64,000 nucleotides of DNA from a virus. A model generated the notes under the pieces. The model made no database searches and was not told the origin of the DNA. It saw only the letters and a program-made list of their open reading frames with translations. Positions 1 to 64,000 of this stretch are shown piece after piece. Location: the IMG/VR virus record IMGVR_UViG_3300029651_000001, positions 1 to 64,000 of that record; one strand, given 5' to 3'. How positions within the stretch are numbered: the stretch's first letter is position 1; every line of letters starts with the position of its first letter. Both the position numbers and the translations under genes were made by a program.

Positions 1-249
1 GCAGGGCCCGACCTTGCGGAGTTGGTACCGAAGTACCGGAAAAACCACTCTTCCGAATGGTTAATCCGCTACTACCGTAGCCCTTGCCCTGCATTGCCTC
101 GCCCTACCCAGCCCTGCCTAGCCATGCCTCGCCGGGCAGGGCCCGACCTTGCGGAGTTGGTACCGAAGTACCGGAAAAACCACTCTTCCGAATGGTTAAT
201 CCGCTACTACCGTAGCCCTTGCCCTGCAGCGCATTGCCTCGCCCTACCC
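1..249. repeat. Tandem direct repeat with a 135-bp period (copies 1-109 and 136-249; the 93-nt cores 1-93 and 136-228 are identical)
   Basis: GCAGGGCCCGACC...GCCCTGCA occurs twice. The flank TTGCCTCGCCCTACCC is repeated after a 5-nt insertion. Each core is closed by a 7-bp stem GCAGGGC/GCCCTGC. The window may truncate further copies. Confidence 0.9.
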
Positions 250-286
250 TGCTCGGCCGTGCAGTACCGCGCCAAACATCTTTAGT

Positions 287-304
287 TGGTGGAGCTGACC
301 ACCA
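287..304 (-). terminator. Stem-loop in the nrdB 3' region (6-bp stem; loop UCAGCU in transcript sense)
   Basis: + strand reads TGGTGG AGCTGA CCACCA. It is one of several hairpins between 286 and 400 downstream of the nrdB stop. There is no clear U-tract. Confidence 0.35.
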
Positions 305-403
305 GAACTACCTCTTAGAAAGAGGGCAGCCTGCTGATTACTCAGCCCTCGCTTTGGAACGCTCTGCGAAGCAAGGCTTTACCTTGCCTAACGGCGCTGT
401 ACA

Positions 404-1435
404 TTACAGAGCCGGGGCTGTTGGTAATTGTTTCCAATTCACCACATCATCCAGCCCAGAACTCTCGAACTCCAGCTTCACGCCGGACTGATATTCCTGG
501 TTGTGTTTCTCGAAAAAGTTGGTCTCCCGCTTCAGCTCCATCATCTCGGACAACCACGGTAAGGCACATCTGGCCCCGAACTCCGGCTCGAACCCGAGCT
601 TGTCTAAAGCTGTGTCCATGAGCCACTTGAAGTGCTCGATATGAAGATCCGGGCTATAACCTAAGATCGAGGGGATCGCGTGCCGGGCGTAGATCGCCTC
701 GGCGTCCAGGGCTTCCCGAATGATCGACACCACATCAGCACGGCTCAGGTAGTACCCGGTTTCCTCCTGGATCGTCGTGATTAACTTGACCCCGAACGGG
801 AAATGCCCGGCTAACTCATCCCGCAGGATGTAGGAAATCTGTTCCCCGGTGCCTGACATCAGGTTCCGTCGGGCCAGGCCCAACAGGGCCGCGAAGGAAC
901 AAGGGAAGTAACCACCTTCGACGCAGACGTAGAAGAACGTCAACCCTTTTAGAAATTGCTGCGGGGAGTCACCATATTGAGTTAACCAATCCGTGTGCCT
1001 ACGGATCAGGTCGAACTTTTGAGAGATCTCAGGCACCTTGCGGTACACGCCATAGATCTCTTGCTGATCCAGCCCGAGGCACTCGATGATGTGCTGGTAA
1101 CTTAGGCTGTGAATCCCTTCTTCCGCCAGCTGCCGGCCGAGTAATAGCTGAACTTCGGGCGCCGAGACCTTTTCATACAAAGCCACGGCGATGTTCCTCG
1201 CCACGGCCAAATCCTGCGTCGTTAATACCGCGAGCACTGTGGTGAACATCTCGGCTTCCACCGGCGACAAAGCTTTATTTTTCCACTGCTCGACGTCCTT
1301 GCTCATCTGGACTTGGAACGGGGTCCAGTGGTTCGCCAAGCTCTTCAGGGTTGCGTCCCAGGCCCAGATGTACTGGAAGGGAGCCAAATTGAATAGGGAG
1401 GGATCCCCGCCAATGATTCTTTTGCCTTCTATCAT
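404..1435 (-). CDS. nrdB: Ribonucleotide reductase class I small (beta) subunit
   Basis: Ferritin-like diiron motifs EEGIHSLSY, FFYVCVEGGYF and ILRDELAGH. Start trimmed to ATG 1435 (MIEGKR), just after the leader motif/GGAGA. The ORF-track extension to 1483 runs through hairpin 1461-1479. Confidence 0.9.
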   Translation of the reverse strand: MIEGKRIIGGDPSLFNLAPFQYIWAWDATLKSLANHWTPFQVQMSKDVEQWKNKALSPVEAEMFTTVLAVLTTQDLAVARNIAVALYEKVSAPEVQLLLGRQLAEEGIHSLSYQHIIECLGLDQQEIYGVYRKVPEISQKFDLIRRHTDWLTQYGDSPQQFLKGLTFFYVCVEGGYFPCSFAALLGLARRNLMSGTGEQISYILRDELAGHFPFGVKLITTIQEETGYYLSRADVVSIIREALDAEAIYARHAIPSILGYSPDLHIEHFKWLMDTALDKLGFEPEFGARCALPWLSEMMELKRETNFFEKHNQEYQSGVKLEFESSGLDDVVNWKQLPTAPAL

Positions 1436-1460
1436 CTCAATCTCAATCTCCAAAGGGTTA

Positions 1461-1479
1461 GGCCGGTGTGCTGCCGGCC
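1461..1479 (-). terminator. Intergenic stem-loop, conserved CAGCACA-loop class
   Basis: + strand reads GGCCGG TGTGCTG CCGGCC. In transcript sense it is followed directly by TAACCCTTTGGAGA. Confidence 0.6.
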
Positions 1480-1701
1480 TCACAGTAAATGACTAGGGAT
1501 GTCCTTAAATGCCTGGTGGTCCGCAGGTACGACGCCCACGGCATCCTCCGTATCCCTTACACCGGCCCGGTAGGCTGCTTTTATCAAGCGTTCTGCTACA
1601 TCGGCACGTACTTTGTTTTGCTTAACTCCACTGATATCCGCTAGCCGAGTGTCTTCCAGATTCAGCAGGATATTTTTCAGTCGATCGCTCATGCCTTTCA
1701 T
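1480..1701 (-). CDS. Hypothetical protein (73 aa)
   Basis: ATG 1701 overlaps the upstream stop (ATGA), with GGAG just upstream. Alternative ATG at 1692. The N-terminal extension to 1782 is dropped. Confidence 0.5.
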   Translation of the reverse strand: MKGMSDRLKNILLNLEDTRLADISGVKQNKVRADVAERLIKAAYRAGVRDTEDAVGVVPADHQAFKDIPSHLL

Positions 1702-1904
1702 GTCTCCACCATTGCCTCTACAAACCTGACGAACTCCTTCTCCCTCGCCTCGTCCACCGCATCCGCGGCCAGCCTGAGGCACTTGGCCAAGCCGTCCTCC
1801 CGTCGGTGTTGAAAGCGAGTGATCACCTGGCGGTTGATCCGGACTTCGTAGTCGTGAGGGCCGGTTTCCGCCGGCCGTTCGGTCACATTGACGATCGCGA
1901 TCAT
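1698..1904 (-). CDS. Hypothetical protein (68 aa)
   Basis: Begins MIAIVNVTERPAETGPHDYEV. ATG 1904 lies 2 nt after the stop of 1907..2104. Confidence 0.55.
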   Translation of the reverse strand: MIAIVNVTERPAETGPHDYEVRINRQVITRFQHRREDGLAKCLRLAADAVDEAREKEFVRFVEAMVET

Positions 1905-1906
1905 TC

Positions 1907-2104
1907 CTAGTATGCCTCCGCCAGCTCCTTCAACTCCTTTTCGACTTTCGGCCAACAGATGCTGCAGTAGTGCCGGTAACTGTGATCCGGATCCGTACCC
2001 CAACCGGCCAACTTCATTGTGATTTCCGGGGTGTCGCATTCGTCGACTTCAAGGGTGTTCCCACAGTCGAGGCCATCACATTTGACAACAGTTTGAATGG
2101 TCAT
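1907..2104 (-). CDS. Small Cys-rich protein (65 aa)
   Basis: Cys pairs KCDGLDCGN and HYCSICW. RBS is GGAGAAACC-ATG. Confidence 0.55.
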   Translation of the reverse strand: MTIQTVVKCDGLDCGNTLEVDECDTPEITMKLAGWGTDPDHSYRHYCSICWPKVEKELKELAEAY

Positions 2105-2116
2105 GGTTTCTCCAGG

Positions 2117-2371
2117 TTAACAATCACACGAGCAACCGCCGCCAGAGCTTCCAGAGTCACAGCCCCCCGAGCTGCCGTAAACCGGCGTGTGACTGGAGGA
2201 CGCCGAGGAGCTCGACGATCTCGAGCAGGCCCTCGCCGGCTTAACTGGCGGCATCGTCGGACAGTTCCTCGCCTTGCGCACCCCCCGATCCCACGGTCTC
2301 GGCGGCTGGACTTCCTCGGAAGCAGCAATTGATCGGCTCTTCTTGAATAGATTCTTCAGCCAATTGAGCAT
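2117..2371 (-). CDS. Possible overlapping small ORF (84 aa; Cys/Gly/Ser-rich C-terminus)
   Basis: Good RBS (GAGGTG N4 ATG) and a stop 12 nt before the next start. However, it overlaps the 3' end of 2241..2609 by 131 nt and is Ser/Arg/Pro-rich like an off-frame read. Confidence 0.25.
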   Translation of the reverse strand: MLNWLKNLFKKSRSIAASEEVQPPRPWDRGVRKARNCPTMPPVKPARACSRSSSSSASSSHTPVYGSSGGCDSGSSGGGCSCDC

Positions 2372-2609
2372 GTAACACCTCGTTTAACTTCTTCAGGAAT
2401 TCTTCATACGCTGCCTTGCAGCCGATTCGCCGCTTGATGTGCGGCGGGATCTTCGGCAGGTACCCGAAGGCCACATAACCTTCGTCGGCCCAGGTCCCAA
2501 GCACAGCGGTCCCGGTGTAACCCAGCAAAAGAAGCTTCTTGCCTTTCGGCGCGGGCTCTTCAAGAGGGTCGATCCACCAGACGATGGGCGCAGTCTTGGG
2601 CTCGATCAC
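2241..2609 (-). CDS. Hypothetical protein (122 aa)
   Basis: GTG 2609 overlaps the upstream stop (GTGA), with GAGGAG 6 nt upstream. The last ~35 aa are low-complexity. Confidence 0.55.
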   Translation of the reverse strand: MIEPKTAPIVWWIDPLEEPAPKGKKLLLLGYTGTAVLGTWADEGYVAFGYLPKIPPHIKRRIGCKAAYEEFLKKLNEVLHAQLAEESIQEEPINCCFRGSPAAETVGSGGAQGEELSDDAAS

Positions 2610-3004
2610 TCGGGACTCCTCAGAGGAGCACCTTCCTCAAGCATCTTTTCCAGTACCGCCAATTCATTCCAAGCCTTATGAGCCTGATGCAGCAGTTCGG
2701 AATCCTTGTCGTAAGGCCCTTCGATGACTTCCTTGATGGTGTGGCGCTCGCTGGCGTCCCCGTAACGGTTAATGGCATCTGGCACGTCCCGCCAACCACC
2801 CCACAAGTATTTCTCGGCCCCGTGCTGAGAGACAAACGCAACGGCTTCCAAGGCTCGCGGGAAGTACTGCAGGACGCCTCGCTTAATTGGTGGCTTGCCG
2901 GCGTCCAGCTTGGCTCCCGGGGAGTGAGGGGAGCGGCCTGTAGGATCCGTCTCCTGCAGAGTTGGTAGTTTGGGCACACTGGCCCCCCGTAAGTTTTCAG
3001 GCAT
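2606..3004 (-). CDS. DUF5664-like protein (dATP/dGTP diphosphohydrolase N-terminal-like fold, tentative)
   Basis: The pattern GAKLDAGKPP...ALEAVAFVSQHGAEKY...W...RYGDASERH resembles that phage family, from memory. Start trimmed to ATG 3004 after the leader motif at 3011-3024. Confidence 0.55.
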   Translation of the reverse strand: MPENLRGASVPKLPTLQETDPTGRSPHSPGAKLDAGKPPIKRGVLQYFPRALEAVAFVSQHGAEKYLWGGWRDVPDAINRYGDASERHTIKEVIEGPYDKDSELLHQAHKAWNELAVLEKMLEEGAPLRSPE

Positions 3005-3104
3005 GACACATCTCCAAAGGGTTAACGAAGTTCGGTACTTACTGAATACGGAATGTCGTTGGTTGAGATCGCGGTTCTGCAAGTCCCGTAGGTTCTCCAA
3101 AGAG

Positions 3105-3389
3105 TTAAATCCCGGTGCTGGCGTACCAGTAGAGCCAGGAGAGGATGCCTGCTCCCCCGACTAATGCCCCCAGAAGGAAGTAAATCAGCAAGGCTACCCA
3201 ACTGAGGCTTCTGCTGTCCTCGAAAAGCTCGTCGTTCGCTTGTTCCAGCTGCTTAATAGTGTCCCTCCAGTCGCTGTACAACTCATCCAACGTCTCCGCC
3301 CCTTCGGCGATGGAGTCCGCGGCCTCCCTGAATGTTTTCTGCAATGCTTTTACTTGCACCATAGGGTCCTGCTTATCGGCGTCACCCAT
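3105..3389 (-). CDS. Membrane-anchored hypothetical protein (94 aa)
   Basis: AAGGAG RBS. C-terminal hydrophobic segment WVALLIYFLLGALVGGAGILSWLYW. Confidence 0.6.
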   Translation of the reverse strand: MGDADKQDPMVQVKALQKTFREAADSIAEGAETLDELYSDWRDTIKQLEQANDELFEDSRSLSWVALLIYFLLGALVGGAGILSWLYWYASTGI

Positions 3390-3401
3390 TCCGTACTCCT
3401 T

Positions 3402-5570
3402 TTAAGTCAAAGTTATCACGTTACCTGCGTTGACAGCGTCACCCATCCGGTGACTGACCATCACAACTTGTGCGCCTAATCCTTGCAACATCCCGGCGAC
3501 TCTCGCCGCGTTCTCATCAGTCAAGTCCGCGCTCGGTTCGTCCAGCAGCATCGGCAGGTCTGCTCCATAGAAGACGCGAGCCAGAGCCACCCGGAGCCAC
3601 TGCCCGGTGATCGATGCCTCGCCGCCGGAGAGCTCCGACACCGGGATCTGCCGGCCGTTGTAAGCCACATAGAAGTCGCCACTGTTGGAACGGGTCACGT
3701 CCCTGATCAGTCCGTTCGTAGTGGTGTTTAGCAAGTGGTTGGCATAGTTAAGGAGCCCATCCCACACTTCCGCGGACCAGCGGGCCCGATTCTTCCGGAG
3801 GAATCTGTCGAGCTGGCCAAGGGTGTGCTGCTTCTTGCGGAGTTCGTCCAGCTGGGCTGCGGCAGTCTTGGCGGCTTCGATGCTGCGGGTGACGTTGTCG
3901 AGCTCTTGTTGGGTCGCTCTGACCTCGCCCGACAAGCGCATGACTTCAGCCTCCGACTGGCCCTTTACCGCCCGCCAATCCGTCAGCGCTTTCTGCAAGG
4001 ACGCGAGGTCTGGAGCCGTGCCTAGCTCTGCCAGCTGCGCCTCGTAGTGTTGGATGGCCCCGAGGTTTTTGTTCAGCGTAGCTTCCTCGCTGTCGCGTTT
4101 CGCCCTCTGGCCGACGACGTGGGCCAGTACGGACTGCCTGTTCTGACTCGCTTGAAGCAGCGCAGTACTTCGGGCAGACGCCTGATCCAACTGGGCCTGT
4201 AAGACGGTTGTCTCAGGAATCGGGCTCAGTTCTTTCCGCAAGGACTCCGCGGCCTTTTGCGCCGCTTCGAACTGGGCTGCCAGATTCGGCCTATACAGCC
4301 TCGTCAGTCTCGCCTTCTCGGCGCGAGCCCGGTTGTACTGCTCGGTGGCCGTTGCTACGGCCTGAACGGCCCCATTCTGATGCCTCTCTGCAGATGCGAA
4401 AGCTTCTTCCGCCCGTGCCTTTTCCTCTTCGGAGAACGGCCGGTGGCAACTCTGGCACACCGCGTTGAGAACGGCCATACGGGCCTCGTTCGTGGCCCGT
4501 ATGGCGACCCGGACCTGTGATTCAGCGTCGGCCATCCGCTGGTACAGTTCGTCGACGCGAGGACCCACCTCTTGTAGCTTCTGCTCGGCCGCCTGGGACT
4601 CCGAGATCTCCGCCTGCGATCCTTCCAGGAAAGCTTCCTTGTCCGCCAAGGCCGATTCAAGTCGGGCCCGTTCCTTCAGTTGCGAGCGGGCGGCCAGGAC
4701 CTGGGTTTGAGTCTCGGCAGCCTGCCGGTCGAGGTCTTGCAGCTCAGCCTGCAGGACGCTGGAATCCGGCAACTTGGCAAGATCCTCCTCCAGCCTCTGC
4801 AAGGCGGCCCGGGATTGGTCCACCCAAGTTTTGTGTTGTTGGAGGTTGCGGATGACGCTGTCGATCTGGTTGTGCTTCCGGAGCGCTGCTTGGTAGTCGG
4901 TTTCCGCTTGCTCCAGGGCCGTCCGGAACCGAGCCAGGGCCTCGGTCTCGACCTCCAGATCCGTCTCTTTCTGCTCGAGCTCAGCCTTCAACTGGTCCCG
5001 CCGTGCCACCAGGACGGTCACATCCGGGATCTCTCCTATCCCGGCAATCTGCCCCTCAACGAAGGACACGTCCTTAGAAACCAGGGTCAGCACCTTGTCG
5101 ATGAGATCGATCTTGGCAAGGTCCTCCACCCGCTTCTGGAGCCCGGTGGCGCCCATCGCCAGCAACGCCTGCGCCTCGCCTTGCTTGGAGTACGCCAGCA
5201 GCTGGAAGTCCTTGTAGCCGATGCCGAGGGCCTCCTCCACAAACGCGGTGACGGCCGAGGTGCCGGAGGCCAGAAGGACGCCGTTGGCGTCCATAACCTT
5301 GGCCGACTTCGGCGTCCGGACGATCGTGCAGCGGGGGTACCCGGGCAGGTCGAGCGTCAGCTCGACCTTGTGGCTGTCCGCGTCCCAGTGGGTCACGTTC
5401 GATTTGTCGAGCCCGGCGCCCTGGACCCCGAACAGGGCGTACAAGACTCCCTTCAGGCTGTTTGACTTCCCAGCCCCATTCGGGCCGGTGATGACGTTCA
5501 TACCTTGATCGAAGGTGGCCGATAGGCTTTTGTGGGTTTTGAAATTCTCAAGCTGAAGGCTGTGTAACAT
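3402..5570 (-). CDS. sbcC: SbcC/Rad50-like ATPase (recombination nuclease subunit)
   Basis: Walker A GPNGAGKSN, a long coiled coil with a CxxC hook (CQSCHRPF), the LSGGE signature and Walker B LLDEPSADL. Adjacent to an SbcD-like gene. Confidence 0.85.
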   Translation of the reverse strand: MLHSLQLENFKTHKSLSATFDQGMNVITGPNGAGKSNSLKGVLYALFGVQGAGLDKSNVTHWDADSHKVELTLDLPGYPRCTIVRTPKSAKVMDANGVLLASGTSAVTAFVEEALGIGYKDFQLLAYSKQGEAQALLAMGATGLQKRVEDLAKIDLIDKVLTLVSKDVSFVEGQIAGIGEIPDVTVLVARRDQLKAELEQKETDLEVETEALARFRTALEQAETDYQAALRKHNQIDSVIRNLQQHKTWVDQSRAALQRLEEDLAKLPDSSVLQAELQDLDRQAAETQTQVLAARSQLKERARLESALADKEAFLEGSQAEISESQAAEQKLQEVGPRVDELYQRMADAESQVRVAIRATNEARMAVLNAVCQSCHRPFSEEEKARAEEAFASAERHQNGAVQAVATATEQYNRARAEKARLTRLYRPNLAAQFEAAQKAAESLRKELSPIPETTVLQAQLDQASARSTALLQASQNRQSVLAHVVGQRAKRDSEEATLNKNLGAIQHYEAQLAELGTAPDLASLQKALTDWRAVKGQSEAEVMRLSGEVRATQQELDNVTRSIEAAKTAAAQLDELRKKQHTLGQLDRFLRKNRARWSAEVWDGLLNYANHLLNTTTNGLIRDVTRSNSGDFYVAYNGRQIPVSELSGGEASITGQWLRVALARVFYGADLPMLLDEPSADLTDENAARVAGMLQGLGAQVVMVSHRMGDAVNAGNVITLT

Positions 5571-5585
5571 AGGGCTCCAAAGGGT

Positions 5586-5882
5586 TCATTGGGGAATGTA
5601 ACGAATCTGGGCTCCTGCCCGCAGGCGGGGTTCCCACGTCTCTAAACCAGTAGGTTGAGCAACTTCGACCAACTCACCATTAAATAACTTAAGCCTGGAG
5701 AGTAAAACCAGCCTGTCGTTGTATAGGGTCAGGCGCCTAGCGATAACGTGCCCAAACCCGTACGTGTTTATTGTGTGATCATCGAAGTAGGTCACGGCTA
5801 ACCCGATCTTCGGTTTAATGCTCGTCCAAGGCGATGATTTAAGGAGCGTCTTCGCACGGGCTATCAGGTCTTCGGACACCAT
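5586..5882 (-). CDS. Hypothetical protein (98 aa)
   Basis: ATG 5882 (MVSEDL) lies 2 nt after the sbcD-like stop. The track extension to 5921 is dropped. Confidence 0.55.
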   Translation of the reverse strand: MVSEDLIARAKTLLKSSPWTSIKPKIGLAVTYFDDHTINTYGFGHVIARRLTLYNDRLVLLSRLKLFNGELVEVAQPTGLETWEPRLRAGAQIRYIPQ

Positions 5883-5884
5883 GG

Positions 5885-6946
5885 CTAGCCTCCCAGTAGC
5901 CTGGCGGCGTAGGCCTCCCAAAGTGACAACAATTCCGGCGCGTCCTTCAGCTCCGAGGCCACCCGGCTCGGGAGGTCCTGCAACTTGGTGACCGTGCCGT
6001 CGGCTTGCGGGAGGTTGGCTTGGGCGACTTGGACGCTATTTCGTAGCATCAGGAGGTCAGGCAACGCTTTCCAGTGATCTGAGACTGTCTTTGCGATCTC
6101 GGGCATCTTCTCGGCTGGCGCCATGCCAGTGACCTCCATGAACTGAATTTGCGCGTCCTTCCAGTCCGCAGTAGGCGTATTGAGTAGCTCCTCCCACGTC
6201 AGCCTGATGTACCCTACCGTAGCGTCCCAAATCTTGTGAGGGATCAACTTCCCGTCCTTGAATTCCCAAACGAATTTGTCCGAGATGTCCGAGAACGACG
6301 TCGGGTGGGTGTTGCCCAAGATCTGAAGCCGGCCGCCGAAATCCGCCCGCGGGATGTGCTCGTGCCCCAGCAGGATGTAATCGAACACCCGTAGGAGTTC
6401 CTCCGCCTTCGCCCGGGTCAGGTTGAGCGAGGCGTCGTTATCAGCGAAGCCGGAGTCGTAGTTGCAGTGGAGGCAGAGGATTGTTGGCACCGCTTTATGC
6501 TGGGAGACTGTACTCGCTTTCACCTCCTCTAGAGACTGATCGAATAGCTGCTGGGTTGCCATGTGGGGCACGAAATAGACAGAAGCTTCATTTTCCCATC
6601 GAAAGTCAAACCCCGGCTCGCCCACCTCCCCCGAGATCACCTTGTCCGGGTAAACCGACTGAATCAGTTGCAACGACGACTTGCGGCCTTCCCGGTTAGG
6701 GCAGTCGTGGTTGCCGGCGATGACGCCATCGATCTCGTTAACGACGGCCATGCCTTGCAGGATCACAGCTTCATCATTGCTCTCGGTATCGAACAAATCC
6801 CCCAAGCAGTACACGCTTTCCCCCCTGGGAAAACAGTAATGTGTTTGCAGGAACATCTTCTGCTTGAGTTTCGTCCTCGCCGCCGGTGTCGTGTGGCTGG
6901 TACGCTCCAACCCTAGATGCGGATCACTAAAAAACCAAATACTCAT
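5885..6946 (-). CDS. sbcD: SbcD/Mre11-like metallophosphoesterase nuclease
   Basis: Calcineurin-like motifs FFSDPHLG, LGDLFD, AGNHD, LHCNYD and LGHEH. AAGGAGGG RBS. Confidence 0.85.
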   Translation of the reverse strand: MSIWFFSDPHLGLERTSHTTPAARTKLKQKMFLQTHYCFPRGESVYCLGDLFDTESNDEAVILQGMAVVNEIDGVIAGNHDCPNREGRKSSLQLIQSVYPDKVISGEVGEPGFDFRWENEASVYFVPHMATQQLFDQSLEEVKASTVSQHKAVPTILCLHCNYDSGFADNDASLNLTRAKAEELLRVFDYILLGHEHIPRADFGGRLQILGNTHPTSFSDISDKFVWEFKDGKLIPHKIWDATVGYIRLTWEELLNTPTADWKDAQIQFMEVTGMAPAEKMPEIAKTVSDHWKALPDLLMLRNSVQVAQANLPQADGTVTKLQDLPSRVASELKDAPELLSLWEAYAARLLGG

Positions 6947-6955
6947 CGACCCTCC

Positions 6956-7660
6956 TTATGCAGACATACGTAGAGCTTGTTCGGTAAACCCATACTTCGC
7001 AGCCAGTTGCGCCTTATCGGTGTGTCTCAGATGGTTGGCAGGCAAGACTTCAACCAAGCTTCCCTTCAGGACTTTCACAATTCCTTGATCTTCCAAAGCA
7101 TTAAGCGCATACGTCGTCATCTCCCTGGAACACCTTGCAAGCTTGGCTAATACCGCTCTCGGCGCAGCGATTCTTCTAGTTCTGTTACCTAACTCTTCAT
7201 TGCTTTTTAATAAGTCAAGCAGCGCCAAATATACTCGGTCTTCTACCTTTCTGAATTCCCGACTGGCTATAGCCTTACTCAGGTTTAGTACTGTAGACGA
7301 TACTTGGACCAATATTGCCTCTAATACTTCAGCCCTAACATCGGCCGACATTGCTATTAGGGATTTTCTGAGAGCTCCCTTCGATATGGTTGCGACGCAT
7401 GACTCTACCTCAGCGGTCACCAGATAATCAAACGGCTGGCTCCCGAAAACCGTTTCCACTCCTACTATGCTGCCGCACCCTGCCCTGTATAGCAGAGTGC
7501 TTCTGTTGTCATCTTCCTCTTCACTAAGCACCTCAACAGAGAGCCCTCCGTGAATTACATAATACAGTCCGTCTAACCTTTTTCTATCCGTTAGTGGTTC
7601 GCCTTTTCTTACTAGACGCGATTCCCCTATTTTCAAAAATACTGTATGCAATGAATGCAT
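6956..7660 (-). CDS. Crp/Fnr-family transcriptional regulator (cNMP-binding domain plus C-terminal HTH)
   Basis: N-terminal beta-roll pattern (LVRKGEPL...LYYVIHGGLSVEV...LLYRAGCGSIVGVE...AEVESCVATI). HTH RAVLAKLARCSREMTTYALNALEDQGIV. Visibly AT-richer than its neighbours and lacks the leader motif. Confidence 0.8.
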   Translation of the reverse strand: MHSLHTVFLKIGESRLVRKGEPLTDRKRLDGLYYVIHGGLSVEVLSEEEDDNRSTLLYRAGCGSIVGVETVFGSQPFDYLVTAEVESCVATISKGALRKSLIAMSADVRAEVLEAILVQVSSTVLNLSKAIASREFRKVEDRVYLALLDLLKSNEELGNRTRRIAAPRAVLAKLARCSREMTTYALNALEDQGIVKVLKGSLVEVLPANHLRHTDKAQLAAKYGFTEQALRMSA

Positions 7661-7762
7661 GATGACATACCCCTATCTACCCCAAGTGCACATATTTTAC
7701 AGAAGACATCCGACAGCGTCCGTGAGAAAGACCGTAATACTATTCGTTTCTGGTGAGTTAGT

Positions 7763-8206
7763 TCACAGTTTCCTTACTGTTGTCATGATAAGGTCATGCA
7801 TATCTTCGATAACCCCAGATAATCTCGGTATTGTTTTGGATCCGTTCCGACACGCTTGAAGTACATCAACACCGTCGAAAAAATCCAAACGACCTTCCGT
7901 AAGGTCGGCGTACACATACCTCGATGGTTGGCCCGCTCGATGCCAAAGGGCGTGCTTTCCAAGCTGACCACGGTCTTCTTTTGCAAGCGCCACGACAGAC
8001 TCTCCAGTCACCGTGGACTTGCACTCCAACAAGACGGCGGCGCGAGGAACGACTAACAGGAAATCCCCTGGTTGCTTAGGCAAATACATTCCCCTTGCCG
8101 CCTTGGTGTCAGGGAAGCGATATGCAAATCCAGGGTGTTTCTTGCAGTAAGTGGTCAGTGCCCCCTGCAGTAGATCCTGCAGCTTAGTTCCGTCGTTCCT
8201 CGCCAC
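7763..8206 (-). CDS. PD-(D/E)xK-type nuclease-like protein (possible resolvase or endonuclease)
   Basis: PGDFLLV...LLECKS resembles a D...ExK catalytic core. AAGGAGG RBS. The second GTG (8206) has better spacing than the first (8209). Confidence 0.45.
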   Translation of the reverse strand: MARNDGTKLQDLLQGALTTYCKKHPGFAYRFPDTKAARGMYLPKQPGDFLLVVPRAAVLLECKSTVTGESVVALAKEDRGQLGKHALWHRAGQPSRYVYADLTEGRLDFFDGVDVLQACRNGSKTIPRLSGVIEDMHDLIMTTVRKL

Positions 8207-8216
8207 CACAGCCTCC

Positions 8217-8936
8217 TTACTTAAGTGCGGCCTCGATGCTCGCCCGGATATCGATGGACAAGGTCATGTTGTCCCTCATCCAACGCAAGGATCCTCGGTC
8301 GATGTCCTTGAAGCGCCGGCCTTTGAATTTCTTTCCGACCGGATTGACTTCCAGGATTCGGGGCTTCCTGAGATCCTCAGCCAGCTCCTTCAGGGAACAT
8401 TTGAGTTCCGCAAGGTACGAGAGCAAAAGTTCCCGGCACATCCAGCAGTCGGCGAGAGCGTCGTGGGCATTCTGGCTGTAATCGATTTCCCCTGTGCGCC
8501 TCTTGTCGTAGAGCGTCGTCAGCTGGTAGCTGGGCATCAGAGGTTCCACCCTGTGAGCGACCTGTAGCGTGTCGATCACGTACAGGTTGGGCGGCAGATC
8601 TATGTGCTTACTGATCATCCGGAGGTCAAACTGGGCGTTATGCGCACAGACGATCAGCTCAGCGTCCCGGTCCTGCGCAGCACGGAGGACCGTGGCCCAC
8701 CAACTCTGAACGACGTCTCTGGTCGGCGGAGCGTCCGCGACCTGGTGGTCGTAGATGCCATGGACGTTGGAGGCCCCTTCCGGAATTGGCTTGCCAGGGT
8801 TAGCTAGGCAGACGAAAGAGTCGACATGGAAGTCGTCCTCGTGCTGAACCAGAGATGCCAACTGAATGACTTCGTCGCCATCTTCCGGCTTTACTCCGGT
8901 TGTTTCGGTATCGAATATGGTGAGTAAAATTGCCAT
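8217..8936 (-). CDS. DnaQ-like DEDDh 3'-5' exonuclease with a DUF3820-like C-terminal tail
   Basis: Motifs FDTETTG, HNAQFDLRM and HDALADCWM. The tail has GKKFKGRRFKDI...LRWM. ATG 8936 shares one base with the dut stop. Confidence 0.8.
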   Translation of the reverse strand: MAILLTIFDTETTGVKPEDGDEVIQLASLVQHEDDFHVDSFVCLANPGKPIPEGASNVHGIYDHQVADAPPTRDVVQSWWATVLRAAQDRDAELIVCAHNAQFDLRMISKHIDLPPNLYVIDTLQVAHRVEPLMPSYQLTTLYDKRRTGEIDYSQNAHDALADCWMCRELLLSYLAELKCSLKELAEDLRKPRILEVNPVGKKFKGRRFKDIDRGSLRWMRDNMTLSIDIRASIEAALK

Positions 8937-9412
8937 CACGCCACTCCTGTGTGGCCGAAGCCGCCCGAGCGCTGCGTAGACTCCAGTTCGTCCACGATGT
9001 TCCAGCCAATCTCGATCACGGGGACAACAACCATTTGGCAGATACGCTGCCAAGGCTCGATAGTGATCCGGGTTTCTTCACTCCGATTCCACGCGGAAAC
9101 CAAAACCTCGTCCGTGTAGTCACTGTCGATTAGCCCGACGAGGTTGCCCAGGACAAGCCCCAAGTTACCCAAACCGGATCGAGGCAAGAGGATTGCTGCC
9201 AATCCTGCGTGTGGCAGCTGCATAGCAAAGCCGGTGCGGATCAGAGCTGTCTGCCCCGGAAGTAGGTGCATAGGCTTGTCAATCGCAGCTCTGATATCCA
9301 AGGCCGCGGACCCAGGTGTCGCGTACGTCGGTAAGTACTCCGTCAATTTCTCGTGGAGCACCTTGAGGCTGACGCTGAGCGCGGGGTCTTTCCATTGTTT
9401 TTGGTAGGTCAT
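8936..9412 (-). CDS. dut: dUTP diphosphatase (trimeric dUTPase)
   Basis: Motifs GSAALDIRA, GLIDSDYTDEV and RSGGFGHTG. Confidence 0.9.
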   Translation of the reverse strand: MTYQKQWKDPALSVSLKVLHEKLTEYLPTYATPGSAALDIRAAIDKPMHLLPGQTALIRTGFAMQLPHAGLAAILLPRSGLGNLGLVLGNLVGLIDSDYTDEVLVSAWNRSEETRITIEPWQRICQMVVVPVIEIGWNIVDELESTQRSGGFGHTGVA

Positions 9413-9427
9413 TGTGTCTCCAAAGGG

Positions 9428-12400
9428 TTAAGCAACTTTCAAAAGTTCGAGGTACTTGTCGAAGTCGATCGAATCGAGTTCGAGGCTGACCTCCGGGTCG
9501 TTCGCAGCCAGTGCTATGGGCGAATTGCTCCCGTCGTGGTACCAATAAGTGAGGTCCTTCGTCTCCAGAACCTTCCGCACTGCCGCCACGATTTCATCCG
9601 GTGTCGGGCACCGGCCTACATCCTCCTCTTTCAGGATTTCGATTTGGTCTCCAAAGTTGGGACCCAGGGACGGCGCCGACGGCAGTGGCACACCTAGACC
9701 CTCGACCGGGATCGTCATGATCTCGTAGAGCTCGGTGATGAGAGGGACGGCGACGCTGTGATGGCACGAGACCACCACTTCGTCGTAGATCGTTGCGATC
9801 AGGGAAGCGTCGTACCGCTGCAGGATCTTTCTTACCCACAACTCCTTCAACGTGCGTTTCAGGATGTCTGCGGCCAGGCCTTGAATCTTATAGTTCACGG
9901 CTTGACGGTGCATCCGGCTGACCAGGTCGTCGTTACCGATCAACAGGTTGTTGTAGAAATGTCGCCGGCTGCCGAACAGCGTGGACACGTACCCTTTTGC
10001 CATGAGATCGCCGATCACCTCGCGCCGCCACTCCTCGACGCGCCAGTTCAACGCCTTTTTGGTTCGCAGGTACTCGTCCGCCTCGATGACCGGACACAAG
10101 AGTTGTCGTGCCAGTTTTTCCGCACCAATTCCGTAAATCGAACCAAAGTTGATGTTCTTGGCCTTGCTGCGCAGATCCTTGAACTCCTTCGAACGAGGGT
10201 GCTCCTTGTCCTCCATGGTGTCGCGGAATTCCTCATACGACAGTTTCGCAATCGCCGCCCCCACCGCCGTATGCAGCGACATGGAGTTGTCGCCATCCGG
10301 CCCGTAGACTTTCAGCAGCTCTGGATCCTGGGAAAGTCCCGTCAGCTCTCGAAGTTCCTGTGACGACCAGTCGCAAGAAACGACCAGGTCGTGACCTTTC
10401 TTTCTGTTCGGTAAGATGTTTCTCCTGAACTTGACCCCTTCGCCCTTCTTCGGCCACTGGAACGGGTTCGGATTCGACCCAGACGGCCGGCGGGTGTCCG
10501 TACCTGTGGAGTTGACGCTCGGGTGAATGTTGCCGTCTAGCGGGTGCACCCACAAAGGGTACTTGGCGTAGAACAAGCCTTCCCGAGTCAAACATTCCTT
10601 GACCGTCTTCAAGGCAAGCAGCGCCTCTCGGCGCCAATCGCCTTCCTTGGTGTCCTCGGCGATGGCCATGGCCACGGCATCCTTGTCCGTACCCGGCGCG
10701 CCCGGCAATCCCAAAGCCTTACGTGTGTCGGAGACTTTGAGATTCCGGAGGCGAATCGGCAGCGCCAGCATGCCGTAGAGGAGAGCCACGTTCTGCTTGG
10801 GGGAATTAAGGTTTAGCTCGGAACCCTCCAGCACCCAACGCTCTTCCTCCGGTAGATCTTCTCGCAAGATCTCCTCGGCGTACCAGAGCAGTTCCTGAAC
10901 CTCCAGGTCCTCCTTCTTCTTGCCGGCGGCGCGGCCCAACATCCGCAAGAACTTCTCGTCGCCAGTCTCCTGGTTGTCCAGGATGTACCCGGTGATTGCT
11001 TTCTTTGATGTGGAAGGGATTTCAGGCATACCCAGCACAGCTGCTACCTTGCTGAGGCAAGCACTCGTGAACAGCGCCTTGATAGGTTTTGGTAGGCGTT
11101 TCAGCGGCTGATATGTTGCCATCTCGTAGCAATCCGCCTTGAGCTGTACCAGCGCAGCTGCCAATTCATCCTCGGTTTTGCCGTCTTTGGCCGCCTTTGC
11201 TCTGACCTCCATTGATAGTTCGTCGAACAAGATCTGGGCACCTTTGCCGATTTGCTCAGGGCTGCGGTGCTCTTCCAAGAGCTTTCGCAGCTTGTCCATC
11301 GCCTCGTTCAGCGTCCGCCGATCATCCTCTTGCTGCCGAGCCATTTCTTCGAGGTCGACCGAGATGCCGTCAAGGTATGACTGCGACAACGGATATACCG
11401 CGACGAACTCGTTCTCCCGAACAAAGTCCCAGGTTCCTTCGCATTCCAAAATCAGCCTGGAAAGCTCATATAGATGAGCGGTAACAAAAGGATCGTCCGC
11501 GCCGTAGTCGAAGACATGAGTCGCCGGGTAGTCGCACATCCGTTTACCCTTCTCGACGACGTCCTCGTAGTGTTTCTGATCGTAATCGAACCAGCTCTTG
11601 GTCAGATCCTTGAGACCGTGCCAGTCGTTCTCGTCGACATGACTGGCCATTATCTTGGTGTCGTGCAGGTTCGGGATGTCGAATCCGAGCTCGTTGAGGA
11701 CAACCGTACGCTCGAAGTAGCAGTTGTGCGCTACGATCGGCTTTTCCTTTGCAGCTCTCAGCAGGCCGACCAACTCCTCCTTCGGCAGGTTGGGTGTGTC
11801 CCTATGGTCAAACGAAGCGTAGATCGTGTATTCCAGGTTGTTCCCGAACGTGAAGCCGGCGCCGGCAACCCGATGTGACAGCATGTCGACGTATTCGCTT
11901 TGCGCGGCCTTGGCTTTATTGAAGGCTTCGTGCTGGACGTAATCCGAGGACTCGATGTCGAAGGCGACATAGGCGGACTCGTCCATCGCCTTGAGGATGT
12001 CCTCCTTCATGTCGGAATAATTACTGGCGTCGACCAGAATCTTGACCGGAGTCAGGTGTTGTAGCTTGCTGATTAAGTGAGAGCATCCGGTGTCGAGCAG
12101 GAGTTTGCGCAACTTCTGCTCGTCCGGCAGCCTTTTATGCCACTTGATTCGCTGGAACTTGGTCCCGTAGAACGCGTCCACCAAGTTGGGGTTGATGTTC
12201 GCAAGGTGCCAGCTATTGATCCACTCGTTCCGCTGCTCCCAAAGTTTCTCGAGCAGCTTGTGTTCTCCAGGCTCGTGTTTCAAGGCGTCACGAATCAATG
12301 GGAAGTCGCCGGATGCGATATCCTCCTTGATCTTTCGGAGACCGTCTTCCCCGTAGGCTTCCAACAGTTCCGGCCACTTAGCCGGGCCGAAACCTTTTAC

Positions 12401-13012
12401 ACCGACGTAGCCGTCCGAGGAGTCTCCAACCAAGCTCTTGTAGAGGGCCACGAACTCGGGGGTGACGATGTTTTGTCTCTTCTCTTTGACGCCTGCGATG
12501 GTTGCGTCATATTTGTGACAGTAATGAGGGGCAGGTTCCCCTCTCTGAAATACAAGGCATTGTTCCGATACTAGTTGGATAAGGTCGGCGTCCACGGTGT
12601 GGATGATTTTGCTGCCCTGCAACTTCTGAACCAGGTACCCAATCACGTCATCGGCCTCAACCCCGTCGACGTGAACCTGGACCACGCCCATGGTGTCCAG
12701 GAATTCATAGATAATCTGTTGAGCTTGGTTCAGGTTTTCCTTCACCTCCGGCAAGGGCTCTTGCCGTCCGGCCTTGTACTCAGGAAAAAGTGCTTTCCGG
12801 TAAACATTACCGGCATCCTTGACCGCAATAATGTCGTTAAGCCGAATACTCTCCGTAATCGGCAAGAAATAGCGGGTAATGAAATTTTCGAGAGCGAACC
12901 CTGGTGTGTTGAGTTTCGTCCCGTCCGACGCCTTGCTTGCGTCAGGGTCCGTGCCAGAGTGGTAGGCATGCAGGATCAAACCCCGAATATCGAGGATAGC
13001 TCGTAAAGTCAT
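9428..13012 (-). CDS. polA: Family A DNA polymerase with N-terminal 5'-3' exonuclease and 3'-5' exonuclease regions
   Basis: FEN-like N-terminus, exo motif FDIESSD, and palm motifs DWSSQELR, KNINFGSIYG and YDEVVV. 1194 aa. Confidence 0.9.
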   Translation of the reverse strand: MTLRAILDIRGLILHAYHSGTDPDASKASDGTKLNTPGFALENFITRYFLPITESIRLNDIIAVKDAGNVYRKALFPEYKAGRQEPLPEVKENLNQAQQIIYEFLDTMGVVQVHVDGVEADDVIGYLVQKLQGSKIIHTVDADLIQLVSEQCLVFQRGEPAPHYCHKYDATIAGVKEKRQNIVTPEFVALYKSLVGDSSDGYVGVKGFGPAKWPELLEAYGEDGLRKIKEDIASGDFPLIRDALKHEPGEHKLLEKLWEQRNEWINSWHLANINPNLVDAFYGTKFQRIKWHKRLPDEQKLRKLLLDTGCSHLISKLQHLTPVKILVDASNYSDMKEDILKAMDESAYVAFDIESSDYVQHEAFNKAKAAQSEYVDMLSHRVAGAGFTFGNNLEYTIYASFDHRDTPNLPKEELVGLLRAAKEKPIVAHNCYFERTVVLNELGFDIPNLHDTKIMASHVDENDWHGLKDLTKSWFDYDQKHYEDVVEKGKRMCDYPATHVFDYGADDPFVTAHLYELSRLILECEGTWDFVRENEFVAVYPLSQSYLDGISVDLEEMARQQEDDRRTLNEAMDKLRKLLEEHRSPEQIGKGAQILFDELSMEVRAKAAKDGKTEDELAAALVQLKADCYEMATYQPLKRLPKPIKALFTSACLSKVAAVLGMPEIPSTSKKAITGYILDNQETGDEKFLRMLGRAAGKKKEDLEVQELLWYAEEILREDLPEEERWVLEGSELNLNSPKQNVALLYGMLALPIRLRNLKVSDTRKALGLPGAPGTDKDAVAMAIAEDTKEGDWRREALLALKTVKECLTREGLFYAKYPLWVHPLDGNIHPSVNSTGTDTRRPSGSNPNPFQWPKKGEGVKFRRNILPNRKKGHDLVVSCDWSSQELRELTGLSQDPELLKVYGPDGDNSMSLHTAVGAAIAKLSYEEFRDTMEDKEHPRSKEFKDLRSKAKNINFGSIYGIGAEKLARQLLCPVIEADEYLRTKKALNWRVEEWRREVIGDLMAKGYVSTLFGSRRHFYNNLLIGNDDLVSRMHRQAVNYKIQGLAADILKRTLKELWVRKILQRYDASLIATIYDEVVVSCHHSVAVPLITELYEIMTIPVEGLGVPLPSAPSLGPNFGDQIEILKEEDVGRCPTPDEIVAAVRKVLETKDLTYWYHDGSNSPIALAANDPEVSLELDSIDFDKYLELLKVA

Positions 13013-13038
13013 AAGGCCTCCAAAGGTCTAAAACAGAA

Positions 13039-13063
13039 CGGCCGGCGTGTGCTGCGCCGGCCG
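13039..13063 (-). terminator. Intergenic stem-loop, conserved CAGCACA-loop class
   Basis: + strand reads CGGCCGGCG TGTGCTG CGCCGGCCG (9-bp stem). It lies between the stop at 13075 and the polA leader. Confidence 0.65.
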
Positions 13064-13074
13064 TCCGACTTATC

Positions 13075-13797
13075 TCAAGCTTTAGAGAAAGCCCAGGGGT
13101 AGAAAGGTTGTACGGCTTTCGTCACCTGTTCGCCGCAATATACTCGGACCATTTGCGTCGAGAGATGCTGACCCTGCAACCGCACCTGACAGGTGTAGAG
13201 GAAACCGGCGAGACGCCCAACGGAGGTTGGGGCTATCGACAGCATCCGGAACTCTCCGTCGTACGGCTCGCCAGGGGCATGCATCTCGACCAGGGCTTCC
13301 AGATACTTTTTCTGTTCCCATGTCTTGCCTTGCGCCTTCCAGCGTACGATCACATCGTCGATTTTTTCGCCGCGGGTCGAGATTATCTGATCATAGCTGT
13401 ATGCGATGTCGGCCTTGTTATCCATCACTTTCCCTTGCAAGAGGCCACGATAGACGAACTTCTCCTTCGTCTGGTGAATCCGGCAATGGAACTCGGTACC
13501 GTACTTGGTGCCGTCACTGTCTTCAAACTGGCCGTTCGTCTTTAGCGAGATAACCGGGAAGGATGTGAAGTCGAACTCCAGGCCCTCGTACCCTTGCTGG
13601 GCCAGATTTTCGGCAGACATCGAGCCTGAGTTGGCCGGCGCCGGCAAGGTGTTGCTCACCGTCTGTACGGCTGGCACAGCTTGATCCAGGTCTTGGGTCT
13701 CAGTAGCAGGGATGTACTGGGCTTCGGCCGGGGCCTGATCGACGTCCGGCTGGGTGGGTTGAGAGAGAGGTTGTACGGCGTGTCTTCTTAAGCTCAT
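13075..13797 (-). CDS. Hypothetical protein (240 aa) within the replication module
   Basis: ATG 13797 lies 7 nt after the GGAG of the leader motif. Disordered Q/P-rich N-terminus followed by a globular C-terminal part. An SSB or annealing role is only a positional guess. Confidence 0.6.
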   Translation of the reverse strand: MSLRRHAVQPLSQPTQPDVDQAPAEAQYIPATETQDLDQAVPAVQTVSNTLPAPANSGSMSAENLAQQGYEGLEFDFTSFPVISLKTNGQFEDSDGTKYGTEFHCRIHQTKEKFVYRGLLQGKVMDNKADIAYSYDQIISTRGEKIDDVIVRWKAQGKTWEQKKYLEALVEMHAPGEPYDGEFRMLSIAPTSVGRLAGFLYTCQVRLQGQHLSTQMVRVYCGEQVTKAVQPFYPWAFSKA

Positions 13798-13863
13798 ATG
13801 CGTCTCCAAAGGTTATGTCAGTGTCAGTGTCAGCGTCAATTTCACAGCTTTGCCCGAGCTGAC

Positions 13864-13885
13864 GTCGGGCGCGGTGCTGCGCGAC
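13864..13885 (-). terminator. Intergenic stem-loop, CAGCAC-loop variant
   Basis: + strand reads GTCG(GG)CGC GGTGCT GCGCGAC. The stem is bulged and the loop variant in transcript sense is AGCACC. Confidence 0.4.
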
Positions 13886-13933
13886 CGAAACTCGGTTAAC
13901 GGAAAGGCAGGCTAGTGTTAGGTTTCAGGTTTG

Positions 13934-15505
13934 TCAATCTAAGCTCCCCCTCAACCCTTCTTCCCCCAGCAGATCGGCCAACAAGGTTCGTTTGTCCCGG
14001 ACGACGCTGTTGGCTTGGGAGTCTCGACGGGTCAGATCGTTCCTCAACTTCACGGCGATCGTCTTCAGTGCGACCAGGATGTAAATGTTCACCGATTCAG
14101 CTTGTTGTCCTGTCCGGTGTAGCCGATCGATCGACTGCTGGAACACGCCGGGGATCGGGCAGACCTCGGCGTAGATCACGTGGGAACAAACGTGCTGAAA
14201 ACCGTCCACCCCAACGCCGCCCGAGCGAGGCTGAGCTACGATCAACCGGCACGTCGGGTCCTTGATAAACTTCTGCTTCTCATTCTCTCGTTCTTGTCCG
14301 GAGACTCCACCATACAACACAGCAGGGTTGAGCCTCTTGAAGTGGTCCAGTAGCTTCTCTACCGAATGTCTGTACCATGCGTAGATCAGGATCTTGTGCG
14401 CCCCTATCGACTTCACCAGCTCGTCCAAGGTGTCCAGCAGGTGGTTCTCCGCCGGCGGCCGGTCGGTATAGCGTTCTGGGGTCATCAATATCTGCTGCAT
14501 GATTTGGTAACAGGCTGAGGCGGACGTTGCATCGATCACTGACCCATCCTCGAACTCCAGAATCCGCTCGTCGACCAGCTTCTTGTACAGCCGCATATGG
14601 CTTTCGGAAAGCTCGATCGGGACCTCGGAGATGATACGGGGCGGGAGATCCGATACGTCCTTTTTGAGGACTCTGCGGCCGACGCTGTAAAGTCCTTGAT
14701 ACAAGTAGTCCTCGTTCATGTACCCGACAGTCTTCATAAATCCGCCCACGTCTGCCTGGATGCAGTGAACACGGTCGAAAGCCTTCTTGCTCCCATACCT
14801 CAAGGGGTTGAGAATGGCAATCAGACCGTAGGCGTCTTCCAGGGTATTCTCTATAGGCGTTCCGGTCATCAAAATGACGCCGTTAGATTCTTCACCATAT
14901 TTGCCGGCGAAGCACTTCACAGCATTGTGAATCTGGGTCCCCGCGGTTTTGACCGCGGTCGCCTCGTCGACGATCACGCATGTGTACCCCCTTGCAAGAA
15001 GAGTCCGCCAGGTGAACGTCTTAGCATCGAATCCTGGTTCAGAGATACCTTTGTCGCCCACAAACATCCGGTAGGACATTACCAAGACATCCGGCCAACC
15101 CTGGGCCTCCCACTGCTGGATCAAGGCGTCCCGGTCCGTTGGTTTACCGGCGAACCTCTCAACGGTGATGTGCTGCTCGATGTCTGGGAACATCATACGG
15201 AATGACGCCAGGAACTGAGGTGTTAGGAGCGGCGGCATGACGACCACCACCTTGTTTCCATACCCGATCAACCACGTTGCATACGCTTGCGCCGGGAATG
15301 TCTTGCCAGTTCCAGGCTCCGAGAAATCCCCCGACCGGACATGCATCCCATAATGGTTCAGCGTCTCTACCTGGTGGTAAAACGGCTCTTCTGCTAACCC
15401 CAGTTTCCACATCCATTTTTGCGGTACTGGGCAGTTCGCCGCGGCGAGAAATTCACCCAGCGTTCTGGGCTTGGGCTGTTGTTTCGTGGCTAGTGCTGTA
15501 GCCAT
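13934..15505 (-). CDS. SNF2/Rad54-family DNA helicase
   Basis: Motifs GTGKTF, VIVDEATAVK, MTGTPIEN and, in the C-terminal helicase domain, QSIDRLHRTGQ. Confidence 0.85.
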   Translation of the reverse strand: MATALATKQQPKPRTLGEFLAAANCPVPQKWMWKLGLAEEPFYHQVETLNHYGMHVRSGDFSEPGTGKTFPAQAYATWLIGYGNKVVVVMPPLLTPQFLASFRMMFPDIEQHITVERFAGKPTDRDALIQQWEAQGWPDVLVMSYRMFVGDKGISEPGFDAKTFTWRTLLARGYTCVIVDEATAVKTAGTQIHNAVKCFAGKYGEESNGVILMTGTPIENTLEDAYGLIAILNPLRYGSKKAFDRVHCIQADVGGFMKTVGYMNEDYLYQGLYSVGRRVLKKDVSDLPPRIISEVPIELSESHMRLYKKLVDERILEFEDGSVIDATSASACYQIMQQILMTPERYTDRPPAENHLLDTLDELVKSIGAHKILIYAWYRHSVEKLLDHFKRLNPAVLYGGVSGQERENEKQKFIKDPTCRLIVAQPRSGGVGVDGFQHVCSHVIYAEVCPIPGVFQQSIDRLHRTGQQAESVNIYILVALKTIAVKLRNDLTRRDSQANSVVRDKRTLLADLLGEEGLRGSLD

Positions 15506-15509
15506 TCAC

Positions 15510-18353
15510 TTACTCCTTAAAGCCGGACACGTCGATTCCTTTCCGACGCATCTCGGACAAGAACAAACCTAGCCACGGATTCCCGTCCGAGGCCCCGGGT
15601 ACAGGCCCGTAGGTCTTGAAATAAGGCTGGGACTTGCACACCTGCAAGAGATGTTGTGCATCGACTATCTCAGGCGTCTGGTTGACCGACCGCTTGTATC
15701 TCAGATACTCCAGGATGGCCAGGTTCAGCCGCAGATAAAGGCTGTCGCCCATCACGACGTAATGCTTGCCTTGGGAGAGGCGATTGGCAGACATCTGATC
15801 CTGAAGGGCCAGGATGTTGAAAGCTTCGAGGACGTTGTCAGCTTCCCGACGGTCTCGGCGTTGCTCGATATTGCATTGGTCCTCGTTGATGTGGTCGAGG
15901 TATTGTTCCTTGAGTCGGAAAATCCTTGCTTCCTCTTCTGGGAACCCTTTCTCGGCGAATAGGTCAGCCAACCAATTCAGCCCCAAGATCACCGTACCGT
16001 AGTTGGTTCGGCTGCGTGACTCCTCCAGCCAGCTCGGCACTTCGTTCATGGATTTCTCGTAGAACTGCTCGAACTCTGCCTGATCAACGAACAGGTTTTT
16101 CCTTACAAGCGTGGCATAGATCCGTTTCACTTGTTCCCGTTGGTTCGGGCGCTGCAGCAACTTGAAGTTCTTCCCATATAGCTTGTGCGCGTCCTTGCTG
16201 ACATGTACCTCCAAGCTTCTGGATACGAGCTCGTTCGACCCGGCGGCCGTGCCGCTTAGCTGGTTGACACACATCCAAATCACTGGCGTTTGAGCTTTGG
16301 TCTGGATCACGTCTGGACTAGTGATCCCGCTGCTGTCCCGTGATACTGTTCCTTGCTGCCAGAAACCTCCCTGGTAAGCCGCCTTCAAGGCCGTCACGAT
16401 ACTGTTCCAGCGGTGTTTATCCAGGTTGGCGTAGTTGACTTCATCCAGGGTGGTCGGAATGCTGGAATTGACCGACACGGTGTTACGCAAAGCGTAGGGC
16501 GTGACGCCTGGCGCTTGCAGCGTTCCTTCGGAGAAGTCGGCGCCGGCCAGCAAGGAGTAGGCTGTCGCTGACGCCGTCTTGCCTTCACCGGGGTTGCCCC
16601 AGATGTTCAGCAAGGGGAACTCCCGGTTGATCTTCATCATCCGCGGCCGAAGGGTGGCCGCTACGTTCCACCCAATGAACTGTGCTGCAATGTGCGGGAA
16701 ATTGCCTTCACACAAGAGCCTCACGGTCTCCTTGATCAACTCGACGTGAGGGTCCCTTTGGCCGATTACCGGAACCCCTTTGATCCGGGTCACCATTTGG
16801 CCGGGCCCCTCCTTGCCAGAGTACCGGAGGTAATCACTAACCTCCATGTCGTTGAGGCTCCAGTCGGGTTCTACGTAATACCAAATCTCCTTATTGCGTT
16901 CTGGATCGATATGGGCTTGCAGCCCTAGTGTTTTTGTCTTCATGATCACTTCTATGTTTTCAGATTGATTCAGCCATTTACTTTTAACCATTGCGCCGAT
17001 GTCGGAGAGTTCAGCTTCCGTGCCTCTCCAGGTTTGTGACCAGTCGCCGATCACTTCCTTGAAGCCCTTGGCTGACGCAAAAATCCTGGAAGGGAGGGTC
17101 AGCTTCCCCATCAAACTGCCGTCCTTCATGACGTCGACATCGATCGACTCGATGGCCTTGTTCATAGGGTCCGCACAGGTATCCACGTCTCGGTGAACCG
17201 CTGTCAGCCGAAACGTGATAGGCAGCACGATGTAATCGTCCCCTTTCGGTACCCGCCGCACGTACCCGCCCGGAGTCTCGTCCACCAGGTACCGGAACTC
17301 CGTGGTCTCTGCGGAGCGGATGACTGGACAGCCTTGGCAAGGGTTTCCCTCGAGTAGGGAGTTGATTGCCCGGCAAGCGAACCTGATTGAATGCTCTCCG
17401 GCGTATTCTGTTCGATCATGAACGTCCTTCTTGCGAGCACTTTGAGACGGGAACCGCCTCGATGTGTGATTCTTGCTGATTTCTTCGACCAGCCATTCTC
17501 GATCATGGTCGGACATCTCAACGTGTGCCAGATACGCTGCCATCTGCAGCGCTTTCTGGTTCCAATGAACATCCTTTCGAACCTTCTCACCTCCTTCCGC
17601 AAGCCATTGCACGCACAGAGGATGGTTATCGTTCCCAAACTTCTTGAGTGCTTCATCCGGGACAGGCTTGTGTTTCCTAGCCGCTGCTACATACTGCGCG
17701 TCCTTCTTCGCGTCGATGTACATCTGCGTTAGGATCGCAGGTGTCGGGAACCCTTTCTCTAACTTTGGAGTCTTGACGGTCCTGGGCGCCGAGACATACT
17801 GCAGGTATTTCTCGACGGTGATGGTTTCCACTTCCTCCAGATTTAGCGGCACCTTGTACCTGCCGTCCGGTCGAGGTTTATTCTCGACTCGCAACATGCC
17901 TCCCCGCTTACCGAAGTAGGGCTTCATGTCGAGTTCGGCTATGCCGGCGCGTTCCGCCAACTGGATAGCCATCTGTCGGTAAATGAGCGGTAATCGTTTG
18001 ACTGCCTGTCCTCCCCCGAACAGCTCGGCCGGAACCTGAACATGAAAGCCCTTTGATCCGGACGCGAAATAGTGCAGGTACCTTAGGTCTGCCACTCCCA
18101 CGCTTTTGAAGGCGTTCATGAGGGAGTGGAGATCTTGAATCGACTGCTCCAGACTGCCCGCGTCAAGGTCGAACCAAAGATCTCCTCGATACGAGACGTC
18201 GTCCCAGTCTTCTGCGTCCGTTTCCGATACGGACAGAACCGTCATGTGACACGCCGAGTCAGCCCGGATTTTCTCGACGTCCTCTTCCCTGGCCGTCAGC
18301 CATGTTTCGTGCGAACCTTTTTGATCCGCGTTTCTTTGATAGAACCTGTACAT
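15510..18353 (-). CDS. Primase-helicase (AEP primase-polymerase domain plus P-loop helicase domain)
   Basis: AEP motifs WFDLDAG and SGSKGFHVQVP. Walker A GNPGEGKT in the C-terminal half. 947 aa. Confidence 0.8.
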   Translation of the reverse strand: MYRFYQRNADQKGSHETWLTAREEDVEKIRADSACHMTVLSVSETDAEDWDDVSYRGDLWFDLDAGSLEQSIQDLHSLMNAFKSVGVADLRYLHYFASGSKGFHVQVPAELFGGGQAVKRLPLIYRQMAIQLAERAGIAELDMKPYFGKRGGMLRVENKPRPDGRYKVPLNLEEVETITVEKYLQYVSAPRTVKTPKLEKGFPTPAILTQMYIDAKKDAQYVAAARKHKPVPDEALKKFGNDNHPLCVQWLAEGGEKVRKDVHWNQKALQMAAYLAHVEMSDHDREWLVEEISKNHTSRRFPSQSARKKDVHDRTEYAGEHSIRFACRAINSLLEGNPCQGCPVIRSAETTEFRYLVDETPGGYVRRVPKGDDYIVLPITFRLTAVHRDVDTCADPMNKAIESIDVDVMKDGSLMGKLTLPSRIFASAKGFKEVIGDWSQTWRGTEAELSDIGAMVKSKWLNQSENIEVIMKTKTLGLQAHIDPERNKEIWYYVEPDWSLNDMEVSDYLRYSGKEGPGQMVTRIKGVPVIGQRDPHVELIKETVRLLCEGNFPHIAAQFIGWNVAATLRPRMMKINREFPLLNIWGNPGEGKTASATAYSLLAGADFSEGTLQAPGVTPYALRNTVSVNSSIPTTLDEVNYANLDKHRWNSIVTALKAAYQGGFWQQGTVSRDSSGITSPDVIQTKAQTPVIWMCVNQLSGTAAGSNELVSRSLEVHVSKDAHKLYGKNFKLLQRPNQREQVKRIYATLVRKNLFVDQAEFEQFYEKSMNEVPSWLEESRSRTNYGTVILGLNWLADLFAEKGFPEEEARIFRLKEQYLDHINEDQCNIEQRRDRREADNVLEAFNILALQDQMSANRLSQGKHYVVMGDSLYLRLNLAILEYLRYKRSVNQTPEIVDAQHLLQVCKSQPYFKTYGPVPGASDGNPWLGLFLSEMRRKGIDVSGFKE

Positions 18354-18421
18354 CGCTCACCCCAACTAATCTCGAACCCGCGTCCACTGCGGCTACTACT
18401 GATCCTGCCCTACCTGACCCA

Positions 18422-18835
18422 TTACGTTAGGTGAGGGAACTTCCGTCGGAGATAACTCAAGTGATGTACGCGGTACCCGAAAGGCATGTGCAGAGTGAAT
18501 ACGGGGCGTAAACCGTAATCGCTGTTGACCAATTGGAAGGGGGGAATGATGTCGATGATCAGCTTGTCGTCCAGCTGTACGGGTCTGCCACTGACGCCGT
18601 CATACCAGTGACCGGAGCGATCCTTTATGGTGAAACGTAAGTCTGGGTCCCGCAAATCCCAGTCCGTCAGTTCGAAATACTGCAGGACTTCCAGGGCGGG
18701 CGGTCGGTTGGTGGTGAGTGCGAAGATCGCGCCTCGGTTGAGGGCAATTCTGACGGTCTTCTTTAGGGGCAATGGTTTCAATTGGCCACGGATCACAGGC
18801 GAGTCCATAGGCCTGACCTTCTCGGCTCTCAACAT
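18422..18835 (-). CDS. Hypothetical protein (137 aa)
   Basis: ATG 18835 lies 7 nt after the GGAG of the leader motif at 18841. Confidence 0.6.
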   Translation of the reverse strand: MLRAEKVRPMDSPVIRGQLKPLPLKKTVRIALNRGAIFALTTNRPPALEVLQYFELTDWDLRDPDLRFTIKDRSGHWYDGVSGRPVQLDDKLIIDIIPPFQLVNSDYGLRPVFTLHMPFGYRVHHLSYLRRKFPHLT

Positions 18836-18866
18836 AGATATCTCCAAAGGGGGTTTCCGGTGTCCG

Positions 18867-18883
18867 GCAAGTGTGCTGCTTGC
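18867..18883 (-). terminator. Intergenic stem-loop, conserved CAGCACA-loop class (first of a tandem pair)
   Basis: + strand reads GCAAG TGTGCTG CTTGC. Confidence 0.5.
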
Positions 18884-18899
18884 GCGGGAACCAAAGTGC

Positions 18900-18924
18900 G
18901 GCCGGCTGTGTGCTGCAGCCGGCC
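18900..18924 (-). terminator. Intergenic stem-loop, conserved CAGCACA-loop class (second of a tandem pair)
   Basis: + strand reads GGCCGGCTG TGTGCTG CAGCCGGCC (9-bp stem). Confidence 0.65.
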
Positions 18925-18938
18925 ATCACAGAGTAGCG

Positions 18939-19238
18939 CTAGGTGTCTCTCTTCTGCAAGAGTGCCTTGACCTCTTCTCGAACAGAGGCCAGCGTTTGAT
19001 AAATGTCCTCCTGTACCGGAGTCCAAAGGCTTTCCGGGACTTCGATCACGTATTGTCCAGCGTTGTAACCAGCGACGATGTAGTCGAAAAGTTTATCCGC
19101 CAACGGGGTGTCGTGAAGATGAATCCAGGCGACGATGACGCCTCGGAACGCTTCGTCCAAAGTGAGTAAGGTGGACGACTCCTCGCGGGGAGGAGCAGTT
19201 TGTTTCTTGCGGGATGCGAAGTCTATAAGGTCTGCCAT
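18939..19238 (-). CDS. Hypothetical protein (99 aa)
   Basis: ATG 19238 (MADLIDF) has a GGAGGTG RBS and lies 1 nt after the upstream stop. Confidence 0.6.
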   Translation of the reverse strand: MADLIDFASRKKQTAPPREESSTLLTLDEAFRGVIVAWIHLHDTPLADKLFDYIVAGYNAGQYVIEVPESLWTPVQEDIYQTLASVREEVKALLQKRDT

Positions 19239-19239
19239 T

Positions 19240-19938
19240 TCACCTCCAAGGTCGTGTAAACGCCATCTCAAACCGCTTCCGCTTACTCGCCGGCCCATGC
19301 ACGTCGATCACGACGTCATAGTCCCGGCCATTGCAGCGCAAGCACCGAATACATTGGACGCCCAGCTTTTCAAACGGGCAAACAATCTCGCCCCGCTGCC
19401 GCGGACTGCCCTCTAATTTTGTCCGGTAAGTCCGCCACCCGAGACGCCTAGCCTCTGCCGCTTGATCCAGCGTCTCAACTGATGCCTGGCAAAACGCCTT
19501 CAACCGCTGATCCGTCGCCGGATGGTTCCACTGGTGAGTATAACCTAACCACCCCAAGGATTTGGACAAGAGCTGCTCCCAGATTTCAAACGGTGCCGCC
19601 GCTGGATCTCCGTAGGCTCCAAGCCGTACCGCCCGTCCGGCACCGATCAGGGTCAGTTTTTCCTCTTTGTAATTGCCAGCTCGGTATTCCCGGTAGATTC
19701 GGAGCGGGTCCTGCTCCACCCGGACGTAGCACGATCCCTTGCGATGCATACAGTCGCCGCAGATCGAGTAGTCCTCGCCGGATTTGACGGCATCCCTGGG
19801 ATCGATGTCCTCGCGCAGGATATACACTTGTGCGGTTGGACCGGTCTTCCGATTGTTCGAGGGTCGATCGATCCCGGTCGCAAGGCAAACGATCTCCTTA
19901 CCATCCAGGGCCGACGGCCCCCGGTAGAGTAAATGCAT
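19240..19938 (-). CDS. Conserved hypothetical protein (232 aa, Cys-rich)
   Basis: ATG 19938 follows the leader motif at 19944. Notable strings are ICGDCMHRKGSCYV, GAYGDPAAAP, GYTHQW and CIRCLRCNG. Confidence 0.6.
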   Translation of the reverse strand: MHLLYRGPSALDGKEIVCLATGIDRPSNNRKTGPTAQVYILREDIDPRDAVKSGEDYSICGDCMHRKGSCYVRVEQDPLRIYREYRAGNYKEEKLTLIGAGRAVRLGAYGDPAAAPFEIWEQLLSKSLGWLGYTHQWNHPATDQRLKAFCQASVETLDQAAEARRLGWRTYRTKLEGSPRQRGEIVCPFEKLGVQCIRCLRCNGRDYDVVIDVHGPASKRKRFEMAFTRPWR

Positions 19939-19962
19939 GGTAGTCTCCAAAGGGTAAAAACA

Positions 19963-19993
19963 AAAAGCCCAAGGTGTGCTGCCTTGGGCTTTT
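19963..19993 (-). terminator. Rho-independent terminator, CAGCACA-loop class
   Basis: + strand reads AAAAGCCCAAGG TGTGCTG CCTTGGGCTTTT. In transcript sense the stem is followed by UUUUUG. Confidence 0.75.
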
Positions 19994-20112
19994 CGGGTGT
20001 CGGGTATTTGTCGGCTATTGCCGATTTATTCCCCTAGCTCAGGTGTCTAATACATAGTTAGATAACTCTATCTGCTTCGTGTACATCACACCTTCTCAGT
20101 TTGATTAGTCTG

Positions 20113-20334
20113 CTACTCCACCGGCCGCAAGTGCCTAGTTGCGGACACAATGCACTGAGGGTCGTACCCTGACTCTGACTCTATCGCACACTTCGTTGCG
20201 ATCGGGTCGGCGCCTCCCTCGATTGCCTTGGCGATGAGCCGGTGCCGGTTCATCGTGCATGCGGCCGGAGATAAAAGAACTGCCGCAAGAAGGAGCAGAC
20301 CAACAATCCACAAGGTCATTTCTTTATAACTCAT
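20113..20334 (-). CDS. Small secreted protein or lipoprotein-like protein (73 aa)
   Basis: Signal-like N-terminus LWIVGLLLLAAVLLSPAAC, followed by a Cys. Confidence 0.55.
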   Translation of the reverse strand: MSYKEMTLWIVGLLLLAAVLLSPAACTMNRHRLIAKAIEGGADPIATKCAIESESGYDPQCIVSATRHLRPVE

Positions 20335-20335
20335 G

Positions 20336-21196
20336 TCAATTCCTCCATCCCAAGAATACCGGATGCCTGGGAGCCTCTTTCACACCAACTTGAAAGGACT
20401 TGTACTTAACCGTCTTGTGCAAGAGATGCTCACGCTCCTGCCAGATCTGCTCGCGATCGGCTTGGGTGAATCCGGTACCAATGTTGAACTGGATGCCGTG
20501 GGGATCCCGACAGACAAGAGCGCCCAGGATGCCCATGCCATGCTTGTTCTCCTTGTGGGAGCTGCGCTCCGTGAGGCCGAGCTCGTTGATTTTGGCTTCG
20601 TTGCCGTTGTGCATGAGCTCCTGGAAGCCGATGACGACGGCGTCGGAATCGGTGAAGCGCTTGACCTTGAGCAGGATCTGCTCCTTGGCTGTGGAGCGGC
20701 CGAACTTGTAGGTGGCGTTGGGGTCTCGAAGCATCGCTCCTTCGTACCCCTGGGCAAGGTAGCACTCCTCCCAGCTTTCCATGTCGGAAAGGAAATCAAC
20801 CTGCACTTGGTCCACCCAGAGCATCTGATCGCCAGCGACCTTACCCAGACCCGTATCCAGGCGATGCATGAAAGGTTTGTCCGGCTCGGTGATGTCGTCG
20901 AAGACGTGGAAGAAAATATCCCCCGTCTTATCGACTGAGTTCACCACCGAACTGGTGGTCCGGAACACATCCGCGCCGGTCGGGTCACCGACGATCAGCT
21001 CTCCATCCAAGCCATTAAACTCCCGTCGTCCGAACAACTCCTGGACTTGTTGGTTGCGGATGGGTTTGAGGGAGCGGCCGTAGACGACGCCGTCGATGAC
21101 GACGGCTCTGACGCCGTCGAGCTTCGGGCTTATGAGTTTCGGAAAGACAAGCGAATCGAAATCTGCTGGGCTGGCCAGCATTGGTTTGAAAGACAT
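20336..21196 (-). CDS. ATP-dependent DNA ligase
   Basis: Adenylation motif KxDG (SPKLDGVRAV). Size and layout resemble T7-type ligases. Leader motif at 21201. Confidence 0.85.
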   Translation of the reverse strand: MSFKPMLASPADFDSLVFPKLISPKLDGVRAVVIDGVVYGRSLKPIRNQQVQELFGRREFNGLDGELIVGDPTGADVFRTTSSVVNSVDKTGDIFFHVFDDITEPDKPFMHRLDTGLGKVAGDQMLWVDQVQVDFLSDMESWEECYLAQGYEGAMLRDPNATYKFGRSTAKEQILLKVKRFTDSDAVVIGFQELMHNGNEAKINELGLTERSSHKENKHGMGILGALVCRDPHGIQFNIGTGFTQADREQIWQEREHLLHKTVKYKSFQVGVKEAPRHPVFLGWRN

Positions 21197-21214
21197 GAAA
21201 CCTCCAAAGGGTTA

Positions 21215-21232
21215 AGCAAGGTGCTGCTCGCT
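21215..21232 (-). terminator. Imperfect stem-loop with a GTGCTG loop (CAGCAC class, degenerate)
   Basis: + strand reads AGCAAG GTGCTG CTCGCT, with one mismatch in the stem. Confidence 0.3.
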
Positions 21233-21233
21233 G

Positions 21234-21800
21234 TTACCGGTAGGCTCGGGTCGTGCTGCTAATCAGGCTGTACGCTGTAGCGACGCCTGCTTTATCCGCC
21301 GCGAAGTTCGCCGTGTTGCACGCCTTGATGTTGAGCATTGCCCCTGTCTGGAACGCATCCTGATTCGCCGCCAGGAAGATGAACTCCCAGGAGTATTTCT
21401 CTTCCTGGTGTTTGATCATTTCGGCGACCCGTTCCCGGGTGTACTCCTTGCTGGAGTTCTCGGCGCCGTCCGTCAGGATGGCGACGATCACTTTGCTCGG
21501 CTTTACGTCCGACCTAGCAAGCCGAGTTCCTATGGCATCGATCGTCCGGCCGATGGCGTCATAGAGTGCTGTGCTGCCTCGAGGCACGTAGGCATCGGCA
21601 GTTAGCTCCGGAACACCTTGCAGGTTAACGGCGTCATGAACCACTTGATACTCGTGGTCGAACAGAACAAGTGTCAGCTTGGCGTCTCCCGGAACTTCTT
21701 TCTGCTCTTTGAGGAAGGTGTTGAATCCGCCGATAGCATCGTCACGGATACTGGACATGGAACCGGAACGGTCAATGATACTAACTAGTTCTACGTACAT
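21234..21800 (-). CDS. von Willebrand factor A (vWA) domain protein
   Basis: MIDAS-like DRSGSM near the N-terminus and a later TDGAENSS. ATG 21800 with an AGGAGA RBS. Confidence 0.7.
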   Translation of the reverse strand: MYVELVSIIDRSGSMSSIRDDAIGGFNTFLKEQKEVPGDAKLTLVLFDHEYQVVHDAVNLQGVPELTADAYVPRGSTALYDAIGRTIDAIGTRLARSDVKPSKVIVAILTDGAENSSKEYTRERVAEMIKHQEEKYSWEFIFLAANQDAFQTGAMLNIKACNTANFAADKAGVATAYSLISSTTRAYR

Positions 21801-21808
21801 GATTTCTC

Positions 21809-22021
21809 CTAAACAACAGGTAACGCATAGCCGGCCAACTGCTCCAGCCAATCGAGCTGGGCGTCCGACACAAAGGCATCCAGACCGTAGCGGGCGAATG
21901 CTGCTTGCATCTGGCTGGTGAACTCAATGGCCTGGTCCGTGATGGCATTGGCCGCGGCGTCATCGATAAACCGTTTCACACGGGCCTCGGCCTCGTGCGT
22001 GCAAAGGTCTCTGAATCTCAT
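21809..22021 (-). CDS. Hypothetical protein (70 aa)
   Basis: ATG 22021 overlaps the upstream stop (ATGA), with GGAGG 5 nt upstream. The track start at 22033 is a TTG. Confidence 0.55.
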   Translation of the reverse strand: MRFRDLCTHEAEARVKRFIDDAAANAITDQAIEFTSQMQAAFARYGLDAFVSDAQLDWLEQLAGYALPVV

Positions 22022-22230
22022 CCAAGCCTCCAACCATGCCTACCCCACTTTGTCACGATGCCTGTAGAAACCAGGCCTATCGGGCCAAAGAGAATGGCTA
22101 CCAGAGCTAGAAATCGGTCCATAATTAACGTCTCCTCAGCTATCGTCGGCCACTCATCTTGGAAATACGCAAATAGCCACCCAGCTGAAACTAGCCCTAA
22201 CCCAACCCAAATAGTCAAAATCAGCAACAT
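22018..22230 (-). CDS. Small membrane protein (70 aa, two hydrophobic segments)
   Basis: ATG 22230 follows a leader-motif variant at 22236. Hydrophobic segments LLILTIWVGLGLVSAGWLFAY and FLALVAILFGPIGLV. Confidence 0.6.
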   Translation of the reverse strand: MLLILTIWVGLGLVSAGWLFAYFQDEWPTIAEETLIMDRFLALVAILFGPIGLVSTGIVTKWGRHGWRLG

Positions 22231-22246
22231 ATAAGTCTCCAAAAAC

Positions 22247-22273
22247 AAAGGCGCAAGGAGTGCTTGCGCCTTT
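22247..22273 (-). terminator. Rho-independent terminator (loop variant CACUC)
   Basis: + strand reads AAAGGCGCAAG GAGTG CTTGCGCCTTT. In transcript sense it is followed by GUUUUUGGAGA. Confidence 0.7.
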
Positions 22274-22291
22274 CCGGTTACGCCTTTCCGG

Positions 22292-22558
22292 TTACGTGTT
22301 TCGTCTCGTTATAGCTTGCTTCAGTGCAGTTTCCGAGTCGATGACCAGCAGGATGGCTTGATCCAGAGTGTACCCACGTTTCACGTACTCTTGGACCATC
22401 TGGTCCTTGACATCAACTAATCCTAGGCCGATGCTCTTAACCAGCCCTTTTATCAAGGGGCCGTAGCTCTCCAACTGTTCCACGACCGTCTGCGCCACCG
22501 GGCGGAGTTCTTCCGCCATTTGCATTACTTCCAGGATGTCTTTGGTGTTTATGCTCAC
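22292..22558 (-). CDS. Hypothetical protein (88 aa)
   Basis: GTG 22558 with GGGAGAG 5 nt upstream. It lies 2 nt after the stop of the HU-like gene. Confidence 0.55.
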   Translation of the reverse strand: MSINTKDILEVMQMAEELRPVAQTVVEQLESYGPLIKGLVKSIGLGLVDVKDQMVQEYVKRGYTLDQAILLVIDSETALKQAITRRNT

Positions 22559-22560
22559 TG

Positions 22561-22842
22561 TTACTCTCCCGCCCAGCTCGATAGGTTGGCCGTCGGCTTG
22601 ATGACGACGACCTTACGGGCCGGGACGTCGATCTGGGCGCCGGTCTGCGGGTTGCGAGCTTTCCGGGCCGGCCGCTCCTTTACACGTAAGGTGAAGAGGT
22701 TGCGCAGGTAGATGCTGTCGCCGGCATCAACCGCCTGCTCGATGGTTCTCTCCAGGGCATCCACGACGTCGTGGACAGCCGACCTGGTTAGCCCTGTGTA
22801 GGTGTTCTGGTGGACTTTTTCGATCAGTTCTTTCTTGTTCAT
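22561..22842 (-). CDS. HU/IHF-family DNA-binding protein
   Basis: MNKKELIEKV...TGLTRSAV..VDAL...I and the beta-arm RNPQTGAQIDVPARKVVVIKP are typical of the HU fold. Confidence 0.85.
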   Translation of the reverse strand: MNKKELIEKVHQNTYTGLTRSAVHDVVDALERTIEQAVDAGDSIYLRNLFTLRVKERPARKARNPQTGAQIDVPARKVVVIKPTANLSSWAGE

Positions 22843-22871
22843 ATAAGCTCCAAAGGGTTAAGGTCCTCCCA

Positions 22872-22898
22872 CAAAGAAGGCCCCCGACAACAGGGGCC
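22872..22898 (-). terminator. Rho-independent terminator
   Basis: + strand has the stem GGCCCCCG ACAA CAGGGGCC preceded by an A-rich run, which is a U-rich tail in transcript sense. Confidence 0.55.
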
Positions 22899-22966
22899 AA
22901 GAGGAGGAGAACTATGCGCGGAAAACAGTCTAAATGTAGGGTGTTATAATTTGCTAGCTGGCTACC

Positions 22967-23185
22967 TCACAGGTTTACTACTTGTTTGTTAGATACTCCA
23001 CAAAGTAATTGAATTGAGTCGTCCGTAAGGGATTCCATCCAGGTTCGCCCGGATTTAAGTGCTTGCCCCCGTGCCGAGAAAGACCATTTTGACTCAGCCA
23101 ATCGAAGCTCCTGACCCTCAACCGCGGCGAGTACGACGAACCGGTATCGGTTACGTTCAGTGTTGCGTTCGGCGATCAACCTCAT
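22967..23185 (-). CDS. Hypothetical protein (72 aa)
   Basis: ATG 23185 (MRLIAER) with a GGAGGAG RBS. It overlaps the stop of the upstream small ORF (ATGA). Confidence 0.55.
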   Translation of the reverse strand: MRLIAERNTERNRYRFVVLAAVEGQELRLAESKWSFSARGQALKSGRTWMESLTDDSIQLLCGVSNKQVVNL

Positions 23186-23346
23186 GGCAGTCTCCTCCAA
23201 AACACGGTCACGAATATACCGACCACCCCGACAGATTGAAGAAAAAGGACCTTCATGATTTGAATCAGATCCATGCCGCTGCGTTCCAGTAGCGTGCTGC
23301 TCACAAACAAGCAGACCACCCCAAGGATGAACAGGATTAACCTCAT
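23182..23346 (-). CDS. Small membrane protein (54 aa, below the ORF-track cutoff)
   Basis: Hand translation gives MRLILFILGVVCLFVSSTLLERSGMDLIQIMKVLFLQSVGVVGIFVTVFWRRLP. Coupled at both ends (TAATG upstream, ATGA downstream). Confidence 0.55.
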   Translation of the reverse strand: MRLILFILGVVCLFVSSTLLERSGMDLIQIMKVLFLQSVGVVGIFVTVFWRRLP

Positions 23347-24122
23347 TACAGCGACTCCTTCATCTTCTCGGCCAGAACGAACAATGCTTTGTTCAGCCGG
23401 CGATCCTCATCGATCGATGTGATCGGACGAGAGCGAGTGCGCCGGCCCTTCTCGGAAAAGGTACGGACACCTCCCTTGATCAGATTCTCCTGGACCCGGT
23501 TCATTGTGGTCCACAAGTCGTTGCCGTAATCATCCCGGCGGCGGGGCCGTAGGAGCCCCTCGATCGTGGCGGGGTTCGGCTTGTTGTCTGCGTCCTTCAA
23601 CACCCAGGCGGCCTCCGCAAAGGCTCGCTGTTGCTGGGGTCGTAGCTCAATAGCCCGCATCTCTTGGGAGAGTTCCGCGACTTTCGGGAGGTCCTCGACC
23701 ACGGTGAACACGCCCTCGATCACGTCATCCATGGTATGGCCAGTGTGTCGCACCCGGTGTGAGGCAACCATCGAATCCGGAACACACATCTGGTTCGAGC
23801 AGATGCACCGGAACAGGCCGCCCTCGAAGATCCAGGCGGAAGCGCCGTCGTGGGAATTGATGAGGGAAATCTCGCCGATAATGTCGCCCTCCTCGAGCCG
23901 GTGATCGTGGCTACGCAGGGTGACGCGGTGCTTCATGTACCCGCGGCGATTTGCGTCTCGGGCTTTCGTTTGATACGCCCGGACCGGGTAGAACCCTTGC
24001 TTCTCCAATGCCTGCAGCACTTGCAAGGTGGAGAACTGAACGTATTTCTCGGAAAGGTTCGGGGCGTGGGTCGTGGTGGCGACGGACGGGGCTTTGCTTA
24101 CGACTTGGTCTAAGGTCAACAT
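23346..24122 (-). CDS. DUF932/DUF945-family phage-plasmid protein
   Basis: Family-typical strings LINSHDGASAW and HRVRHTGH. ATG 24122 follows the leader motif at 24131. Confidence 0.65.
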   Translation of the reverse strand: MLTLDQVVSKAPSVATTTHAPNLSEKYVQFSTLQVLQALEKQGFYPVRAYQTKARDANRRGYMKHRVTLRSHDHRLEEGDIIGEISLINSHDGASAWIFEGGLFRCICSNQMCVPDSMVASHRVRHTGHTMDDVIEGVFTVVEDLPKVAELSQEMRAIELRPQQQRAFAEAAWVLKDADNKPNPATIEGLLRPRRRDDYGNDLWTTMNRVQENLIKGGVRTFSEKGRRTRSRPITSIDEDRRLNKALFVLAEKMKESL

Positions 24123-24151
24123 AGGTTTTGTCTCCAAAGGGTAAATACAAG

Positions 24152-24177
24152 GAGGGCGCCGATGCTGCGGCGCCTTC
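24152..24177 (-). terminator. Intergenic stem-loop, CAGCAU-loop variant
   Basis: + strand reads GGAGGGCGCCG ATGCTG CGGCGCCTTC (10-bp stem including one G-U pair). Confidence 0.6.
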
Positions 24178-24182
24178 GTGGG

Positions 24183-24425
24183 TTAAGATTTAAGGGCCTT
24201 CACCTCCATCAAAATCGCTTTGAAATCCTCGACGGCCAGGCGCAGGTCCATCTCAGTGCCGTGAGTGCTGCACAACCTCTCCGGATTCGCCCAACCTCTC
24301 CCTTTTGGGCAACCCTCCCTCGACGAAGACAACTCCCTTGCCTCGACTACCCGCCTAAGGCGGTTGTACTGGCTGTCCAACTCTTCCATGAGTTTCTTGT
24401 GTCTGATTTTGGTCAGTACGGGCAT
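24183..24425 (-). CDS. Hypothetical protein (80 aa)
   Basis: ATG 24425 with a GAGG RBS, 2 nt after the upstream stop. Confidence 0.55.
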   Translation of the reverse strand: MPVLTKIRHKKLMEELDSQYNRLRRVVEARELSSSREGCPKGRGWANPERLCSTHGTEMDLRLAVEDFKAILMEVKALKS

Positions 24426-24427
24426 AC

Positions 24428-24685
24428 TTACCTCGTCTCTGGTCCGCTGAAACCGATGCTAGGCTCCCGGTGCTGACGGGGCGGAGTGCGGAGTACGTGC
24501 TGTTTCTCCTCGGGCTCCGGATCCTTCGTAGCCCGGTACACGCCGTAACTGGTGAAGAACCCGCCCAAAGCCTCGATCGATTCGTCCAGGTGTCGAACTA
24601 AGAACTCCCGGCCGAAGTAGAAACCTCCGCCAGCGCCGATGAGGAAAACGAGGGTGAGCTTGGTAAACTCGGTTATGTCGATCAT
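24428..24685 (-). CDS. Single-pass membrane protein (85 aa)
   Basis: ATG 24685 follows the leader motif at 24691. TM segment LTLVFLIGAGGGFYF. Confidence 0.6.
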   Translation of the reverse strand: MIDITEFTKLTLVFLIGAGGGFYFGREFLVRHLDESIEALGGFFTSYGVYRATKDPEPEEKQHVLRTPPRQHREPSIGFSGPETR

Positions 24686-24722
24686 GCTTGTCTCCAAAGG
24701 TTGTGGTGATTAGCTCAGCAAA

Positions 24723-24989
24723 TTAAGTACCCGTCCTTAACAGCTCCTCGCTGCGATCGATCACCTCGACCTCGCCTGTGGTCTGTATCCAAACCTTTGC
24801 GCCGCAAGAGAGTGGGTTATCCGGCCGGTAAACGACTCGCGCCGCCTCCTTGCCGTCCTGTCCGTAGATGACCACCTCGTGGCCATAGGCGTTAGTCTTG
24901 CCTTGCTTGACGGTCACCACCGGGAAGCGGAAGCCGTTCCTTGCGTTGGCTTTGATACGATGCTGGTTGACGTGGATGATCGATTTCAT
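24723..24989 (-). CDS. Hypothetical protein (88 aa)
   Basis: ATG 24989 (MKSIIHVNQH) follows the leader motif at 24994. The 3' end contains TTAAGTACCCGTCCTTAA (24723-24740). Confidence 0.6.
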   Translation of the reverse strand: MKSIIHVNQHRIKANARNGFRFPVVTVKQGKTNAYGHEVVIYGQDGKEAARVVYRPDNPLSCGAKVWIQTTGEVEVIDRSEELLRTGT

Positions 24990-25009
24990 AAGGTCTCCAA
25001 AGGGTTGAG

Positions 25010-25501
25010 TTATCTCATGTCCTTGCGATGAGCAAAGCAAGGGTTCAGGCTTGCGTTGTTCGGATATGCTTTGGTTGACTGCCCTGTCTTTAGGCATGTC
25101 CCGTAGCACACCCATTTCCCGTTCTCCTTGCGTTGGAAAAAGCCACAGTCATTACAATCCGCGTCTATCTTCTGGCACTCGTAGGCTTCTTGGGCCTGTC
25201 CAGTCGACTTGCACTCCTTGTGACAAGGAGACTGGAAGGCCCACCAGTATGACGTCGTGGTGTCGAACGTCTTATCCGTGAGTGGTCCATTACAGAACCT
25301 GCACGTTTTGCTCGGACTGAGGTGCTTCAGCAAGAGGTAGGCCCGTAGGTACCGGTCTGGACTTGGGTCTAGTTCGGCTACCTCCAGTCTCTGGCCGGAC
25401 AGAAGCGCCAGCTTCATGTCCTTTTCGGAGATGGGCAAAGGTCCTTCGAAGCCCAGGCTGAGGTGTTTTAGAAGTTGTCTATCTCGTTTGTCATTACTCA
25501 T
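25010..25501 (-). CDS. Cys-rich hypothetical protein (163 aa)
   Basis: ATG 25501 (MSNDKRD). Multiple Cys pairs (CRFCNG, CHKEC, CNDCGF). Confidence 0.55.
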   Translation of the reverse strand: MSNDKRDRQLLKHLSLGFEGPLPISEKDMKLALLSGQRLEVAELDPSPDRYLRAYLLLKHLSPSKTCRFCNGPLTDKTFDTTTSYWWAFQSPCHKECKSTGQAQEAYECQKIDADCNDCGFFQRKENGKWVCYGTCLKTGQSTKAYPNNASLNPCFAHRKDMR

Positions 25502-25646
25502 GGTCTTTCTCAAATACGAACGCCCCGCACTCCGGGCACTCCAGATCGGAGAACTGGTCGCCGGCTTCGTGGCGCAAATGGGCATCTTTTGCGGGGTTGG
25601 GGTCGGTTCCTTCCCAGGCGCAGTTTTGGCAAGCGTAAGTAATCAT
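25494..25646 (-). CDS. Zinc-ribbon-like small protein (50 aa, below the ORF-track cutoff)
   Basis: Hand translation gives MITYACQNCAWEGTDPNPAKDAHLRHEAGDQFSDLECPECGAFVFEKDHE. ATGA coupling to the upstream gene. CxxC...CxxC pattern. Confidence 0.55.
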   Translation of the reverse strand: MITYACQNCAWEGTDPNPAKDAHLRHEAGDQFSDLECPECGAFVFEKDHE

Positions 25647-26152
25647 AAGGCATCCCTTGCCTCGAACTCAGTCCAGGACTTGAACACGCGTCCGCTCAAG
25701 TGAGTCCTCTTGAACCGGTAAACCTCTCCGTGCTGGGACAATCCGTATTGCCTTTTCCGATTGGTGACCTGAAGACCTGTAGGTTTGAGCCTGGGCTTGA
25801 GCTCGACGATGTCACCCTCCTCGAACTTAGTGTTCCGAGCGGCGTGATACCTCCTAACTCTCTCCCGCCACTCCTCGCTCGCCACCGGAACCATGTCGAG
25901 GTAGGAGAGCGGGCAGGTGTAATAGTAGGGGTGCATCGATTCACACATGTCCTTGTAACCCCATCGGCAATGTTCAGGGTGCCTCGACGCCTTACTGAGC
26001 AAGTAGCAGCCGATGAACCTGTCTTTGACTCCTTGTTCTACTGTCCACAAGGTGTTGCCGACTGTGCAGTGGGCGTAGACGGTGGCGCCGTTCCCTTCGA
26101 CGAGGTGTCTGATTAGGTCCTTACGAGTGGGTTCACAGAATAGCCAGCCCAT
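25643..26152 (-). CDS. Hypothetical protein (169 aa)
   Basis: ATG 26152 (MGWLFCEP) lies 2 nt after the upstream stop. Contains WGYKDMCESMHPYYYTCP. Confidence 0.6.
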   Translation of the reverse strand: MGWLFCEPTRKDLIRHLVEGNGATVYAHCTVGNTLWTVEQGVKDRFIGCYLLSKASRHPEHCRWGYKDMCESMHPYYYTCPLSYLDMVPVASEEWRERVRRYHAARNTKFEEGDIVELKPRLKPTGLQVTNRKRQYGLSQHGEVYRFKRTHLSGRVFKSWTEFEARDAL

Positions 26153-26154
26153 AG

Positions 26155-26457
26155 TTATGTTCTCCCCTTGGCTTCTGCCAAAGCTTCTGCCACCATGTCG
26201 GCAAAATAATCGTCCTTGTACTTGGTGTAGAACTCTTCGGATGTCTTGTAACAGCAGCACCCGAGGTAGGCAGTACCGAGTTCCTTGCCATCCATCCAAG
26301 CAGACACCTTGGCGCGGAACCAGGCTAAATCTGTAATCTTCCGGTAGTCCTTTTCAGACCAGCCGCACTCCTTGATGAAGTGGTGGCGCATGGAAGTGTC
26401 TTCAGGCTCGGCCTCGAAACAGATGATGAAGCCATCTCGCTCAAATAGTGGGATCAT
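26155..26457 (-). CDS. Hypothetical protein (100 aa)
   Basis: ATG 26457 (MIPLFERD) follows the leader motif at 26465. Confidence 0.6.
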   Translation of the reverse strand: MIPLFERDGFIICFEAEPEDTSMRHHFIKECGWSEKDYRKITDLAWFRAKVSAWMDGKELGTAYLGCCCYKTSEEFYTKYKDDYFADMVAEALAEAKGRT

Positions 26458-26482
26458 AGGTTTTCTCCAAAGGGTAAATACA

Positions 26483-26503
26483 GGCTCCGTATGCTGCGGA
26501 GCC
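26483..26503 (-). terminator. Intergenic stem-loop, CAGCAUA-loop variant
   Basis: + strand reads GGCTCCG TATGCTG CGGAGCC. Confidence 0.6.
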
Positions 26504-26582
26504 AAGAGTTACTTCCGCCGCCGCAGCCAACGGCGCAGGACTCGGAACAAGGAGAGGTAAAAGTTAAGAATCCAACTGTGCA

Positions 26583-26912
26583 TCAGTCCTCTTCGAAGGC
26601 GGTGTGCCCAATAACCAACGCCGCGGTCGTCCTCAACCCTCGCTCAAGCTCCTCGATCCGATCCAGCAACTTAAGCACGGTGGCAGGGTTGAAGGTGGCG
26701 ATGTGTTTAGCGTTCACTTCCGCCGGCTCAATGTGTACGTGAATAGCCTCCGCGTGCCACGTCTTTCTACCGTGATACAGATACTCCACATCGATCGTCT
26801 GGGTAGGTAGGTCTGCTTCCTCCCCTGCAGGCAGGAGTTCTCCGAGTTTCCATTCACCTTGGTTCGCCGCCTCGGCGATGCGCCGAAGCCTCGCTAAATT
26901 CAATTCAGTCAT
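26583..26912 (-). CDS. Ead/Ea22-like family member (GEW...NPATVLKLLDRIEELE)
   Basis: Contains ANQGEWKLGE and AKHIATFNPATVLKLLDRIEELE. Shares its architecture with paralogs at 28.9-34.5 kb. Confidence 0.55.
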   Translation of the reverse strand: MTELNLARLRRIAEAANQGEWKLGELLPAGEEADLPTQTIDVEYLYHGRKTWHAEAIHVHIEPAEVNAKHIATFNPATVLKLLDRIEELERGLRTTAALVIGHTAFEED

Positions 26913-26956
26913 TCTTTTGCCTCATGTTCTTCGATGGACTCAATCTCGTGCTTTGC

Positions 26957-27121
26957 CTACATTGCCGCACCGTCTGCACTGCGCCTAGACGTTAGATCAA
27001 CACGAACCTGGTCTCCTTTCTCGATCCGCCACCCGTATGGGAACGGCTCCATCGCCTCCAAGTAAGTGATCTTTACCAACCAGCCCTTATGGCTGAACTC
27101 CTGTGCAACCATATACGTCAT
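26957..27121 (-). CDS. Hypothetical protein (54 aa)
   Basis: ATG 27121 (MTYMVAQEF) lies 17 nt after the upstream stop. The track's N-terminal extension is Arg/Pro-rich off-frame-like sequence. Confidence 0.45.
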   Translation of the reverse strand: MTYMVAQEFSHKGWLVKITYLEAMEPFPYGWRIEKGDQVRVDLTSRRSADGAAM

Positions 27122-27138
27122 CCCATTATCCAATTCGC

Positions 27139-27447
27139 TCACGGCTTGTCTCCCCATTCCAAGCAGTCGTCGATGTTCGCCCGCAAGTCGTAGCCGTTCT
27201 CCCGCTCGAAGTTCCTGGCGAGCCAAACGTCGCCCAGGCGGGAGGCGCCGGTCACCCGGTAACGCTCGCCCTGGTAGGTGCAGAAGAGCTTGAACTGCTT
27301 CATCCAAGGTCTGAAGTACGACTGGAACACCGCGTTCAGCCGCATGTGAAACAGAACGAAACGGGCGTAGTTCTCCTCGTGGGAGTAGTTGTCGATCCAG
27401 TCGTCGACGTGGGTCGGACTAGTAGATAAGGCGGATTCCGTTGTCAT
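27139..27447 (-). CDS. Hypothetical protein (102 aa)
   Basis: ATG 27447. Overlaps the upstream gene by 29 nt. Confidence 0.55.
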   Translation of the reverse strand: MTTESALSTSPTHVDDWIDNYSHEENYARFVLFHMRLNAVFQSYFRPWMKQFKLFCTYQGERYRVTGASRLGDVWLARNFERENGYDLRANIDDCLEWGDKP

Positions 27448-27727
27448 CTTCTTCCTCGCTGGTAACTAAATCAGGTTCAAACACATCAACAACTTCGAAA
27501 CTTTCCGGGCTGATCTCCACATGAGTGATCGGCCATCCTTTAGCCTCGGCATAGGCGTTGATCTCGATCTCGGTGGGAGCAAGGTCCTCTATGACCTGCT
27601 CCGGATCGAACTGCCTTTCCTTCACTAGATTGTTGGCGATCTTCTCGGCTTGTTCCAAACTGTCCGCCTCAACCTCTATCTCGATGCCGACGGCAGCGCT
27701 GGCTTCGAAATGGACTCGGTACTTCAT
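27419..27727 (-). CDS. Highly acidic small protein (102 aa)
   Basis: Asp/Glu-rich throughout (EIEVEADSLEQAE, SEEEDDNG). Confidence 0.55.
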   Translation of the reverse strand: MKYRVHFEASAAVGIEIEVEADSLEQAEKIANNLVKERQFDPEQVIEDLAPTEIEINAYAEAKGWPITHVEISPESFEVVDVFEPDLVTSEEEDDNGIRLIY

Positions 27728-27731
27728 ACCT

Positions 27732-28079
27732 TTACTCCGATGCTTTTAACCGGTCATCCCAACAACATTCGCCTATCCATTCGTCTTGGTGGAGGTGCGC
27801 GGTTTCTGGGCTCGCTATTTCGCCGCAGAGGCTGCACTTGACAGTTCCACAACCTTGGTCGAGTGGGATTGACGGCATCGGGCTTACGTCAGGCTCATAA
27901 GCGTCAGGGATAGCCACTTCGTCGGGATGTATTTTGTACATCCAATCGATTAAACAAGATTGCTCGCCGGTATACTTCTGCATCTGTTCCGTTAGAAGCG
28001 CGGAGATCCCGTCACAAGCGCTGTCCTCGTCCTCGGCGTCAATTAGGAGCTGAACAACCGCGGTATAGGCTTTCTTCAT
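27732..28079 (-). CDS. Acidic Cys-containing hypothetical protein (115 aa)
   Basis: ATG 28079 with a GAGGTGGAAG RBS. C-terminal CGTVKCSLCGE...GECCW. Confidence 0.5.
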   Translation of the reverse strand: MKKAYTAVVQLLIDAEDEDSACDGISALLTEQMQKYTGEQSCLIDWMYKIHPDEVAIPDAYEPDVSPMPSIPLDQGCGTVKCSLCGEIASPETAHLHQDEWIGECCWDDRLKASE

Positions 28080-28221
28080 CTTCCACCTCACTCACATGAA
28101 TTTCTAACTCACCCAACGCGGCCTCGATCCGGCCGCGCAGGATCTCCCGCGCCTCGTCTTCGGACGAGGCCTCGATTTCGTCCTCGAAGTTGTCTTCGAG
28201 GTAGCAATAGAACTTAGCCAT
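28039..28221 (-). CDS. Acidic small protein (60 aa)
   Basis: ATG 28221 (MAKFYCYLEDNFEDEIE). The 3' end overlaps the next start by 41 nt, so one of the two boundaries may be wrong. Confidence 0.4.
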   Translation of the reverse strand: MAKFYCYLEDNFEDEIEASSEDEAREILRGRIEAALGELEIHVSEVEDEESLYRGCSAPN

Positions 28222-28234
28222 TACTACTTCACTT

Positions 28235-28513
28235 TCAAGTCGGTCCAGCAGCAGCATTCTTCATTCTTTCCTGAAGTTTCCCGGCCTCCAGCAGCCACTG
28301 GCCGGGCGAGTGTCTCGTCACGATCTCCTCGAACTCCAGCGGGGCTTCGTCCATGACGAAATACCAGAGTTCCGAGAACCTCTGATGGACTTTGACATCT
28401 AGCCGTAGCTGCTTTAACTCTCGGATCGCGTCGTCGAAGAGTTGATCCGGCCGCTCGTCGATTATTGGGAAGCTGGCTTTGGCCACTTCCAACCTTTCCA
28501 GGATGTCTTTCAT
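28235..28513 (-). CDS. Hypothetical protein (92 aa)
   Basis: ATGA coupling with the upstream gene. Confidence 0.55.
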   Translation of the reverse strand: MKDILERLEVAKASFPIIDERPDQLFDDAIRELKQLRLDVKVHQRFSELWYFVMDEAPLEFEEIVTRHSPGQWLLEAGKLQERMKNAAAGPT

Positions 28514-28884
28514 GTCCTCACCTCTGTCCCCTTAGGCAGTAACGGGCAGTCAACACGCTGTATTTTTCCTGTGAACCGGGTGTTTCCATTCTTGAACCGT
28601 TTGTACTTACCAACGAAGCGGTAAACGCCGACCTCGGAGCAAGGCCCGTTGTTCCTGATCTGATCCCACATGAAATCCTGCCTGTCCGCAAAGTATCTTG
28701 GTCCTTCCCCGAAGGTGGGAAAGTCACTCTCAATCACTACCATATCCCCATGTTGGCCGTAGATGAACAGAAACGCGCCTTCATGCTCTGTCCCTGGTTC
28801 GGCTTCGAGGTGCCCAAAGGTCGCGTGCATGACCTGGGCTTTGTGTCTCGATTCCGATTCGACGAATGCGTCTGCTAAACTCAT
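28510..28884 (-). CDS. Hypothetical protein (124 aa)
   Basis: ATGA coupling with the upstream gene. Confidence 0.55.
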   Translation of the reverse strand: MSLADAFVESESRHKAQVMHATFGHLEAEPGTEHEGAFLFIYGQHGDMVVIESDFPTFGEGPRYFADRQDFMWDQIRNNGPCSEVGVYRFVGKYKRFKNGNTRFTGKIQRVDCPLLPKGTEVRT

Positions 28885-29225
28885 ACTTTCACTCCCAGCT
28901 TCTCAAGTACTGCCCTCGCTCGATCCCTGGCCTCATAGTCGTAGTCCCGCTTGTCCTCTTCGTCCGCGATCTCTATCCAGTTTTCGAGGCAGGACGTGAC
29001 CTGGGCGAGGACCTCAGCGGCTTCGATGAGGTCGGGGAGGGCGTTGCGCATCTCAGCAACCAAGTCCAGGTTGGCTTGTCCGTCCTTAACCGCTCGTCTG
29101 TCCCCGTGAAAAGGTTCGAGGATGTAGTCCATGCCCCCTGGCGCGGGGACGGCGACTACAGCCCCGGTGGAAATCCATTCGCCCGGGGTTGCTTTGGCAA
29201 GCAGATCTTTTAATCGTTGGAGCAT
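28881..29225 (-). CDS. TPGEW...PDLIEAAE family paralog (114 aa)
   Basis: MLQRLKDLLAKATPGEW...NALPDLIEAAEVL. The start overlaps the upstream paralog by 16 nt. Confidence 0.65.
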   Translation of the reverse strand: MLQRLKDLLAKATPGEWISTGAVVAVPAPGGMDYILEPFHGDRRAVKDGQANLDLVAEMRNALPDLIEAAEVLAQVTSCLENWIEIADEEDKRDYDYEARDRARAVLEKLGVKV

Positions 29226-29551
29226 TCGATTTCTCCTTTGAGCTTTTCCAGAATTTTCGAAACCACGTCGCCAGCTAACATACCTTGCGCCGTTTCTAAG
29301 AACTTCTCCCGATCCTCATCCAGGTATGCCCCCCGCAAGATGTGCAGAGCCTCAGCGGCTTCGATGAGGTCGGGCATGAGGTTATGGGCGAGAACAATGA
29401 ATTCCGTATCAGCCGAGTACTCTTTCAGTTCCCGCCCATAGTTGGTCCGACAAACTACAATCCCGTCGGCATCCGTGACATAAACCTCGGAGGCCTTTTC
29501 CCATTCCCCTGGCGTTGCTCTGGAAAGGGCATCTTTCAATCGGTGGAGCAT
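29210..29551 (-). CDS. TPGEW...PDLIEAAE family paralog (113 aa)
   Basis: ATG 29551: MLHRLKDALSRATPGEW...HNLMPDLIEAAEAL. GGAGGCAGAGAA RBS. 16-nt overlap with the upstream paralog. Confidence 0.65.
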   Translation of the reverse strand: MLHRLKDALSRATPGEWEKASEVYVTDADGIVVCRTNYGRELKEYSADTEFIVLAHNLMPDLIEAAEALHILRGAYLDEDREKFLETAQGMLAGDVVSKILEKLKGEIECSND

Positions 29552-29934
29552 TTCTCTGCCTCCAGTTTGGATAACGCATCCCGCACCCTGCGAATGAGAG
29601 GCTGAGCTTCTCTGATCGGAAGTCGATCCCCAATGTGGGCAGACGAGAACTCGACCCAAGCTTGCATTGCCTCGATGGCTTCGATCAGATTCGGCATGCT
29701 GTTGTGGGCGGTGGTGATGAATTCGGCGTCACCGCGGTGAAACTCGAATAGGTCATGGTTTGTAGTTACGTACCTGTCCTTTACTTGTATGCTAGTGAAT
29801 GGGCGTGCCTCGTACTCAGCACGGTTCTCTTCACTCAACTCCCAGATTGGCCCGTCGAAATCCTCGTGTTGCCTGCACGGTTTCCACTCCCCCGGCGTTG
29901 CCGCGGCGAGCGCGGCTTTCAGTTTCTCTAGCAT
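29536..29934 (-). CDS. TPGEW...PNLIEAIE family paralog (132 aa)
   Basis: MLEKLKAALAAATPGEW...HNSMPNLIEAIEAM. Confidence 0.65.
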   Translation of the reverse strand: MLEKLKAALAAATPGEWKPCRQHEDFDGPIWELSEENRAEYEARPFTSIQVKDRYVTTNHDLFEFHRGDAEFITTAHNSMPNLIEAIEAMQAWVEFSSAHIGDRLPIREAQPLIRRVRDALSKLEAEKCSTD

Positions 29935-30134
29935 TCGTCGGTCTCCTCTCGAGCTGATTCGATGTAGTCCAGAATTTCCCCAATGGTCTTGTGTTGGAAA
30001 TCCGGGTATTCAAAAGCAGGGATCAGTACACTCAGCGCGTCTTGTAGAAACTCGTCCTCGTCGTATACATCGGAAAGCACTTCGCCCAATCCATAGTGGT
30101 AGTAAATGTATTTCTCAGCACGGTAGGGACTCAC
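29928..30134 (-). CDS. Hypothetical protein (68 aa)
   Basis: GTG 30134 in a GTGA overlap with the upstream stop. GGGAG 6 nt upstream. Confidence 0.5.
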   Translation of the reverse strand: MSPYRAEKYIYYHYGLGEVLSDVYDEDEFLQDALSVLIPAFEYPDFQHKTIGEILDYIESAREETDEC

Positions 30135-30469
30135 GAGCTACTCCCGACCACTTTGGCCAGCGCAGATAAACACTTGGCGTGAATCGCGTCCGCATCCTCC
30201 ATTGTGAGAGCAGTGCGTCCGTCGATACGCTTGATTGCCTGCAGCGCCTCGATCAACTCCCTCACCACTCCATCCTCCAACGCCTCGGTCGGGATGCCCT
30301 CGCAGGCGTTGACGCAGGCGACAATGCGGCGGGCGCTGGCCTCCTGAATCTCCGGCAGGAACTCGTCATTGTGTGTCAGGTAGAAAACCCACCCTTTATC
30401 ATTTCCGATGAGGGTTATGTTTGCGTCCGGGTGGCTTTTGACGTGCCACGGTTCGGGCGGGTAGCTCAT
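30131..30469 (-). CDS. PW...IVACVNA family member (112 aa), related to the GPW/AAPDLL group
   Basis: PPEPWHVKS...ASARRIVACVNACEGIPTEALE. ATGA coupling. Confidence 0.55.
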   Translation of the reverse strand: MSYPPEPWHVKSHPDANITLIGNDKGWVFYLTHNDEFLPEIQEASARRIVACVNACEGIPTEALEDGVVRELIEALQAIKRIDGRTALTMEDADAIHAKCLSALAKVVGSSS

Positions 30470-30813
30470 GCCTGGTCTCCTTTCAATCTAGATACAAACT
30501 CTCTGGCTGTAGCCATGGTCAGGGCCGGTATGATGTAAGCCGTGGTCCCGGCAGGTCCCTTCATGCTTATGCTTCGAGTGATGCACTCAAGGATATCGAG
30601 CAGGTCAGGTGCCGCCTCGATCAACTTTTGATTCCGTTCGCTCCGTTCCTCTGCGACCTTAGCCCTGCGGTCGCCCTCCTCGTCGGAGATTTCGTAACCA
30701 TCAAAGACCCAGTGCCGCTGCTCACGGTTGGCTTCGAGGATGGTGTAGGCACCCTCGGTGTCGGGGTGGTGGACGACGGTCCAGGGACCGGGTGTGTGTG
30801 TGTCATTCGCCAT
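30466..30813 (-). CDS. GPW...LIEAAPDLL family member (115 aa)
   Basis: TPGPWTVVHH...NQKLIEAAPDLLDILE. Leader motif at 30820. Confidence 0.6.
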   Translation of the reverse strand: MANDTHTPGPWTVVHHPDTEGAYTILEANREQRHWVFDGYEISDEEGDRRAKVAEERSERNQKLIEAAPDLLDILECITRSISMKGPAGTTAYIIPALTMATAREFVSRLKGDQA

Positions 30814-30882
30814 AATGTGTCTCCAAAGGGTGCGACGCCGTTTTGCGACGGCGCCGCAGGGTCAACTCCGGTCTCTGTGGGT

Positions 30883-31275
30883 TTACCCCTTGAGGGCGGC
30901 GATGCGGGCCTCGAGTTCTTCGACGCTGAGGTCCTTCAACGCTTCGTCCTTCTTGTGTTCCAGGACTTCCACCAGGCGCCCCAGTTCGGCCCTGCGCTGA
31001 GACGCGGCTTTCGCCTCTTCGCGCTCCTTGAGCTTGACGGCGATGATATGTTTCAAGATGTCCAGCTTGAGGGACAGCTCCTCGGACACCGGGCTTTTCT
31101 CGGTCACGAAGCTTTCCTCGGCCGACTCTTTCAGCTGAGCGTTGACGCCCTTCGCCACGATATCCAAGTCGAATCCGGTCTTGGACTGGAGTGGCAGATC
31201 CCACAGCTGTTCTGTGGATAAATCCCCGCGGATGCTGGAGAAACGGAGTTTCAAACGTGTAGCTTTTTCGAACAT
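30883..31275 (-). CDS. Hypothetical coiled-coil protein (130 aa)
   Basis: GAGGTAGG RBS. Contains RFSSIRGDLSTEQLWDLPL and a C-terminal helical K/E-rich region. Follows the 659-aa gene with a 9-nt gap. Confidence 0.6.
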   Translation of the reverse strand: MFEKATRLKLRFSSIRGDLSTEQLWDLPLQSKTGFDLDIVAKGVNAQLKESAEESFVTEKSPVSEELSLKLDILKHIIAVKLKEREEAKAASQRRAELGRLVEVLEHKKDEALKDLSVEELEARIAALKG

Positions 31276-31284
31276 GTACCTACC

Positions 31285-33264
31285 TCAGAAAAGGATATTG
31301 AAAAGACGGGTGCTGTTTTCGGTGACCACCCGAACCGTCACCGTTTCCCGCTTGGTGGAGGAAAATCCCAAGCCAGCCAACTGCTCATCCGTGACAGGGC
31401 ACTTGGTCTTATCACCCAGGACCTCGAATACCTTGCGGTGCTTTTCCAGAGGACCTGCCAGGAATTCGTTGTAGATTCCCCGAAGCGGTTGGTCGGCCTT
31501 GCATCCTTCCAGGATGAAGAACCAATGCTTGTTGCCGACCGCGCTATCCCCCCAGTAATTGGGACTGAACAGAACGGTGCGGACCTTGACGAACTTCTCC
31601 GTGGGGATTCCCCACACTTTCTTCGAGATTCCTTCTCCGTTCAGCTTGGGGTGAATTCGCGCCTCCACGATGACACCATCCCTGACCACAAACGTGCCCA
31701 CCTCCACGTTCCCCACCACACGGTGCGGATAGGTGTACTGCTTGACCCCATTACCGTCAGCGATCTCGGCAATGAAGCCCACGTCAGACGTTTCCCGGTT
31801 GGTGTACTGATTGACATACACCTGATATACCCCATCCTTCGGTGCCTTGAACGCCACATTTTCAACCGGTTCTCGAGAGGTACCGCAGCCAGCATTCATG
31901 TCCACATCCAGCTTGCCGCTCTTGTTGGCGTAGTAGATGTGATTTCCATTGGGTTCCACCACATGAATGTCCAGATCGTCATAGTTGAACCAGGCCAGAC
32001 TGAAGCGGAGTTTGGCGTCCACGTTGCCCCCAGCCTTCTTAACCTTTTCCGTGATACTGTCCGTCACGTTGCCGTTGTAAGACCAGGCAAAGCCGTTGTC
32101 CCACTTGAACAGCCGGCCGGAGTCGGTGTGTACCGGAGCCGTCACCGCGACCAGATTAGGGGTGTGCAAGTTCTTGAACAGAATGCTCATCTCCTTGGCG
32201 TTGGGCAGGACTTCAGCCATGAACGCTTCGATGGTGACGTCCGCGGCCTGAGCGGTGTTGCCCGGCTTTCGCTCAACGGCTGCAGCCATCAGCAGATCCG
32301 CAACCCCACCCTTCATCATGGGGCGGACGGACCCATCCACCCAGAGAACGTCGTTGACGCTCACGTCGGAGATGGTCGCCAGCCTCCGCTCCAAGGCGGA
32401 TTCAAGCCCCAAGCTTTCGATCGTTTCCATGGCTTGCTTGACCATGGCCGGTGTGATCAGCGCCGTCGTACGCTTGTAGTTCGCAGGCGCCACCTTGGTT
32501 TCGAAGGAACGGACAGCAGTTTCAAGGTCGACACCGTCCGACAGATCCGTGACGAGGGTGCCAATGACTGTATTGCGGAACCGCGCCGCCCGGCGAGTAT
32601 AGTTGCTTGCGATGAACAGCCGTCGTTCGGCCGGTTCCAAAGCCTTGTAGGTCCGCAAGCACTCAGCGAACTCCTTCAACGCCGGCAGATGTTCCTCGCC
32701 TCGGTACAAGCTCCCAGCGGCAATCAAGTCGAGGACCGTGTTGGCTGCCTCGACAGTCAACTCCTCCAACCCTCGCTCGAACACGGCCATAGTTGTGGCA
32801 GCTTCGCCCACATCCCGGTCGGGGGTACGGGTAAAATGCCGGTCGGCGATCCGACCATGGAAATGGTTCCAGATTTTGGTCTGGCCATCGACCACTTGTG
32901 GGGTCGCCGCCGCACCGTACTGCCGCTCCTTGGTACGGAAGACAGAGACGATAGGCTGGGCCAGGACATGCTCATGCAAGGCTTTGGAAACGACGTCATA
33001 CGGGTGCTCCAATCCGCTTACGTCCCAGAGCGTCTCTACCTTGCCGTCGACGATGGCAACTACTCCGCCCAGGTGTTTGATGAAGTTCCGGCAGCAGGAG
33101 CAGTCGTGTTCCGTATTCGTCCGATAGATCGGGTTTGTTCCTGCCGGAAAGGCGGCAAGATAGATGTCCCAAAGCTTGCTGGAATCGACCACGAAGAGCT
33201 CGTGGGCGGACAGCTGGGCGAAGCGGGCGGCGGTCTTCTCGGCAAAGGGTTTGAAGTTTGGCAT
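31285..33264 (-). CDS. Large conserved hypothetical protein (659 aa)
   Basis: ATG 33264 (MPNFKPF) follows CAAAGGAGAC. N-terminal EHDCSCCRNFIKH. The C-terminal DLDIHVVEPNGNHIYYANKSGKLDVDMN resembles a DUF2135-type beta-sandwich, from memory. Confidence 0.65.
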   Translation of the reverse strand: MPNFKPFAEKTAARFAQLSAHELFVVDSSKLWDIYLAAFPAGTNPIYRTNTEHDCSCCRNFIKHLGGVVAIVDGKVETLWDVSGLEHPYDVVSKALHEHVLAQPIVSVFRTKERQYGAAATPQVVDGQTKIWNHFHGRIADRHFTRTPDRDVGEAATTMAVFERGLEELTVEAANTVLDLIAAGSLYRGEEHLPALKEFAECLRTYKALEPAERRLFIASNYTRRAARFRNTVIGTLVTDLSDGVDLETAVRSFETKVAPANYKRTTALITPAMVKQAMETIESLGLESALERRLATISDVSVNDVLWVDGSVRPMMKGGVADLLMAAAVERKPGNTAQAADVTIEAFMAEVLPNAKEMSILFKNLHTPNLVAVTAPVHTDSGRLFKWDNGFAWSYNGNVTDSITEKVKKAGGNVDAKLRFSLAWFNYDDLDIHVVEPNGNHIYYANKSGKLDVDMNAGCGTSREPVENVAFKAPKDGVYQVYVNQYTNRETSDVGFIAEIADGNGVKQYTYPHRVVGNVEVGTFVVRDGVIVEARIHPKLNGEGISKKVWGIPTEKFVKVRTVLFSPNYWGDSAVGNKHWFFILEGCKADQPLRGIYNEFLAGPLEKHRKVFEVLGDKTKCPVTDEQLAGLGFSSTKRETVTVRVVTENSTRLFNILF

Positions 33265-33295
33265 CGGGTCTCCTTTGAAAGGCGTTTCTTGATAG

Positions 33296-33616
33296 TTAGG
33301 AAGGGTCACTGTCGAGCTCCTTCAGAAACTCACGGATTACGGCTCGAGCTTTCTCCATGTTCTCGAGGACTTGTCTGTAGTCAGTGATGATTTCTGCCAT
33401 CGCCGCTTCCTCTGCTGCTCGCATCTGCCGCAACAGTCTCAGCATCTCGGGCGCCGCTGCAAGCAGTCTGCCCGTCGCTTGGATTTCCGGCTCGTTAACC
33501 TCTCCGTAGACAGTGGCTATGCGACCGTAAGGGTCATGGATCTCTAGGTTGTCGCTATCGTTCTCCCCTTCGCCGGGCTGGAGAAGTTGGTATGGGCCAT
33601 CTATGGGTTTGCTCAT
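33296..33616 (-). CDS. GP(Y/W)...LLAAAPEML family member (106 aa)
   Basis: IDGPYQLLQ...ATGRLLAAAPEMLRLLRQM. Confidence 0.55.
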   Translation of the reverse strand: MSKPIDGPYQLLQPGEGENDSDNLEIHDPYGRIATVYGEVNEPEIQATGRLLAAAPEMLRLLRQMRAAEEAAMAEIITDYRQVLENMEKARAVIREFLKELDSDPS

Positions 33617-33634
33617 ACGTTGTCTCCTTAGGGT

Positions 33635-33841
33635 TTATGCAAACACTCGATAAGTGCAGGTCCGGTTATCCACCAGCGTCTTGCAAAGGACGTGTCCTTT
33701 AGACAAGTAGGTGGTGACTCCCAGGCCGTCCGGGTTCGTTCCCTCGTGCTGGTACTCGCCGGTCCATCCCTTGGAACGGAGCCACGCGGCGAAGTCGTGG
33801 TCGCCTTTGAAGTGGGTTTCTTTGAGGTTAGGAGGGATCAT
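33635..33841 (-). CDS. Hypothetical protein (68 aa)
   Basis: ATG 33841 with AAGGAGA 7 nt upstream (the track start at 33847 is a TTG). Contains the perfect palindrome AAAGGACGTGTCCTTT at 33685-33700. Confidence 0.5.
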   Translation of the reverse strand: MIPPNLKETHFKGDHDFAAWLRSKGWTGEYQHEGTNPDGLGVTTYLSKGHVLCKTLVDNRTCTYRVFA

Positions 33842-34163
33842 CGTCAATCTCCTTCAGGAAGTCGCTGATCTCCGCGTGTGCCTTGTCGCGGGCTTCGACC
33901 GCTAGTACGGATTCCCGATGCGTGCAAAAGTAAGGCAGGTCACGAAGATGCGTGACAGCGTTATCCAGCCGCCGCAAGAGTTCCAGCATCCTCGGCGCCG
34001 CGGCGAACAGGCGGGCGAGGGCCATCTCGTCTACCGCTTCGAGGTGGTCGTGAACAGTAGCGACGATATCGTCGTTCTCGTCGTAAATGTCGACCATACC
34101 GTTAAGACTTTTGCGAACTGGGTAGGCAAATCGGTATTTACCGCCGATCACGACCTCAGTCAT
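33828..34163 (-). CDS. LFAAAPRMLELL family member (111 aa)
   Basis: ALARLFAAAPRMLELLRRL, with the same C-terminal ending (KEIDDDPS) as its neighbours. Confidence 0.55.
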   Translation of the reverse strand: MTEVVIGGKYRFAYPVRKSLNGMVDIYDENDDIVATVHDHLEAVDEMALARLFAAAPRMLELLRRLDNAVTHLRDLPYFCTHRESVLAVEARDKAHAEISDFLKEIDDDPS

Positions 34164-34497
34164 TGTCGATCTCCTTCAACAGCTCACCGATCTCGATATG
34201 CACCTTGTCGTGCTCGTCGAGCGCGGCTTCGTAAGTGGTTTTGTCGTAGCACTCCGGAGCCAGCAAGGCGTAGAGGGTGGCGTCGGCCTTGTGTTGTCGG
34301 CGCAGGAGGTTGAGCATCCTTGTCGATTCCTTTGCTAGCTGTGCGGATATCTCCGCGCTTTCCGAAACCAAAAACATCCAGCTTGGAATCTCGAAGTGTT
34401 CGAGCGCCGCTTGCACCCTGCTGAAGGGGTTATTCTCCTCCGGGATGTCGGAGTTCTCGGGTTGGTAGTCGTCAGGGATTGTCAGTAGGATTTGCAT
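34156..34497 (-). CDS. Related family member (113 aa)
   Basis: ESTRMLNLLRRQ...ELLKEIDND. The C-terminus resembles those of 33296..33616 and 33828..34163. Confidence 0.5.
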   Translation of the reverse strand: MQILLTIPDDYQPENSDIPEENNPFSRVQAALEHFEIPSWMFLVSESAEISAQLAKESTRMLNLLRRQHKADATLYALLAPECYDKTTYEAALDEHDKVHIEIGELLKEIDND

Positions 34498-34878
34498 CTA
34501 AAGGTCCTCACTCTTGTAGGGTTGAACATGCCGGCAGCCGCAGTTCAAGCAGTCGTCGTCGCACATGGCGGTCCAAACATCCGGCCATTCGAAGCCACAC
34601 TTGGGGCACTTGTAGTAGTTCAGAAACTTTCGCTCTTTCTCGTCCGCCGGCTCGTCGTCGACCGCGGCCAACTTGATCGCATCGATAGGCTCCTGTCCTT
34701 CGTATGGGTTGTAGTCCAGGGATACCTCAGCCGTAGCCGGCTGGTCATCCAGCATCCCGAAATTCGCGTCCGCGCAATTGAAGAGTTCGGCCAACTTGCG
34801 CTTACCCTCCTCGACGCTATCGGCGCGGACCCGCATCGAGCAAGAGAGGATCAGGTCGAACAGGTATTCATGACTCAT
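34498..34878 (-). CDS. Hypothetical protein with a C-terminal zinc-ribbon-like Cys cluster (126 aa)
   Basis: ATG 34878 with a GAGGAGGAAG RBS. Contains YKCPKCGFEW...CDDDCLNCGC. Confidence 0.55.
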   Translation of the reverse strand: MSHEYLFDLILSCSMRVRADSVEEGKRKLAELFNCADANFGMLDDQPATAEVSLDYNPYEGQEPIDAIKLAAVDDEPADEKERKFLNYYKCPKCGFEWPDVWTAMCDDDCLNCGCRHVQPYKSEDL

Positions 34879-35146
34879 CGTCTTCCTCCTCGTTAAGGTC
34901 GTCTTCCTCGGCATACTCAACACACTCGAGGTCGCAAGAAGCTCGGAGCAGCTCCTCGACCACAGAGTAAAAGTCCGGATGGTCCACCAGGCTGGCCGGT
35001 GCCTCCACGATCTCCGAAGTCCGGTAGGCGTCCGCTGCGCAGTCGATTCGATCCTGCTCGGCGGCCTCTAGCGTGTCCCAAGCGTGGACGTAGAGCTCGC
35101 TGGAAGTCCCACCTTCTTGAACCAACAGATAAACCTTGTCACTCAT
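34868..35146 (-). CDS. Highly acidic small protein (92 aa)
   Basis: ATG 35146 with a GGGAGAAG RBS. C-terminus is EYAEEDDLNEEEDDES. Confidence 0.55.
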   Translation of the reverse strand: MSDKVYLLVQEGGTSSELYVHAWDTLEAAEQDRIDCAADAYRTSEIVEAPASLVDHPDFYSVVEELLRASCDLECVEYAEEDDLNEEEDDES

Positions 35147-35354
35147 CGTCTTCTCCCATTCTGAAATCAAATACGGTCCCGTCGTGGTGACATTCCATGC
35201 ACTCGATCAGGGAGTCCTCGTCCCAGACCACGTCTTCGTGATCACCGGTGCCGCTATCGTAAACTTCGAAGTACGTCTTGCACTCGATCTTGAACGGGCC
35301 TTCGCTCCCGCACTTGGGGCAGGCCATGCCTTCTAGGCAGTTGGTGTTAGCCAT
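35139..35354 (-). CDS. Zinc-ribbon-like small protein (71 aa)
   Basis: ATG 35354. Contains CPKCGSEGPF...CMECHHDG. Confidence 0.55.
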   Translation of the reverse strand: MANTNCLEGMACPKCGSEGPFKIECKTYFEVYDSGTGDHEDVVWDEDSLIECMECHHDGTVFDFRMGEDDE

Positions 35355-35547
35355 GCTTTTCCCCTTCTGGCAACACATCCAGCCAGTCTGAAAAACGTTC
35401 GTACTTCTCCGGCCGCTTCTCGATCAGAAGCCTCAACTCTCGCCGGGTTAATCCGTTCTTCACCATGTCGAGGAAGGCCAGATTAAGTTCAGCGATCTTC
35501 CTCTGCTCTAGATAGAAAATCTGAAGTTGGGTAGGTGGGTTAAACAT
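35347..35547 (-). CDS. Hypothetical protein (66 aa)
   Basis: ATG 35547. 8-nt overlap with the next gene. Confidence 0.5.
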   Translation of the reverse strand: MFNPPTQLQIFYLEQRKIAELNLAFLDMVKNGLTRRELRLLIEKRPEKYERFSDWLDVLPEGEKHG

Positions 35548-35556
35548 TGGATGCTC

Positions 35557-35820
35557 CTAAACTTCTTTCAGACGCACATACTTCACCCTCAGCGCAATCA
35601 CGCCAGGATTCCCCTCCTTAACGACAACGCCGTCCTTGATCCGCCCGATGTACAGTACTCTGGGGCCATTGCCCCAACGCCGGGTTAGCTCCTTTTGCAA
35701 GGAAGCCACGGAATCGTAACCGCCTCCTTCGGGATACGAGGCGGATCTCTTGAGGAACTCAATCCTACGAGTCCGGGTGTTGTAAAACCTGTCGAAAATC
35801 CTGACATCCAGCCTAGCCAT
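35557..35820 (-). CDS. Hypothetical protein (87 aa)
   Basis: ATG 35820 (MARLDVRIF) with a GGGAGA RBS. The track's N-terminal extension is Arg/Thr-rich and was dropped. Confidence 0.55.
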   Translation of the reverse strand: MARLDVRIFDRFYNTRTRRIEFLKRSASYPEGGGYDSVASLQKELTRRWGNGPRVLYIGRIKDGVVVKEGNPGVIALRVKYVRLKEV

Positions 35821-35989
35821 TCGGGGTCTCCCAAACTTTGCGTAAGTAAAACTCGTTCCGGTAGTAGTCCAGCCCCGACACCAGGACAATCGACACTGAC
35901 GTCGCCTTGTCCGGGATCGGGTTGTTGTAGATGTAGGCATGTCCGTCCTTGATCTCGATCGTTGTTCTTTCCTTACGGTGAGTCCTCAA
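35813..35989 (-). CDS. Possible small ORF (58 aa, TTG start, below the track cutoff)
   Basis: Fills the gap between 35820 and 35973. Hand translation gives ...IEIKDGHAYIYNNPIPDKATSVSIVLVSGLDYYRNEFYLRKVWETPNG. The stop overlaps the next ATG. The start codon is uncertain. Confidence 0.35.
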   Translation of the reverse strand: MRTHRKERTTIEIKDGHAYIYNNPIPDKATSVSIVLVSGLDYYRNEFYLRKVWETPNG

Positions 35990-36200
35990 TAAACTCCGGC
36001 GGGATCACTACGCCGTAGTGATAAGCGTCGAACCAGATAAGGGAGTCGGGCGGGAAGATCTCTTTCGGAAGAGACCTCAAGAAATAACACCCGGCCGTTC
36101 CTCCTTCGGTGATCTTGGAGCATAAAAGCCCCGCCGGCAGGGTAAGCTCCCCATATTCCCGAAAGTTAACCTTCGTCTCAGCCTTCAGTCTTGCAACCAT
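35973..36200 (-). CDS. Hypothetical protein (75 aa)
   Basis: ATG 36200 follows the leader motif at 36205. Confidence 0.55.
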   Translation of the reverse strand: MVARLKAETKVNFREYGELTLPAGLLCSKITEGGTAGCYFLRSLPKEIFPPDSLIWFDAYHYGVVIPPEFIEDSP

Positions 36201-36215
36201 GTGTTCTCCAAAGGG

Positions 36216-36482
36216 TTAGTGAACCGTAACGGACTCAAATCCGTCGACATGACTCCGCGTCATGTCGAGCAGCATGTTCGCGAAGCTGATCCAGTCCTGT
36301 AGGTTGTCCGGGCGACCTCTCAAGCGCTGCAAGTGCAAGTAGAGCTTGGCCTGCAGGTTGCAAAGGATCGACAGCTTCAGGAGGATCTCGTCCGCGGGAC
36401 TCTTAGCCAGGTCCTTGGTTTCTTTGGTTAGGAGAGCGCCGAGCTGGTCGGCGATCTCCTCGGGTTTGTTGAGGTTTGTCAT
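36216..36482 (-). CDS. Hypothetical protein (88 aa)
   Basis: ATG 36482 (MTNLNKP) in an ATGA overlap with the upstream stop. Confidence 0.55.
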   Translation of the reverse strand: MTNLNKPEEIADQLGALLTKETKDLAKSPADEILLKLSILCNLQAKLYLHLQRLRGRPDNLQDWISFANMLLDMTRSHVDGFESVTVH

Positions 36483-36736
36483 TGGTCCTCGCTTTCGCCT
36501 TCTCTCAGGCGCCATAGTTCACCAGCGATGTCGAACGGGTCGCTACAGTCGATTCCTTCCGCTAAGCAAGGGTTGTTAGGAAGATCGTCATAGATGTCTT
36601 CTTTCCTGTCGGATCTGGATAGTCCCGCTGACTCCATAATCATCCGACGGGTTGTCAGAAGCTCGTCTTCGTGGAATACGGATGTGGTCCAGCCTTCCGC
36701 TGTGATGTCGATCGTTACTCGGGTTGGTGTCTTCAC
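36479..36736 (-). CDS. Hypothetical protein (85 aa)
   Basis: GTG 36736 in a GTGA overlap with the stop of the upstream 53-aa ORF. Confidence 0.5.
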   Translation of the reverse strand: MKTPTRVTIDITAEGWTTSVFHEDELLTTRRMIMESAGLSRSDRKEDIYDDLPNNPCLAEGIDCSDPFDIAGELWRLREGESEDQ

Positions 36737-36894
36737 GCTGCCTCCTCGATGGACTTGTCTAAGGTCAGGTCCTTAAGCTTCTCTTCCCTCTCGGCCTGCT
36801 GTCGGCGGAGGCGTTCCTCCGGCGTAAGGTCGTCGGCCAAGTGGCGGGCGCAATCAAGGACTACGGGGTCAGGAAGTTCAGGAAGTTCCGGCAT
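36733..36894 (-). CDS. Small ORF (53 aa, below the track cutoff)
   Basis: Hand translation gives MPELPELPDPVVLDCARHLADDLTPEERLRRQQAEREEKLKDLTLDKSIEEAA. TTGGAGGGTGAAG RBS. Coupled downstream. Confidence 0.5.
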   Translation of the reverse strand: MPELPELPDPVVLDCARHLADDLTPEERLRRQQAEREEKLKDLTLDKSIEEAA

Positions 36895-36910
36895 CTTCAC
36901 CCTCCAAGAG

Positions 36911-37234
36911 TTATCTGTGCGGCCTGATAAGCACCGCGATCTGCGCGATCTCTCGGGTGTTCTCGATATCGCGGATACCTTTGTCGTCAGCGATCCGGCT
37001 GCCGATGACTTCGCCGATGGCGCCGTGAAGGCCCTCCTGGTCGCTGTTGGCCCAGGCGCGATTGATGATGATGTGCGCCCAGTAGTTACCGTCGCTGGTA
37101 CGGGCGACCTCGATCGCGCCCCCCGGGAATTCGATGATGTGCTCCGCTGACTCGGGCTTTTTGGCCTTGTCGCCGAAGAGTTCGATGCGCTTGGGGGCGC
37201 GTTTGAATTGGTACAGTTTGGCTGTGGCGGCCAT
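36911..37234 (-). CDS. Hypothetical protein (107 aa)
   Basis: ATG 37234 (MAATAKLYQF) follows the leader motif at 37240. Confidence 0.6.
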   Translation of the reverse strand: MAATAKLYQFKRAPKRIELFGDKAKKPESAEHIIEFPGGAIEVARTSDGNYWAHIIINRAWANSDQEGLHGAIGEVIGSRIADDKGIRDIENTREIAQIAVLIRPHR

Positions 37235-37251
37235 GGTTGTCTCCAAAGGGA

Positions 37252-37509
37252 TCATTGAGCGGGACAGGGTTCCGGGTTCCAAAGGACGTAGTACACGCTC
37301 ACCACGTCACGTAATCCTCGCAACTTGCGAACGGCTTCTTCGATGTCGTCCTTGGTGTGGTGGGGTTCCCAGAAAAGGGTGAAGTCGGCGCCGGCCCGAC
37401 TGGCTAACTTAGAGGTGAAGTAAACGCCGTTGACACACTCGTGATTCCTGACTGCCCAGCAGTATTCGCGCCGGTAGAAGGCTTCGTCGAAGGTTTTAAT
37501 TTCCCGCAT
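37252..37509 (-). CDS. Hypothetical protein (85 aa)
   Basis: ATG 37509 (MREIKTF) with a GAGGT RBS. Confidence 0.55.
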   Translation of the reverse strand: MREIKTFDEAFYRREYCWAVRNHECVNGVYFTSKLASRAGADFTLFWEPHHTKDDIEEAVRKLRGLRDVVSVYYVLWNPEPCPAQ

Positions 37510-37873
37510 GATTGACCTCGAGTGCTGTCTCCCAAGCCTGGAAGTCGTTGGCGAAAGATTCACTGGCGTCCATGGAAACGTAATCGTCGCCCTGCATGCC
37601 CATCTCCGAGTAGCCTAGCCAACCTTTGCAAGGTATTCCTTGCTCTTCGAAGTGCTGTAGGACTTCTTTGAGGAATTCTGGATCGGTGTGGATGAGGCCG
37701 TCGGTGGCTGTGTCCCAGGTGGTTGGGTCAAAGAACAGGCGCAGCTCGGCGGCGATGAACTCCCCGTCCTCTTTGTACACGTCGAGTTCCAGGCCCGTGA
37801 TGTGAACGGTTGTTTGCTTGGTGGACCAGTAGCCGGTTCCGTCAGTACGGAACCAAAGGTTGGTTGCGATCAT
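37496..37873 (-). CDS. Hypothetical protein (125 aa)
   Basis: ATG 37873 follows the leader motif at 37881. Confidence 0.6.
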   Translation of the reverse strand: MIATNLWFRTDGTGYWSTKQTTVHITGLELDVYKEDGEFIAAELRLFFDPTTWDTATDGLIHTDPEFLKEVLQHFEEQGIPCKGWLGYSEMGMQGDDYVSMDASESFANDFQAWETALEVNHAGN

Positions 37874-37891
37874 GGGTTGACCTCCAAAGGG

Positions 37892-37907
37892 TTAAGTACA
37901 TGTCCTT
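37892..37907 (-). promoter_or_regulatory. Oriented TTAAGGAC-NN-GTACTTAA-type site fused to the leader motif
   Basis: + strand reads TTAAGTACATGTCCTT, immediately 5' (in transcript sense) of AACCCTTTGGAGG. Confidence 0.5.
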
Positions 37908-37929
37908 GGCGCCGCGTGCTGGCGGCGCC
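37908..37929 (-). terminator. Intergenic stem-loop, CAGCAC-loop class
   Basis: + strand reads GGCGCCGC GTGCTG GCGGCGCC (8-bp stem). Confidence 0.65.
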
Positions 37930-37933
37930 CAAC

Positions 37934-38239
37934 CTACTTAATAATCTCGGTTTCGACGTCTTCCTCCCACTCCTCGTATTTAATGGGCGCATCCTTACCT
38001 TGCTCACCCTGAACGCAAGTCTCCGTCCAAGCGGCATATCCGAGCCCTTCGATATACAAACTCGTGGGTGGGCAGTGGCAGGCTAGCTGCTGCGCCACGT
38101 ACTCGAACAAGGCGTCCGGATGGCTGTCCAGCTTGAACATGTAAGACTCAAACTCCGCCCTATACTCAGGCGTCAGGAGGTGGTCGGGAATATCAATCTC
38201 GTATTCCCGTTCGGTGATGACTCTGACTTTCTTCTTCAT
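37934..38239 (-). CDS. Hypothetical protein (101 aa)
   Basis: ATG 38239 (MKKKVRV) in an ATGA overlap. Confidence 0.55.
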   Translation of the reverse strand: MKKKVRVITEREYEIDIPDHLLTPEYRAEFESYMFKLDSHPDALFEYVAQQLACHCPPTSLYIEGLGYAAWTETCVQGEQGKDAPIKYEEWEEDVETEIIK

Positions 38240-38433
38240 GCCGGCAACTCCCCATGTCGTACCCAATACACCAACTCTCCCCCAGACAGGGAGTCCGCAG
38301 TCAGTGATTGGGTGTTGTCATCGGGCACGTAGCCGTGCCTGTCCAGGTAGTCCGACTTGGCGGACTCGATGGTGTACTGGTCGAGGCTGTAGACCTCAAC
38401 GCCATTAGGTCCGGTTACTCTTAACAGTTTCAT
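38236..38433 (-). CDS. Hypothetical protein (65 aa)
   Basis: ATGA overlap with the upstream gene. Confidence 0.5.
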   Translation of the reverse strand: MKLLRVTGPNGVEVYSLDQYTIESAKSDYLDRHGYVPDDNTQSLTADSLSGGELVYWVRHGELPA

Positions 38434-38600
38434 GTTGTTCTCTTCGTTCTAGCTCGTTGTTCCGCAAGATAGCTCTGCACCGCCTTCTCCGGCGTCGACA
38501 TCCAATGCCAGCCGTCCGGATGTTTGAAGAGCTCTTGCCCGGTCACCTCCCCACGCTTGGTGAGGAGGTCGTAGGTTTGGCCTTTGTAGTCGAAGGTCAT
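38430..38600 (-). CDS. Hypothetical protein (56 aa)
   Basis: ATG 38600 (MTFDYKGQTY) in an ATGA overlap. The track's N-terminal extension was dropped. Confidence 0.5.
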   Translation of the reverse strand: MTFDYKGQTYDLLTKRGEVTGQELFKHPDGWHWMSTPEKAVQSYLAEQRARTKRTT

Positions 38601-39049
38601 GCTGTATCCCAGGGCGCGTGTTTCCACATGTCGAGATCCCTTATGATGCCTTCGGCGAGGTCTCGCCGAATCTCCATCAGCTCCTTGTACGTCCGGCACC
38701 GCGGCACATCTCCTTCCGCGCACTGATACAATAAACAGTCCATGGCCTTGTACCAGTCCGTCTTTAGGGTTGGCGATGGGTCGTGAAGTAAAGAAATGAA
38801 TTCGAACTTGAAGTCATCCAGAGGAATTCCGTCGGATTCCACTGTCCCTCGGCCGTAGCGCTGGTCCACGGCCTCGGAGTTCATGGCGAACAACCGCTTG
38901 CCGAGTTCGGTTAAGGCTTCTTCTTGCTGCGTAACGGAGTCGGTCGGAACAAAAACCTCGGCAAGGGTGAAAGCTTTCCAGTTCTTAGCCTGAACGATGT
39001 CTTGCAGGACGCGACACATGGTTGCGTCTGAGACGATGAATGCTGACAT
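38597..39049 (-). CDS. Hypothetical protein (150 aa)
   Basis: ATG 39049 (MSAFIVSD) follows the leader motif at 39056. The track extension to 39268 is Arg/Pro/Thr-rich off-frame-like sequence. Confidence 0.6.
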   Translation of the reverse strand: MSAFIVSDATMCRVLQDIVQAKNWKAFTLAEVFVPTDSVTQQEEALTELGKRLFAMNSEAVDQRYGRGTVESDGIPLDDFKFEFISLLHDPSPTLKTDWYKAMDCLLYQCAEGDVPRCRTYKELMEIRRDLAEGIIRDLDMWKHAPWDTA

Positions 39050-39098
39050 GCAATTTCTCCAAAGGGTTAGACTGCTTGTGCTGGGCGCCGCTAGCCGA

Positions 39099-39398
39099 CT
39101 ACGTGGCGTTCTCGTTGCCGTGCTTCTTCGGCGGCCACTCCGGCTCCACCCATCCGGGATGCACGCCGATCTTCTCGGCGATCGAGTCAACGTCAGACCA
39201 GATCTGAACGGTGTGGTCGTTATCCGCGGGGTACGCCACGACGTCGGTGTTCTCGGCCAGCTCCGCAAACTTCTGGGGAGTGAAATTCAACCGGTGCCAC
39301 AGAGCGCGGACGTCGTCCGGATTCTCGAGTACGATCTCGAGGCGGATAGGGTTTTCAGGGGTGGGTGCGTGAATGGTGGATACGATTGCTGATTTCAT
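39099..39398 (-). CDS. Hypothetical protein (99 aa)
   Basis: ATG 39398 follows the leader motif at 39403. Confidence 0.6.
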   Translation of the reverse strand: MKSAIVSTIHAPTPENPIRLEIVLENPDDVRALWHRLNFTPQKFAELAENTDVVAYPADNDHTVQIWSDVDSIAEKIGVHPGWVEPEWPPKKHGNENAT

Positions 39399-39418
39399 AT
39401 TGTCTCCAAAGGGTTGAA

Positions 39419-39437
39419 GGCGCCTGTGCTGGGCGCC
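39419..39437 (-). terminator. Intergenic stem-loop, conserved CAGCACA-loop class
   Basis: + strand reads GGCGCC TGTGCTG GGCGCC. Confidence 0.6.
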
Positions 39438-39440
39438 GGA

Positions 39441-39680
39441 TCAAAAGCGTCGAAGGTTCTTGTATTCGCGGGAGATTCTCTCACCTCGTATAAAGTCGTC
39501 CGCCAGATTCTCCAGGGCCACGCCGAACAGGAGGCCTCGGCTGTGGTTGTCTGGATCGATTGCGCCCGAATCAAGCAGGCGCTTGACCTCTGCTAAGAAC
39601 TGGTCTTTGATTTCTTCAGCCCGCTTCCGGGCAAGGAGTTGAGTCTCTTCCCGATAGGTTAGATTGGGTCTCCAAACCAT
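39441..39680 (-). CDS. Hypothetical protein (79 aa)
   Basis: ATG 39680 with a GAGGA RBS. Confidence 0.55.
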   Translation of the reverse strand: MVWRPNLTYREETQLLARKRAEEIKDQFLAEVKRLLDSGAIDPDNHSRGLLFGVALENLADDFIRGERISREYKNLRRF

Positions 39681-39689
39681 TGCAGTCCT

Positions 39690-39959
39690 CTAGGCTACGG
39701 TCAGAGACTCGACATCCTTGATGATGTCGTACTGTTGTACGAAGACGCTGTACTCTTCCCAGTCGATCCTGTCCTCGTGGATGACTATAGCGACCTTGTG
39801 TATCCCGCTCCCTGTGAGGTTCAAGGTCCTTAGAATCACAAGGCGATTCATGGCTACGTCCGCAACGCCTTTACGCTGCGCTATGACAAGGCGTCCGCCC
39901 GGCGGCAGGCTGCTCACTGCTTCTTTAATCTTTGGTAAAGAAAGTTCTATTGGGTGCAT
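39690..39959 (-). CDS. Hypothetical protein (89 aa)
   Basis: ATG 39959 (MHPIELSL) follows the leader motif at 39965. Confidence 0.6.
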   Translation of the reverse strand: MHPIELSLPKIKEAVSSLPPGGRLVIAQRKGVADVAMNRLVILRTLNLTGSGIHKVAIVIHEDRIDWEEYSVFVQQYDIIKDVESLTVA

Positions 39960-39980
39960 ATTCGTCTCCAAAGGGTTGGT

Positions 39981-40157
39981 CTAGTGTTGTTCAAACATAT
40001 CTACAAGCTTTCGCAACTGTTTTTTACGATCGTTGGACAACGACTGGGCAGCCCATATGCTGTCACTACAAAGTAGGTCAACGAGATCGTCGGCTGTGAT
40101 ACGTTCTTCGTCGAGCTCGTTGTCGAGATCGATCTTTACGGTGAGGGTAGTAGCCAT
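39981..40157 (-). CDS. Hypothetical protein (58 aa)
   Basis: ATG 40157 (MATTLTVKID) with a GAGAAGGTG RBS. Confidence 0.5.
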   Translation of the reverse strand: MATTLTVKIDLDNELDEERITADDLVDLLCSDSIWAAQSLSNDRKKQLRKLVDMFEQH

Positions 40158-40161
40158 AAAG

Positions 40162-40569
40162 TCACACCTTCTCGTAAATGTGGAAACAGAGCGCTTCATC
40201 TATCTCAGGCTCATCGTAAAGGTACTCACACTGCGGATCCTGACTGCCGATATACTCGCCCCACTTGTGCCAGCGCCAGCCGCCTTCCGGTGGTTGGTCG
40301 TCCTTGCGGATACGGGTAAGCGTAACGACAAACTGTCTGTCGCTATTCTCCAACTCGGGACATTTCTCGAGGAGGTTATCCAGGTTGTCGCAGACGCCGT
40401 AAGGGCCGACCGTAGTTTCGGGCCAGCTGTCGTAGTCGCGTAAAAAGTGGCTTCCGCCGAAGTGGTGTATCTCGTACACGCCTGGTCGTAGCTCCTGTCC
40501 AGGTTTTCCCTCAGCCAGTGCGTACAAGATAGGGTCGAGGGATAACGCGCGTGGTTCGCTGATTAGCAT
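40162..40569 (-). CDS. Hypothetical protein (135 aa)
   Basis: ATG 40569 follows the leader motif at 40577. Confidence 0.6.
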   Translation of the reverse strand: MLISEPRALSLDPILYALAEGKPGQELRPGVYEIHHFGGSHFLRDYDSWPETTVGPYGVCDNLDNLLEKCPELENSDRQFVVTLTRIRKDDQPPEGGWRWHKWGEYIGSQDPQCEYLYDEPEIDEALCFHIYEKV

Positions 40570-40698
40570 TCCTGTGTCTCCAAAGGTTAAGAAAAATCAC
40601 ACCGGTCGATCCGATCCATCAGGCACATCTCGAATGCCAACGGGTGACCGGGTTGGTGGTTTGCCGGATTTCGTCGACGATGCCCTGGGAGGTTTTCC

Positions 40699-40944
40699 TC
40701 ACCATAACCTCCGCCACAGCCTCTTCCACCAAGGCACCTTACGCATAGCCTCCCGGATCGGGGTCGTCATCCGTCGCCACAAATAATCGAACTCCAGCAT
40801 CTCGTCCAGGTCACCGCCAACTGCGACCCAAGCAGAATCCCTGTAGACAAGAGGTTTACTAAGGAACCGGACATTCGCGGCTTTGACTACTTCTTGCAAG
40901 TCTCCTAGTCGACCCGCGTCGACTCTGAAATACCTTGAAATCAC
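40699..40944 (-). CDS. Hypothetical protein (81 aa)
   Basis: GTG 40944 in a GTGA overlap, with AGGAGGG upstream. Trp/Arg-rich C-terminus WWKRLWRRLW. Confidence 0.5.
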   Translation of the reverse strand: MISRYFRVDAGRLGDLQEVVKAANVRFLSKPLVYRDSAWVAVGGDLDEMLEFDYLWRRMTTPIREAMRKVPWWKRLWRRLW

Positions 40945-41357
40945 CACACCCTCCTATAAAGGGTGCACAAGTCATACGGTGCGGCGCCTTCGGTGACCCA
41001 GATCTCGTCGTACTCGCCATCCGTAGTGACCACGATTGCTCCGGCAAGGCTCCCCATGTCAGGGGCGTATTGGTTCCGGAGTTCGTCGAGGGTGCTGCTG
41101 TCGGTGACCAAGGTACCCTGCAAGGCATCAAGGTATCTGTGGCTGGTCGGGAACAACTTGTTTCTCAGCCGGAAGATACAACCATCCATACTTCTGATGG
41201 TGTTCTCAGCCGTGCTAAGGTCTTCCTTGAGCTCACCAAGGGTTTCCTGCTCCTCATCGAGCCATGCCTCGATTCGCTCGGCCAACAGTTTAGCGAGCGG
41301 GTTGTCGTGGGCGTCCAGGGCAAGGGTGATGAGTTCGTCGGTGGTGAGGTGATTCAT
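40941..41357 (-). CDS. Hypothetical protein (138 aa)
   Basis: ATGA overlap with the upstream gene. Confidence 0.55.
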   Translation of the reverse strand: MNHLTTDELITLALDAHDNPLAKLLAERIEAWLDEEQETLGELKEDLSTAENTIRSMDGCIFRLRNKLFPTSHRYLDALQGTLVTDSSTLDELRNQYAPDMGSLAGAIVVTTDGEYDEIWVTEGAAPYDLCTLYRRVW

Positions 41358-41560
41358 CTCACTCCTCCGGTGTTGATCAACACGAACTGCCCGTCACGGT
41401 ATTCTGTGTGGCACACCACTCGTAGGTTTATGTCCAGTAAAGACCCGCCACCGTTGCGGGCAGCGGCGCACTCAACCAGCTCCTGCTTGGCAGACTTAAG
41501 GCCCTTGGCGTGGGCGTGTCGGCAGATGCCGTCGTACCAGCTGATAAAGAAAGTTTTCAT
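41354..41560 (-). CDS. Hypothetical protein (68 aa)
   Basis: ATG 41560 (MKTFFISWYD) follows CCTTTGGGAAC, a leader-motif variant. Confidence 0.5.
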   Translation of the reverse strand: MKTFFISWYDGICRHAHAKGLKSAKQELVECAAARNGGGSLLDINLRVVCHTEYRDGQFVLINTGGVR

Positions 41561-41810
41561 CGATTCGGTTCCCAAAGGTGGTTTATGTGAGCAAATCCTG
41601 CAATACCATTGAGGCGTGCTCGATAGCATCTTCGAGTGTGGGAAAGTGGATCATCGTCGTCCCTCCCTTCTGGCTGGGCTCTCCCGATGGCTTCCAGTAA
41701 ATCCCGTTTAGCTTAAGGGAAACCCCTCTAGCTACCGGTATGACCACTCCAACTTCCACCCCCCTTGTACTTCAGGTAGTAGATACCATTAGGCGAACGC
41801 CGTTTGGTTA

Positions 41811-42176
41811 TCATGACGGCAGCTCCGGCAGATCGATCTCGTCGCCGTATTTGCTGGCGACGAAGCAGCGCATGGCGGCAATGAGGGGTGTAGAACCACT
41901 TTGCACGCAAACCCAAGAGTCACTCGGAAACGCTCGCCACTCAGCTTCGCCCCAAGTGTTCTTAGACATCTTGGCAGCTTCGCGAATACGGACGATTGCG
42001 ATGCCTTGCTGCTCGATGATCGGTCCACCGAACATCCACTCTGTGGAGTATCGGAACGGGGCTGGTAGGTACAAGTTACCTGCTTTAAGGACACGCCCTT
42101 CAACGGCCCACCCTTCCCACAGAGCGACAGCCAGATCTAGGTAAACACCTTCAAGGTCGCAGACTCTGTGTTTCAT
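41811..42176 (-). CDS. NinX/DUF2591-like protein
   Basis: LEGVYLDLAVALWEGW...GGPIIEQQGIAI...GSTPLIAAMRCFVASKYGDEIDLP matches my memory of that phage family. Confidence 0.55.
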   Translation of the reverse strand: MKHRVCDLEGVYLDLAVALWEGWAVEGRVLKAGNLYLPAPFRYSTEWMFGGPIIEQQGIAIVRIREAAKMSKNTWGEAEWRAFPSDSWVCVQSGSTPLIAAMRCFVASKYGDEIDLPELPS

Positions 42177-42179
42177 GTC

Positions 42180-42365
42180 TTATTCCTCCTCGATCCTGAC
42201 GCTTTCACCCTGGCACAGCGCCATGTAGACCTGCCGCCAGCCGATGAGGAGGGCGCTGTAGGTGGTGTACCCTAGGTGATCTCGCTCAAACTCAGTCTGC
42301 TTCTCAATAGCTAGACGCAGTGCGGCCTTGAGGTTTGATCGCTTCATGGTTACGGGTTTGGACAT
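42180..42365 (-). CDS. Hypothetical protein (61 aa)
   Basis: ATG 42365 (MSKPVTM) with a GGAGGAG RBS. Confidence 0.5.
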   Translation of the reverse strand: MSKPVTMKRSNLKAALRLAIEKQTEFERDHLGYTTYSALLIGWRQVYMALCQGESVRIEEE

Positions 42366-42369
42366 CGGA

Positions 42370-42738
42370 TTACTCCTCCCACTCGACCGGGACCGTGGCG
42401 ACATGGCCAACATCTACCTCGGCTAAGGCATCTTCCTCAGTGGGGTATACAGCTCCGGCAAACGGGTTCAGTTCACTAGCGGCTTTATATATGTTGATCC
42501 ACCCCCGCTTCTTGACGGGGGCCATGACGAGGTCATGGTTCGATTTTCTATTTGTGAGGTATCTCCCTTCGGGAGTGTAAGTATATATACCCTCGTCCCC
42601 GTCCACGGGATTAAGGACGAGGGCTACTATCGGGTATCGGGTTGTCGCTCGGTCAAAGCAAAGGATCCGAGCCGGGTCACCGTTTCGGGTTTGTACCGGG
42701 GCGCCGGCTAGGGCTGCTTCAAGATCAAGAGGCTTCAT
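42370..42738 (-). CDS. Hypothetical protein (122 aa)
   Basis: ATG 42738 follows the leader motif at 42745. Confidence 0.6.
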   Translation of the reverse strand: MKPLDLEAALAGAPVQTRNGDPARILCFDRATTRYPIVALVLNPVDGDEGIYTYTPEGRYLTNRKSNHDLVMAPVKKRGWINIYKAASELNPFAGAVYPTEEDALAEVDVGHVATVPVEWEE

Positions 42739-42866
42739 GGTTACCCTCCAAAGGGTTGTTTACTGATCTTTATGTCCTTGGGTCGGTGGGACCAGGCTGT
42801 GACCCTACGGCCGATGCTTGTTGACTGCGCAAACGGTGCGCAGCCAAAGGTTCCTTAACCGTTTGA

Positions 42867-43169
42867 TCATGAGTGAAAGCTCCACTCGCAGGGCTTAAGC
42901 TCATCTTCGCCCGGCAGGCTGCCGCGGTAGACGGCGCCCAAGGTGAATCGGTGGACGGATTGGGTGCTGGTGTAACCGGCGACGAACTCCATCTGCCGTT
43001 TGTTGAAGTAAATGGAGACCCTGTCGTAGGCGTCCGGGCAGAAAGTGGCAAGCCGGCCGATCGCCTGCTGCATCTTGAGTATGCCGTCGGCGCCGTACAG
43101 CCTGTAGAGTTCGGCCTCAGTGTTCTGGAGGTCGGTGGGGTCGACGTGGAATTCAATCGTTCTCGACAT
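42867..43169 (-). CDS. Hypothetical protein (100 aa)
   Basis: ATG 43169 (MSRTIEFH) follows the leader motif at 43175. Confidence 0.6.
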   Translation of the reverse strand: MSRTIEFHVDPTDLQNTEAELYRLYGADGILKMQQAIGRLATFCPDAYDRVSIYFNKRQMEFVAGYTSTQSVHRFTLGAVYRGSLPGEDELKPCEWSFHS

Positions 43170-43186
43170 GGTTTGCTCCAAAGGGT

Positions 43187-43204
43187 TTAAGTACAGGTCC
43201 TTAA
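43187..43204 (-). promoter_or_regulatory. Oriented TTAAGGAC-NN-GTACTTAA site fused to the leader motif
   Basis: + strand reads TTAAGTAC AG GTCCTTAA. In transcript sense it is TTAAGGACCTGTACTTAAACCCTTTGGAGC. Confidence 0.55.
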
Positions 43205-43233
43205 CGCGGACCAGACGGTTAACTCAACAGGTG

Positions 43234-43569
43234 CTACCGGCCACCAGCTTGGGTGTCTTCAAAAGGGTCAGATTCCTGCTTGCTTTCGCTGGCCCTCATC
43301 TTTTCCGCCACATAGTGAAGCGCTATCAATCCACAAGTCAGCAGCCCTTCGACCGGGTCCGTTTTCTCTTTCCAGCTAGGGTAAGCGCTGGAAATGTCGT
43401 AAAGTCGACCCCGCATCATAACAAGCTGGTCGCTAATGTCCTCGATAATCTGGCTCAGGGGTTTACGGAAATCCGTGCCGTAAACCGGACGTTCTCTTGC
43501 CTTTTCTGCCAATTTCCGCAGACCTTCCTGAGTCCATCTACCGCATTCGCTGCAGTGTTCTTCTGACAT
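43234..43569 (-). CDS. Hypothetical protein (111 aa)
   Basis: ATG 43569 (MSEEHCSECG) with a GGAGAAA RBS. Confidence 0.55.
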   Translation of the reverse strand: MSEEHCSECGRWTQEGLRKLAEKARERPVYGTDFRKPLSQIIEDISDQLVMMRGRLYDISSAYPSWKEKTDPVEGLLTCGLIALHYVAEKMRASESKQESDPFEDTQAGGR

Positions 43570-43583
43570 AAGTTTCTCCGTGG

Positions 43584-43727
43584 TTAGAGTTTGGGGATAC
43601 CAAAGATCGCCGCGGCTAACAAAAACCAACCCCAATCAGGGCTCCCGCGGTGGGCCAACACGCCTGACGTCACGACACATGTCAGGGTGATGACAACTTG
43701 GGAGAGAATATGGATTGTTTCAAGCAT
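43584..43727 (-). CDS. Small two-TM membrane protein (47 aa, below the track cutoff)
   Basis: Hand translation gives MLETIHILSQVVITLTCVVTSGVLAHRGSPDWGWFLLAAAIFGIPKL. GAGGAG RBS 5 nt upstream. Confidence 0.5.
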   Translation of the reverse strand: MLETIHILSQVVITLTCVVTSGVLAHRGSPDWGWFLLAAAIFGIPKL

Positions 43728-43770
43728 TAGTACTCCTCTATGAAGCCCGCCCAGATCACTAACTTGATTG

Positions 43771-43983
43771 TTATGTCTCGCATAGCCTCGGGGCCCTCTT
43801 CAGCCGTCTTGCCTTCTTCGCCTTGCGTCGCTCCTCGGCCACGGCCAGGGCACGTTTGTCAGCCTCGGGGTCCTGCTTCTTAGGTAGCGCACGAGGCTGA
43901 GGCTGCGGGAGAGCCAGATCCAGTAGGCCGGGCCGCAGCGTGGCAAGAAGCCCCAGAGCAAGCAACGGGCTTCTACTTTTCAT
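43771..43983 (-). CDS. Secreted basic small protein (70 aa)
   Basis: ATG 43983 with a GGAGGTG RBS. Signal-like MKSRSPLLALGLLATL, then a K/R/A-rich tail. Confidence 0.5.
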   Translation of the reverse strand: MKSRSPLLALGLLATLRPGLLDLALPQPQPRALPKKQDPEADKRALAVAEERRKAKKARRLKRAPRLCET

Positions 43984-44551
43984 CCAGCACCTCCGTGCAA
44001 TGCATTGCAAGGACTTCATAGGCTACCTGGCTTAGCTCATGCTCCATGCTCTCTTTGCTTTCGAAAATACCAGTCGTGAACACATATCCCATCTTGTCCC
44101 GATACAAGGCGTAGTGAACCTTCCTGATCTTCGGTTTCATGTAAAGAAAAGGTTCACCGAGACAGCCGTAGCCTTGCGCAGAGAGTGCGTGAACTCCCCC
44201 GGTATTGAGGTTAATCGTCACTACGCGGAATGCTGGACGCGCTTCCGTAACATAGGCAACGAATTTATGCTCGCTGCCGTCAGTGTCCACGGCCAGCTGG
44301 CCGGCCTTGAAAGCCTCCAAATTAAAAGGAATTCTGTTCACGTTTTCAGTCTCCAAAGGGTTGCGCAGGATTTTTAATTCCTCGGTAGGTCCGTATAACG
44401 CCATGGCCGGCTCGCCACCATTACCGTAATCCGTATACACCTTGAGCAGTCCATCTTGGGTTCTCACCACCCGGACGACCCGCTCGTTGTGTTTGGGGCC
44501 TCGATGACCAATCCAATCACCAGGCATGAGGTCCTTAGCCTCAATCTTCAT
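43973..44551 (-). CDS. Hypothetical protein (192 aa)
   Basis: ATG 44551 follows the leader motif at 44559. An in-frame internal leader motif plus GTG lies at 44350-44362. Confidence 0.6.
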   Translation of the reverse strand: MKIEAKDLMPGDWIGHRGPKHNERVVRVVRTQDGLLKVYTDYGNGGEPAMALYGPTEELKILRNPLETENVNRIPFNLEAFKAGQLAVDTDGSEHKFVAYVTEARPAFRVVTINLNTGGVHALSAQGYGCLGEPFLYMKPKIRKVHYALYRDKMGYVFTTGIFESKESMEHELSQVAYEVLAMHCTEVLDEK

Positions 44552-45182
44552 TTTTAGCCCTCCAAAGGGTAATCAGGCCTGCAAGGATGAGGGTTGTAGT
44601 GGACGGCTCCGGCAGTTCACGGGTCTCTCTGTCCGGCGCCGCCTCCCTCACCTGTAGCCGGGTGATGTTCCCGCACACCCGAGGTACGGCGATGATGTAC
44701 TCGCCCAGCCAGTACACCTCGGCTCGCTCGTAATGCAAGTCCTTGAAATTGGTTCGGGTTCCGTAACACATGCTGTTGCCGAACGCCATCGAATAGGTGG
44801 GAACATACCAATGGTGGGTGTCTCTGACGCCTGCATTGCTGAACACCGCCTCGTCATCGGAATCCTTACGCTTGATCCGGTCGGTCAAAACCTTGGCGGA
44901 GTCCGTGTCTACGCCGAGGGTCCGCAAGGCGGAGTAGATATCCCCCGTGAATGGGTGGCTGCCAGGATTGCCCCATTTGCAGCCGTAGCGGAGTTGAAGC
45001 GGCCTGTATTCCGGCTCCCTGATCGGTTCTACCAAATCGGCTGCGTTGCCCAGATCCGTAACACCGGTGGAGTCCGGAGTTGAGGGGGCGATTGTGACGG
45101 TCGTGATCGCCGCCGACAGCGGCAATGAAAAACACAAGCTCCCGACGATGAACCCTCGCCAGAATCTCGACGGTCTTTTCAT
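44541..45182 (-). CDS. Secreted protein with a PEP-CTERM-like sorting signal (213 aa)
   Basis: N-terminal signal-like FIVGSLCFSLPLSAA. The C-terminus LPEPSTTTLILAGLITLWRAKNED combines PEP, a hydrophobic helix and basic residues. Leader motif at 45189. Confidence 0.65.
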   Translation of the reverse strand: MKRPSRFWRGFIVGSLCFSLPLSAAITTVTIAPSTPDSTGVTDLGNAADLVEPIREPEYRPLQLRYGCKWGNPGSHPFTGDIYSALRTLGVDTDSAKVLTDRIKRKDSDDEAVFSNAGVRDTHHWYVPTYSMAFGNSMCYGTRTNFKDLHYERAEVYWLGEYIIAVPRVCGNITRLQVREAAPDRETRELPEPSTTTLILAGLITLWRAKNED

Positions 45183-45199
45183 AGGAGGTCTCCAAAGGG

Positions 45200-45216
45200 T
45201 AAGTACATGTCCTTAA
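45200..45216 (-). promoter_or_regulatory. Oriented TTAAGGAC-NN-GTACTTA site fused to the leader motif
   Basis: + strand reads TAAGTACATGTCCTTAA. It overlaps the inverted repeat ATGTCCTT (45207-45214) / AAGGACAT (45223-45230). Confidence 0.55.
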
Positions 45217-45227
45217 GGATTGAAGGA

Positions 45228-45256
45228 CATCGGCCGTGGTGAGAACACGGCCGATG
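45228..45256 (-). terminator. 11-bp stem-loop, candidate 3' boundary of the tmRNA locus
   Basis: + strand reads CATCGGCCGTG GTGAGAA CACGGCCGATG. In transcript sense it is followed by UCCUUCAAUCCUU, a weak U-tract. Confidence 0.45.
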
Positions 45257-45261
45257 GCTTG

Positions 45262-45498
45262 CCGGATAAGCTCCGGCGGGCTCTTGTTGCTGGACTTGTA
45301 CGGCTTACAGCTCCCGTTTGGTTGTACCTTGATTTCCCCCTAATGCTTGCGGGCTGCAGGGTTTGTGCATCTTGGGTGCGCGAATTCCCATGTCCGGACG
45401 CAGTCCCAAGTAGCAATCAAAGCATTACCATCCAACCAATAATGGCTAGGTCGCAGCTCCCCGGATCGTGTCTGTTACCGGATAAGCTCCGGCGGGCT
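45262..45498. repeat. 21-bp direct repeat CCGGATAAGCTCCGGCGGGCT (45262-45282 and 45478-45498)
   Basis: Exact 21-mer copies 216 bp apart, downstream of the tag frame. Each contains the 5-bp hairpin CCGGA/TCCGG. Similarity extends about 8 nt further on one side. Confidence 0.85.
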
Positions 45499-45563
45499 GT
45501 TGTCGCCAACGACTGCGATTCGGTTGCCCGGCTTCTGTTCTCAAGCGCCGGGCAGGCTCGGCT

Positions 45564-45605
45564 TTAGGCGGCTGCCTTCAGCGGGGCATACGTATCATCG
45601 TTTGC
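45564..45605 (-). other. tmRNA tag reading frame: ANDDTYAPLKAAA followed by a stop
   Basis: GCA AAC GAT GAT ACG TAT GCC CCG CTG AAG GCA GCC GCC TAA. The GCA resume codon, AND start and AAA end are typical of proteolysis tags. Confidence 0.75.
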
Positions 45606-45882
45606 CTTTGTGGTTTTGCGCGGTTAACGCCCGTCGCCTTTCGTGCTGCCATCTCTGCTTTGCTGCCCCGTCGAAACCTGGCTGGCCCATCAGAAGAAGG
45701 CTGTTAGAGCGTGCAGTAGGAGTCGAACCTTCTTTTGGTGGACCAGGCCGGAATTGAACCGGCGTCCGAGACAACTCCACTTCGATGGAGTTACAGCAAT
45801 TCGGCGCCCAATCTATTCGGCAGACTCCCACTGGACTAGGAGCGCATACTGCCGGCATCCCTACAGGGCGGCCAGGTCTGCC

Positions 45883-45911
45883 TTATTGTGAAATCGGTAA
45901 TATCCCTACAA
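45883..45911 (-). promoter_or_regulatory. Candidate sigma70-type promoter for the tmRNA locus
   Basis: Transcript sense reads TTGTAG, a 17-nt spacer, then CAATAA, immediately upstream of GGCAGACC (45882). Match to consensus is weak to moderate. Confidence 0.3.
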
Positions 45912-46007
45912 AGTCCGTGTCTTCTCGTTCTCCAATTAGGGCGACCCCGTCCGGGCGTAATACATCCAGCTAGGATTAAAAATACCGGCGAGGTCGCGGA
46001 ACACATA

Positions 46008-46033
46008 ATAAAAAAGCCGGCGTTGAGCCGGCT
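46008..46033 (-). terminator. Rho-independent terminator downstream of 46058..46297
   Basis: Transcript sense reads AGCCGGC UCAAC GCCGGCU followed by UUUUUUAUUAU. Confidence 0.8.
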
Positions 46034-46057
46034 ATGGGGTCAGTTCACAAGGTTTGG

Positions 46058-46297
46058 CTAGCCGTGTGAGCTACACCACCGTTTCGATACGAAATATCCA
46101 ATCTGGTGGCTGACTACCCGGTAAACACCTTGCCCAAACCAGCCCTGACTGGGGACACCGTGCTTCTTCCGGCCGTAGATGTCGGCCGCCGGCACTCCGA
46201 AGACCCACACGGCCATGGGCGTCAGGTCGCCTCCGCAAGCGGGGGCCAGGGCTAGGGCGATCGAGAGGTAAAGGGTTAAGGTGATTGTTGATGTCAT
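46058..46297 (-). CDS. Small secreted or lipoprotein-like protein (79 aa)
   Basis: ATG 46297 (MTSTITLTLYLSIALALAPAC) follows the leader motif at 46302. Confidence 0.55.
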   Translation of the reverse strand: MTSTITLTLYLSIALALAPACGGDLTPMAVWVFGVPAADIYGRKKHGVPSQGWFGQGVYRVVSHQIGYFVSKRWCSSHG

Positions 46298-46353
46298 ATG
46301 ATCTCCAAAGGGTTGAGGTTGTACATCCTTGTCGGCCGTCCTTGGCCGCATCC

Positions 46354-46371
46354 TTAAGTACTTGTCCTTAA
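46354..46371 (-). promoter_or_regulatory. Oriented TTAAGGAC-NN-GTACTTAA site
   Basis: + strand reads TTAAGTAC TT GTCCTTAA. The nearby hairpin CGGCC GTCCTT GGCCG (46333-46348) carries GTCCTT in its loop. Confidence 0.5.
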
Positions 46372-46381
46372 ACTTTCCAGG

Positions 46382-46687
46382 TCAAGGCTGGAACCCGCTT
46401 AATGCGTTCTTCTGACCCTTCAGGAACTGCTGCTCCAACAAGGATCTGAGTTCCTGCTCGGTCAGGATGAAGATGTCTCCGTCCAGTTCGATGAGGCTAC
46501 CCGCCATTTTCACGGTTATCGGCTCGTCGTCGGCAAGGATCAGGTGAGCCAGCTCGTGAGCCAGCTCGTCTTTCAGATAACGGATCGCGTCATCCATGGT
46601 GCCGTATCGCGGGTCTTTCATGTAGGTTTGCTTTGCTCGGAAGCGCCTCTTCGGCAACTCGTTGGCGTCGAATATCTTGTCAAACAT
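46382..46687 (-). CDS. Hypothetical protein with an HExxH string (101 aa)
   Basis: ATG 46687 (MFDKIFD) follows the leader motif at 46695. Contains DELAHELAHLIL. Too short to call a metalloprotease. Confidence 0.55.
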   Translation of the reverse strand: MFDKIFDANELPKRRFRAKQTYMKDPRYGTMDDAIRYLKDELAHELAHLILADDEPITVKMAGSLIELDGDIFILTEQELRSLLEQQFLKGQKNALSGFQP

Positions 46688-46737
46688 CTTTACCTCTCCA
46701 AAGGTAGGACATAAACGTCCATAAGGACAAGGGATTG

Positions 46738-46752
46738 AGGACGTGTACTTAA
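46738..46752. promoter_or_regulatory. AGGAC-GT-GTACTTAA site in the opposite orientation to the other copies
   Basis: + strand reads AGGACGTGTACTTAA. The region 46703-46752 also holds GGACATAAACGTCC and AAGGACAAGG. Confidence 0.4.
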
Positions 46753-46767
46753 TCAATGAATCCTGAA

Positions 46768-46956
46768 TTAAACGTCATGTTCGGAGAGCCGCTGATATTC
46801 GAGGTCGAACCATTTCCACCAAATCGATCTCTCGGGCTCTGTTTTATATGGGTTTTCGTCGGCGCTTTGCTCTTGACCGGGACATTGATAATACCGACGA
46901 GCTGCTTGAACAGCTTCAAGGGCGATTTTGTTTTCGTTCTGCTTATCGATGCTCAT
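46768..46956 (-). CDS. Hypothetical protein (62 aa)
   Basis: ATG 46956. Trp-rich WWKWFDLEY. Confidence 0.5.
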   Translation of the reverse strand: MSIDKQNENKIALEAVQAARRYYQCPGQEQSADENPYKTEPERSIWWKWFDLEYQRLSEHDV

Positions 46957-46968
46957 TATTGTGCCCCG

Positions 46969-47151
46969 TTAGCGTGTCCTTCGGGGTGGCCGTTCGTCGA
47001 TCTCAATACCTCGCCGTGCTGCTTCCAGCAATGCCAGCTGTGCGTAAGCCTTGCGGCCGGCGGCGGATTCCTTCTCGTAAACGCCGCGGACTTGGGCATC
47101 CGTACAGGTTTTGACGTAAAGCGTGAACTCGAGTCGATCTCGTTTGGTCAT
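46969..47151 (-). CDS. Hypothetical protein (60 aa)
   Basis: ATG 47151 (MTKRDRLEF) with AAGGTG 6 nt upstream. The track start at 47160 is a GTG without an RBS. Confidence 0.5.
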   Translation of the reverse strand: MTKRDRLEFTLYVKTCTDAQVRGVYEKESAAGRKAYAQLALLEAARRGIEIDERPPRRTR

Positions 47152-47183
47152 TGATTTCACCTTGATGTGTGGGTTGACGTTGT

Positions 47184-47858
47184 TCAGGGTTCCTCTGCAA
47201 GAAGGCTCAATCGCTCCGCTTCGATCTCTTCGTCGGTCAGGTCGACGGGCTGGATCTTGCTGGCGAGGGCGGACAAGTCTTCCGTATGTTCCGTGAAGTT
47301 CTGCGGCGGCTGGCCTGCTCGCAAGGTGGCAAGGTAAGGGATTATGAAATGGTCCAGCGTGGATTTCATGATCTCTTTGGCCGCGTTTTGTAAGTGTATG
47401 GTTAACTTTTCGGCAATGATGCTTTCGGCTTCCGTGACTAGACTCCTCAGCAGTGTCGCTTCCGCTGTCTCTCGAACCTCAAAGACGGGCATTCCCGCCC
47501 GACCAAAGACCACCCATTCGTCCGACAGGTCCAAACCAAACCGAGTACGCCGGTTGTTTCGGCTGTAAATCGACGTAATCGACAGGTTGTACTTCTGGAC
47601 CCACTCGTCAATAGGCCAAGTAATACCTCGAATAGTGAACGTCAGCACGGACTTACGAGTCCGGCGATCCCTAGGCTGCCCGTAGTCCGTATGACAGCGA
47701 CAGCGGAACCGTCCTTGGTTCCACAAGGATGTGGAAATCGAGCGTAATCCCTCACAGGAATTACACATAGCAAGCCAGTGTTTCCCTCTTCTTCCCTCGG
47801 GTCCGTGAGATGTCCCAATGACTTTGTACCCATTCTTAGTGTCGCCGATCTTTGGCAT
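47184..47858 (-). CDS. Putative DNA-binding early protein (224 aa)
   Basis: First gene downstream of the AT-rich region. The N-terminal G.YKVIG...WLAMCNSCEG...RCRCH pattern resembles Zn-finger DNA-binding modules of phage endonuclease-associated proteins. The function is not established. Confidence 0.55.
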   Translation of the reverse strand: MPKIGDTKNGYKVIGTSHGPEGRRGKHWLAMCNSCEGLRSISTSLWNQGRFRCRCHTDYGQPRDRRTRKSVLTFTIRGITWPIDEWVQKYNLSITSIYSRNNRRTRFGLDLSDEWVVFGRAGMPVFEVRETAEATLLRSLVTEAESIIAEKLTIHLQNAAKEIMKSTLDHFIIPYLATLRAGQPPQNFTEHTEDLSALASKIQPVDLTDEEIEAERLSLLAEEP

Positions 47859-48424
47859 ACCATCACCTGTAAAAACTAAATAAGGCAGGAGTTCTACGCA
47901 AAATGGCGTAGATTTAGTTTGATATTGTTAGTTTAAGTTTGATTTTGCGTCCGCGCAACAAAATCATTCTGCCATAACCCGTATGTACAAGAGAGTCGGG
48001 TATGATTCTGTCCATGCCAATCTGTGTGTACTTGCAACAGAAACGCTCGTTCAATAACTGAGATCATAGCCGGGTTTATTTGTCAATACATGCGCGCAAA
48101 AAGCATGTATAACTTATGTACAACGCAGTTGGCCAGAAATTTTAGATTTTTGGGCGGCGATGTACAAAAAGTATAGCTACGGGGTCGTTAGTATTGCTGC
48201 CAGCGTTTTGACGCGGTGTTGAGGAAAATCAATGGTATACCTGGGAGACTTTGACGCTGTGCAGCGTAAAGCAAGGTTTTAAGTCTTTTTCGATATTAGA
48301 AAATGCTAATGCGCTTCCTAAAACAACTTTCGCTCGCAGCAGCGAACCAGCAGGCGCGATTTACGCCCAATGAATTTTTCGACTTTGCTCCTCAAAATAA
48401 AAAAACTAACAATACTTCAATAAT
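47859..48424. other. AT-rich gene-free region (candidate replication origin and/or early promoter hub)
   Basis: No ORF of 60 aa or more on either strand. ATGTACAA at 47983, 48116 and 48160. Hairpins CTACGC/GCGTAG (47894-47911) and ATACATGC/GCATGTAT (48086-48110). Direct repeats TTAGTTTGAT / TTAAGTTTGAT at 47914-47944. ACGCTG TG CAGCGT at 48254-48267. Confidence 0.6.
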
Positions 48425-48691
48425 CTATACATTAGAAGGCATGTTCTTTGCATCCTTATGATTTACGTTTAGAATCAAAGGGTTAGACCACTCTTGCCAA
48501 GTCCATACCTCTCCTTGCTGGACCACCCAACCCATTCCTGACTCGCCTTGTTCCTGGATAAACACGATTGCAAACTTCTCCCCAAGCTTCCTTGCCTGGG
48601 ACACAGCGACATCCCACCCCTCAACCACCCTCCCCAGCAACACCACCTCTTCTTGCAGCTCCACGCCGACCCTTACTTCATACCGACGCAT
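48425..48691 (-). CDS. Hypothetical protein (88 aa)
   Basis: ATG 48691 (MRRYEVRVGV) with a GAGAGG RBS. The track's N-terminal extension is Gly-rich low-complexity sequence. Confidence 0.55.
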   Translation of the reverse strand: MRRYEVRVGVELQEEVVLLGRVVEGWDVAVSQARKLGEKFAIVFIQEQGESGMGWVVQQGEVWTWQEWSNPLILNVNHKDAKNMPSNV

Positions 48692-48858
48692 AATTGCCTC
48701 TCTTGCTGCCGGGCCACCAACTCCGCCTTGACTTCCGACATTTCCGCGGCCAATAAATCCCTCTCCACGCCTGGCGTCATCTTTGACAGCTGCCGTACCA
48801 ACATCGACAGCGTCACCGTCAACACCTTCGTATCCTGACAAAGCCCCTCATTACTCAT
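48673..48858 (-). CDS. Possible small protein (61 aa)
   Basis: ATG 48858 in an ATGA overlap with the upstream stop. The 3' end overlaps the next start by 19 nt. Confidence 0.4.
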   Translation of the reverse strand: MSNEGLCQDTKVLTVTLSMLVRQLSKMTPGVERDLLAAEMSEVKAELVARQQERQLCVGMK

Positions 48859-49067
48859 GCGAATAACCTCCCGACAGCGTTGTCTACGTCCTTGCGAGCT
48901 GCCAGCTCCCGCTTCAAGATCCGTATGGCTAGATTACAATCTAGCCTTACATTACCCGGATTCAAACGATCTCTGAGGATCTCCAGTTCGAGCAGACGTG
49001 CTCGGATTTGTTGCTCACTTGCTGTGTCGGCGAAGCGGGTGACATTCTTGATAAATTCTTCAGGCAT
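48855..49067 (-). CDS. Small helical protein (70 aa), paralog of 49265..49474
   Basis: ATG 49067 (MPEEFIKNV) follows the leader motif at 49074. Shares MP..F...A..SEE.I.A.L..L.IL....AI..LKKELA.R with its neighbour. Confidence 0.6.
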   Translation of the reverse strand: MPEEFIKNVTRFADTASEQQIRARLLELEILRDRLNPGNVRLDCNLAIRILKRELAARKDVDNAVGRLFA

Positions 49068-49097
49068 GACACATCTCCAAAGGGTAATGACAACCTC

Positions 49098-49113
49098 AAG
49101 GACAGCCGTCCTT
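49098..49113. promoter_or_regulatory. Palindrome AAGGAC-N4-GTCCTT
   Basis: AAGGAC AGCC GTCCTT, between the leader motif and the terminator at 49122-49146. Confidence 0.55.
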
Positions 49114-49121
49114 AAGGCATG

Positions 49122-49146
49122 AAAAAAGCCGGCGATCAGCCGGCTT
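49122..49146 (-). terminator. Rho-independent terminator
   Basis: Transcript sense reads AAGCCGGC UGAUC GCCGGCUU followed by UUUUC. Confidence 0.75.
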
Positions 49147-49154
49147 GCATCCAT

Positions 49155-49173
49155 ACAGCGTCAGCGACGCTGT
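49155..49173. promoter_or_regulatory. ACAGCGTC palindrome (copy 1)
   Basis: ACAGCGTC AGC GACGCTGT. Confidence 0.55.
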
Positions 49174-49175
49174 GC

Positions 49176-49191
49176 AATACACATGTGTATT
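49176..49191. promoter_or_regulatory. Perfect 16-bp palindrome AATACACATGTGTATT
   Basis: Read directly from the sequence. It is unique in this window and intergenic. Confidence 0.5.
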
Positions 49192-49232
49192 CGGTTTGCA
49201 GTTTTACGTGCCCCAAACCGGAAAAGACACGC

Positions 49233-49253
49233 TTAAGGACAACTGTCCCTAAG
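49233..49253. promoter_or_regulatory. Palindrome TTAAGGAC-N4-GTCCCTAAGG
   Basis: TTAAGGAC AACT GTCCCTAAGG. Confidence 0.55.
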
Positions 49254-49258
49254 GTGTT

Positions 49259-49277
49259 ACAGCGTCACTGACGCTGT
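49259..49277. promoter_or_regulatory. ACAGCGTCA palindrome (copy 2)
   Basis: ACAGCGTCA C TGACGCTGT. It overlaps the stop codon of 49265..49474. Confidence 0.55.
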
Positions 49278-49474
49278 TCATCCTTACGGTCGGCCGCGTA
49301 GCGGCTAGCCAATTCCTTCTTTAACACTTCGACGGCGTGCTGCGCTGCCGCACGCGTACCGTCGTTCTCGCCGTGCTCGGCGAGAATGGCCAAAGCCACC
49401 AATTGAGCGAGGATGGTTTCCTCGCTTGCCTTGGAGGCAAGGAGGTCCACCCATTGGCAGAAATGTGTGGGCAT
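49265..49474 (-). CDS. Small helical protein (69 aa), paralog of 48855..49067
   Basis: ATG 49474 (MPTHFCQWV) follows CCTTGGAGAAACC. Confidence 0.6.
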   Translation of the reverse strand: MPTHFCQWVDLLASKASEETILAQLVALAILAEHGENDGTRAAAQHAVEVLKKELASRYAADRKDEQRQ

Positions 49475-49508
49475 TTCAGGTTTCTCCAAGGACAGTATTC
49501 TTATGACT

Positions 49509-49528
49509 GACGCTGTCAAGACAGCGTC
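49509..49528. promoter_or_regulatory. ACAGCGTC palindrome (copy 3, arms in the inverted order)
   Basis: GACGCTGTC AA GACAGCGTC. Confidence 0.55.
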
Positions 49529-49543
49529 GATGGGTTCGCATCC

Positions 49544-49563
49544 TTAAGGACGGCTGTCCTTAA
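49544..49563. promoter_or_regulatory. Palindrome TTAAGGAC-N4-GTCCTTAA
   Basis: TTAAGGAC GGCT GTCCTTAA. It overlaps the stop codon of 49560..49808. Confidence 0.55.
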
Positions 49564-49808
49564 TGAGCGACGGCTCCCCCGCAATAGCCGCAGTCGCCGT
49601 GGCGTGTGCGGTCCCCGCCGTCGGGGCACTCACACCGGCGGGGCATAGGGGCAGGCAGCATCTCCCAAGTCACCCACTCCGCCCCTTGCGGGGCGTTTTC
49701 GAGTGTGTAACGAGCAGCATCCTTGCCGGTCAGTTCCCCGTCGTGCTGAACGAGGAATGATCCTTGGTCGCAAAAGGCATCCCAGCCCCAGTAGACTCGG
49801 TACAACAT
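49560..49808 (-). CDS. Hypothetical protein (82 aa)
   Basis: ATG 49808 (MLYRVYWGW) follows the leader motif at 49815. C-terminal Cys cluster CECPDGG...CGYCGG. Confidence 0.55.
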   Translation of the reverse strand: MLYRVYWGWDAFCDQGSFLVQHDGELTGKDAARYTLENAPQGAEWVTWEMLPAPMPRRCECPDGGDRTRHGDCGYCGGAVAH

Positions 49809-49828
49809 AGGGATTCTCCAAAGGTAGG

Positions 49829-49859
49829 ACAGCGTCAGCATTCATACGGCTGACGCTGT
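49829..49859. promoter_or_regulatory. ACAGCGTCAGC long hairpin (copy 4)
   Basis: ACAGCGTCAGC attcatacg GCTGACGCTGT (11-bp arms). Confidence 0.55.
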
Positions 49860-49864
49860 AGGGC

Positions 49865-49895
49865 TAAAAGGCCCCGAGTACAGGCGTACTCGGGG
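49865..49895 (-). terminator. Stem-loop terminator downstream of 49904..50197
   Basis: + strand reads CCCCGAGTAC AGGC GTACTCGGGG (10-bp stem). In transcript sense it is followed by CCUUUUAG. Confidence 0.55.
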
Positions 49896-49903
49896 AGCGG
49901 GAA

Positions 49904-50197
49904 CTAGTCCCGCATGTCGAAGATGTGTAGGGCTTTCGCCTCGAACTGAGGCGGAGCCCCTTCCGGGGCTCGGTTGGCGTTCTCGAAGACGCCAACCATG
50001 AATGAGGAGGACAGCCGCATAGCAGCGGCCGGATGGACTACGACGACGCCCTCGAAGGCGCCGCGCTCGTAAACCCACGATGGGCTTACGGTGAATGCGT
50101 CGGCGTCGCCGACGCCGACCAGCTCGATCCCTTGCTCTGCGGCAAGGGATATCTGTTCGTGGGTGGGAGTGTGACGGCTGATAAATGCAAATCTCAT
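49904..50197 (-). CDS. Hypothetical protein (97 aa)
   Basis: ATG 50197 (MRFAFISRH) with a GGAGAT RBS. Confidence 0.55.
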   Translation of the reverse strand: MRFAFISRHTPTHEQISLAAEQGIELVGVGDADAFTVSPSWVYERGAFEGVVVVHPAAAMRLSSSFMVGVFENANRAPEGAPPQFEAKALHIFDMRD

Positions 50198-50277
50198 TGT
50201 ATGGATCTCCGATGAAAGTACAGCGCCCACGTTTACCACATTGCCGCCCTGGGCGCGTAGGGCGGCAAGCTTGCCGA

Positions 50278-50340
50278 CTACCCTACGGGCGGGTAGTCAG
50301 CGTCGGTAACTTCTGTGACGTCTAAGAACTCGACGATCAT
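50278..50340 (-). CDS. Micro-ORF (20 aa) behind a leader-like motif
   Basis: CCCCTGGAGAACCGCC ATG. Hand translation gives MIVEFLDVTEVTDADYPPVG. Preceded by ACAGCGTCA palindrome copy 5. Could be a leader peptide or not translated. Confidence 0.3.
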   Translation of the reverse strand: MIVEFLDVTEVTDADYPPVG

Positions 50341-50365
50341 GGCGGTTCTCCAGGGGTTGAGGGAA

Positions 50366-50384
50366 ACAGCGTCAATGACGCTGT
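50366..50384. promoter_or_regulatory. ACAGCGTCA palindrome (copy 5)
   Basis: ACAGCGTCA A TGACGCTGT. Confidence 0.55.
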
Positions 50385-50435
50385 CCCGGTCGAAGAAAGT
50401 AGGCACTAATTCCTTGTGCCGAGTGTGGGGTGTCC

Positions 50436-50756
50436 TTAGAATATACGGGTGACACCTTTGGCTTTGGGCGTCTCGCCCTGCCAAAAGACGACCTTGAGCC
50501 GCGGATAGTGCTGATCGCGGTACTTGATCGCGGTCTGAAACGGCGTGTTTTTATCGAATTCAATCCGAACGTCGCCGAATTCATCCTGAAGCGTTAAGGA
50601 CCTGTACTTAAGCCAGCGTGTCTTTGCCGCGAGGTCATCCAATTCCGAGCCAGTGAATCCCTGGCCCAGGATCGGGCGAATCCGGCCGCGGCTGTCCACA
50701 CGTTCGCCAAACGCACGGCGGCGCCCATGGTGGGAATGGGGGGAATCTTCGTGCAT
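50436..50756 (-). CDS. Hypothetical protein (106 aa)
   Basis: ATG 50756 (MHEDSPHSHHG) with TGGAG 6 nt upstream. Confidence 0.55.
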   Translation of the reverse strand: MHEDSPHSHHGRRRAFGERVDSRGRIRPILGQGFTGSELDDLAAKTRWLKYRSLTLQDEFGDVRIEFDKNTPFQTAIKYRDQHYPRLKVVFWQGETPKAKGVTRIF

Positions 50757-50775
50757 GGTTGACTCCATTTGAGTG

Positions 50776-50815
50776 CTAAGGACATGTCCCTAGCGGGTTA
50801 GGGACATGTCCTTAA
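50776..50815. promoter_or_regulatory. Tandem pair of GGGAC/GGAC-AT-GTCC palindromes
   Basis: CTAAGGACATGTCCCTAG (50776-50793), then cggg, then TTAGGGACATGTCCTTAA (50798-50815). The two sites are reverse complements of each other. Confidence 0.6.
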
Positions 50816-50836
50816 CAGCGCCGTCCTTGGCGCTGT
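50815..50836. promoter_or_regulatory. ACAGCGCC hairpin with a GTCCTT loop (copy 6, variant)
   Basis: ACAGCGCC GTCCTT GGCGCTGT, just downstream of the stop of 50842..51546. Confidence 0.5.
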
Positions 50837-50841
50837 CCAGG

Positions 50842-51546
50842 TTATGCGCGGCGACGTCTCGGCTGAGTTGCCTTTTCCAGTTCAGCCACTAGAGTGGCGT
50901 TCATTGCCTTCAGGTTTTCGATTTCCTGATAAGCTGCAATCAGCTCTTCAACCATTTTGGCTTTGTCGCTATCGAGTGCCGCAACCTGATCACGAAGTTG
51001 CCTGTTTTCCTTAAGCACTTCCTGTATTTTGGCATTGGCGCTGTCGAGCCGTTCCTTCGCTGACTTTTCCCGCTCTTCCGGGTTAGGTTGACTTGCCCCA
51101 ATGGCGGCCGCTTCTGCTGTCTGTGCAGGTGTTTCGTTCGCTTCAGGTGCAGGCAACCGCTTTGCACGTCCAGCGACAACACCCGCTTTACCTTCGCCAC
51201 TGATACCGAAGGTTTTACCTTCGGGCAGTGACAAGGTGAACTGTCCACGTTTCCACCATTGCAAGACGCGTTCACGGACACGCCTAAGCGCTTCGGGTGA
51301 GTTGCGCTCACTGTCTACGATCGCCTGCAGCACAGTGATCTTTTCTTCGTCCGTGCTGCGGGCACGGACAGCTGCAAGCGCTTTGCCTTCGTAGCTAGCT
51401 GCTTTCTGGTACGCAGCAACAGCGAAGTCTTTCGCCTCATCGACTGTCAATGCTTGCAAGTCGTCAAAGCTGGCTTTTTCCAAGTCAACGGCCAGAATGA
51501 GTTCGCCAGAAACAGCGCCAGTGTTTAAGTCTTTGTTTTCGCTCAT
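50842..51546 (-). CDS. Coiled-coil hypothetical protein (234 aa), first leftward gene
   Basis: ATG 51546 with a GGAGATAAAACG RBS. The C-terminal third is a heptad-like K/E/L-rich region ending RRRRA. Confidence 0.6.
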   Translation of the reverse strand: MSENKDLNTGAVSGELILAVDLEKASFDDLQALTVDEAKDFAVAAYQKAASYEGKALAAVRARSTDEEKITVLQAIVDSERNSPEALRRVRERVLQWWKRGQFTLSLPEGKTFGISGEGKAGVVAGRAKRLPAPEANETPAQTAEAAAIGASQPNPEEREKSAKERLDSANAKIQEVLKENRQLRDQVAALDSDKAKMVEELIAAYQEIENLKAMNATLVAELEKATQPRRRRA

Positions 51547-51565
51547 CGTTTTATCTCCGAAAGTG

Positions 51566-51622
51566 TTAAGTACATGTCCCTAAGCGGGACTCGTTAAGTA
51601 CACGTCCTTAAGGACGCTGTCC
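51566..51622 (-). promoter_or_regulatory. Operator/promoter cluster at the divergent switch
   Basis: + strand has TTAAGTACATGTCCCTAAG (51566-51584), TTAAGTACACGTCCTTAA (51594-51611), and an overlapping AAGGACGCTGTCC (51610-51622). Confidence 0.6.
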
Positions 51623-51628
51623 TCAGTA

Positions 51629-51675
51629 GGCGCACCCTTCCCGTGCCGGTCAGAACCAGCTCGACGGGGTGCGCC
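51629..51675. repeat. 9-bp inverted repeat GGCGCACCC / GGGTGCGCC in the divergent intergenic region
   Basis: Arms at 51629-51637 and 51667-51675, with a 29-nt spacer. Confidence 0.6.
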
Positions 51676-51738
51676 GTACTATTAAAGAGCAACCCGGCCG
51701 GGGTGCTATCTCAGCAAGCCCGCAGGGTGACAATAGTA

Positions 51739-51767
51739 TTGACCCTGGCCATGACTTTTACTAGGGT
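51739..51767 (+). promoter_or_regulatory. Candidate rightward sigma70-type promoter
   Basis: TTGACC (51739-51744), a 17-nt spacer, then TAGGGT (51762-51767), about 70 nt upstream of the first rightward ATG. Confidence 0.35.
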
Positions 51768-51839
51768 GAGAATGGGCCTATATATAGCCCCACCCCACAA
51801 ATTTTTGCCAATCCGAAACCTATCCATTACAATTACTAC

Positions 51840-52214
51840 ATGGTCAAAGACACCATCACCAAACAAACCTCCACCGGCCTCGTCTACCAAGCCCGTCTCC
51901 GGGATCGGAAGACCCGCCGGATCACTTATCTTGGGGTGTGCCACACCCGCGAGGAGCTCGATGCTCTCTACTCCTCCGCCTTATCGGCCCACAAAACAGG
52001 GCAACCTTTGCCGACCAAAACCAACAAGGTCAAAGTCGGTGACGCTGTCCTGACTCGAACCCAGTGGTACCAGGTCCTCAAGGTCTGCCAGCAAGCCGTT
52101 TACCAGGCTGCCGCTCGCCGCAACCTCTCCGTCGAAGAGGAAATATCCCGCCGGGCGAGCCTCCTAGATCCACCCCTTCTTGCCGAAAGAGTGAAAATCG
52201 TCTCGAATCCCTGA
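51840..52214 (+). CDS. AP2-like DNA-binding protein (124 aa), first rightward gene
   Basis: TGLVYQARLRDRKTRRITYLGVCHTREELDALYSSA fits the AP2/integrase-type three-strand-plus-helix pattern (Y.A.....K...LG.F.T.EEA..AY). No obvious SD. Confidence 0.5.
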   Translation: MVKDTITKQTSTGLVYQARLRDRKTRRITYLGVCHTREELDALYSSALSAHKTGQPLPTKTNKVKVGDAVLTRTQWYQVLKVCQQAVYQAAARRNLSVEEEISRRASLLDPPLLAERVKIVSNP

Positions 52215-52327
52215 GTCACCTCACAAATATCCCCACTCCTTGTGAGAACTCCCTCTATCTTCTAAATCTCCACTTCCACTAACCTATTGCCGTCCCTTCC
52301 TTCCTGGGGACGATGGGTGCTTCCCCT

Positions 52328-52357
52328 GGCCCGCCGAACCTCGGCGGGCCTCTTTTT
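52328..52357 (+). terminator. Strong rho-independent terminator
   Basis: GGCCCGCCGA ACC TCGGCGGGCC followed by TCTTTTT. It lies inside the N-terminal part of ORF-track entry 52313..52909, which I therefore shortened. Confidence 0.85.
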
Positions 52358-52429
52358 AAGTATCCGACGACACGCAGCACCGTGTTTCAGGGAAACCAGG
52401 ACGTAGCCCATGGACGGGCAGGCTCACGG

Positions 52430-52909
52430 ATGAGCCGACACCACCTTTGGAGGCCGCTTCTGTTAAACAACCCCAATGGCGTCAACCTTGACGAGCTGAT
52501 CGATTTCCTGATCACCAGGAAACAATTCCTGCGGCCGGAACAACTTCAGCGTCTTCAGATTGCGTTTCCCGCGCCTAACGACCCTACACCCCCTCCCGTC
52601 ACTCGCTTTGGCTCTGAGTTCGATCTCCTCGAGGAGATCCAGACCCAGATTAACGCTGTGCAGATTCTGCGCGACCGGGTGATTCAGGACGGTGAACTGG
52701 CGGAAGGAGTTTCGGTGCGAGATGCCAAGGAGGCGTTGTCTGCGGCAACCTCGCTGATCACCACGTTGAACAAGGTCTACCAGGAGATCGTCAACGCCAA
52801 CCGGCTGCGGCAGGTTGAGCTGGCTACGGTGGAAGTCATCAAGGAGTTCCCGGAGGTGCACGCACATTTCTTTCCCTTGTTGAAAGCCAGACTGGAAAGC
52901 CTTGAGTAA
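52430..52909 (+). CDS. Hypothetical protein (159 aa); small terminase is only a positional guess
   Basis: First ATG after the terminator. Helical protein at the head of the late block. No recognisable motif. Confidence 0.5.
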   Translation: MSRHHLWRPLLLNNPNGVNLDELIDFLITRKQFLRPEQLQRLQIAFPAPNDPTPPPVTRFGSEFDLLEEIQTQINAVQILRDRVIQDGELAEGVSVRDAKEALSAATSLITTLNKVYQEIVNANRLRQVELATVEVIKEFPEVHAHFFPLLKARLESLE

Positions 52910-52914
52910 CACCT

Positions 52915-53151
52915 ATGAATTTCAACCCAATCCACCTTTACTTCGAGAAACCGGACAACTGGCAGCTTGGTTCCCGGACCGGCTGGATTCACTGGCGGGC
53001 CTGCTTGGATGCCGAACAAGCTGTCAAGGTCGCCCGTGATGTCGTCAAGAGAGACGTATTGAAAGGCACGACCAGGTACAAGCTGGTGGACAAGCGCTCC
53101 GGCGAAGAGATTGTGCGGAGTGTAGACACGCTGAAGGACATCGCGGTATGA
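52915..53151 (+). CDS. Hypothetical protein (78 aa)
   Basis: ATG 52915. The next gene overlaps by ATGA. Confidence 0.55.
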   Translation: MNFNPIHLYFEKPDNWQLGSRTGWIHWRACLDAEQAVKVARDVVKRDVLKGTTRYKLVDKRSGEEIVRSVDTLKDIAV

Positions 53152-53375
53152 ACACATTGACGTCTGTCGGGATGCTTGAAAGACCCGCTTCCCAGTTCGT
53201 TCTCACCGGTTTCTCCAGACCCATCATGGCCGGCAAGCAGCTGGCGTACCACCAAGGTCAGGCTTATGCCCTGCCGAACGACGAGTACTGGATGTTCAAA
53301 AACCTGTTCCCGGACGTCGTTTTCAACCTGACCCACAACAAACTGTCGGCAGCAATAGCCAGGGAGATGCGATGA
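53148..53375 (+). CDS. Hypothetical protein (75 aa)
   Basis: ATGA coupling at both ends. Confidence 0.55.
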   Translation: MNTLTSVGMLERPASQFVLTGFSRPIMAGKQLAYHQGQAYALPNDEYWMFKNLFPDVVFNLTHNKLSAAIAREMR

Positions 53376-53917
53376 GCGCCTTCGATCTATTGTCCCCGGA
53401 GATTTTGAGCTCGATCGACAGGTTCGCCGGCCCCGATCTGCCGCTCGACATGGTACGAGCCATGACTGTAGTCGAGTCCGGCGGCAACCCCTTCGCCTGG
53501 AGAACCGAGCCGAAGTATCGTTACTTGTGGAATAACGCTGCAAATACGCCGTTCAGGCCGCTAACGACGGCGGAGATCCTTTCCGAGATCGCACCTACCG
53601 ACTTTTCCGTGCCGAAAGAGCTCAATTCTTCCCGGAATACCGAGTGGTGGGGGCAACAAGCATCGTGGGGGCCTCTTCAAATCATGGGCGCCGTCGCCCG
53701 TGAGTACGGTTTCAGGGGGCATTTCCCCCAACTTTGCACGGCCGAGGGCGTGAAATACGCCTGTCTGCACCTGAAGCGGCTGAGAAAGCGATTTTTGGCA
53801 GTTTTTGGGTGGGATGGGGTGATTTCCGCCTACAACCAGGGTTACCCGACGATGGTTGGAGCCAAGTTTAAGAACCAGAAGTACGTCGACAAGGTGTTAA
53901 AGCTGTGGCGTGGATGA
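53372..53917 (+). CDS. Lytic transglycosylase (SLT domain), endolysin-like
   Basis: Catalytic-region VVESGGNP, GPLQIMG and AYNQGY are typical of goose-type/SLT family members. Confidence 0.8.
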   Translation: MSAFDLLSPEILSSIDRFAGPDLPLDMVRAMTVVESGGNPFAWRTEPKYRYLWNNAANTPFRPLTTAEILSEIAPTDFSVPKELNSSRNTEWWGQQASWGPLQIMGAVAREYGFRGHFPQLCTAEGVKYACLHLKRLRKRFLAVFGWDGVISAYNQGYPTMVGAKFKNQKYVDKVLKLWRG

Positions 53918-54081
53918 AATCTCGACTGAAAGTTAGCAGGGAAACCCAATTTTGGTGCTGGTTCGCCCTTTCTTGCCTGCTCGGGCTGCTCTCCAAGTCG
54001 GTCGGCGGACCCTTGAACGACTCCTTGGCCTGGAGTTTCTCTTTTTCTGCGGCAGTTATCGCGTTTTGGAGGTGCCGGTGA
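53914..54081 (+). CDS. Small membrane protein (55 aa, below the track cutoff), holin or spanin candidate
   Basis: Hand translation gives MKSRLKVSRETQFWCWFALSCLLGLLSKSVGGPLNDSLAWSFSFSAAVIAFWRCR. ATGA coupling to the SLT gene and TGATG coupling downstream. Confidence 0.5.
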   Translation: MKSRLKVSRETQFWCWFALSCLLGLLSKSVGGPLNDSLAWSFSFSAAVIAFWRCR

Positions 54082-54347
54082 TGTCAAAGGCGTGGTGGGA
54101 AGACTTTAGGGAATGGCTGAAGTGGTGTGTCGCCGGCGAGGAGCTGCGGAAGTTGGAACAGTACCGGACAACTGTCTGCACGTACCGGATGTGGTTGGCT
54201 GAGTTCAAGGACATTTCTACGGTTTTGGACAATTTGAATGCTGAGGTCGAAGGTGGTGGATACCTAAACGCAAGCTCACCGCCTGGAGAGCAAGGTCCGT
54301 GGGAAATAGCTAGCCTCAGGGAAGTTGTGAGGTCAATCAGATGTTGA
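54081..54347 (+). CDS. Hypothetical protein (88 aa)
   Basis: ATG 54081 (MSKAWWEDF) with a GGAGGTG RBS. The track start at 53952 was dropped. Confidence 0.55.
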   Translation: MSKAWWEDFREWLKWCVAGEELRKLEQYRTTVCTYRMWLAEFKDISTVLDNLNAEVEGGGYLNASSPPGEQGPWEIASLREVVRSIRC

Positions 54348-54514
54348 AGTGGCTCAGGGAGGCTTTTTGTTGGCACGAGCTGCGCTTTGTAAACCGACTG
54401 CGGCTGGTCAGGAAAAACAATTGGCTGGAGAGCGTCCCGGTTACCGAGCTGTGCTGTTGGAAGTGCGGCGCGGATGAGCAGAGGCTGCTCTCGTTATGGG
54501 GATTTTGGGCCTGA
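54341..54514 (+). CDS. Small Cys-containing protein (57 aa, below the track cutoff)
   Basis: Hand translation gives MLKWLREAFCWHELRFVNRLRLVRKNNWLESVPVTELCCWKCGADEQRLLSLWGFWA. Coupled at both ends. Confidence 0.4.
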   Translation: MLKWLREAFCWHELRFVNRLRLVRKNNWLESVPVTELCCWKCGADEQRLLSLWGFWA

Positions 54515-56301
54515 TGCACCCTCTTGTCGTTGAGTACTTTGATCGTATCCACGACGCTGTCCTTGAAACGTCTAGCCTGAGTCGCGTTTCGGACTGGATG
54601 ACGAAGCGGACCTTCCTGAACGGGAAACCTTTTAGCTTCAAGGATCACGAGTACCAGATCGAGATCGTCAATACCCAGCACCCGAACTCTTGTTGTATCA
54701 AGCCGTCCCAGGTAGGTATGTCGGAGGCGGAATACCGGATGACTCTTGGGTTGCTGGACATGACGCCCGATAGCGTTGCCCTGCTCCTCATGCCTACCGT
54801 CCACGAGGCTCAGCGTCAGGTCAAGAGCCGTATTGATCCGATCATCCAGGGCTCGAAACACTTGAATTCCAGATTGAATCCTGGAAGTGACTCGGCCAGC
54901 TTCAAAATGATCGGAACTAGTCAGCTCCATGTTGGAGGGACTTACGGCAAGGCGATCATTTCTATCCCTTGCTCTATGGTAATCGTCGATGAACGGGATT
55001 TCTGCAACCCAGAAGCGTTGATCACCGCGGAGTCCCGCTTGTCGCATGCGCCGCATGTCGACGAAAAGACCGGTCTCCGTGGATTTCGGCGGGAATTTTC
55101 GACGCCGACGGCGTCAGGCATAGGGGTATCGGAATCGTTCGAGCAGTCGGATCAGAAGCGCCGGCTAGTCAAATGCAAGCGCTGTGGTCATTGGTTTTGG
55201 CCTAATCTGTTGGTCCACGGGGTGATCCCAGGGTTCGACCGGAGTCTGGAGGACATCACCTACCTGGATGTCCGGGCGTTGGAAGCCAAAGGGCAGATCG
55301 CTAATGCCAAAATCCTTTGCGAAAAGTGCCACAACCCGATTACCAAAGAGAATTTGGGGCCGGAGTACCGGGAGTGGGTGGCGGCCCACCCAGAACGGTA
55401 TCTGGTGGAGGGGTTCGCGGTAAGTCCGTTTGATTTGCCGGAGTACCACACGGCCCCGACCTTGTTGCGGAAGTTGATCAAGTTCAAGAACGAGTTCGGC
55501 CACTGGAAGAACTTCACGCTGGGGCTGTCCCACGACGACGCCAGTAACTCTATCCTCGACGAGGTCGTCGAGGAAAACACTGTAATCAAGCCGATCCCTC
55601 CGGACGTGGCGGAGGCGATGAAGCTGCACGGCTGCATTGCCGGGCTCGACGTTGGTAAAACGTCGTGGCTGACGATCGGCAAGGTGGTCGGCCGGAAGGT
55701 CCACATCCTGTGGGTCGAACAGATCCGGCTTCGAGGCGAGAACGGCGACGGCCTGAAGGAGCATGTCATCAAGCGGCTCAAGCAGTATGGCGTCATCCGC
55801 TTCGTATCTGACGCCCTACCTTACACCGACACGATTCTTAGTATTCGAGACGCGATGCCGGACCAGTTGGTGTACCCCTGCATGTACACCTTGACCGACA
55901 AGAAACTGCCGGCATACGTCCCCAAGGAAACGGAGGGAGAGCGTCAGGTGGACGCCAACCGAACCAAGACGTTGAACCGGGTGGCCAAGCGGGTGAATGG
56001 TGGTGAGGTCCTGTTTCCGATGATGGACGAGATGGAAACCGTTCGGGACCATTTTCAAGGGATGAAGCGGGTGGATCAGACCGACGACCACGGCGAGGTC
56101 GAGCAAAACTGGGTCAAAGGCAGCCGGGACGACCACTACTTTCACGCAGCCAATTACTTGCTGATCGCGGCGGACATGATGGAGGAGTACTACGGGGACT
56201 GGGCGCCGGTGCCTTCGATCACGCAGATCGAGGTCGGTAAAAAAGCAATAGTTGACAAACCGCCCTTGTTCTTGAGGCCGGCCTCCACTAAGATACTGTA
56301 A
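54514..56301 (+). CDS. terL: Terminase large subunit
   Basis: Size and position immediately upstream of the portal. The N-terminal ATPase-like region has KPSQVGMSE and acidic motifs (VIVDERD). ATG 54514 is coupled (TGATG) to the upstream ORF. Confidence 0.7.
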   Translation: MHPLVVEYFDRIHDAVLETSSLSRVSDWMTKRTFLNGKPFSFKDHEYQIEIVNTQHPNSCCIKPSQVGMSEAEYRMTLGLLDMTPDSVALLLMPTVHEAQRQVKSRIDPIIQGSKHLNSRLNPGSDSASFKMIGTSQLHVGGTYGKAIISIPCSMVIVDERDFCNPEALITAESRLSHAPHVDEKTGLRGFRREFSTPTASGIGVSESFEQSDQKRRLVKCKRCGHWFWPNLLVHGVIPGFDRSLEDITYLDVRALEAKGQIANAKILCEKCHNPITKENLGPEYREWVAAHPERYLVEGFAVSPFDLPEYHTAPTLLRKLIKFKNEFGHWKNFTLGLSHDDASNSILDEVVEENTVIKPIPPDVAEAMKLHGCIAGLDVGKTSWLTIGKVVGRKVHILWVEQIRLRGENGDGLKEHVIKRLKQYGVIRFVSDALPYTDTILSIRDAMPDQLVYPCMYTLTDKKLPAYVPKETEGERQVDANRTKTLNRVAKRVNGGEVLFPMMDEMETVRDHFQGMKRVDQTDDHGEVEQNWVKGSRDDHYFHAANYLLIAADMMEEYYGDWAPVPSITQIEVGKKAIVDKPPLFLRPASTKIL

Positions 56302-56320
56302 TGTTGCTGGTACGCACGGA

Positions 56321-56340
56321 CGAGGGTCAGCACACCCTCG
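56321..56340 (+). terminator. Intergenic stem-loop, conserved CAGCACA-loop class (plus-strand copy)
   Basis: CGAGGG TCAGCACA CCCTCG on the + strand. Here the loop reads CAGCACA on the strand that is transcribed, as it does for the minus-strand copies. Confidence 0.6.
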
Positions 56341-56401
56341 CCCGCACTTCCGGTATTTCTGACAACGGGGGACCGACTGAACCCCGCCCTTTGGAGACCT
56401 T

Positions 56402-56464
56402 ATGATCATCCAGTCAGGCTTTCAGGGTATGAGACATCTCACAAAAAGTCAACCTTTGACGTGA
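56402..56464 (+). CDS. Micro-ORF (20 aa) behind the only plus-strand leader motif
   Basis: CCCTTTGGAGACCTT ATG. Hand translation gives MIIQSGFQGMRHLTKSQPLT. Ends 22 nt before the portal start. Confidence 0.3.
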   Translation: MIIQSGFQGMRHLTKSQPLT

Positions 56465-56486
56465 GCTACCTCACAAGGATTCGTGA

Positions 56487-57959
56487 ATGGCAGCTCCGAA
56501 AAGGACTTCTAAAGGGTCTGTAGACCCTATAAAGCTTCCTAACTCCCTTATTAAAGGGGTCAGGACGGCGACCCCGGCGTCAGGAAAGGATGCCGATTCG
56601 TCTATTTCCAACACACTGACTTCGGCCTTCAACAGGTCGATTACAGATCTCCGCACCCTCGAGGATAAAGAGGCATTGCGCCTGCTTGCTCGAGCCTACG
56701 GAGATGTCTCGACAGCAGTCTGGTCTACCTTGAGCCTGGCGAACACGCCGTTGAAGGTGCTGGCCTACGACAGCCAACATCAGATCAGCTTCGACGGCAC
56801 GATGCTGACCAAGACGATCCTGACTCGGATGAATTACACGTCGGACTACACCAAAGGGTTCGACGATCGGCCGTCTCTGGAAGGGATCAAAAACTCTCTT
56901 CTGAGAGACATCCTTCTGGCGGGCGCGTGCGGGGGAGAGTTGGTTCTCGATGAACAACGCCTCCCCAACCAATTCAGAGTCACATCAACCAAGACTCTTA
57001 AGTTCAAGACCGGTACCAAACGGAGTGGTACGTCCTACAACATTGTGCCAGTGCAGAAAGTAGGCTCTGACGAAGTCATACTTAGTTTCCCCACCTTTTT
57101 CTATGAGGCTTTGGATCAGGATCCGGAGTCCGCGTACGCGTTCTCGCCTCTTGAGCCGGCACTGAATTCGGCTCCGCAGTACACGGAGTTGCTGGAGGAT
57201 GTTCGCCGAGTGGTCCGGCGGTCCGGACATTCCCGCCTAGTGGTCAAACTGATCACTGAACAGATCATTAAATCTGCACCGCCGGAATACAAAGGTGACC
57301 CGGACAAGATGCAGACCTGGATGACCACGCTGCGGGACCAGATTAAGGAGGAACTGGAGAACCTGAGCCCGGAAACGGCGTTGGTGTTGTTCGATACGCT
57401 GGAGGCCGACTATCTCAATTCCCAGATTGGCGGACAGTCAGAGTATGGGCCGTTGGTCGAAACTTTTGACGGGGTTCAGTCCACAGCACTCAAGACACCT
57501 CCCTCGGTTCTGGGCAAACGGATGGGGGGGTCCCAGAACGTCTCATCCACTGAGTCGCTGCTTTTCATCAAGACCGCATCAAGAATCCAACCCCCTGTCG
57601 CTGCGGTGCTATCTAGGGCGATGACCCTAGCCGTCCGGCTCTACGGGTTCGACGGGTACGTGATGGTCTCATTTGACCCAATCGATTTGCGGCCGGAGCA
57701 CGAGCTCGAAGCCTTCAAGCAAATGAAACAGCAGAGGGTGTTGGAGCTCTTGTCACTCGGGTTCCTGACTGACGACGAGGCCGCGGAGGAGTTGCGCACC
57801 GGGATGAGAGCCCCGGGAGCGCCCAAGTTGAGCGGGACATTCTTCTACCAAAACCAAGGATTAGGAGCCCCTCCCAACCCAAACGGGGACCCCGCTAAGC
57901 GGGCGTTAACCGGCGACTCTCCGAAGTCCAGCGGAGGTCGGGACAATGCACAAAGGTGA
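56487..57959 (+). CDS. Portal protein
   Basis: 490 aa, directly after terL and upstream of the S49 protease, matching lambda-like head-module order. No motif verified by eye. Confidence 0.6.
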   Translation: MAAPKRTSKGSVDPIKLPNSLIKGVRTATPASGKDADSSISNTLTSAFNRSITDLRTLEDKEALRLLARAYGDVSTAVWSTLSLANTPLKVLAYDSQHQISFDGTMLTKTILTRMNYTSDYTKGFDDRPSLEGIKNSLLRDILLAGACGGELVLDEQRLPNQFRVTSTKTLKFKTGTKRSGTSYNIVPVQKVGSDEVILSFPTFFYEALDQDPESAYAFSPLEPALNSAPQYTELLEDVRRVVRRSGHSRLVVKLITEQIIKSAPPEYKGDPDKMQTWMTTLRDQIKEELENLSPETALVLFDTLEADYLNSQIGGQSEYGPLVETFDGVQSTALKTPPSVLGKRMGGSQNVSSTESLLFIKTASRIQPPVAAVLSRAMTLAVRLYGFDGYVMVSFDPIDLRPEHELEAFKQMKQQRVLELLSLGFLTDDEAAEELRTGMRAPGAPKLSGTFFYQNQGLGAPPNPNGDPAKRALTGDSPKSSGGRDNAQR

Positions 57960-58221
57960 CATCGAGTGGCATAGCGGCGTTCTCCGTGTCTTCGCCCCTG
58001 GCAAGAGCAAACAAAACCGAGACCACTATGTCTGGTGTTGCACAGTCCAGCGGGTAGGAGACACCGCAATCCTGTCCGGGGTGCTCGAAGCTCCAAGCGC
58101 GACCATCAGAAAGGCAGGAATACAAGCCCTTGCCTCGCAAGGTGTAAGGTTCGTTGAGTGGGAACGCTGGGAACCGGGGTCCAGCGAACCGAGAAAGAAA
58201 ATCAGAGTAAGAATTGCATGA
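57946..58221 (+). CDS. Hypothetical protein (91 aa)
   Basis: ATG 57946 with GGAGG 8 nt upstream. Confidence 0.5.
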   Translation: MHKGDIEWHSGVLRVFAPGKSKQNRDHYVWCCTVQRVGDTAILSGVLEAPSATIRKAGIQALASQGVRFVEWERWEPGSSEPRKKIRVRIA

Positions 58222-58529
58222 TGGATCAGTTCACCACCACAGAACCTTCGATAAAAACTTGGATAGGACTGATTAGTACAGTCGCACTATCCGCGGCAGG
58301 TTCCGCCATCGCTGCGATAAAGTGGACAGTTAATAAGTACATACAGAAGATCGAAGCCACTGAGACCAAGATAACCGAGCTGCAGAGAACATACGTCTCC
58401 CGCACCGAACTAGAGTCTTACCTCGCCAAGCTGGAATCCCGCCTGGAGACGCAGACGGTGTCTGGTTTCAACTCCATGCATCGGCGCCTAGACGAGCTCT
58501 ATCAAACGCTGTTGAACAGCTCCAAGTAA
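58218..58529 (+). CDS. Membrane-anchored coiled-coil protein (103 aa)
   Basis: ATG 58218 in an ATGA overlap. TM segment WIGLISTVALSAAGSAIAAI followed by a heptad-like region. Confidence 0.55.
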   Translation: MMDQFTTTEPSIKTWIGLISTVALSAAGSAIAAIKWTVNKYIQKIEATETKITELQRTYVSRTELESYLAKLESRLETQTVSGFNSMHRRLDELYQTLLNSSK

Positions 58530-58572
58530 CATCTGAATTACTAGCTTGTATCGTCCCTGCTACAGTGATATA

Positions 58573-58590
58573 ACATTGTCAGCTCAATGT
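58573..58590 (+). promoter_or_regulatory. Stem-loop with a UCAGCU loop
   Basis: ACATTG TCAGCT CAATGT. It has the same transcript-sense loop as hairpin 287-304 and covers the track start codon at 58587. Confidence 0.4.
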
Positions 58591-58601
58591 CAGGGATCGA
58601 C

Positions 58602-59999
58602 ATGCACCGCTTCGAACTATGGATGGGGAATTCCGCCTCGCTGGATGACTATATCCAGCGCATTCAGGCTGTTTCCAAGGGGCTTTACGCCTACTCTGAT
58701 GACGATAGCCCGGATCCGGTCTATTTCGACCTACAAGGCAACCTCGGCATCGTTCCCATTAAGGGGTCGTTGACCAACAGCGACGCCTGGTACAACCGGT
58801 TCCTTGGCCTCACCTCTTACACCCAAATCCGCAATGCCTTGATCGAGGCGTCTCAACACCCGGACGTCGAGACCATTCTCATGACGGTCGACTCGGGAGG
58901 AGGCTCTGCCTCCGGCGTTTCCGATCTCGGTCAACTCATCAAGCTGATCAATGCCGACGTCAAGCCGGTAGTCGCACACACCAGTGGCACGATGGCTTCC
59001 GCCGCGTATTGGCTTGGCGCTTCGGCCGGCAAGGTTTACGCCTCGGACACCGCGGCCGTCGGCAGTGTTGGCGTTATCGCCGTCCACATGGACATCTCGA
59101 AGTCGCTGCAGCAGGACGGCATCAAAGCCACAGTGTTCCGCGCTGGGGACTACAAGGCGCTCGCCAACCCGTACGAACCCTTGTCCGACCGGGCCAAGGC
59201 GCAGATGCAGAGCCAGCTTGACACCCTGTACAGCATTTTTGTCGACCACGTCGCAGACGCTCGAGGCGTGAGCGCGGCCTACGTCAAGGAGCACATGGCC
59301 GACGGCAAGGAGTTCATTGGCAAGGACGCCAAAGACGCTGGGCTGGTGGACGAAATCCTGTCCCTCGATCAGCTCGTTCAGAAATTGCAGGCCGAGAAGC
59401 CTGCTGACTCACGATACAAGGAGGTATCCGTGGCACAGAAATCCCGCAAATTGACCGATAAGACGGTGGCTGCGATTGCAGCCGGCGTCGACGTGAAGAC
59501 CGCTCTGGAACAAGCGCCGGAAAGCGAAACGGAGACGACCGAGACGCGTACAGACCCTACCCCCGAGGCGAATACCGAGCTCCCCGCAACGGACCCCACG
59601 CCTGCGGCTGAGGACTCCGAGCCCAAGACTTCTCAGGACCAGGCGCCCCTCGTCAATTATCTGCAAACCCAATTGGACGCCAAGACCAGCGAGCTTGTCG
59701 ATCTGAAGGCTGCCAACAAGCAGCTGGAAGCTCAGCTGGCCGGTTACAAGGCCAATGAACCTGAGCTCTGCAAGATCGTGGCGCAGTACACCAACAAGAT
59801 GCAGATCGCTTTAGGTGGCATAGCCGTGGATCTATCCAAGCTGCCGGCCGACACCTTGCTGGCACAGTGCGCTCAGGTCCAGGAAACCTTCAACAAAACC
59901 TTCCCGGTTGGGGGCGTAACGGCGACCCCGTCCATGGAGGAATCCCCGACAGCCGAAGCGGACCCCGCCAAGCTCAGAGCCGTTAAGCTGAAGAAATAA
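58602..59999 (+). CDS. Head maturation protease (S49/SppA family) fused to a scaffold-like C-terminal region
   Basis: Motifs VDSGGGSASG, GTMASAAYWLGASAGKVYAS and GSVGV. The C-terminal half is an acidic/Pro-rich linker plus coiled coil, as in lambda C/Nu3. ATG 58602 with an AGGGA RBS. Confidence 0.8.
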   Translation: MHRFELWMGNSASLDDYIQRIQAVSKGLYAYSDDDSPDPVYFDLQGNLGIVPIKGSLTNSDAWYNRFLGLTSYTQIRNALIEASQHPDVETILMTVDSGGGSASGVSDLGQLIKLINADVKPVVAHTSGTMASAAYWLGASAGKVYASDTAAVGSVGVIAVHMDISKSLQQDGIKATVFRAGDYKALANPYEPLSDRAKAQMQSQLDTLYSIFVDHVADARGVSAAYVKEHMADGKEFIGKDAKDAGLVDEILSLDQLVQKLQAEKPADSRYKEVSVAQKSRKLTDKTVAAIAAGVDVKTALEQAPESETETTETRTDPTPEANTELPATDPTPAAEDSEPKTSQDQAPLVNYLQTQLDAKTSELVDLKAANKQLEAQLAGYKANEPELCKIVAQYTNKMQIALGGIAVDLSKLPADTLLAQCAQVQETFNKTFPVGGVTATPSMEESPTAEADPAKLRAVKLKK

Positions 60000-60025
60000 C
60001 TCTTGCGTAACAAGGAGGTTCGCAG

Positions 60026-60469
60026 ATGACCACGTTTGCTTTTACCGAGTTAGTGCCCACCGAGAAGGTGCTTTCCACCGCCTTAGGTCCGGACGCCAAC
60101 ACCAAGTTTGCCGACGCGGATGTCGGCAAGGCTGTGAAGTTGGGTACTGCCAACAACTATGTCGCAGTCGTCGCCGACGACGAGATCGAGGGCTTTGTGA
60201 CTTCGATCGAGCCGTTCACCGTGAATAGTGGGTTTTCGTTTGGAGGTGTCGTCGTCTCTGGCCGGGTCACGGCCGAAGTTGGCGCCAACCAGGGCGTGAC
60301 CCCAATGGCCGTGGGCGACTACGTCGTCGCCGACACCCCGGTGGCCTTGGGCACCGCGGGCAAAGCGAAGGTGAAAACCGGTGCGCCGTCGAAATATCTC
60401 TGGCGGTGCGTCCGGATCATCTCCGGCACCGGAGCAGCGGGCAGCACCGTCCTGCTCGAAAGAACTTAA
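60026..60469 (+). CDS. Head decoration-like protein (147 aa)
   Basis: AAGGAGG RBS. Lies between the protease-scaffold and the capsid gene, at the lambda D position. Gly/Val-rich, beta-type sequence. Confidence 0.45.
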   Translation: MTTFAFTELVPTEKVLSTALGPDANTKFADADVGKAVKLGTANNYVAVVADDEIEGFVTSIEPFTVNSGFSFGGVVVSGRVTAEVGANQGVTPMAVGDYVVADTPVALGTAGKAKVKTGAPSKYLWRCVRIISGTGAAGSTVLLERT

Positions 60470-60501
60470 TTTATCTCATCGGGCAAGGAGGCCTTACAGA
60501 G

Positions 60502-61692
60502 ATGCCACAAATCAGAGACCGAGAAGGAAAAGTCCAGGAAGTCGACGTGACCCTGGAGGACTACAGGGGGGCCGTTGACTCGGGGATGAGTTTCCCGGCG
60601 TACCTCAAAACCAAATTCAAGACCGACGAGGAGAAGTACGGGACACCGTTCGAGCAAATGCTGGCCTCCAGCGGCTTCTTCTTGCGAGAAGACCGGGCCT
60701 CCGGCATCCGTCCGCCGACCGTGAAGCAGATGCTGGAGTACAACGGCAACTCGATCAGCATGGGCCCGCTGGTCCGTCCGGACGGTTCGCAGGCGCTGAC
60801 CATTACGGGTCGACTGCTGTTCGCGACGACCGTGATGGAATTGGTGGAAAGCGCTCTACTGGAAGACACCAGCTCGTATGCGGCCATGTGGAACCGGCTC
60901 ATTGCCGTAACTACGTCGGTGGACACGCCTCGGGTGGACATTCCGATCATCACGTCGACCGGGCCGCGTGCTGACCGTAGTCAGCCGATCGCTCAGTTGG
61001 CGACGCCGCCCAACATGACCAGCATCACGCTTAGCTCGAAGAGCTATCGGATGCCGACGTTCTCGATCGGTCTCGAAATTTCGTACGAGGCGCAAGCAGC
61101 GGTGACACTGGATCTGGTCAACATCATCCTGAAGCAGCAAGCTGAAGGCGAGCGGATGGCGTTGATCGACGAGGCGATCAAAAGGCTGGTCGACGGCGAC
61201 ACCGACTGGGGTTTGTCGGCGCTGTCCGCAGACCTGATCACCGCGTACGACAGTACCATTAACACCAACGGCAAGATGACCCAGGAGGCATGGGTCAAGT
61301 GGCTGCGCTCGGATCGGCGTCGCAAGACCATCAATTGGGTGATCGGAGACCTGAACGCTTATCTGGCTGTTGAAGGTCGCGAGAACCGCCCGACGGTCAC
61401 TAACAACAAGGGCACCGACGAGCGGATCAACTCCGTACCGGTCTTGGCCGATATCGGGTTGCCGCAGCAGGTCAACTTCTTCGACATCGACACCGATATC
61501 CTCGGCGCCAATACGATCGTCGGCGTGGATACCTCCAAGGCGATTCGCAAATGGGTATACACGGGGGCGGAGTATGAGGCTATCGAGCAGTTCGTGCTGC
61601 GTAAAGCTACTGCGCTTCGCATCGACTGGTCCGAAGCCTACGGCCGAATCTTCGACGAAGCCTTCAAGAAGACCACGCTGACTACTTCTTAA
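60502..61692 (+). CDS. Major capsid protein
   Basis: ATG 60502 with an AAGGAGG RBS. 396 aa, at the lambda E-like position and followed by a strong terminator. Confidence 0.65.
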   Translation: MPQIRDREGKVQEVDVTLEDYRGAVDSGMSFPAYLKTKFKTDEEKYGTPFEQMLASSGFFLREDRASGIRPPTVKQMLEYNGNSISMGPLVRPDGSQALTITGRLLFATTVMELVESALLEDTSSYAAMWNRLIAVTTSVDTPRVDIPIITSTGPRADRSQPIAQLATPPNMTSITLSSKSYRMPTFSIGLEISYEAQAAVTLDLVNIILKQQAEGERMALIDEAIKRLVDGDTDWGLSALSADLITAYDSTINTNGKMTQEAWVKWLRSDRRRKTINWVIGDLNAYLAVEGRENRPTVTNNKGTDERINSVPVLADIGLPQQVNFFDIDTDILGANTIVGVDTSKAIRKWVYTGAEYEAIEQFVLRKATALRIDWSEAYGRIFDEAFKKTTLTTS

Positions 61693-61698
61693 CCGATG

Positions 61699-61728
61699 GG
61701 CCGGGGCTAAGAACCCCGGCCTAATTTT
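61699..61728 (+). terminator. Rho-independent terminator after the capsid gene
   Basis: GGCCGGGG CTAAGAA CCCCGGCC followed by TAATTTT. Confidence 0.8.
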
Positions 61729-61733
61729 GCTTG

Positions 61734-61931
61734 ATGAGTGACTCGATTTCTCAACTTCGCGCCAGGCTACAGGAGCCATCTACTCGTATCGGGATTGTGT
61801 TTCTCGTTGGACTGCTGGGGCACAAGATCTCGATCGAATGGACGCAGAACGCCATCGACGCGTTTTTGCTCATCCTGTCCCTGTATGAAATTTGGCGCAA
61901 AGAGCACGCACACAAGGAGAACCCCCCGTGA
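61734..61931 (+). CDS. Hypothetical small protein (65 aa)
   Basis: ATG 61734 (the track start at 61731 is a TTG). No clear RBS. Hydrophobic stretch IGIVFLVGLL. Confidence 0.4.
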   Translation: MSDSISQLRARLQEPSTRIGIVFLVGLLGHKISIEWTQNAIDAFLLILSLYEIWRKEHAHKENPP

Positions 61932-62431
61932 GACGGACACTTAACGTACTTTTGTTTACTGGGTTAGCGGCGTTTTCGTCGATTAGCCACCCGGCAGCTC
62001 TTTCCGATTACCTGGAAAACAAACTTGTCGACTATTTGCTGCGAGGCCAAGCCTATTCGGCTCCGGCATCTGTTTATGTCACCTTGGCCACTACTTCCGG
62101 CAGTGATGCGGCTTGTGGCACCGAGGTCTCCGGAGGTAGCTTCGCACGGGTTGAGGTCACCAGTTCGCTTTCGAACTGGGCAGGCACTCAGTCCGCGGGG
62201 TCTACTACAGTATCCAGCGGCACCGGTGGTACGACGTCGAATAACGCGGCTATCACCTTCCCGGCGCCGACGGCGAACTGGGGTCAGGTGACCGAGTTTT
62301 GCGTTTTCGATGCAGCAACAGATGGCAACCTCTTGTTTCGATCAGCACTAACTACCCCGAAGACGATAAACAACGGGGACGCGGCCCCGAGCTTCGCGAT
62401 CGGAGCGCTCACGTTCCAGATCGATAATTGA
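61928..62431 (+). CDS. Virion-associated protein candidate (167 aa)
   Basis: GTG 61928 in a GTGA overlap. The pattern LENKLVDYLLRG...VYVTLATTS...GTEVSGGSFARV...ITFPAPTANWGQVTEFCVFDA recurs in phage structural modules, from memory. Confidence 0.5.
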   Translation: MRRTLNVLLFTGLAAFSSISHPAALSDYLENKLVDYLLRGQAYSAPASVYVTLATTSGSDAACGTEVSGGSFARVEVTSSLSNWAGTQSAGSTTVSSGTGGTTSNNAAITFPAPTANWGQVTEFCVFDAATDGNLLFRSALTTPKTINNGDAAPSFAIGALTFQIDN

Positions 62432-62440
62432 GGAGACGTC

Positions 62441-62863
62441 ATGACTCGCTTACTGTTGGCTTATTTAGCTGCCACGGCATTGCTGTCGGGTTGCGCAGGA
62501 TTCGGCCGCACTGAGGCGCTCGGCCTCACTCAGGCACTGCTTGCCGCTATCCCTCAAGACGCCATCACTCAAGGCACCTTCCTGACTGGCACTTTGGCGG
62601 ATTCAGGCTCGTTCGAGACGGCTGTGGCGCCGGTGAAGACCAGGCTGGCTGTCGTTCGCCGGTCAGCTGCCAAGGCCGTGAGAGAGAAACGCATCAACAT
62701 GGCGACAGCTAAAGAGATCTTGAGGCTGTCCGACAAAGCGGACGCCAAGATCAACCTCGCCTGGTCCGACAAGCAGGGCACCCTCGCGGCCAAGCTAGCC
62801 CTTGCGGATGCCGAAGCGCTGTTGGATCAGGCCGATACTTTGCTGGAAGGAACACGTAAATGA
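62441..62863 (+). CDS. Lipoprotein (140 aa)
   Basis: GAGGAGA RBS. Lipobox LLSGC after a signal-like N-terminus. Confidence 0.6.
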   Translation: MTRLLLAYLAATALLSGCAGFGRTEALGLTQALLAAIPQDAITQGTFLTGTLADSGSFETAVAPVKTRLAVVRRSAAKAVREKRINMATAKEILRLSDKADAKINLAWSDKQGTLAAKLALADAEALLDQADTLLEGTRK

Positions 62864-63024
62864 AAGTGGATGTTGCACTGAGGCTGTCGGCAGCCTTGCT
62901 AGAGGCTGCGGAGAAGGCTATCAAGAAAGGTCAGAACGAGTTCGATCTGATGGAAGCCTTGTCAGATGAAGCCGCGTCCGCCCGTGCGGACTTGGTCGAA
63001 GCTATCCAGGAAGCGCAGCCGTAA
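62860..63024 (+). CDS. Small helical protein (54 aa, below the track cutoff)
   Basis: ATGA coupling. Hand translation gives MKVDVALRLSAALLEAAEKAIKKGQNEFDLMEALSDEAASARADLVEAIQEAQP. Confidence 0.45.
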   Translation: MKVDVALRLSAALLEAAEKAIKKGQNEFDLMEALSDEAASARADLVEAIQEAQP

Positions 63025-63110
63025 TCCTTTTGTCTCGTCTGACACTGACGATCGAACTGGGTTGCGTGTTCCGTTGAGAGGTTTGTCCGAGGGCGTGACG
63101 AGTATGGGTC

Positions 63111-63551
63111 ATGGACTACCAGGCACTTAAAACTGAAATCGAAACCGGACCGCTGTCAGCCGAGATCGCGCCGTATCTTGCAAATGGCAACTTGGACGGC
63201 GTGCTCGGTGTACTCAACGATCTCCGGTTTTCTCGAGTCGCAGACACATATGTTAATGCGCGGCGGCTGATGTCGTTGCTCGGTGCCGCCGAAGCTGTCG
63301 TGATCCTCGACAAGCTTGATGCGGCCAAGGCCAGCGATGCGCGGCTCAAGTGGGCGATGAACTTCATGGTTAACGGCGGAGTTAACTTGGGGGATCCAGA
63401 AACCCGGCTAGCATTAGAAGACCTGGCGTTGTCGGGAGTGCTTACGAACGAAGAACGCGACACACTTAAAGCATTGGCGGAAGTGCCTGCGAGCCGAGCC
63501 GAACTGCTGTTCGGCCGACGACTTACTTTGCCTGACTTGTGGAGGCTTTGA
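63111..63551 (+). CDS. Hypothetical protein (146 aa)
   Basis: ATG 63111, in the late-module context. Confidence 0.55.
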   Translation: MDYQALKTEIETGPLSAEIAPYLANGNLDGVLGVLNDLRFSRVADTYVNARRLMSLLGAAEAVVILDKLDAAKASDARLKWAMNFMVNGGVNLGDPETRLALEDLALSGVLTNEERDTLKALAEVPASRAELLFGRRLTLPDLWRL

Positions 63552-63552
63552 A

Positions 63553-63948
63553 GTGACTGCTTTAGCCGCCAATTGGCGCATTCAAATTAAAAATTCAACC
63601 GGCGCCACGTCTGGAGCTGTGTCGGTCAAAGGCAAGCGCTGGGTACCCGGCAGCTCCGGGGAGATAAATTTCGAGGACAGCGAACAGACGTTCGCTTCCG
63701 ACACGACAATTGCGTCCGGCGCATATCTCTCAGGCTCGTCAATCAGTAACGACGGTGTGGGAGAAGGGTATCACGGCGTCCAACTGTCAATTTCAATTAC
63801 AAATGGATCGAGCGCCGGCAACTACGAGTTGTATTTGCAGCACTCGTCTGATGGTGGCACAACCTGGCCCGATGCTGGTGAGGGTGAGCTGATCGGCGTG
63901 GTAAATGTCGGCGCGAGCGCCACGAAAAAGACGAGCTTAGTTATTTAA
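63553..63948 (+). CDS. Hypothetical protein (131 aa)
   Basis: GTG 63553 with GGAGG 7 nt upstream. Ser/Gly-rich, beta-type sequence. Confidence 0.5.
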   Translation: MTALAANWRIQIKNSTGATSGAVSVKGKRWVPGSSGEINFEDSEQTFASDTTIASGAYLSGSSISNDGVGEGYHGVQLSISITNGSSAGNYELYLQHSSDGGTTWPDAGEGELIGVVNVGASATKKTSLVI

Positions 63949-64000
63949 TGTCGGTGATCACCCTTCCAAGCCGCAAGATCCGACTACGGGATTTCAAGCC
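63948..64000 (+). CDS. Partial CDS (5' end only; runs off the window)
   Basis: ATG 63948 in a TAATG overlap. Begins MSVITLPSRKIRLRDFK. Confidence 0.4.
   Translation, partial: MSVITLPSRKIRLRDFK

Follow-up and report, generated by a model that had tools for sequence, protein, structure and literature searches.

A 64,000-nt stretch of DNA from an uncultured phage (hereafter the window; positions 1 to 64,000 of IMG/VR record IMGVR_UViG_3300029651_000001) carries at its gene junctions a family of small hairpins in which the stems drift and the loop is kept. These kept loops suggest an undescribed regulatory RNA element.

Hairpins at the gene junctions

About 14 members lie in the leftward gene block, all minus-sense, and two lie in the rightward block (52369-52386 and 56321-56340), both plus-sense. 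All are sense to the local genes, and no motif hairpin antisense to its own gene block was found in the window, which bears out the strand lock proposed in the sequence-only reading. The members and adjoining elements are listed below, with arms and loop separated by hyphens.

1443..1458, minus: start-associated leader ACCCTTTGGAG(A), an example of the leader that follows most hairpins
1460..1480, minus: AGGCCGG-CAGCACA-CCGGCCT; overlaps the upstream stop; the GGAG of the nrdB leader follows after 8 nt
13036..13066, minus: GGACGGCCGGCG-CAGCACA-CGCCGGCCGTTC; U-rich tail, upstream of polA
13852-13870, minus: hairpin GCCCGA-CGUCAGC-UCGGGC; adjoins the weak copy at 13866-13883 and is the better of the two
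13866-13883 (region 13852..13887), minus: weak copy CGCG-CAGCAC-CGCG, with a stem of only 4 bp
15487..15504, minus: TGGCTA-CAGCAC-TAGCCA; 6 nt past the stop of a primase-like gene, overlapping the SNF2 start codon
18867..18883, minus: GCAAG-CAGCACA-CTTGC; second member of a tandem pair
18899..18925, minus: TGGCCGGCTG-CAGCACA-CAGCCGGCCG; begins right at the upstream stop codon
19961..19995, minus: terminator-like copy with a 14-bp stem, loop CAGCACA, an A-tract and a U-tract
21215..21232, minus: AGCGAG-CAGCAC-CTTGCT, with one G.U; upstream of an ATP-dependent DNA ligase gene
24152..24177, minus: GGCGCCG-CAGCAU-CGGCGCC; upstream of a DUF932 gene
26483..26503, minus: GGCTCCG-CAGCAUA-CGGAGCC; spacer and leader the same as at 24152
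37908..37929, minus: GGCGCCGC-CAGCAC-GCGGCGCC; no U-tract, followed directly by AAGGACATGTACTTAA and the leader
About 39070..39090, minus: decayed copy; 5' arm GGCGCC and loop CAGCACA kept, 3' arm gone
39419..39437, minus: GGCGCC-CAGCACA-GGCGCC
52369..52386, plus: GACACG-CAGCAC-CGTGTT; in a rightward leader region, 18 nt past a canonical terminator (52328-52350)
56318..56343, plus: CGAGGGT-CAGCAC-ACCCTCG; 19 nt past the terL stop

Every sequence in the sequence-only reading was recovered at its coordinates, and the entries in its list are real, but the list lacked 15487-15504, 52369-52386 and the decayed copy at about 39070-39090; the claim of a single copy in the rightward block falls with the second of these. 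At 13864-13885 the motif loop is present, but on a weak 4-bp CGCG/CGCG stem beside the better hairpin at 13852-13870. The loop, held always to read CAGCACA in the transcript, is conserved, but with the consensus CAGCAY(A). Stems described as unrelated do vary, although many are of the GGCCGG or GGCGCC type, and the copies at 24152 and 26483 are paralogous cassettes, given their common loop variant and spacer. The R1 model scored 30.9 bits at 1460..1480 and 32.2 bits at 18899..18925 (self-hits, as both copies are in the training alignment), and 17.3 bits at 24152..24177 and 21.5 bits at 37908..37929, both held out of the training set.

The placement noted earlier, between a stop codon and the next leader and ribosome-binding site, was also confirmed. 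Most copies start 0-19 nt past the upstream stop codon. Between their 3' ends and the GGAG of the leader ACCCTTTGGAG, which is followed by the next start codon, there are usually 8-22 nt; ACCCTTTGGAG(A) has 34 minus-sense copies in the window. A U-tract accompanies about a quarter of the hairpins (it had been noted in only some), and 4 of 12 pass a loose terminator scan. At most copies there is no promoter space between the hairpin and the next gene. Since most junctions leave no such room and so few copies look like intrinsic terminators, read-through would be needed. Terminators with other loops occur in the same genome at 22247, 22879, 52328 and 61699. The family is absent at 40-51 kb and almost absent from the structural block.

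The sequence-only reading was to fall if TGTGCTG loops were no more frequent than expected among GC-rich hairpins, and an excess was found. TGTGCTG occurs 16 times in the window against 7.6 expected, a count reached by none of 100 shuffles. Perfect hairpins with loop CAGCA(C/U) and at least 5 Watson-Crick pairs number 12, whereas 300 dinucleotide shuffles of the window averaged 0.21 and gave 2 at most. CAGCAC ranks first among the window's loop hexamers with 10 copies, the next unrelated hexamer having 4, and C(A/G)GCA is found in 9 of 196 window hairpins with 6-7 nt loops compared with 9 of 3413 in control loci (1.55 Mb of unrelated loci). That the family is an artefact of chance or of the composition of GC-rich palindromes is refuted by the shuffles and the control loci, and the stem covariation described below also argues against it; the GC-rich stems are the sole point in its favour, and we give it practically no credence. 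No Rfam family or cultured phage with this hairpin motif was found.

Stem drift and loop retention in relatives

Orthologous hairpins were compared in two close relatives of the window phage, and compensatory stem changes with a kept loop were identified in six pairs (13036, 15487, 18867, 19961, 56321 and 58573), as a covariation check proposed with the sequence-only reading had anticipated. At 13036 the stem of the L146/L060 orthologue differs by compensatory changes, while the loop is identical. In L146, the 15487 orthologue reads TGGCGA-CAGCAC-TCGCCA, a compensatory pair of changes that are both synonymous within the SNF2 coding sequence; the 18867 orthologue, CAGTAGGG-CAGCAC-CCTTGCTG, differs in its stem and has two sense G.U pairs; and the 19961 orthologue has the loop CGGCAC and a compensated stem insertion. 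The L001 orthologue of 56318..56343 carries a compensatory A-U to G-C change beside an unchanged loop. L146 also keeps the hairpin pair at 13852..13887, and the second hairpin of its pair has sense-strand G.U pairs that arise from C-to-U changes.

Most sampled relatives in the clade have small GC-rich junction hairpins in their replication-gene operons. The same kind of hairpin occupies the same junctions in lineages with 41-47% PolA identity and 43-59% GC, and the loop core is kept where intergenic sequence is otherwise unalignable between lineages. Clade loops are CAGCAC(A), CGGCAY, CAGCAA or CUUAGCAC, with the core YRGCAH and an invariant GCA. By lineage, they are CGGCAY in L062 and CAGCAA in L145 (four copies each), CAGCAC and CCAGCACA in L150, CAGCACA, CAGCAC and CGCACA in L152, CUUAGCAC(A) and CUAGCAA in L151, and CCAGCAC in L144. 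Upstream of polA, the motif hairpin is present in the window, L146, L062, L145, L151 and L152, whereas L143 and L063 have a canonical U-tract terminator with a different loop. Between the primase and SNF2 genes, a hairpin is also kept in other lineages but its loops are unrelated, and there structure appears to outweigh the loop.

The sequence-only reading had also noted a secondary UCAGCU class, and both hairpins exist:

287..304, minus: TGGTGG-UCAGCU-CCACCA; downstream of nrdB
58573..58590, plus: ACATTG-UCAGCU-CAATGT; upstream of an S49 protease gene

The chance expectation for two identical UCAGCU hexaloops is 0.17 pairs, and the L001 counterpart of 58573 (the one copy of the two with an orthologue to compare), ACATTA-UCAGCU-TAATGT, differs by a compensatory exchange of G-C for A-U, with its loop unchanged. 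Based on these two observations, the class is probably a variant of the main CAGCA-loop family.

The fixed loop, the drifting stems and the lock to the transcribed strand support selection of the loop as a recognition element, an interpretation strengthened by the compensated stems in six orthologous pairs and by conservation of the core at 41-47% PolA identity. Since certain copies are paralogues or cassettes shared by horizontal transfer, part of the loop identity within the genome may reflect shared descent. The earlier proposal of an RNA element read by a specific factor is partly supported: it stands as regards loop selection, through covariation and clade conservation; its other parts, the RNA state and the reader, we infer, and no candidate protein was found for the latter.

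A possible mechanism and its rivals

We regard as plausible, with a little less than an even chance, that each hairpin works as RNA at its junction, be it as an attenuator, as a stabiliser of 3' ends or as an operator of translation, and that a conserved factor acting in trans recognises the loop. The hairpins would form at cistron junctions of long polycistronic transcripts, mostly of replication and nucleotide-metabolism genes, directly past the upstream stop and close ahead of the following gene's ribosome-binding site, which one copy overlaps. Each could act as a leaky terminator or attenuator and as a barrier guarding the 3' end of the upstream message. Its position bordering the ribosome-binding site might let it serve, in addition, as an operator for translation of the next gene. 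In the stem, pairing would suffice; the loop Y-R-G-C-A-H(-A), here CAGCAC(A), would be the recognition determinant, and the factor would set the amount of transcription, mRNA survival or translation passing each junction. If so, about 15 junctions would respond together to one factor.

Sense-strand G.U pairs outnumber A.C mismatches 9:3 in the stems, and L146 adds two G.U. These wobbles favour folding of the sense strand, a signal that sense-strand ssDNA predicts as well; folding energies do not discriminate between the strands, the antisense often being more stable. Among about 107 predicted proteins scanned, none was recognised as binding or processing RNA or as a phage RNA polymerase, and phyletic profiling of polA neighbourhoods gave no credible partner protein. 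The carriers span 43-59% GC and thus probably have different hosts, so that the putative reader would most likely be a conserved protein encoded by the phages themselves, or else host machinery that is conserved universally.

The hairpins might instead be purely structural terminators or 3' stabilisers without a dedicated reader, YRGCAH merely folding well, for example as a G-C-A triloop with a sheared G.A pair and an R2-Y6 closing pair, which would make them the equivalent, in this clade, of the C(UUCG)G hairpins found in T4. The invariant GCA is the loop centre, the 2/6 combinations A-U, G-C, G.U and A.C are pairs or wobble-isosteric, several copies are bona fide terminator-like, and relatives have canonical terminators at the same junction. 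However, the commonest combination, A2/C6, forms no stable pair at neutral pH, L145 has A2/A6, and ViennaRNA assigns CAGCACA no bonus; to our knowledge it is not a known extra-stable loop. The terminators with other loops listed above also function beside the motif in the same genome, and on balance we consider this explanation unlikely.

A DNA signal appears less probable again. Here the hairpin would be extruded on the lagging-strand template and would serve as a priming site of the G4 or ssi type, showing GCA to a primase-like protein, or would show it to a different enzyme acting on ssDNA, for instance a nickase. Recognition of the trinucleotide 5'-GCA-3' is a property of some phage primases (SP6), and a 947-aa primase-like protein is conserved in all lineages. 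Were forks to depart from the divergent region near 51.6 kb, which is rich in palindromic repeats and where the slope of cumulative GC skew changes, the CAGCA strand would serve as template for the lagging strand; transcription polarity and plausible replication polarity flip at one place in the window, and G.T wobbles favour sense-strand ssDNA equally. Yet trinucleotide sites are plentiful without hairpins, the copies are tied tightly to stop-codon/RBS geometry at a position held in relatives by canonical terminators, and they are missing at 40-51 kb and nearly so from the structural block, although the lagging strand has to be primed there as well. Slightly more doubtful still is that the hairpin and leader form a PeSL-like linker promoting modular exchange, with conservation due to spread and gene conversion, although this is compatible with a junction RNA and does not exclude it. 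The nucleotide sequences of L146 and the window become homologous precisely at the 5' edge of hairpin 19961; the pre-nrdB hairpin and leader are identical to L001 at 38 of 40 nt, whereas NrdB itself shows 46% protein identity and different genes lie upstream; and the decayed half-copy at 39070 and the 24152 and 26483 cassettes fit as well. Linkage leaves unexplained both the compensated stem divergence beside a fixed unpaired loop and the retention of the loop across lineages with wholly different leaders and stems.

Comparison with known systems

Like intrinsic (Rho-independent) terminators, the hairpins are GC-rich and lie just past a stop, with U-rich tails at 13036, 19961 and 26483, and relatives carry canonical terminators at the same junction. 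Unlike them, about three quarters of the window copies have no U-tract, there is usually no promoter room downstream, and the loop keeps its sequence, a feature not required of terminators. The argument that ordinary terminators do not keep a fixed loop was overstated, since stable-loop precedents exist in the T4 C(UUCG)G hairpins, reportedly described as intercistronic by Tuerk et al. in 1988. These resemble the window family as many intercistronic hairpins of one phage with a common loop, but UUCG is a thermodynamically exceptional tetraloop, whereas YRGCAH spans 6-7 nt and has no known stability bonus.

Hairpins with a fixed loop and a free stem are read by proteins in lambda boxB/N, the MS2/PP7 coat operators and the T4 gp43/RegA operators, and in two eukaryotic cases, the IRE (CAGUGN) and the Smaug SRE (CNGGN). 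Their logic matches that proposed for the window: the stem may have any sequence, the protein reads bases of the loop, and placement next to the RBS or at 3' ends allows translation or stability control of many messages at once; none has the window loop, and here the reader is putative. BoxB occurs two to three times per genome with boxA, which was not found here, and the coat and gp43 operators are single sites.

The PeSL of T4-type phages, a sigma-70 early promoter plus a stem-loop of conserved sequence (PMC2839356, PMC4122927), is likewise a short conserved stem-loop module repeated at gene boundaries and marking exchange points. The window copies differ in being mostly without an evident promoter and in having variable stems with a conserved loop, and they belong to a different phage clade. 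The start-associated sequences (SAS) and extended SAS (ESAS) of cluster K mycobacteriophages share an asymmetric RBS-containing repeat in one orientation before some non-structural genes (here ACCCTTTGGAG), with an inverted repeat just upstream at about a third to a half. ESAS have conserved 17-bp arms and a variable spacer (PMC3203893), whereas the window shows the reverse, with variable arms and a conserved loop, and the two have no sequence similarity. The hairpin is a new motif of a general kind that is already known.

Phage, gene blocks and clade

The window, a phage-like stretch of genome, lacks a close relative in culture: a megablast of 12 kb of it against 50,697 phage records gave no match, and no record in the phage collection exceeds 34% identity to its TerL. 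A leftward gene block runs from ~51.5 kb to position 1 and holds early and replication genes, which encode a PolA with a 5'-3' exonuclease domain, an SNF2 helicase, SbcC/SbcD-like proteins, NrdB, an ATP-dependent ligase, a dUTPase, a DEDDh exonuclease, a CRP-like regulator, HU and a 947-aa primase-like protein. A rightward block from ~52 kb encodes TerL, a portal protein, an S49 protease and capsid proteins. The window yielded no RNA polymerase gene; its largest ORFs encode PolA and the primase-like protein. The window also encodes a tmRNA, whose type hints at a betaproteobacterial host and whose tag ARAGORN predicts as ANDDTYAPLKAAA:

45498-45853, minus strand, permuted tmRNA of beta-proteobacterial type (Rfam RF01850, 119 bits; RF04321, 124 bits)

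The clade comprises widespread, uncultured phages of roughly 75-85 kb that encode PolA, the primase-like protein, the SNF2 helicase and SbcCD. In the relative locus L145, the region 21218-22670 holds an integrase and direct repeats (TTGACTACGGGC) flanking what on visual inspection looks like the 3' half of a tRNA; ARAGORN called no tRNA on this locus. With its integrase and flanking repeats L145 has the appearance of an integrated prophage, which would make at least part of the clade temperate. In the close relative L001 (TerL 89% identical), the region 4462-7443, compared with window 404-2613, places the nrdB cassette and homologues of window genes 1705-2613 only ~0.2-2 kb from terL, implying either that the genome is arranged very differently there or that the assembly is mosaic or permuted.

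Excess, polarity and junction anatomy of the hairpins

The motif hairpins, named here by start coordinate, are GC-rich stem-loops at cistron junctions whose loop is CAGCAY(A) on the transcribed strand. The sequences given for them by the sequence-only reading read as written, and the loop proves to be in excess over chance, the count on which that reading had staked its claim: 12 perfect hairpins of at least 5 bp carry a CAGCA[C/T] loop, against a mean of 0.21 and a maximum of 2 in 300 dinucleotide-shuffle trials. CAGCAC is by far the commonest hairpin-loop hexamer in the window, and C[AG]GCA loops occur in 9 of 196 comparable hairpins there versus 9 of 3413 in 1.55 Mb of unrelated loci. The covariance model that had been proposed, trained on the ten copies with a 7-nt loop, retrieves the held-out copies with a 6-nt loop (37908, 21.5 bits; 56319, 17.9; 24154, 17.3; 13866, 14.5). 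Orientation is locked to the transcribed strand, as had been noted; leftward-block copies are all minus-sense and both rightward-block copies plus-sense:

52369-52386, plus strand, motif hairpin of the rightward block
56321-56340, plus strand, motif hairpin of the rightward block

The list of copies required some correction. Three had been missed (15487, 52369 and a decayed one at ~39070), and 13864-13885 is weak, its stem being just a 4-bp CGCG with a better hairpin adjoining. Stems do differ, but part of them can be grouped into a GGCCGG and a GGCGCC family, and paralogous cassettes account for some of the copies. A secondary class with the loop UCAGCU is statistically marginal (0.17 identical pairs expected), although its member 58573 shows a compensatory change with the loop kept in a relative; judged by the shared CAGC core, these hairpins are a probable variant of the motif. 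One further hairpin lies within the portal gene and is probably due to chance:

57172-57188, plus strand, CTCCG-CAGUACA-CGGAG, sense to the portal gene, one loop mismatch to the motif, 17.7 bits with the covariance model

At the Rfam gathering threshold the tmRNA alone passes in the window, and at E<=5 no relevant match was obtained around 18.8-20.1 kb. A BLAST query of hairpin plus leader returned chance matches only, and our literature search on conserved-loop phage hairpins or CAGCACA found no relevant report.

The placement described earlier, between a stop codon and the leader and ribosome-binding site of the next gene, is borne out except at 15487, which begins 6 nt past the stop of the primase-like gene and overlaps the SNF2 start codon. 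Several copies touch the upstream stop codon; from hairpin end to the GGAG of the conserved leader, ACCCTTTGGAG(A), there are 8-22 nt, and from leader to start codon 5-8 nt. This leader occurs in 34 sense (minus) copies in the window ahead of a subset of genes, about a third of them with a hairpin, and CCAAAGGGT with at most one mismatch is found 49 times versus 15.6 expected. Examples are:

1448-1458, minus strand, leader copy
9418-9428, minus strand, leader copy
19945-19955, minus strand, leader copy
39404-39414, minus strand, leader copy

Counterparts in relatives are GGAGACACGCAAATG in L151 and AAAYCTGGAG in L152. A hairpin stands ahead of nrdB and polA, among others, and of the genes for the SNF2 helicase and the ligase, a DUF932 gene and the operon that contains the primase-like gene; one copy lies downstream of terL. 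Some 5' leaders also hold short tandem repeats:

~13813-13836, minus strand, CTGACA x3, ahead of a 244-aa gene
1436-1447, minus strand, ATTGAG x2, between the Shine-Dalgarno sequence and the nrdB start

In their stems (5-14 bp, GC-rich, 0-19 nt past stop codons) the hairpins resemble intrinsic terminators, but overall they lack the U-tract. It had been attributed to some copies only, and indeed 4 of the 12 window copies pass a permissive terminator scan; with all lineages pooled, at least 5 T within 10 nt after the stem occur in 6 of 25 hairpins. Canonical U-tract terminators with other loops are present in the same genome (22247, 22879, 52328, 61699). Because most copies leave no promoter space before the next gene, transcription must read through the hairpins.

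Stem drift and loop retention in relatives

A PolA query scanned against IMG/VR retrieved no relatives, and a single metagenome scan with a PolA alignment, its output swamped by cellular Pol I, gave 4 distant relatives only. The IMG/VR pattern CAGCACA-N(5-30)-CCCTTTGGAG occurs at 36 loci, the only true relative among them being one contig. L146 and L060 are close relatives (PolA 74% and a 233-aa protein 83% identical to the window). As counts of covariation across paralogous copies are inflated by copy selection, orthologues were compared instead.

Changes in orthologues of window hairpins
13036: G-C to A-U, plus an inserted pair
18867: GCAAG/CTTGC to CAGTAGGG/CCTTGCTG, with two sense G.U pairs
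19961: compensated insertion and a U.G pair; loop CAGCACA to CGGCAC
15487: TGGCTA/TAGCCA to TGGCGA/TCGCCA, both synonymous third-position substitutions in the SNF2 gene
56321: A-U to G-C
58573: G-C to A-U

The expected covariation of stems is found as compensated stem changes in hairpins that retain their loop, which at 19961 has shifted to CGGCAC. In distant lineages hairpins of this kind recur at corresponding types of junction, all of them sense-oriented; leaders and stems are completely different between lineages.

Motif loops in distant relatives
L062: PolA 47%, GC 58%; CGGCAU x2 (tandem, before polA), CGGCAC, CGGCACU
L150: PolA 45%, GC 50%; CAGCAC, CCAGCACA
L144: PolA 44%, GC 53%; CCAGCAC
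L151: PolA 43%, GC 59%; CUUAGCAC(A), CUAGCAA
L145: PolA 42%, GC 52%; CAGCAA x4
L152: PolA 41%, GC 43%; CAGCACA, CAGCAC, CGCACA

This survey gives a conserved core Y-R-G-C-A-H in which G-C-A is invariant. That the loop, though unpaired, persists after stem and flanks have diverged argues strongly for selection on loop identity. The motif is absent from the relative loci L061, L143 and L063; ordinary U-tract terminators take its place at the polA upstream junction in L143 and L063. A minus-strand CAGCAC hairpin in L145 (22847-22864) was rejected as an orientation test, as it lies beyond the prophage integrase/att region, probably in host DNA.

A strong hairpin following the stop of the primase-like gene, inside the 5' coding end of SNF2, is conserved in position across lineages with unrelated loops (CAAGA, GUAC, UGUC); the window version, at 15487, has the loop CAGCAC:

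L062 7408-7436, primase/SNF2 junction hairpin
L145 7464-7481, primase/SNF2 junction hairpin
L061 5734-5755, primase/SNF2 junction hairpin

Stem wobble (9 G.U versus 3 A.C mismatches) favors the sense strand, and the L146 copy of hairpin 13852 adds two G.U pairs; the same signal is expected from sense RNA or sense-strand ssDNA. Predicted folding energies of the two strands do not discriminate. RNA is favored by the stop-codon/RBS geometry, by terminators at equivalent positions in relatives, and by concentration in replication-gene operons rather than an even spread, and is presumably the folded species. The orientation switch coincides with a divergent region near 51.6 kb that holds palindromic repeats and where the skew slope changes. 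This region could also be an origin, for which reason a DNA-level role is kept among the readings.

Two families of palindrome were observed. An imperfect palindrome, TTAAGGAC-N2-GTACTTAA (AAGGACATGTCCTT type), has ~10 repeats in the window, several contiguous with the leader; it could function as an operator or phage-specific promoter, perhaps for the CRP-like regulator encoded at 6956-7660. ACAGCGTC-N(3-9)-GACGCTGT palindromes, candidate operators or origin iterons, cluster in the early region beside the divergent junction:

51609, 50813, 50596, 46369, 45214, 43202, 37907, 33699, 24738, 20394, 5075, starts of AAGGACATGTCCTT-type palindromes
49155-49173, 49259-49277, 49509-49528, 49829-49859, 50366-50384, 50815-50836, ACAGCGTC/GACGCTGT palindromes

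Readings of the loop and comparison with known systems

Our best explanation, held tentatively and at somewhat less than an even chance, is that the hairpins act as RNA at cistron junctions and that a conserved trans-acting factor recognizes their loop. Through this factor, read-through, 3'-end stability and/or next-cistron translation would be tuned at ~15 junctions together. An RNA element read by a specific factor had been proposed in the sequence-only reading. The structure, excess, polarity, position, covariation and loop conservation of the hairpins are seen here; we infer that RNA is what folds, that a reader exists and in which direction it acts. The GC range among lineages implies different hosts, so the reader would be phage-encoded or a universal host machine. 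A more specific form of this explanation, plausible yet rather doubtful, makes the YRGCAH loop the operator of a clade-wide sequence-specific RNA-binding regulator that coordinately gates ~15 junctions of replication and nucleotide-metabolism genes; the regulator might be encoded by the phage, or a universal host machine might be captured by a GCA-presenting, anticodon-arm-like 7-nt loop. If true, this would be a phage post-transcriptional regulon with a logic comparable to RegA or IRE/IRP.

Among ~107 predicted proteins, Pfam, PHROGs and NCBIfam searches found no RNA-binding, RNase or RNA polymerase domain, and the 947-aa and 244-aa proteins drew no match when the PDB was searched by sequence. 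Phyletic profiling of polA neighborhoods left dUTPase and a 233-aa Cys-rich protein as specific to motif lineages, and was uninformative. The latter (phrog_2554, weak DUF7227 match) has motif hairpins on both flanks and 7 cysteines invariant across 49 homologues; its AlphaFold model (pLDDT 96.6) has no PDB structural neighbor (best Foldseek E-value 0.18) and is likewise uninformative:

19240-19938, minus strand, 232/233-aa Cys-rich protein

The loop might instead be a structural preference, a GCA triloop closed by R2-Y6. The observed A-U, G-C and G.U combinations would fit such a closure, but the dominant A/C combination and A/A do not, and we consider it unlikely. A ssDNA priming or nicking signal is distinctly improbable; hairpin orientation is compatible with an ssi or G4-type signal, where primase is guided by a ssDNA hairpin in the lagging-strand template, without being diagnostic of such a signal. 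Chance, given the excess over shuffled sequence, is negligible. MazF ACA sites, CsrA GGA, the ANTAR dual hexaloop, the tRNA T-loop, sigma-54 promoters and CRP sites were rejected on sequence grounds. The hairpins also behave as cassettes: nucleotide homology between the window and L146 starts exactly at the 5' edge of hairpin 19961, and the nrdB hairpin plus leader is identical to that of L001 at 38 of 40 nt, although the NrdB proteins are 46% identical and the upstream gene is different. Together with the decayed half-copy 39070 and the paralogous 24152/26483, this indicates a module that moves or is exchanged as a unit, as in the PeSL (promoter-early stem-loop) cassettes of T4-type phages (PMC2839356, PMC4122927). 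Boundaries of exchanged modules coincide with hairpins in two clear cases among few genomes (19961 versus L146, 1460 versus L001). A PeSL-like recombination linker, which is compatible with the trans-acting factor, is very unlikely as the explanation.

If a factor reads the loop, the hairpins would represent a new RNA motif and a new RNA-binding regulator in a widespread uncultured phage clade. The motif is a 20-30 nt bait for the reader, with the natural variants CAGCAC, CGGCAY and CAGCAA as built-in specificity controls, and this bait would let the reader be tested for action on termination, mRNA decay or translation. It also provides a small, transferable junction element with which polycistronic expression could be tuned, and its link to mosaic breakpoints bears on regulatory cassettes driving modular exchange in phages. 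Were the loop merely a structural preference, a useful annotation rule for the clade would remain, of far less interest.

Lambda-type nut sites have a 5-bp stem, a GNRA-like pentaloop and an upstream boxA, with 2-3 sites per genome after early promoters. The motif, in contrast, has a 6-7 nt CAGCAY(A) loop and ~15 sites, and boxA-like matches in the window (26 versus 20.7 expected) are never beside a hairpin. N4-type hairpin promoters, read by a giant virion RNA polymerase, have a 5-7 bp stem and a 3-nt loop, unlike the 6-7 nt loop here in a window where no gene for such an enzyme was found. The PeSL is fused to a sigma-70 early promoter and conserved in sequence between copies (PMC2839356, PMC4122927), whereas a sigma-70 scan found no promoter at the motif hairpins and their stems vary. 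In cluster K mycobacteriophages, SAS is an asymmetric repeat of 13 bp located where translation of non-structural genes begins, and ESAS has conserved 17-bp inverted-repeat arms with a variable spacer (PMC3203893). Genomic placement of the motif hairpins is like that of SAS/ESAS (PMC3203893) and PeSL, and the leader ACCCTTTGGAG with its 34 sense copies is analogous to SAS; sequence and host clade are unrelated, making this analogy and not homology. Relative to ESAS, conservation is reversed, with variable arms and a conserved loop. The motif hairpins are members of neither SAS/ESAS nor PeSL, nor are they boxB, the MS2 operator, the RegA or gp43 operators, the IRE or the SRE; these last are read by proteins and combine a free stem with a fixed loop, a logic that the motif hairpins share with a different loop.

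Follow-up and report, generated by a model that had tools for sequence, protein, structure and literature searches.

A non-random family of operator-like inverted repeats in the early arm of an uncultivated temperate phage

The DNA analyzed here (the window, 64,000 nucleotides) comes from a metagenomic contig of 93 kb that belongs to a temperate siphovirus-like phage. The left end of the contig, just outside the window, carries a tyrosine integrase, a tRNA-Met and an AlpA-like ORF. A leftward early arm, 87% coding and 13% non-coding, starts at a divergent junction with gene 50842-51546, and gene 51840-52214 diverges from it. An 18-base near-palindrome, TTAAGGAC-NN-GTACTTAA, occurs in this uncultivated phage, together with its variants, in about 20 copies (Table 1). 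The half-site of the family is TTA(A/G)G(G/T)AC, and two half-sites are inverted around a spacer of 2 bp or, more rarely, 4 bp. Every position at which the initial annotation had placed a site holds one, and four copies that it had missed were found (50594-50611 and 20392-20409 on the + strand, 29766-29783 on the - strand, and 5062-5075).

Inverted pairs of AAGGAC/AAGTAC half-sites were observed 13 times with a spacer of 2 (ca. 0.04 expected) and three times with a spacer of 4 (ca. 0.01 expected). Both classes of true palindrome described earlier, with 4-nt and 2-nt spacings, are present, and a scan of the window revealed no pairs at any other spacer from 0 to 15. A search for the 18-mer with two mismatches or fewer gave 18 strand-hits versus 0.02 expected. 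When at most one mismatch in 12 core positions was allowed, 21 sites were counted, versus ca. 0.4 expected and 0-2 in simulations. We conclude that the operator-like family is real and non-random, and that it follows a spacing rule. Both halves of the site are conserved; full symmetry is seen at 50776-50815 and 33686, and reversed copies at 50594, 46735, and 20392. Since symmetric and reversed copies exist and both halves are kept, the recognised unit is a dyad, as for a DNA-binding dimer. This symmetry fits the original proposal that the dyads are operators for a DNA-binding regulator.

Table 1. Sites of the family and associated hairpin, with positions in the window (strand "." for symmetric sites or where none applies)
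Feature	Position	Strand	Context
S1, perfect TTAAGGACGTGTACTTAA	51594..51611	-	start of leftward arm; GGACAGCGTCC before, GTCCTTAAGGAC overlapping; identical in all strain variants
S2, TTAGGGACATGTACTTAA	51566..51583	-	one mismatch; 28 bp centre-to-centre from S1
S3, symmetric TTAAGGACATGTCCCTAA	50798..50815	.	first of tandem pair; pair centres 22 bp apart
S4, symmetric TAGGGACATGTCCTTAG, mirror of S3	50776..50793	.	ca. 20 nt upstream of ATG of gene 50436-50756
Hairpin ACAGCGCC-AAGGAC-GGCGCTGT	50814..50837	-	abuts S3; half-site in loop
S5, perfect 18-mer, reversed	50594..50611	+	within gene 50436-50756
4-nt-spacer palindrome TTAAGGAC-AGCC-GTCCTTAA	49544..49563 (incl. 49546-49561)	.	overlaps stop codon of gene 49560-49808
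4-nt-spacer palindrome CTTAGGGAC-AGTT-GTCCTTAAG	49233..49253 (incl. 49235-49250)	.	one mismatch; directly past stop of gene 49265-49474
4-nt-spacer palindrome TTAAGGAC-GGCT-GTCCTTGA	49096..49115 (incl. 49098-49113)	.	
S7, TTGAGGACGTGTACTTAA	46735..46752	+	intergenic; one mismatch; reversed relative to leftward transcription
S6, perfect 18-mer	46354..46371	-	60 nt upstream of ATG of gene 46058-46297
S8, TTAAGGACATGTACTTAC	45199..45216	-	one mismatch; fused to leader of gene 44541-45182; 3' of tmRNA gene
S9, perfect 18-mer	43187..43204	-	fused to leader of gene 42867-43169
S10, CCAAGGACATGTACTTAA	37892..37909	-	two mismatches; fused to leader of gene 37496-37873
Degenerate copy, core AAGGTCAGGTCCTT	36759..36777 (incl. 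36761-36774)	.	intragenic; one mismatch
Symmetric copy AAAGGACGTGTCCTTT	33685..33700 (incl. 33686-33699)	.	intragenic
Degenerate copy TAAAGGACAGGTACGTAA	29766..29783	-	intragenic
S12, perfect 18-mer	24723..24740	-	spans final codons and stop of gene 24723-25115
GAAAGGACTTGTACTTAA, reversed	20392..20409	+	within DNA ligase gene
AAGGACACGTCCTT	5060..5077 (incl. 5062-5075)	.	within SbcC-like gene

All sites of the family are located in the leftward arm, and none was found in the 22 kb of the structural arm that were scanned. Comparison of intergenic with coding sequence, suggested when the sites were first described, showed that 12-13 of the 21 sites are intergenic (p=2e-6 to 2e-7). The promoter-proximal 9.7 kb (42-51.7 kb) holds 13 of the 21 (p=1.6e-5), in agreement with the density peak reported at 42.7-51.7 kb. 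The two sites that had been placed at the divergent junction do lie there (51566-51611), and 23 nt separate the end of S2 from the ATG of the first leftward gene. Farther down the arm, the palindrome at 49096..49115 has an intrinsic terminator (49126-49146) on one side and the ribosome-binding site of gene 48855-49067 on the other, S10 is immediately 3' of a hairpin with a CAGCAC loop, and S12 precedes the ATG of gene 24428-24685 by 41 nt. Additional AGGAC/GTCC copies adjoin S7, and the + strand ORF 3' of it has a negative coding score. A second hairpin with a half-site in its loop was noticed near 46333-46348. The asymmetric sites had been said to be always in the same orientation, which is too strong because reversed copies exist, including ones missed initially: eight are forward versus three reversed (p=0.23), and the intergenic ones show a 7:1 bias (p=0.07).

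The comparison with other phages has little depth, comprising close variants that are 99% identical and a single moderately related early region (L037, 1.5 kb). In the 99%-identical variants, the segment 50757-51380 is replaced and gene 1 is only 59% identical; within this mosaic segment the hairpin and the tandem S3/S4 pair are nearly identical, with the 22-bp spacing kept, while both flanks are scrambled. The sole polymorphism in any site among the variants falls in the spacer of the palindrome at 49544..49563. The L037 early region contains none of these sites. It also lacks gene 50436-50756 (- strand), which codes for a 106-aa ORFan and has the tandem sites immediately upstream and a reversed perfect site within. 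More distant relatives carry, in the equivalent arm, palindromes CTAACTCCAAC-N1/N3-GTTGGAGTTAG, likewise with two spacings (L044 and L042), or GTTACCGGTAAC adjoining a ribosome-binding site (L049). That distant relatives would have palindrome families of their own in this arm is as expected for immunity-specific operators. In another relative, L168, a copy of the site is also found inside the SbcC gene; provided that the two positions are homologous, this suggests that the SbcC-gene copy in our phage may reflect coding sequence and not a working site.

Part of the family has a strong potential to fold as RNA. Transcripts of the 4-nt-spacer sites are predicted to fold with -10.5 to -14.5 kcal/mol (z -4.3 to -5.2), and S3 and S4 together form a 16-bp stem beside a 9-bp hairpin (-45.6 kcal/mol, z -7). 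The 4-nt palindromes and S3-S4 could accordingly be transcript hairpins acting as processing sites, stabilisers, attenuators or translational operators, with the 2-nt copies decayed or unrelated. The mirror symmetry between S3 and S4, which operators acting independently would not need, persists in the mosaic variant; two spacer lengths are tolerated in relatives, as would be the case for loops; and two further hairpins have AAGGAC in their loops. In addition, UAAGGA and the 3' end of 16S rRNA are complementary. However, hairpin formation is impossible for the commonest class (2-nt spacer, GGAC/GTAC), which has a 2-nt loop and a G-A mismatch (-1.5 to -3.6 kcal/mol and z of ca. 0 for asymmetric sites) and has the exact half-site and flanks in common with the other classes. 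The 2-nt sites, being devoid of RNA-folding potential, therefore act as DNA. RNA folding is an incidental property of any inverted pair of protein half-sites, the stem sequence and not pairing alone is conserved, no compensatory changes were seen among the variants, and reversed copies would yield a different RNA. As an account of the whole family, transcript hairpins are unlikely, although the S3-S4 hairpin and the folding of the 4-nt class mean that some members may work at the RNA level, either instead or in addition.

For the copies in fixed orientation, the initial annotation preferred a phage-specific promoter, or a promoter with an embedded operator, in a composite of ca. 29 nt ending in GGAGA. 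According to this proposal, the oriented 18-mer, with or without CCCTTTGGAGA, would be read by a phage-encoded or phage-modified RNA polymerase starting at its 3' edge to give 20-23-nt leaders. Intergenic asymmetric copies are indeed co-directional with the downstream gene in seven of eight cases, and the ATG is at a fixed 20-23 nt from four copies. No good σ70 promoter was found for the leftward arm; one 4-nt site follows a strong terminator and precedes the next ribosome-binding site, so that efficient termination would call for a promoter there; and a 65-aa protein resembling σ70 region 4 is encoded close to the integrase. Yet the composite is not a unit. Its CCCTTTGGAGA/GGAGA tail belongs to a general ribosome-binding leader, TTAAC-CCTTTGGAG-A, that precedes 32 genes of the leftward arm, four with a site and 28 without. 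The conserved part is the dyad, which is also found reversed, fully symmetric and within genes, and the orientation statistics given above are weak. No RNA polymerase gene was found in the ca. 77 kb covered of the 93-kb genome, and leader-fused copies end 20-23 nt before the ATG, leaving no space for σ70 -10/-35 elements or for an activator at -41 or -61. We therefore consider a promoter function quite improbable.

The Crp/Fnr-family protein encoded at 6956..7660 (- strand), correctly recognised as such in the initial annotation and confirmed by profile, was also proposed as a binder, and the sites could form its regulon, with the protein as activator or repressor. It is the sole profile-recognised sequence-specific transcription factor in the window, its gene is conserved and syntenic in this phage group, including L168, and the core of the 4-nt class has the GA-N6-TC geometry seen in FNR/CRP boxes; owing to the TT-AA-GG doublets, A and G presumably fall, in both spacings, at the two offsets that residues 180 and 181 of CRP contact. 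But the Arg-Glu pair of CRP is retained in its recognition helix (CSREMTTY versus CSRETVGR), and one near-canonical TGTGA-N6-TCACA box is found upstream of the gene itself (7752-7767) and two more in the TerL-portal gap (56428-56475); boxes of this type number four versus 1.56 expected, three of them intergenic. The protein thus probably reads canonical CRP boxes and is a poor candidate for the AAGGAC sites. Its gene is 44 kb away from the site cluster, with neutral codon usage and without the leader, and leader-fused sites are impossible as class I or class II activator positions. The 12.7-kb L168 locus with the orthologue, which covers only the replication-side stretch of the arm, has the SbcC intragenic copy only, like the same stretch here. 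A Crp regulon is thus very doubtful. Least probable is that the sites serve some other process on DNA, such as strand-specific nicking of the kind known from T5 and phage tf or recombination at hot-spots between modules, or that they are host-factor sites: asymmetric copies do show a strand bias, the tandem pair is within a recombinant segment, and an unrelated Oscillospiraceae MAG has a repeated element with TTAAGGAC-NN-GTCCTTAA as its core, but the strong intergenic and early-arm bias is unexpected for nick sites, the mosaic boundaries (50757 and 51380) are away from the sites, other bacterial genomes have no above-chance copies, and neither a nickase nor a homing-endonuclease domain was detected in their vicinity.

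Most likely, the family represents putative binding sites by which a phage regulator silences or times early transcription. In the specific form of dispersed operators or roadblocks for a phage-encoded regulator, we give this about an even chance. That a protein binds the sites, that it represses, and which protein this would be are inferences; a repressor-operator reading gains in plausibility from the temperate lifestyle of the phage. One phage-encoded sequence-specific regulator, probably dimeric or two-domain, would bind the sites as double-stranded DNA: two at the start of the arm by the divergent junction, the tandem pair before the second gene, and single sites in short gaps upstream of ribosome-binding sites. 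Once occupied, they would silence the early arm or switch it off, both because initiation at the junction would be occluded and because RNA polymerase elongating through the gaps between genes would be blocked. No convincing σ70 promoter overlapping S1/S2 was found, so that occlusion of a promoter at the junction is still hypothetical. A rigid dimer would not easily accommodate two spacings that differ by 2 bp, and statistics give no firm backing to the 7:1 orientation bias that would favour a polar roadblock.

No canonical repressor (cI/Cro-type helix-turn-helix or S24 peptidase) was revealed by Pfam, PHROGs and NCBIfam in the window and the left contig end. The most repressor-like candidate is the gene at the switch, 51840..52214 (+ strand), which codes for a 124-aa ORFan whose N-terminus resembles AP2 and whose C-terminus resembles a helix-turn-helix, in both cases as judged by eye. 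A σ70-like promoter (51805-51833) ends 6 nt before its ATG, so that the start is leaderless, and a terminator follows at 52328-52350. This promoter-to-terminator unit is conserved in L037, which lacks the sites, and the putative recognition helix differs there. Second in rank would come either the early ORFans at 50436-51546 or the product of 47184..47858 (- strand), a 224-aa ORFan behind a 560-bp AT-rich gap, with a Cys-rich N-terminus, a helix-turn-helix-like middle and a long C-terminal helix in a low-confidence model; the Crp-like protein would be third, well behind. Neither the AP2-like label nor a regulatory role for the 47184-47858 product, both put forward initially, was confirmed by any profile or structure tool.

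The operators and stoperators of mycobacteriophage L5 and the conserved inverted repeats of phiC31 occlude initiation and block elongating RNA polymerase. The type of arrangement described here is already known, and the site sequence is new. Stoperators are many, lie between genes, and are oriented with transcription (PMC9283540). The late arm of our phage is without sites, in which it differs from L5. The likeness to L5 stoperators would be in dispersed operator or roadblock sites between genes, and the conserved inverted repeats of phiC31 are likewise comparable to the sites of this family.

Every inverted AAGGAC/AAGTAC site listed in the initial annotation was present at its coordinates. 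Inverted half-sites (A[AG]G[GT]AC ... GT[AC]C[CT]T) were then scored at each spacer length from 0 to 15; 13 pairs were found with a 2-nt spacer (0.04 expected), three with a 4-nt spacer (0.01 expected), and none at any other length in that range. With at most one mismatch in the 12 core positions, the number of sites was 21, versus zero to two in simulated sequences. Copies absent from the initial list were located at 50594-50611 (perfect, reversed, and inside gene 50436-50756), 20392, 29766, and 5062. The last of these lies inside an SbcC-like gene and may reflect coding sequence, since L168, a relative, also carries a copy within its SbcC gene. All 21 sites are in the leftward (early) arm, with no site in the 22 kb of structural (late) genes or, to the left of the window, in the next 3.3 kb. 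Although the arm is 87% coding and only 13% non-coding, 12-13 of the 21 sites are intergenic (p = 2e-6 to 2e-7), and 13 of the 21 fall between 42 and 51.7 kb (p = 1.6e-5). Both halves of the 18-bp pseudo-palindrome are conserved, symmetric copies exist, and such dyads fall within the 14-18-bp range of operators of lambda/P22/434-type dimeric repressors. Adjacent pairs are found at or near the divergent junction: S1 (51594-51611) and S2 (51566-51583) are 28 bp apart, and S3 (50798-50815) and S4 (50776-50793) are 22 bp apart. We conclude that the sites are a real, well-defined family of cis-elements of a new temperate phage.

Outside this phage, the exact motif was matched at chance level, both in IMG/VR (35 single matches) and in 185,579 bacterial and archaeal genomes, which gives no indication of a host regulon. 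The one exception among the genomes was the Oscillospiraceae MAG Lab288P1bin2, in which a repeat element with the core TTGTTAAGGAC(CA/TG)GTCCTTAACAA, present in at least 13 copies (L079-L137), contains the phage palindrome; the organism is unrelated and the match is probably a coincidence. A link to restriction-modification through GTAC was considered and discarded, the frequency of this tetranucleotide being 0.96 of expectation, with no depletion.

By exact-protein look-up, the window was placed within a 93,085-bp metagenomic contig (ENA ERZ27257335 k141_10347; window coordinate = contig coordinate - 3288), near-identical copies of which occur in many other samples. Megablast revealed no close relative of the 42-52.5 kb region among GenBank phages, and the best match of the large terminase (TerL) was that of Vibrio phage SHOU24, at 34% identity. 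The leftward genes, read from 51546 to the left end, begin with small ORFan genes, followed by genes for DNA ligase, primase, helicase, DNA polymerase I, dUTPase, SbcCD, and ribonucleotide reductase; a gene for an HU/IHF-like protein lies in the middle region. The rightward genes, from 51840, comprise a lambda-like head module (GpA-type terminase, portal, and S49 protease) and a tail module that includes an 1824-aa tape-measure protein. A tyrosine integrase, an AlpA-like ORF, and a tRNA-Met gene are encoded left of the window (see table), and therefore the phage is temperate, or the contig is a prophage. The phage tmRNA is of beta-proteobacterial type, with ANDDTYAPLKAAA as the tag peptide determined by ARAGORN, which suggests a beta-proteobacterial host; in broader terms, the host is probably a proteobacterium. 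The arm that holds the 224-aa ORFan gene 47184-47858 is otherwise tightly packed with genes but has an AT-rich non-coding gap upstream of this gene; the gap could represent an origin, a cluster of promoters, or inserted foreign DNA.

Coordinates of features in the window and in compared sequences (window coordinates unless a sequence handle is given)
Feature	Coordinates	Strand	Remarks
Leader (C)TTAAC-CCTTTGGAG-A	32 positions, 1456 to 51563	-	Leftward arm
Leader (C)TTAAC-CCTTTGGAG-A	52444 and 56388	+	Rightward arm
CAGCA(C/T)(A)-loop hairpins	~1440-1479, 13013-13074, 18836-18938, 19939-20112, 21197-21233, 24123-24182, 26458-26582, 37874-37933, 39050-39098, 39399-39440	-	
ACAGCGTC-N2-9-GACGCTGT palindromes	49150-49290, 49480-49530, 49820-49860, 50360-50390	-	
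ACAGCGTC-N2-9-GACGCTGT palindromes	L037 51-100		
CTAACTCCAAC-N1/N3-GTTGGAGTTAG dyads	L044 248-260, 734-746, 808-822, 1532-1544; L042 688-700		
Near-canonical CRP boxes	7752-7767; 56428-56443 and 56460-56475		One mismatch to TGTGA-N6-TCACA; upstream of Crp-like gene; terminase-portal gap
tmRNA gene	45498-45853	-	Rfam beta-proteobacterial tmRNA model, 119 bits; permuted tmRNA model, 124 bits
HU/IHF-like DNA-binding protein	22561-22842	-	Bac_DNA_binding, E=8e-24
AT-rich non-coding gap	47859-48424		560 bp, ~40% G+C; upstream of 224-aa ORFan gene
135-bp tandem repeat	L170 13162-13539 (window ~1-228 and beyond left edge)		2.8 copies, 98% matches; between ribonucleotide reductase gene and integrase-proximal genes
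Genes left of window	L170 14693-16613		65-aa sigma-70 region-4-like protein, AlpA-like ORF, 369-aa tyrosine integrase, tRNA-Met (CAT) at contig end

In variants of the phage that are 99% identical to it (L059 and others), segment 50757-51380 is replaced; within it, the product of the first gene has just 59% identity, and the variants carry an additional 41-aa gene. The block GACAGCGCC-AAGGA(C/A)-GGCGCTG-TTAAGGACATGTCCCTAA-N4-TAGGGACATGTCCTTA in this segment is almost invariant and its 22-bp spacing is kept, with both flanks scrambled. The sole within-site polymorphism across all variants lies in a spacer, and the count in the 99% variants (one variable position in 223 site bp versus ~2.5 expected) has little power. 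Neither of the TerL-based relatives, L036 and L037, carries the sites. In L037, whose terminase is 81% identical, the 1.5 kb of early arm seen is devoid of them, and AGGAC inverted repeats follow the first gene. Two more distant relatives, L044 and L042, have a dyad family of their own, CTAACTCCAAC-N1 or N3-GTTGGAGTTAG, which lies between genes in the equivalent arm and likewise has two spacings 2 bp apart; an intrinsic terminator is flanked by one copy on either side, and another copy stands 35 nt before a gene start. L049, also a distant relative, has GTTACCGGTAAC, of which one copy adjoins a ribosome-binding site. Such lineage-specific dyads in the equivalent arm are what immunity-type operators look like. 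Two of the early proteins, when searched against IMG/VR, gave no match.

The first 2.5 kb of the early arm also contains, on the - strand, a second palindrome family, ACAGCGTC-N2-9-GACGCTGT, two copies of which have ACAGCGTCAGyCrTAwGAATrCTG in common; unlike the AAGGAC sites, this family is kept in L037. In L036, a 36-kb IMG/VR contig with 89% terminase identity, a match to window 1440-2613 is joined directly, within 5465-7470 of that contig, to a match from 54550 on, so that L036 lacks ~52 kb of early and replication genes; it may have arisen by deletion or chimeric assembly, or it may be a satellite.

We predict that the sites are operators of a known kind of system, of which this would be a new instance, and give this prediction about an even chance of being correct. 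The operator idea put forward in the initial annotation is reasonable, the sites being real and dyad-symmetric. In this scheme, S1/S2 at the junction and the tandem sites S3/S4 would govern whether the early arm is entered, and the single sites between genes would stop polymerases that slip past or initiate within the arm. The sites abut gene leaders because leaders are almost the only non-coding DNA available.

A role at the RNA level for part of the family is decidedly unlikely. As RNA, the seven asymmetric sites with a 2-nt spacer fold no better than shuffled sequences (-1.5 to -3.6 kcal/mol, z -2.3 to +0.8); they form no hairpin because of the 2-nt loop and a G-A mismatch, and must act as duplex DNA. 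The three palindromes with a 4-nt spacer do fold well (-10.5 to -14.5 kcal/mol), and the mirror-image sites S3 and S4 pair into a 16-bp stem, with a 9-bp hairpin next to it (-45.6 kcal/mol, z -7); these three sites and the S3-S4 pair were those that folded better than shuffled sequences (z -4.3 to -7). No Rfam family was matched at the foldable sites. Inverted protein half-sites of any kind fold as RNA as a by-product, but given that S3 and S4 are arranged as mirror images, an additional RNA-level role is possible for that subset.

It is very unlikely that the sites are phage-specific promoters, as was proposed initially for a fixed-orientation composite of ~29 nt ending in GGAGA. The superficial likeness is to promoters of T7-type single-subunit RNA polymerases, i.e., a conserved motif of ~20 nt upstream of genes. 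Orientation relative to transcription, described as always the same, became less uniform once the missed copies were counted: asymmetric GGAC...GTAC copies are seven forward and one reversed in intergenic DNA (p=0.07), and eight forward and three reversed overall (p=0.23). Sites that combine a GGAC half with a GTAC half occur somewhat more often than expected (11/15, p=0.03), and no GTAC/GTAC site was found. A + strand ORF, 46756-47154, was considered as the target of the reversed site and rejected for its negative coding score. The GGAGA does not belong to the sites: it is part of a general ribosome-binding leader, (C)TTAAC-CCTTTGGAG-A, which precedes 32 leftward-arm genes and is found at two rightward-arm positions, has the start codon 5-8 nt further on, and is conserved well past the Shine-Dalgarno match. 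The 18-mer is present at just four of these leaders, and the terminal TTAA is common to both; therefore, the composite is a site abutting a general leader rather than a 29-nt unit. What is conserved is a dyad, with no asymmetric block spanning a start site, and between the end of a leader-fused site and the ATG lie only 20-23 nt, which leaves no room for a sigma-70 -10/-35 pair or an activator site at -41/-61 for the downstream gene. A promoter scan revealed no sigma-70-like promoter overlapping the sites, including S1/S2 and S3/S4. No phage RNA polymerase gene was found in 77 of the 93 kb of the contig (the window, the 3.3 kb to its left, and the next 9.5 kb to its right, as far as the tape-measure gene).

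More than 10 G+C-rich intergenic hairpins with the loop CAGCA(C/T)(A) are also present on the - strand, mostly just upstream of a leader. A T-run follows some of them only, and the conservation of the loop suggests a recognised RNA or DNA hairpin.

Of the candidate binders, the product of gene 6956-7660, initially described as Crp/Fnr-like, is a genuine member of that family: it contains cNMP_binding and HTH_Crp_2 domains, is matched by the NCBIfam CRP model, and has CLP, Vfr, and CRP as its best PDB matches. The gene is syntenic in L168. That the sites make up the regulon of this protein is nevertheless highly unlikely, since they do not match what its recognition helix, which retains the CRP Arg-Glu pair, should read; in our own alignment, the AAGGAC half-sites differ from TGTGA at three of five positions in either register. 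The protein probably reads CRP-type boxes. Boxes of the TGTGA-N6-TCACA type number four, compared with 1.56 expected, and three of the four are intergenic; the near-canonical ones may be bound by the Crp-like protein of the phage or by CRP, Vfr, or Clp of the host. Involvement of the sites in other DNA transactions is most improbable, and the rest of the probability is given to no particular reading.

Pfam, PHROGs, and NCBIfam profiles, applied to essentially every ORF, revealed no classical repressor, and the only regulators found were the Crp-like protein, the HU-like protein, and the sigma-70 region-4-like peptide. ORFs of at least 45 aa in the 18-51.6 kb region and the left-end genes gave no repressor-family match in these profile libraries, which a divergent homologue could escape. 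There is no cI/Cro-type helix-turn-helix repressor beside the sites, where the neighbors are ORFans without a Pfam, PHROG, NCBIfam, or PDB match. The most repressor-like candidate unit, going by its arrangement, is gene 51840-52214, which is divergent to the arm that bears the sites, carries a terminator of its own, and is preceded by a TTGCCA-17-TACAAT promoter ending 6 nt before the ATG, an arrangement that gives a leaderless start. The arrangement is wholly conserved in L037, and the putative recognition helix differs there. The AP2-like and helix-turn-helix-like character attributed to its product is a reading of the sequence by eye and is unsupported by Pfam, NCBIfam, the PDB, or a low-confidence AlphaFold2 model. 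Two homologues of this protein were found among 1.84 billion representative proteins, and an alignment against metagenome contigs returned L037's own contig only; neither it nor the 106-aa product of gene 50436-50756 has homologues past near-identical copies and L037. PDB sequence searches for the candidate ORFans were empty, and single-sequence AlphaFold2 models were of low confidence (pLDDT 54 and 48), with meaningless Foldseek matches. Other possible binders are the 224-aa ORFan whose gene follows the AT-rich gap and the pair of ORFans (50436-51546) that have five sites around them.

Should the sites be operators, they mark out the circuit for immunity or early-gene control in a lineage of uncultivated temperate phages of 93 kb, in which nearly every early protein is an ORFan, and the 18-mer is a direct handle for finding the regulator. 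If they are only conventional operators, the result is a routine annotation of regulatory sites. Among known systems, the lambdoid OL/OR operators bound by cI and Cro are, like the present sites, pseudo-palindromes of 17-18 bp. In both cases, neighboring copies occupy a junction from which a self-contained regulator gene and the early lytic arm diverge; the leaderless start of candidate regulator gene 51840-52214 is like that of lambda cI from PRM. However, lambdoid operators form two clusters overlapping mapped promoters and are served by cI/Cro-type proteins, whereas most copies here are dispersed over 27 kb, and neither an overlapping promoter nor such a protein was found.

In mycobacteriophage L5 and its cluster A relatives, operators and stoperators bound by the repressor (gp71) block initiation at the early promoter and elongation elsewhere (PMC9283540). 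L5, too, is a temperate siphovirus, and in both phages a single short site recurs about 20 times or more, chiefly in small gaps between genes, immediately ahead of the next gene. In L5, the copies (more than 20) are dispersed through the genome, and their orientation follows the direction of transcription and is needed for function; the corresponding intergenic ratio here is 7:1 (p=0.07), and a block to both initiation and elongation would apply here by analogy. The L5 sites, however, are asymmetric 13-bp sequences bound by a monomer with a helix-turn-helix and a 'stirrup' domain, while those described here are 18-bp pseudo-palindromes with two spacings, are confined to the early arm, and belong to a phage whose host is probably a proteobacterium; the profile libraries revealed no gp71-like protein. 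The phiC31 c repressor is oligomeric and binds conserved inverted repeats of ~17 bp, many copies of which occur across the early region, between genes and close to promoters and terminators; these repeats block polymerases, as the L5 operators and stoperators do. The scattering of many intergenic inverted-repeat copies through the early region is common to phiC31 and the present phage, but sequence and host differ, and the repressor is known for phiC31, whereas here there are candidate binders only. We know of no consistent G/T asymmetry or 2-nt versus 4-nt spacings in phiC31. Stoperator-like silencing outside actinobacteriophages, in which the ORFan encoded by 51840-52214, as a lineage-restricted, two-module AP2-like and helix-turn-helix protein, would silence a ~50-kb early arm of a probable beta-proteobacterium phage from ~20 intergenic sites, with the GGAC/GTAC asymmetry making the block polar, is unlikely. 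If true, a mechanism documented so far mainly in mycobacteriophages would be extended to a proteobacterial phage, in the form of dispersed and possibly polar roadblocks.
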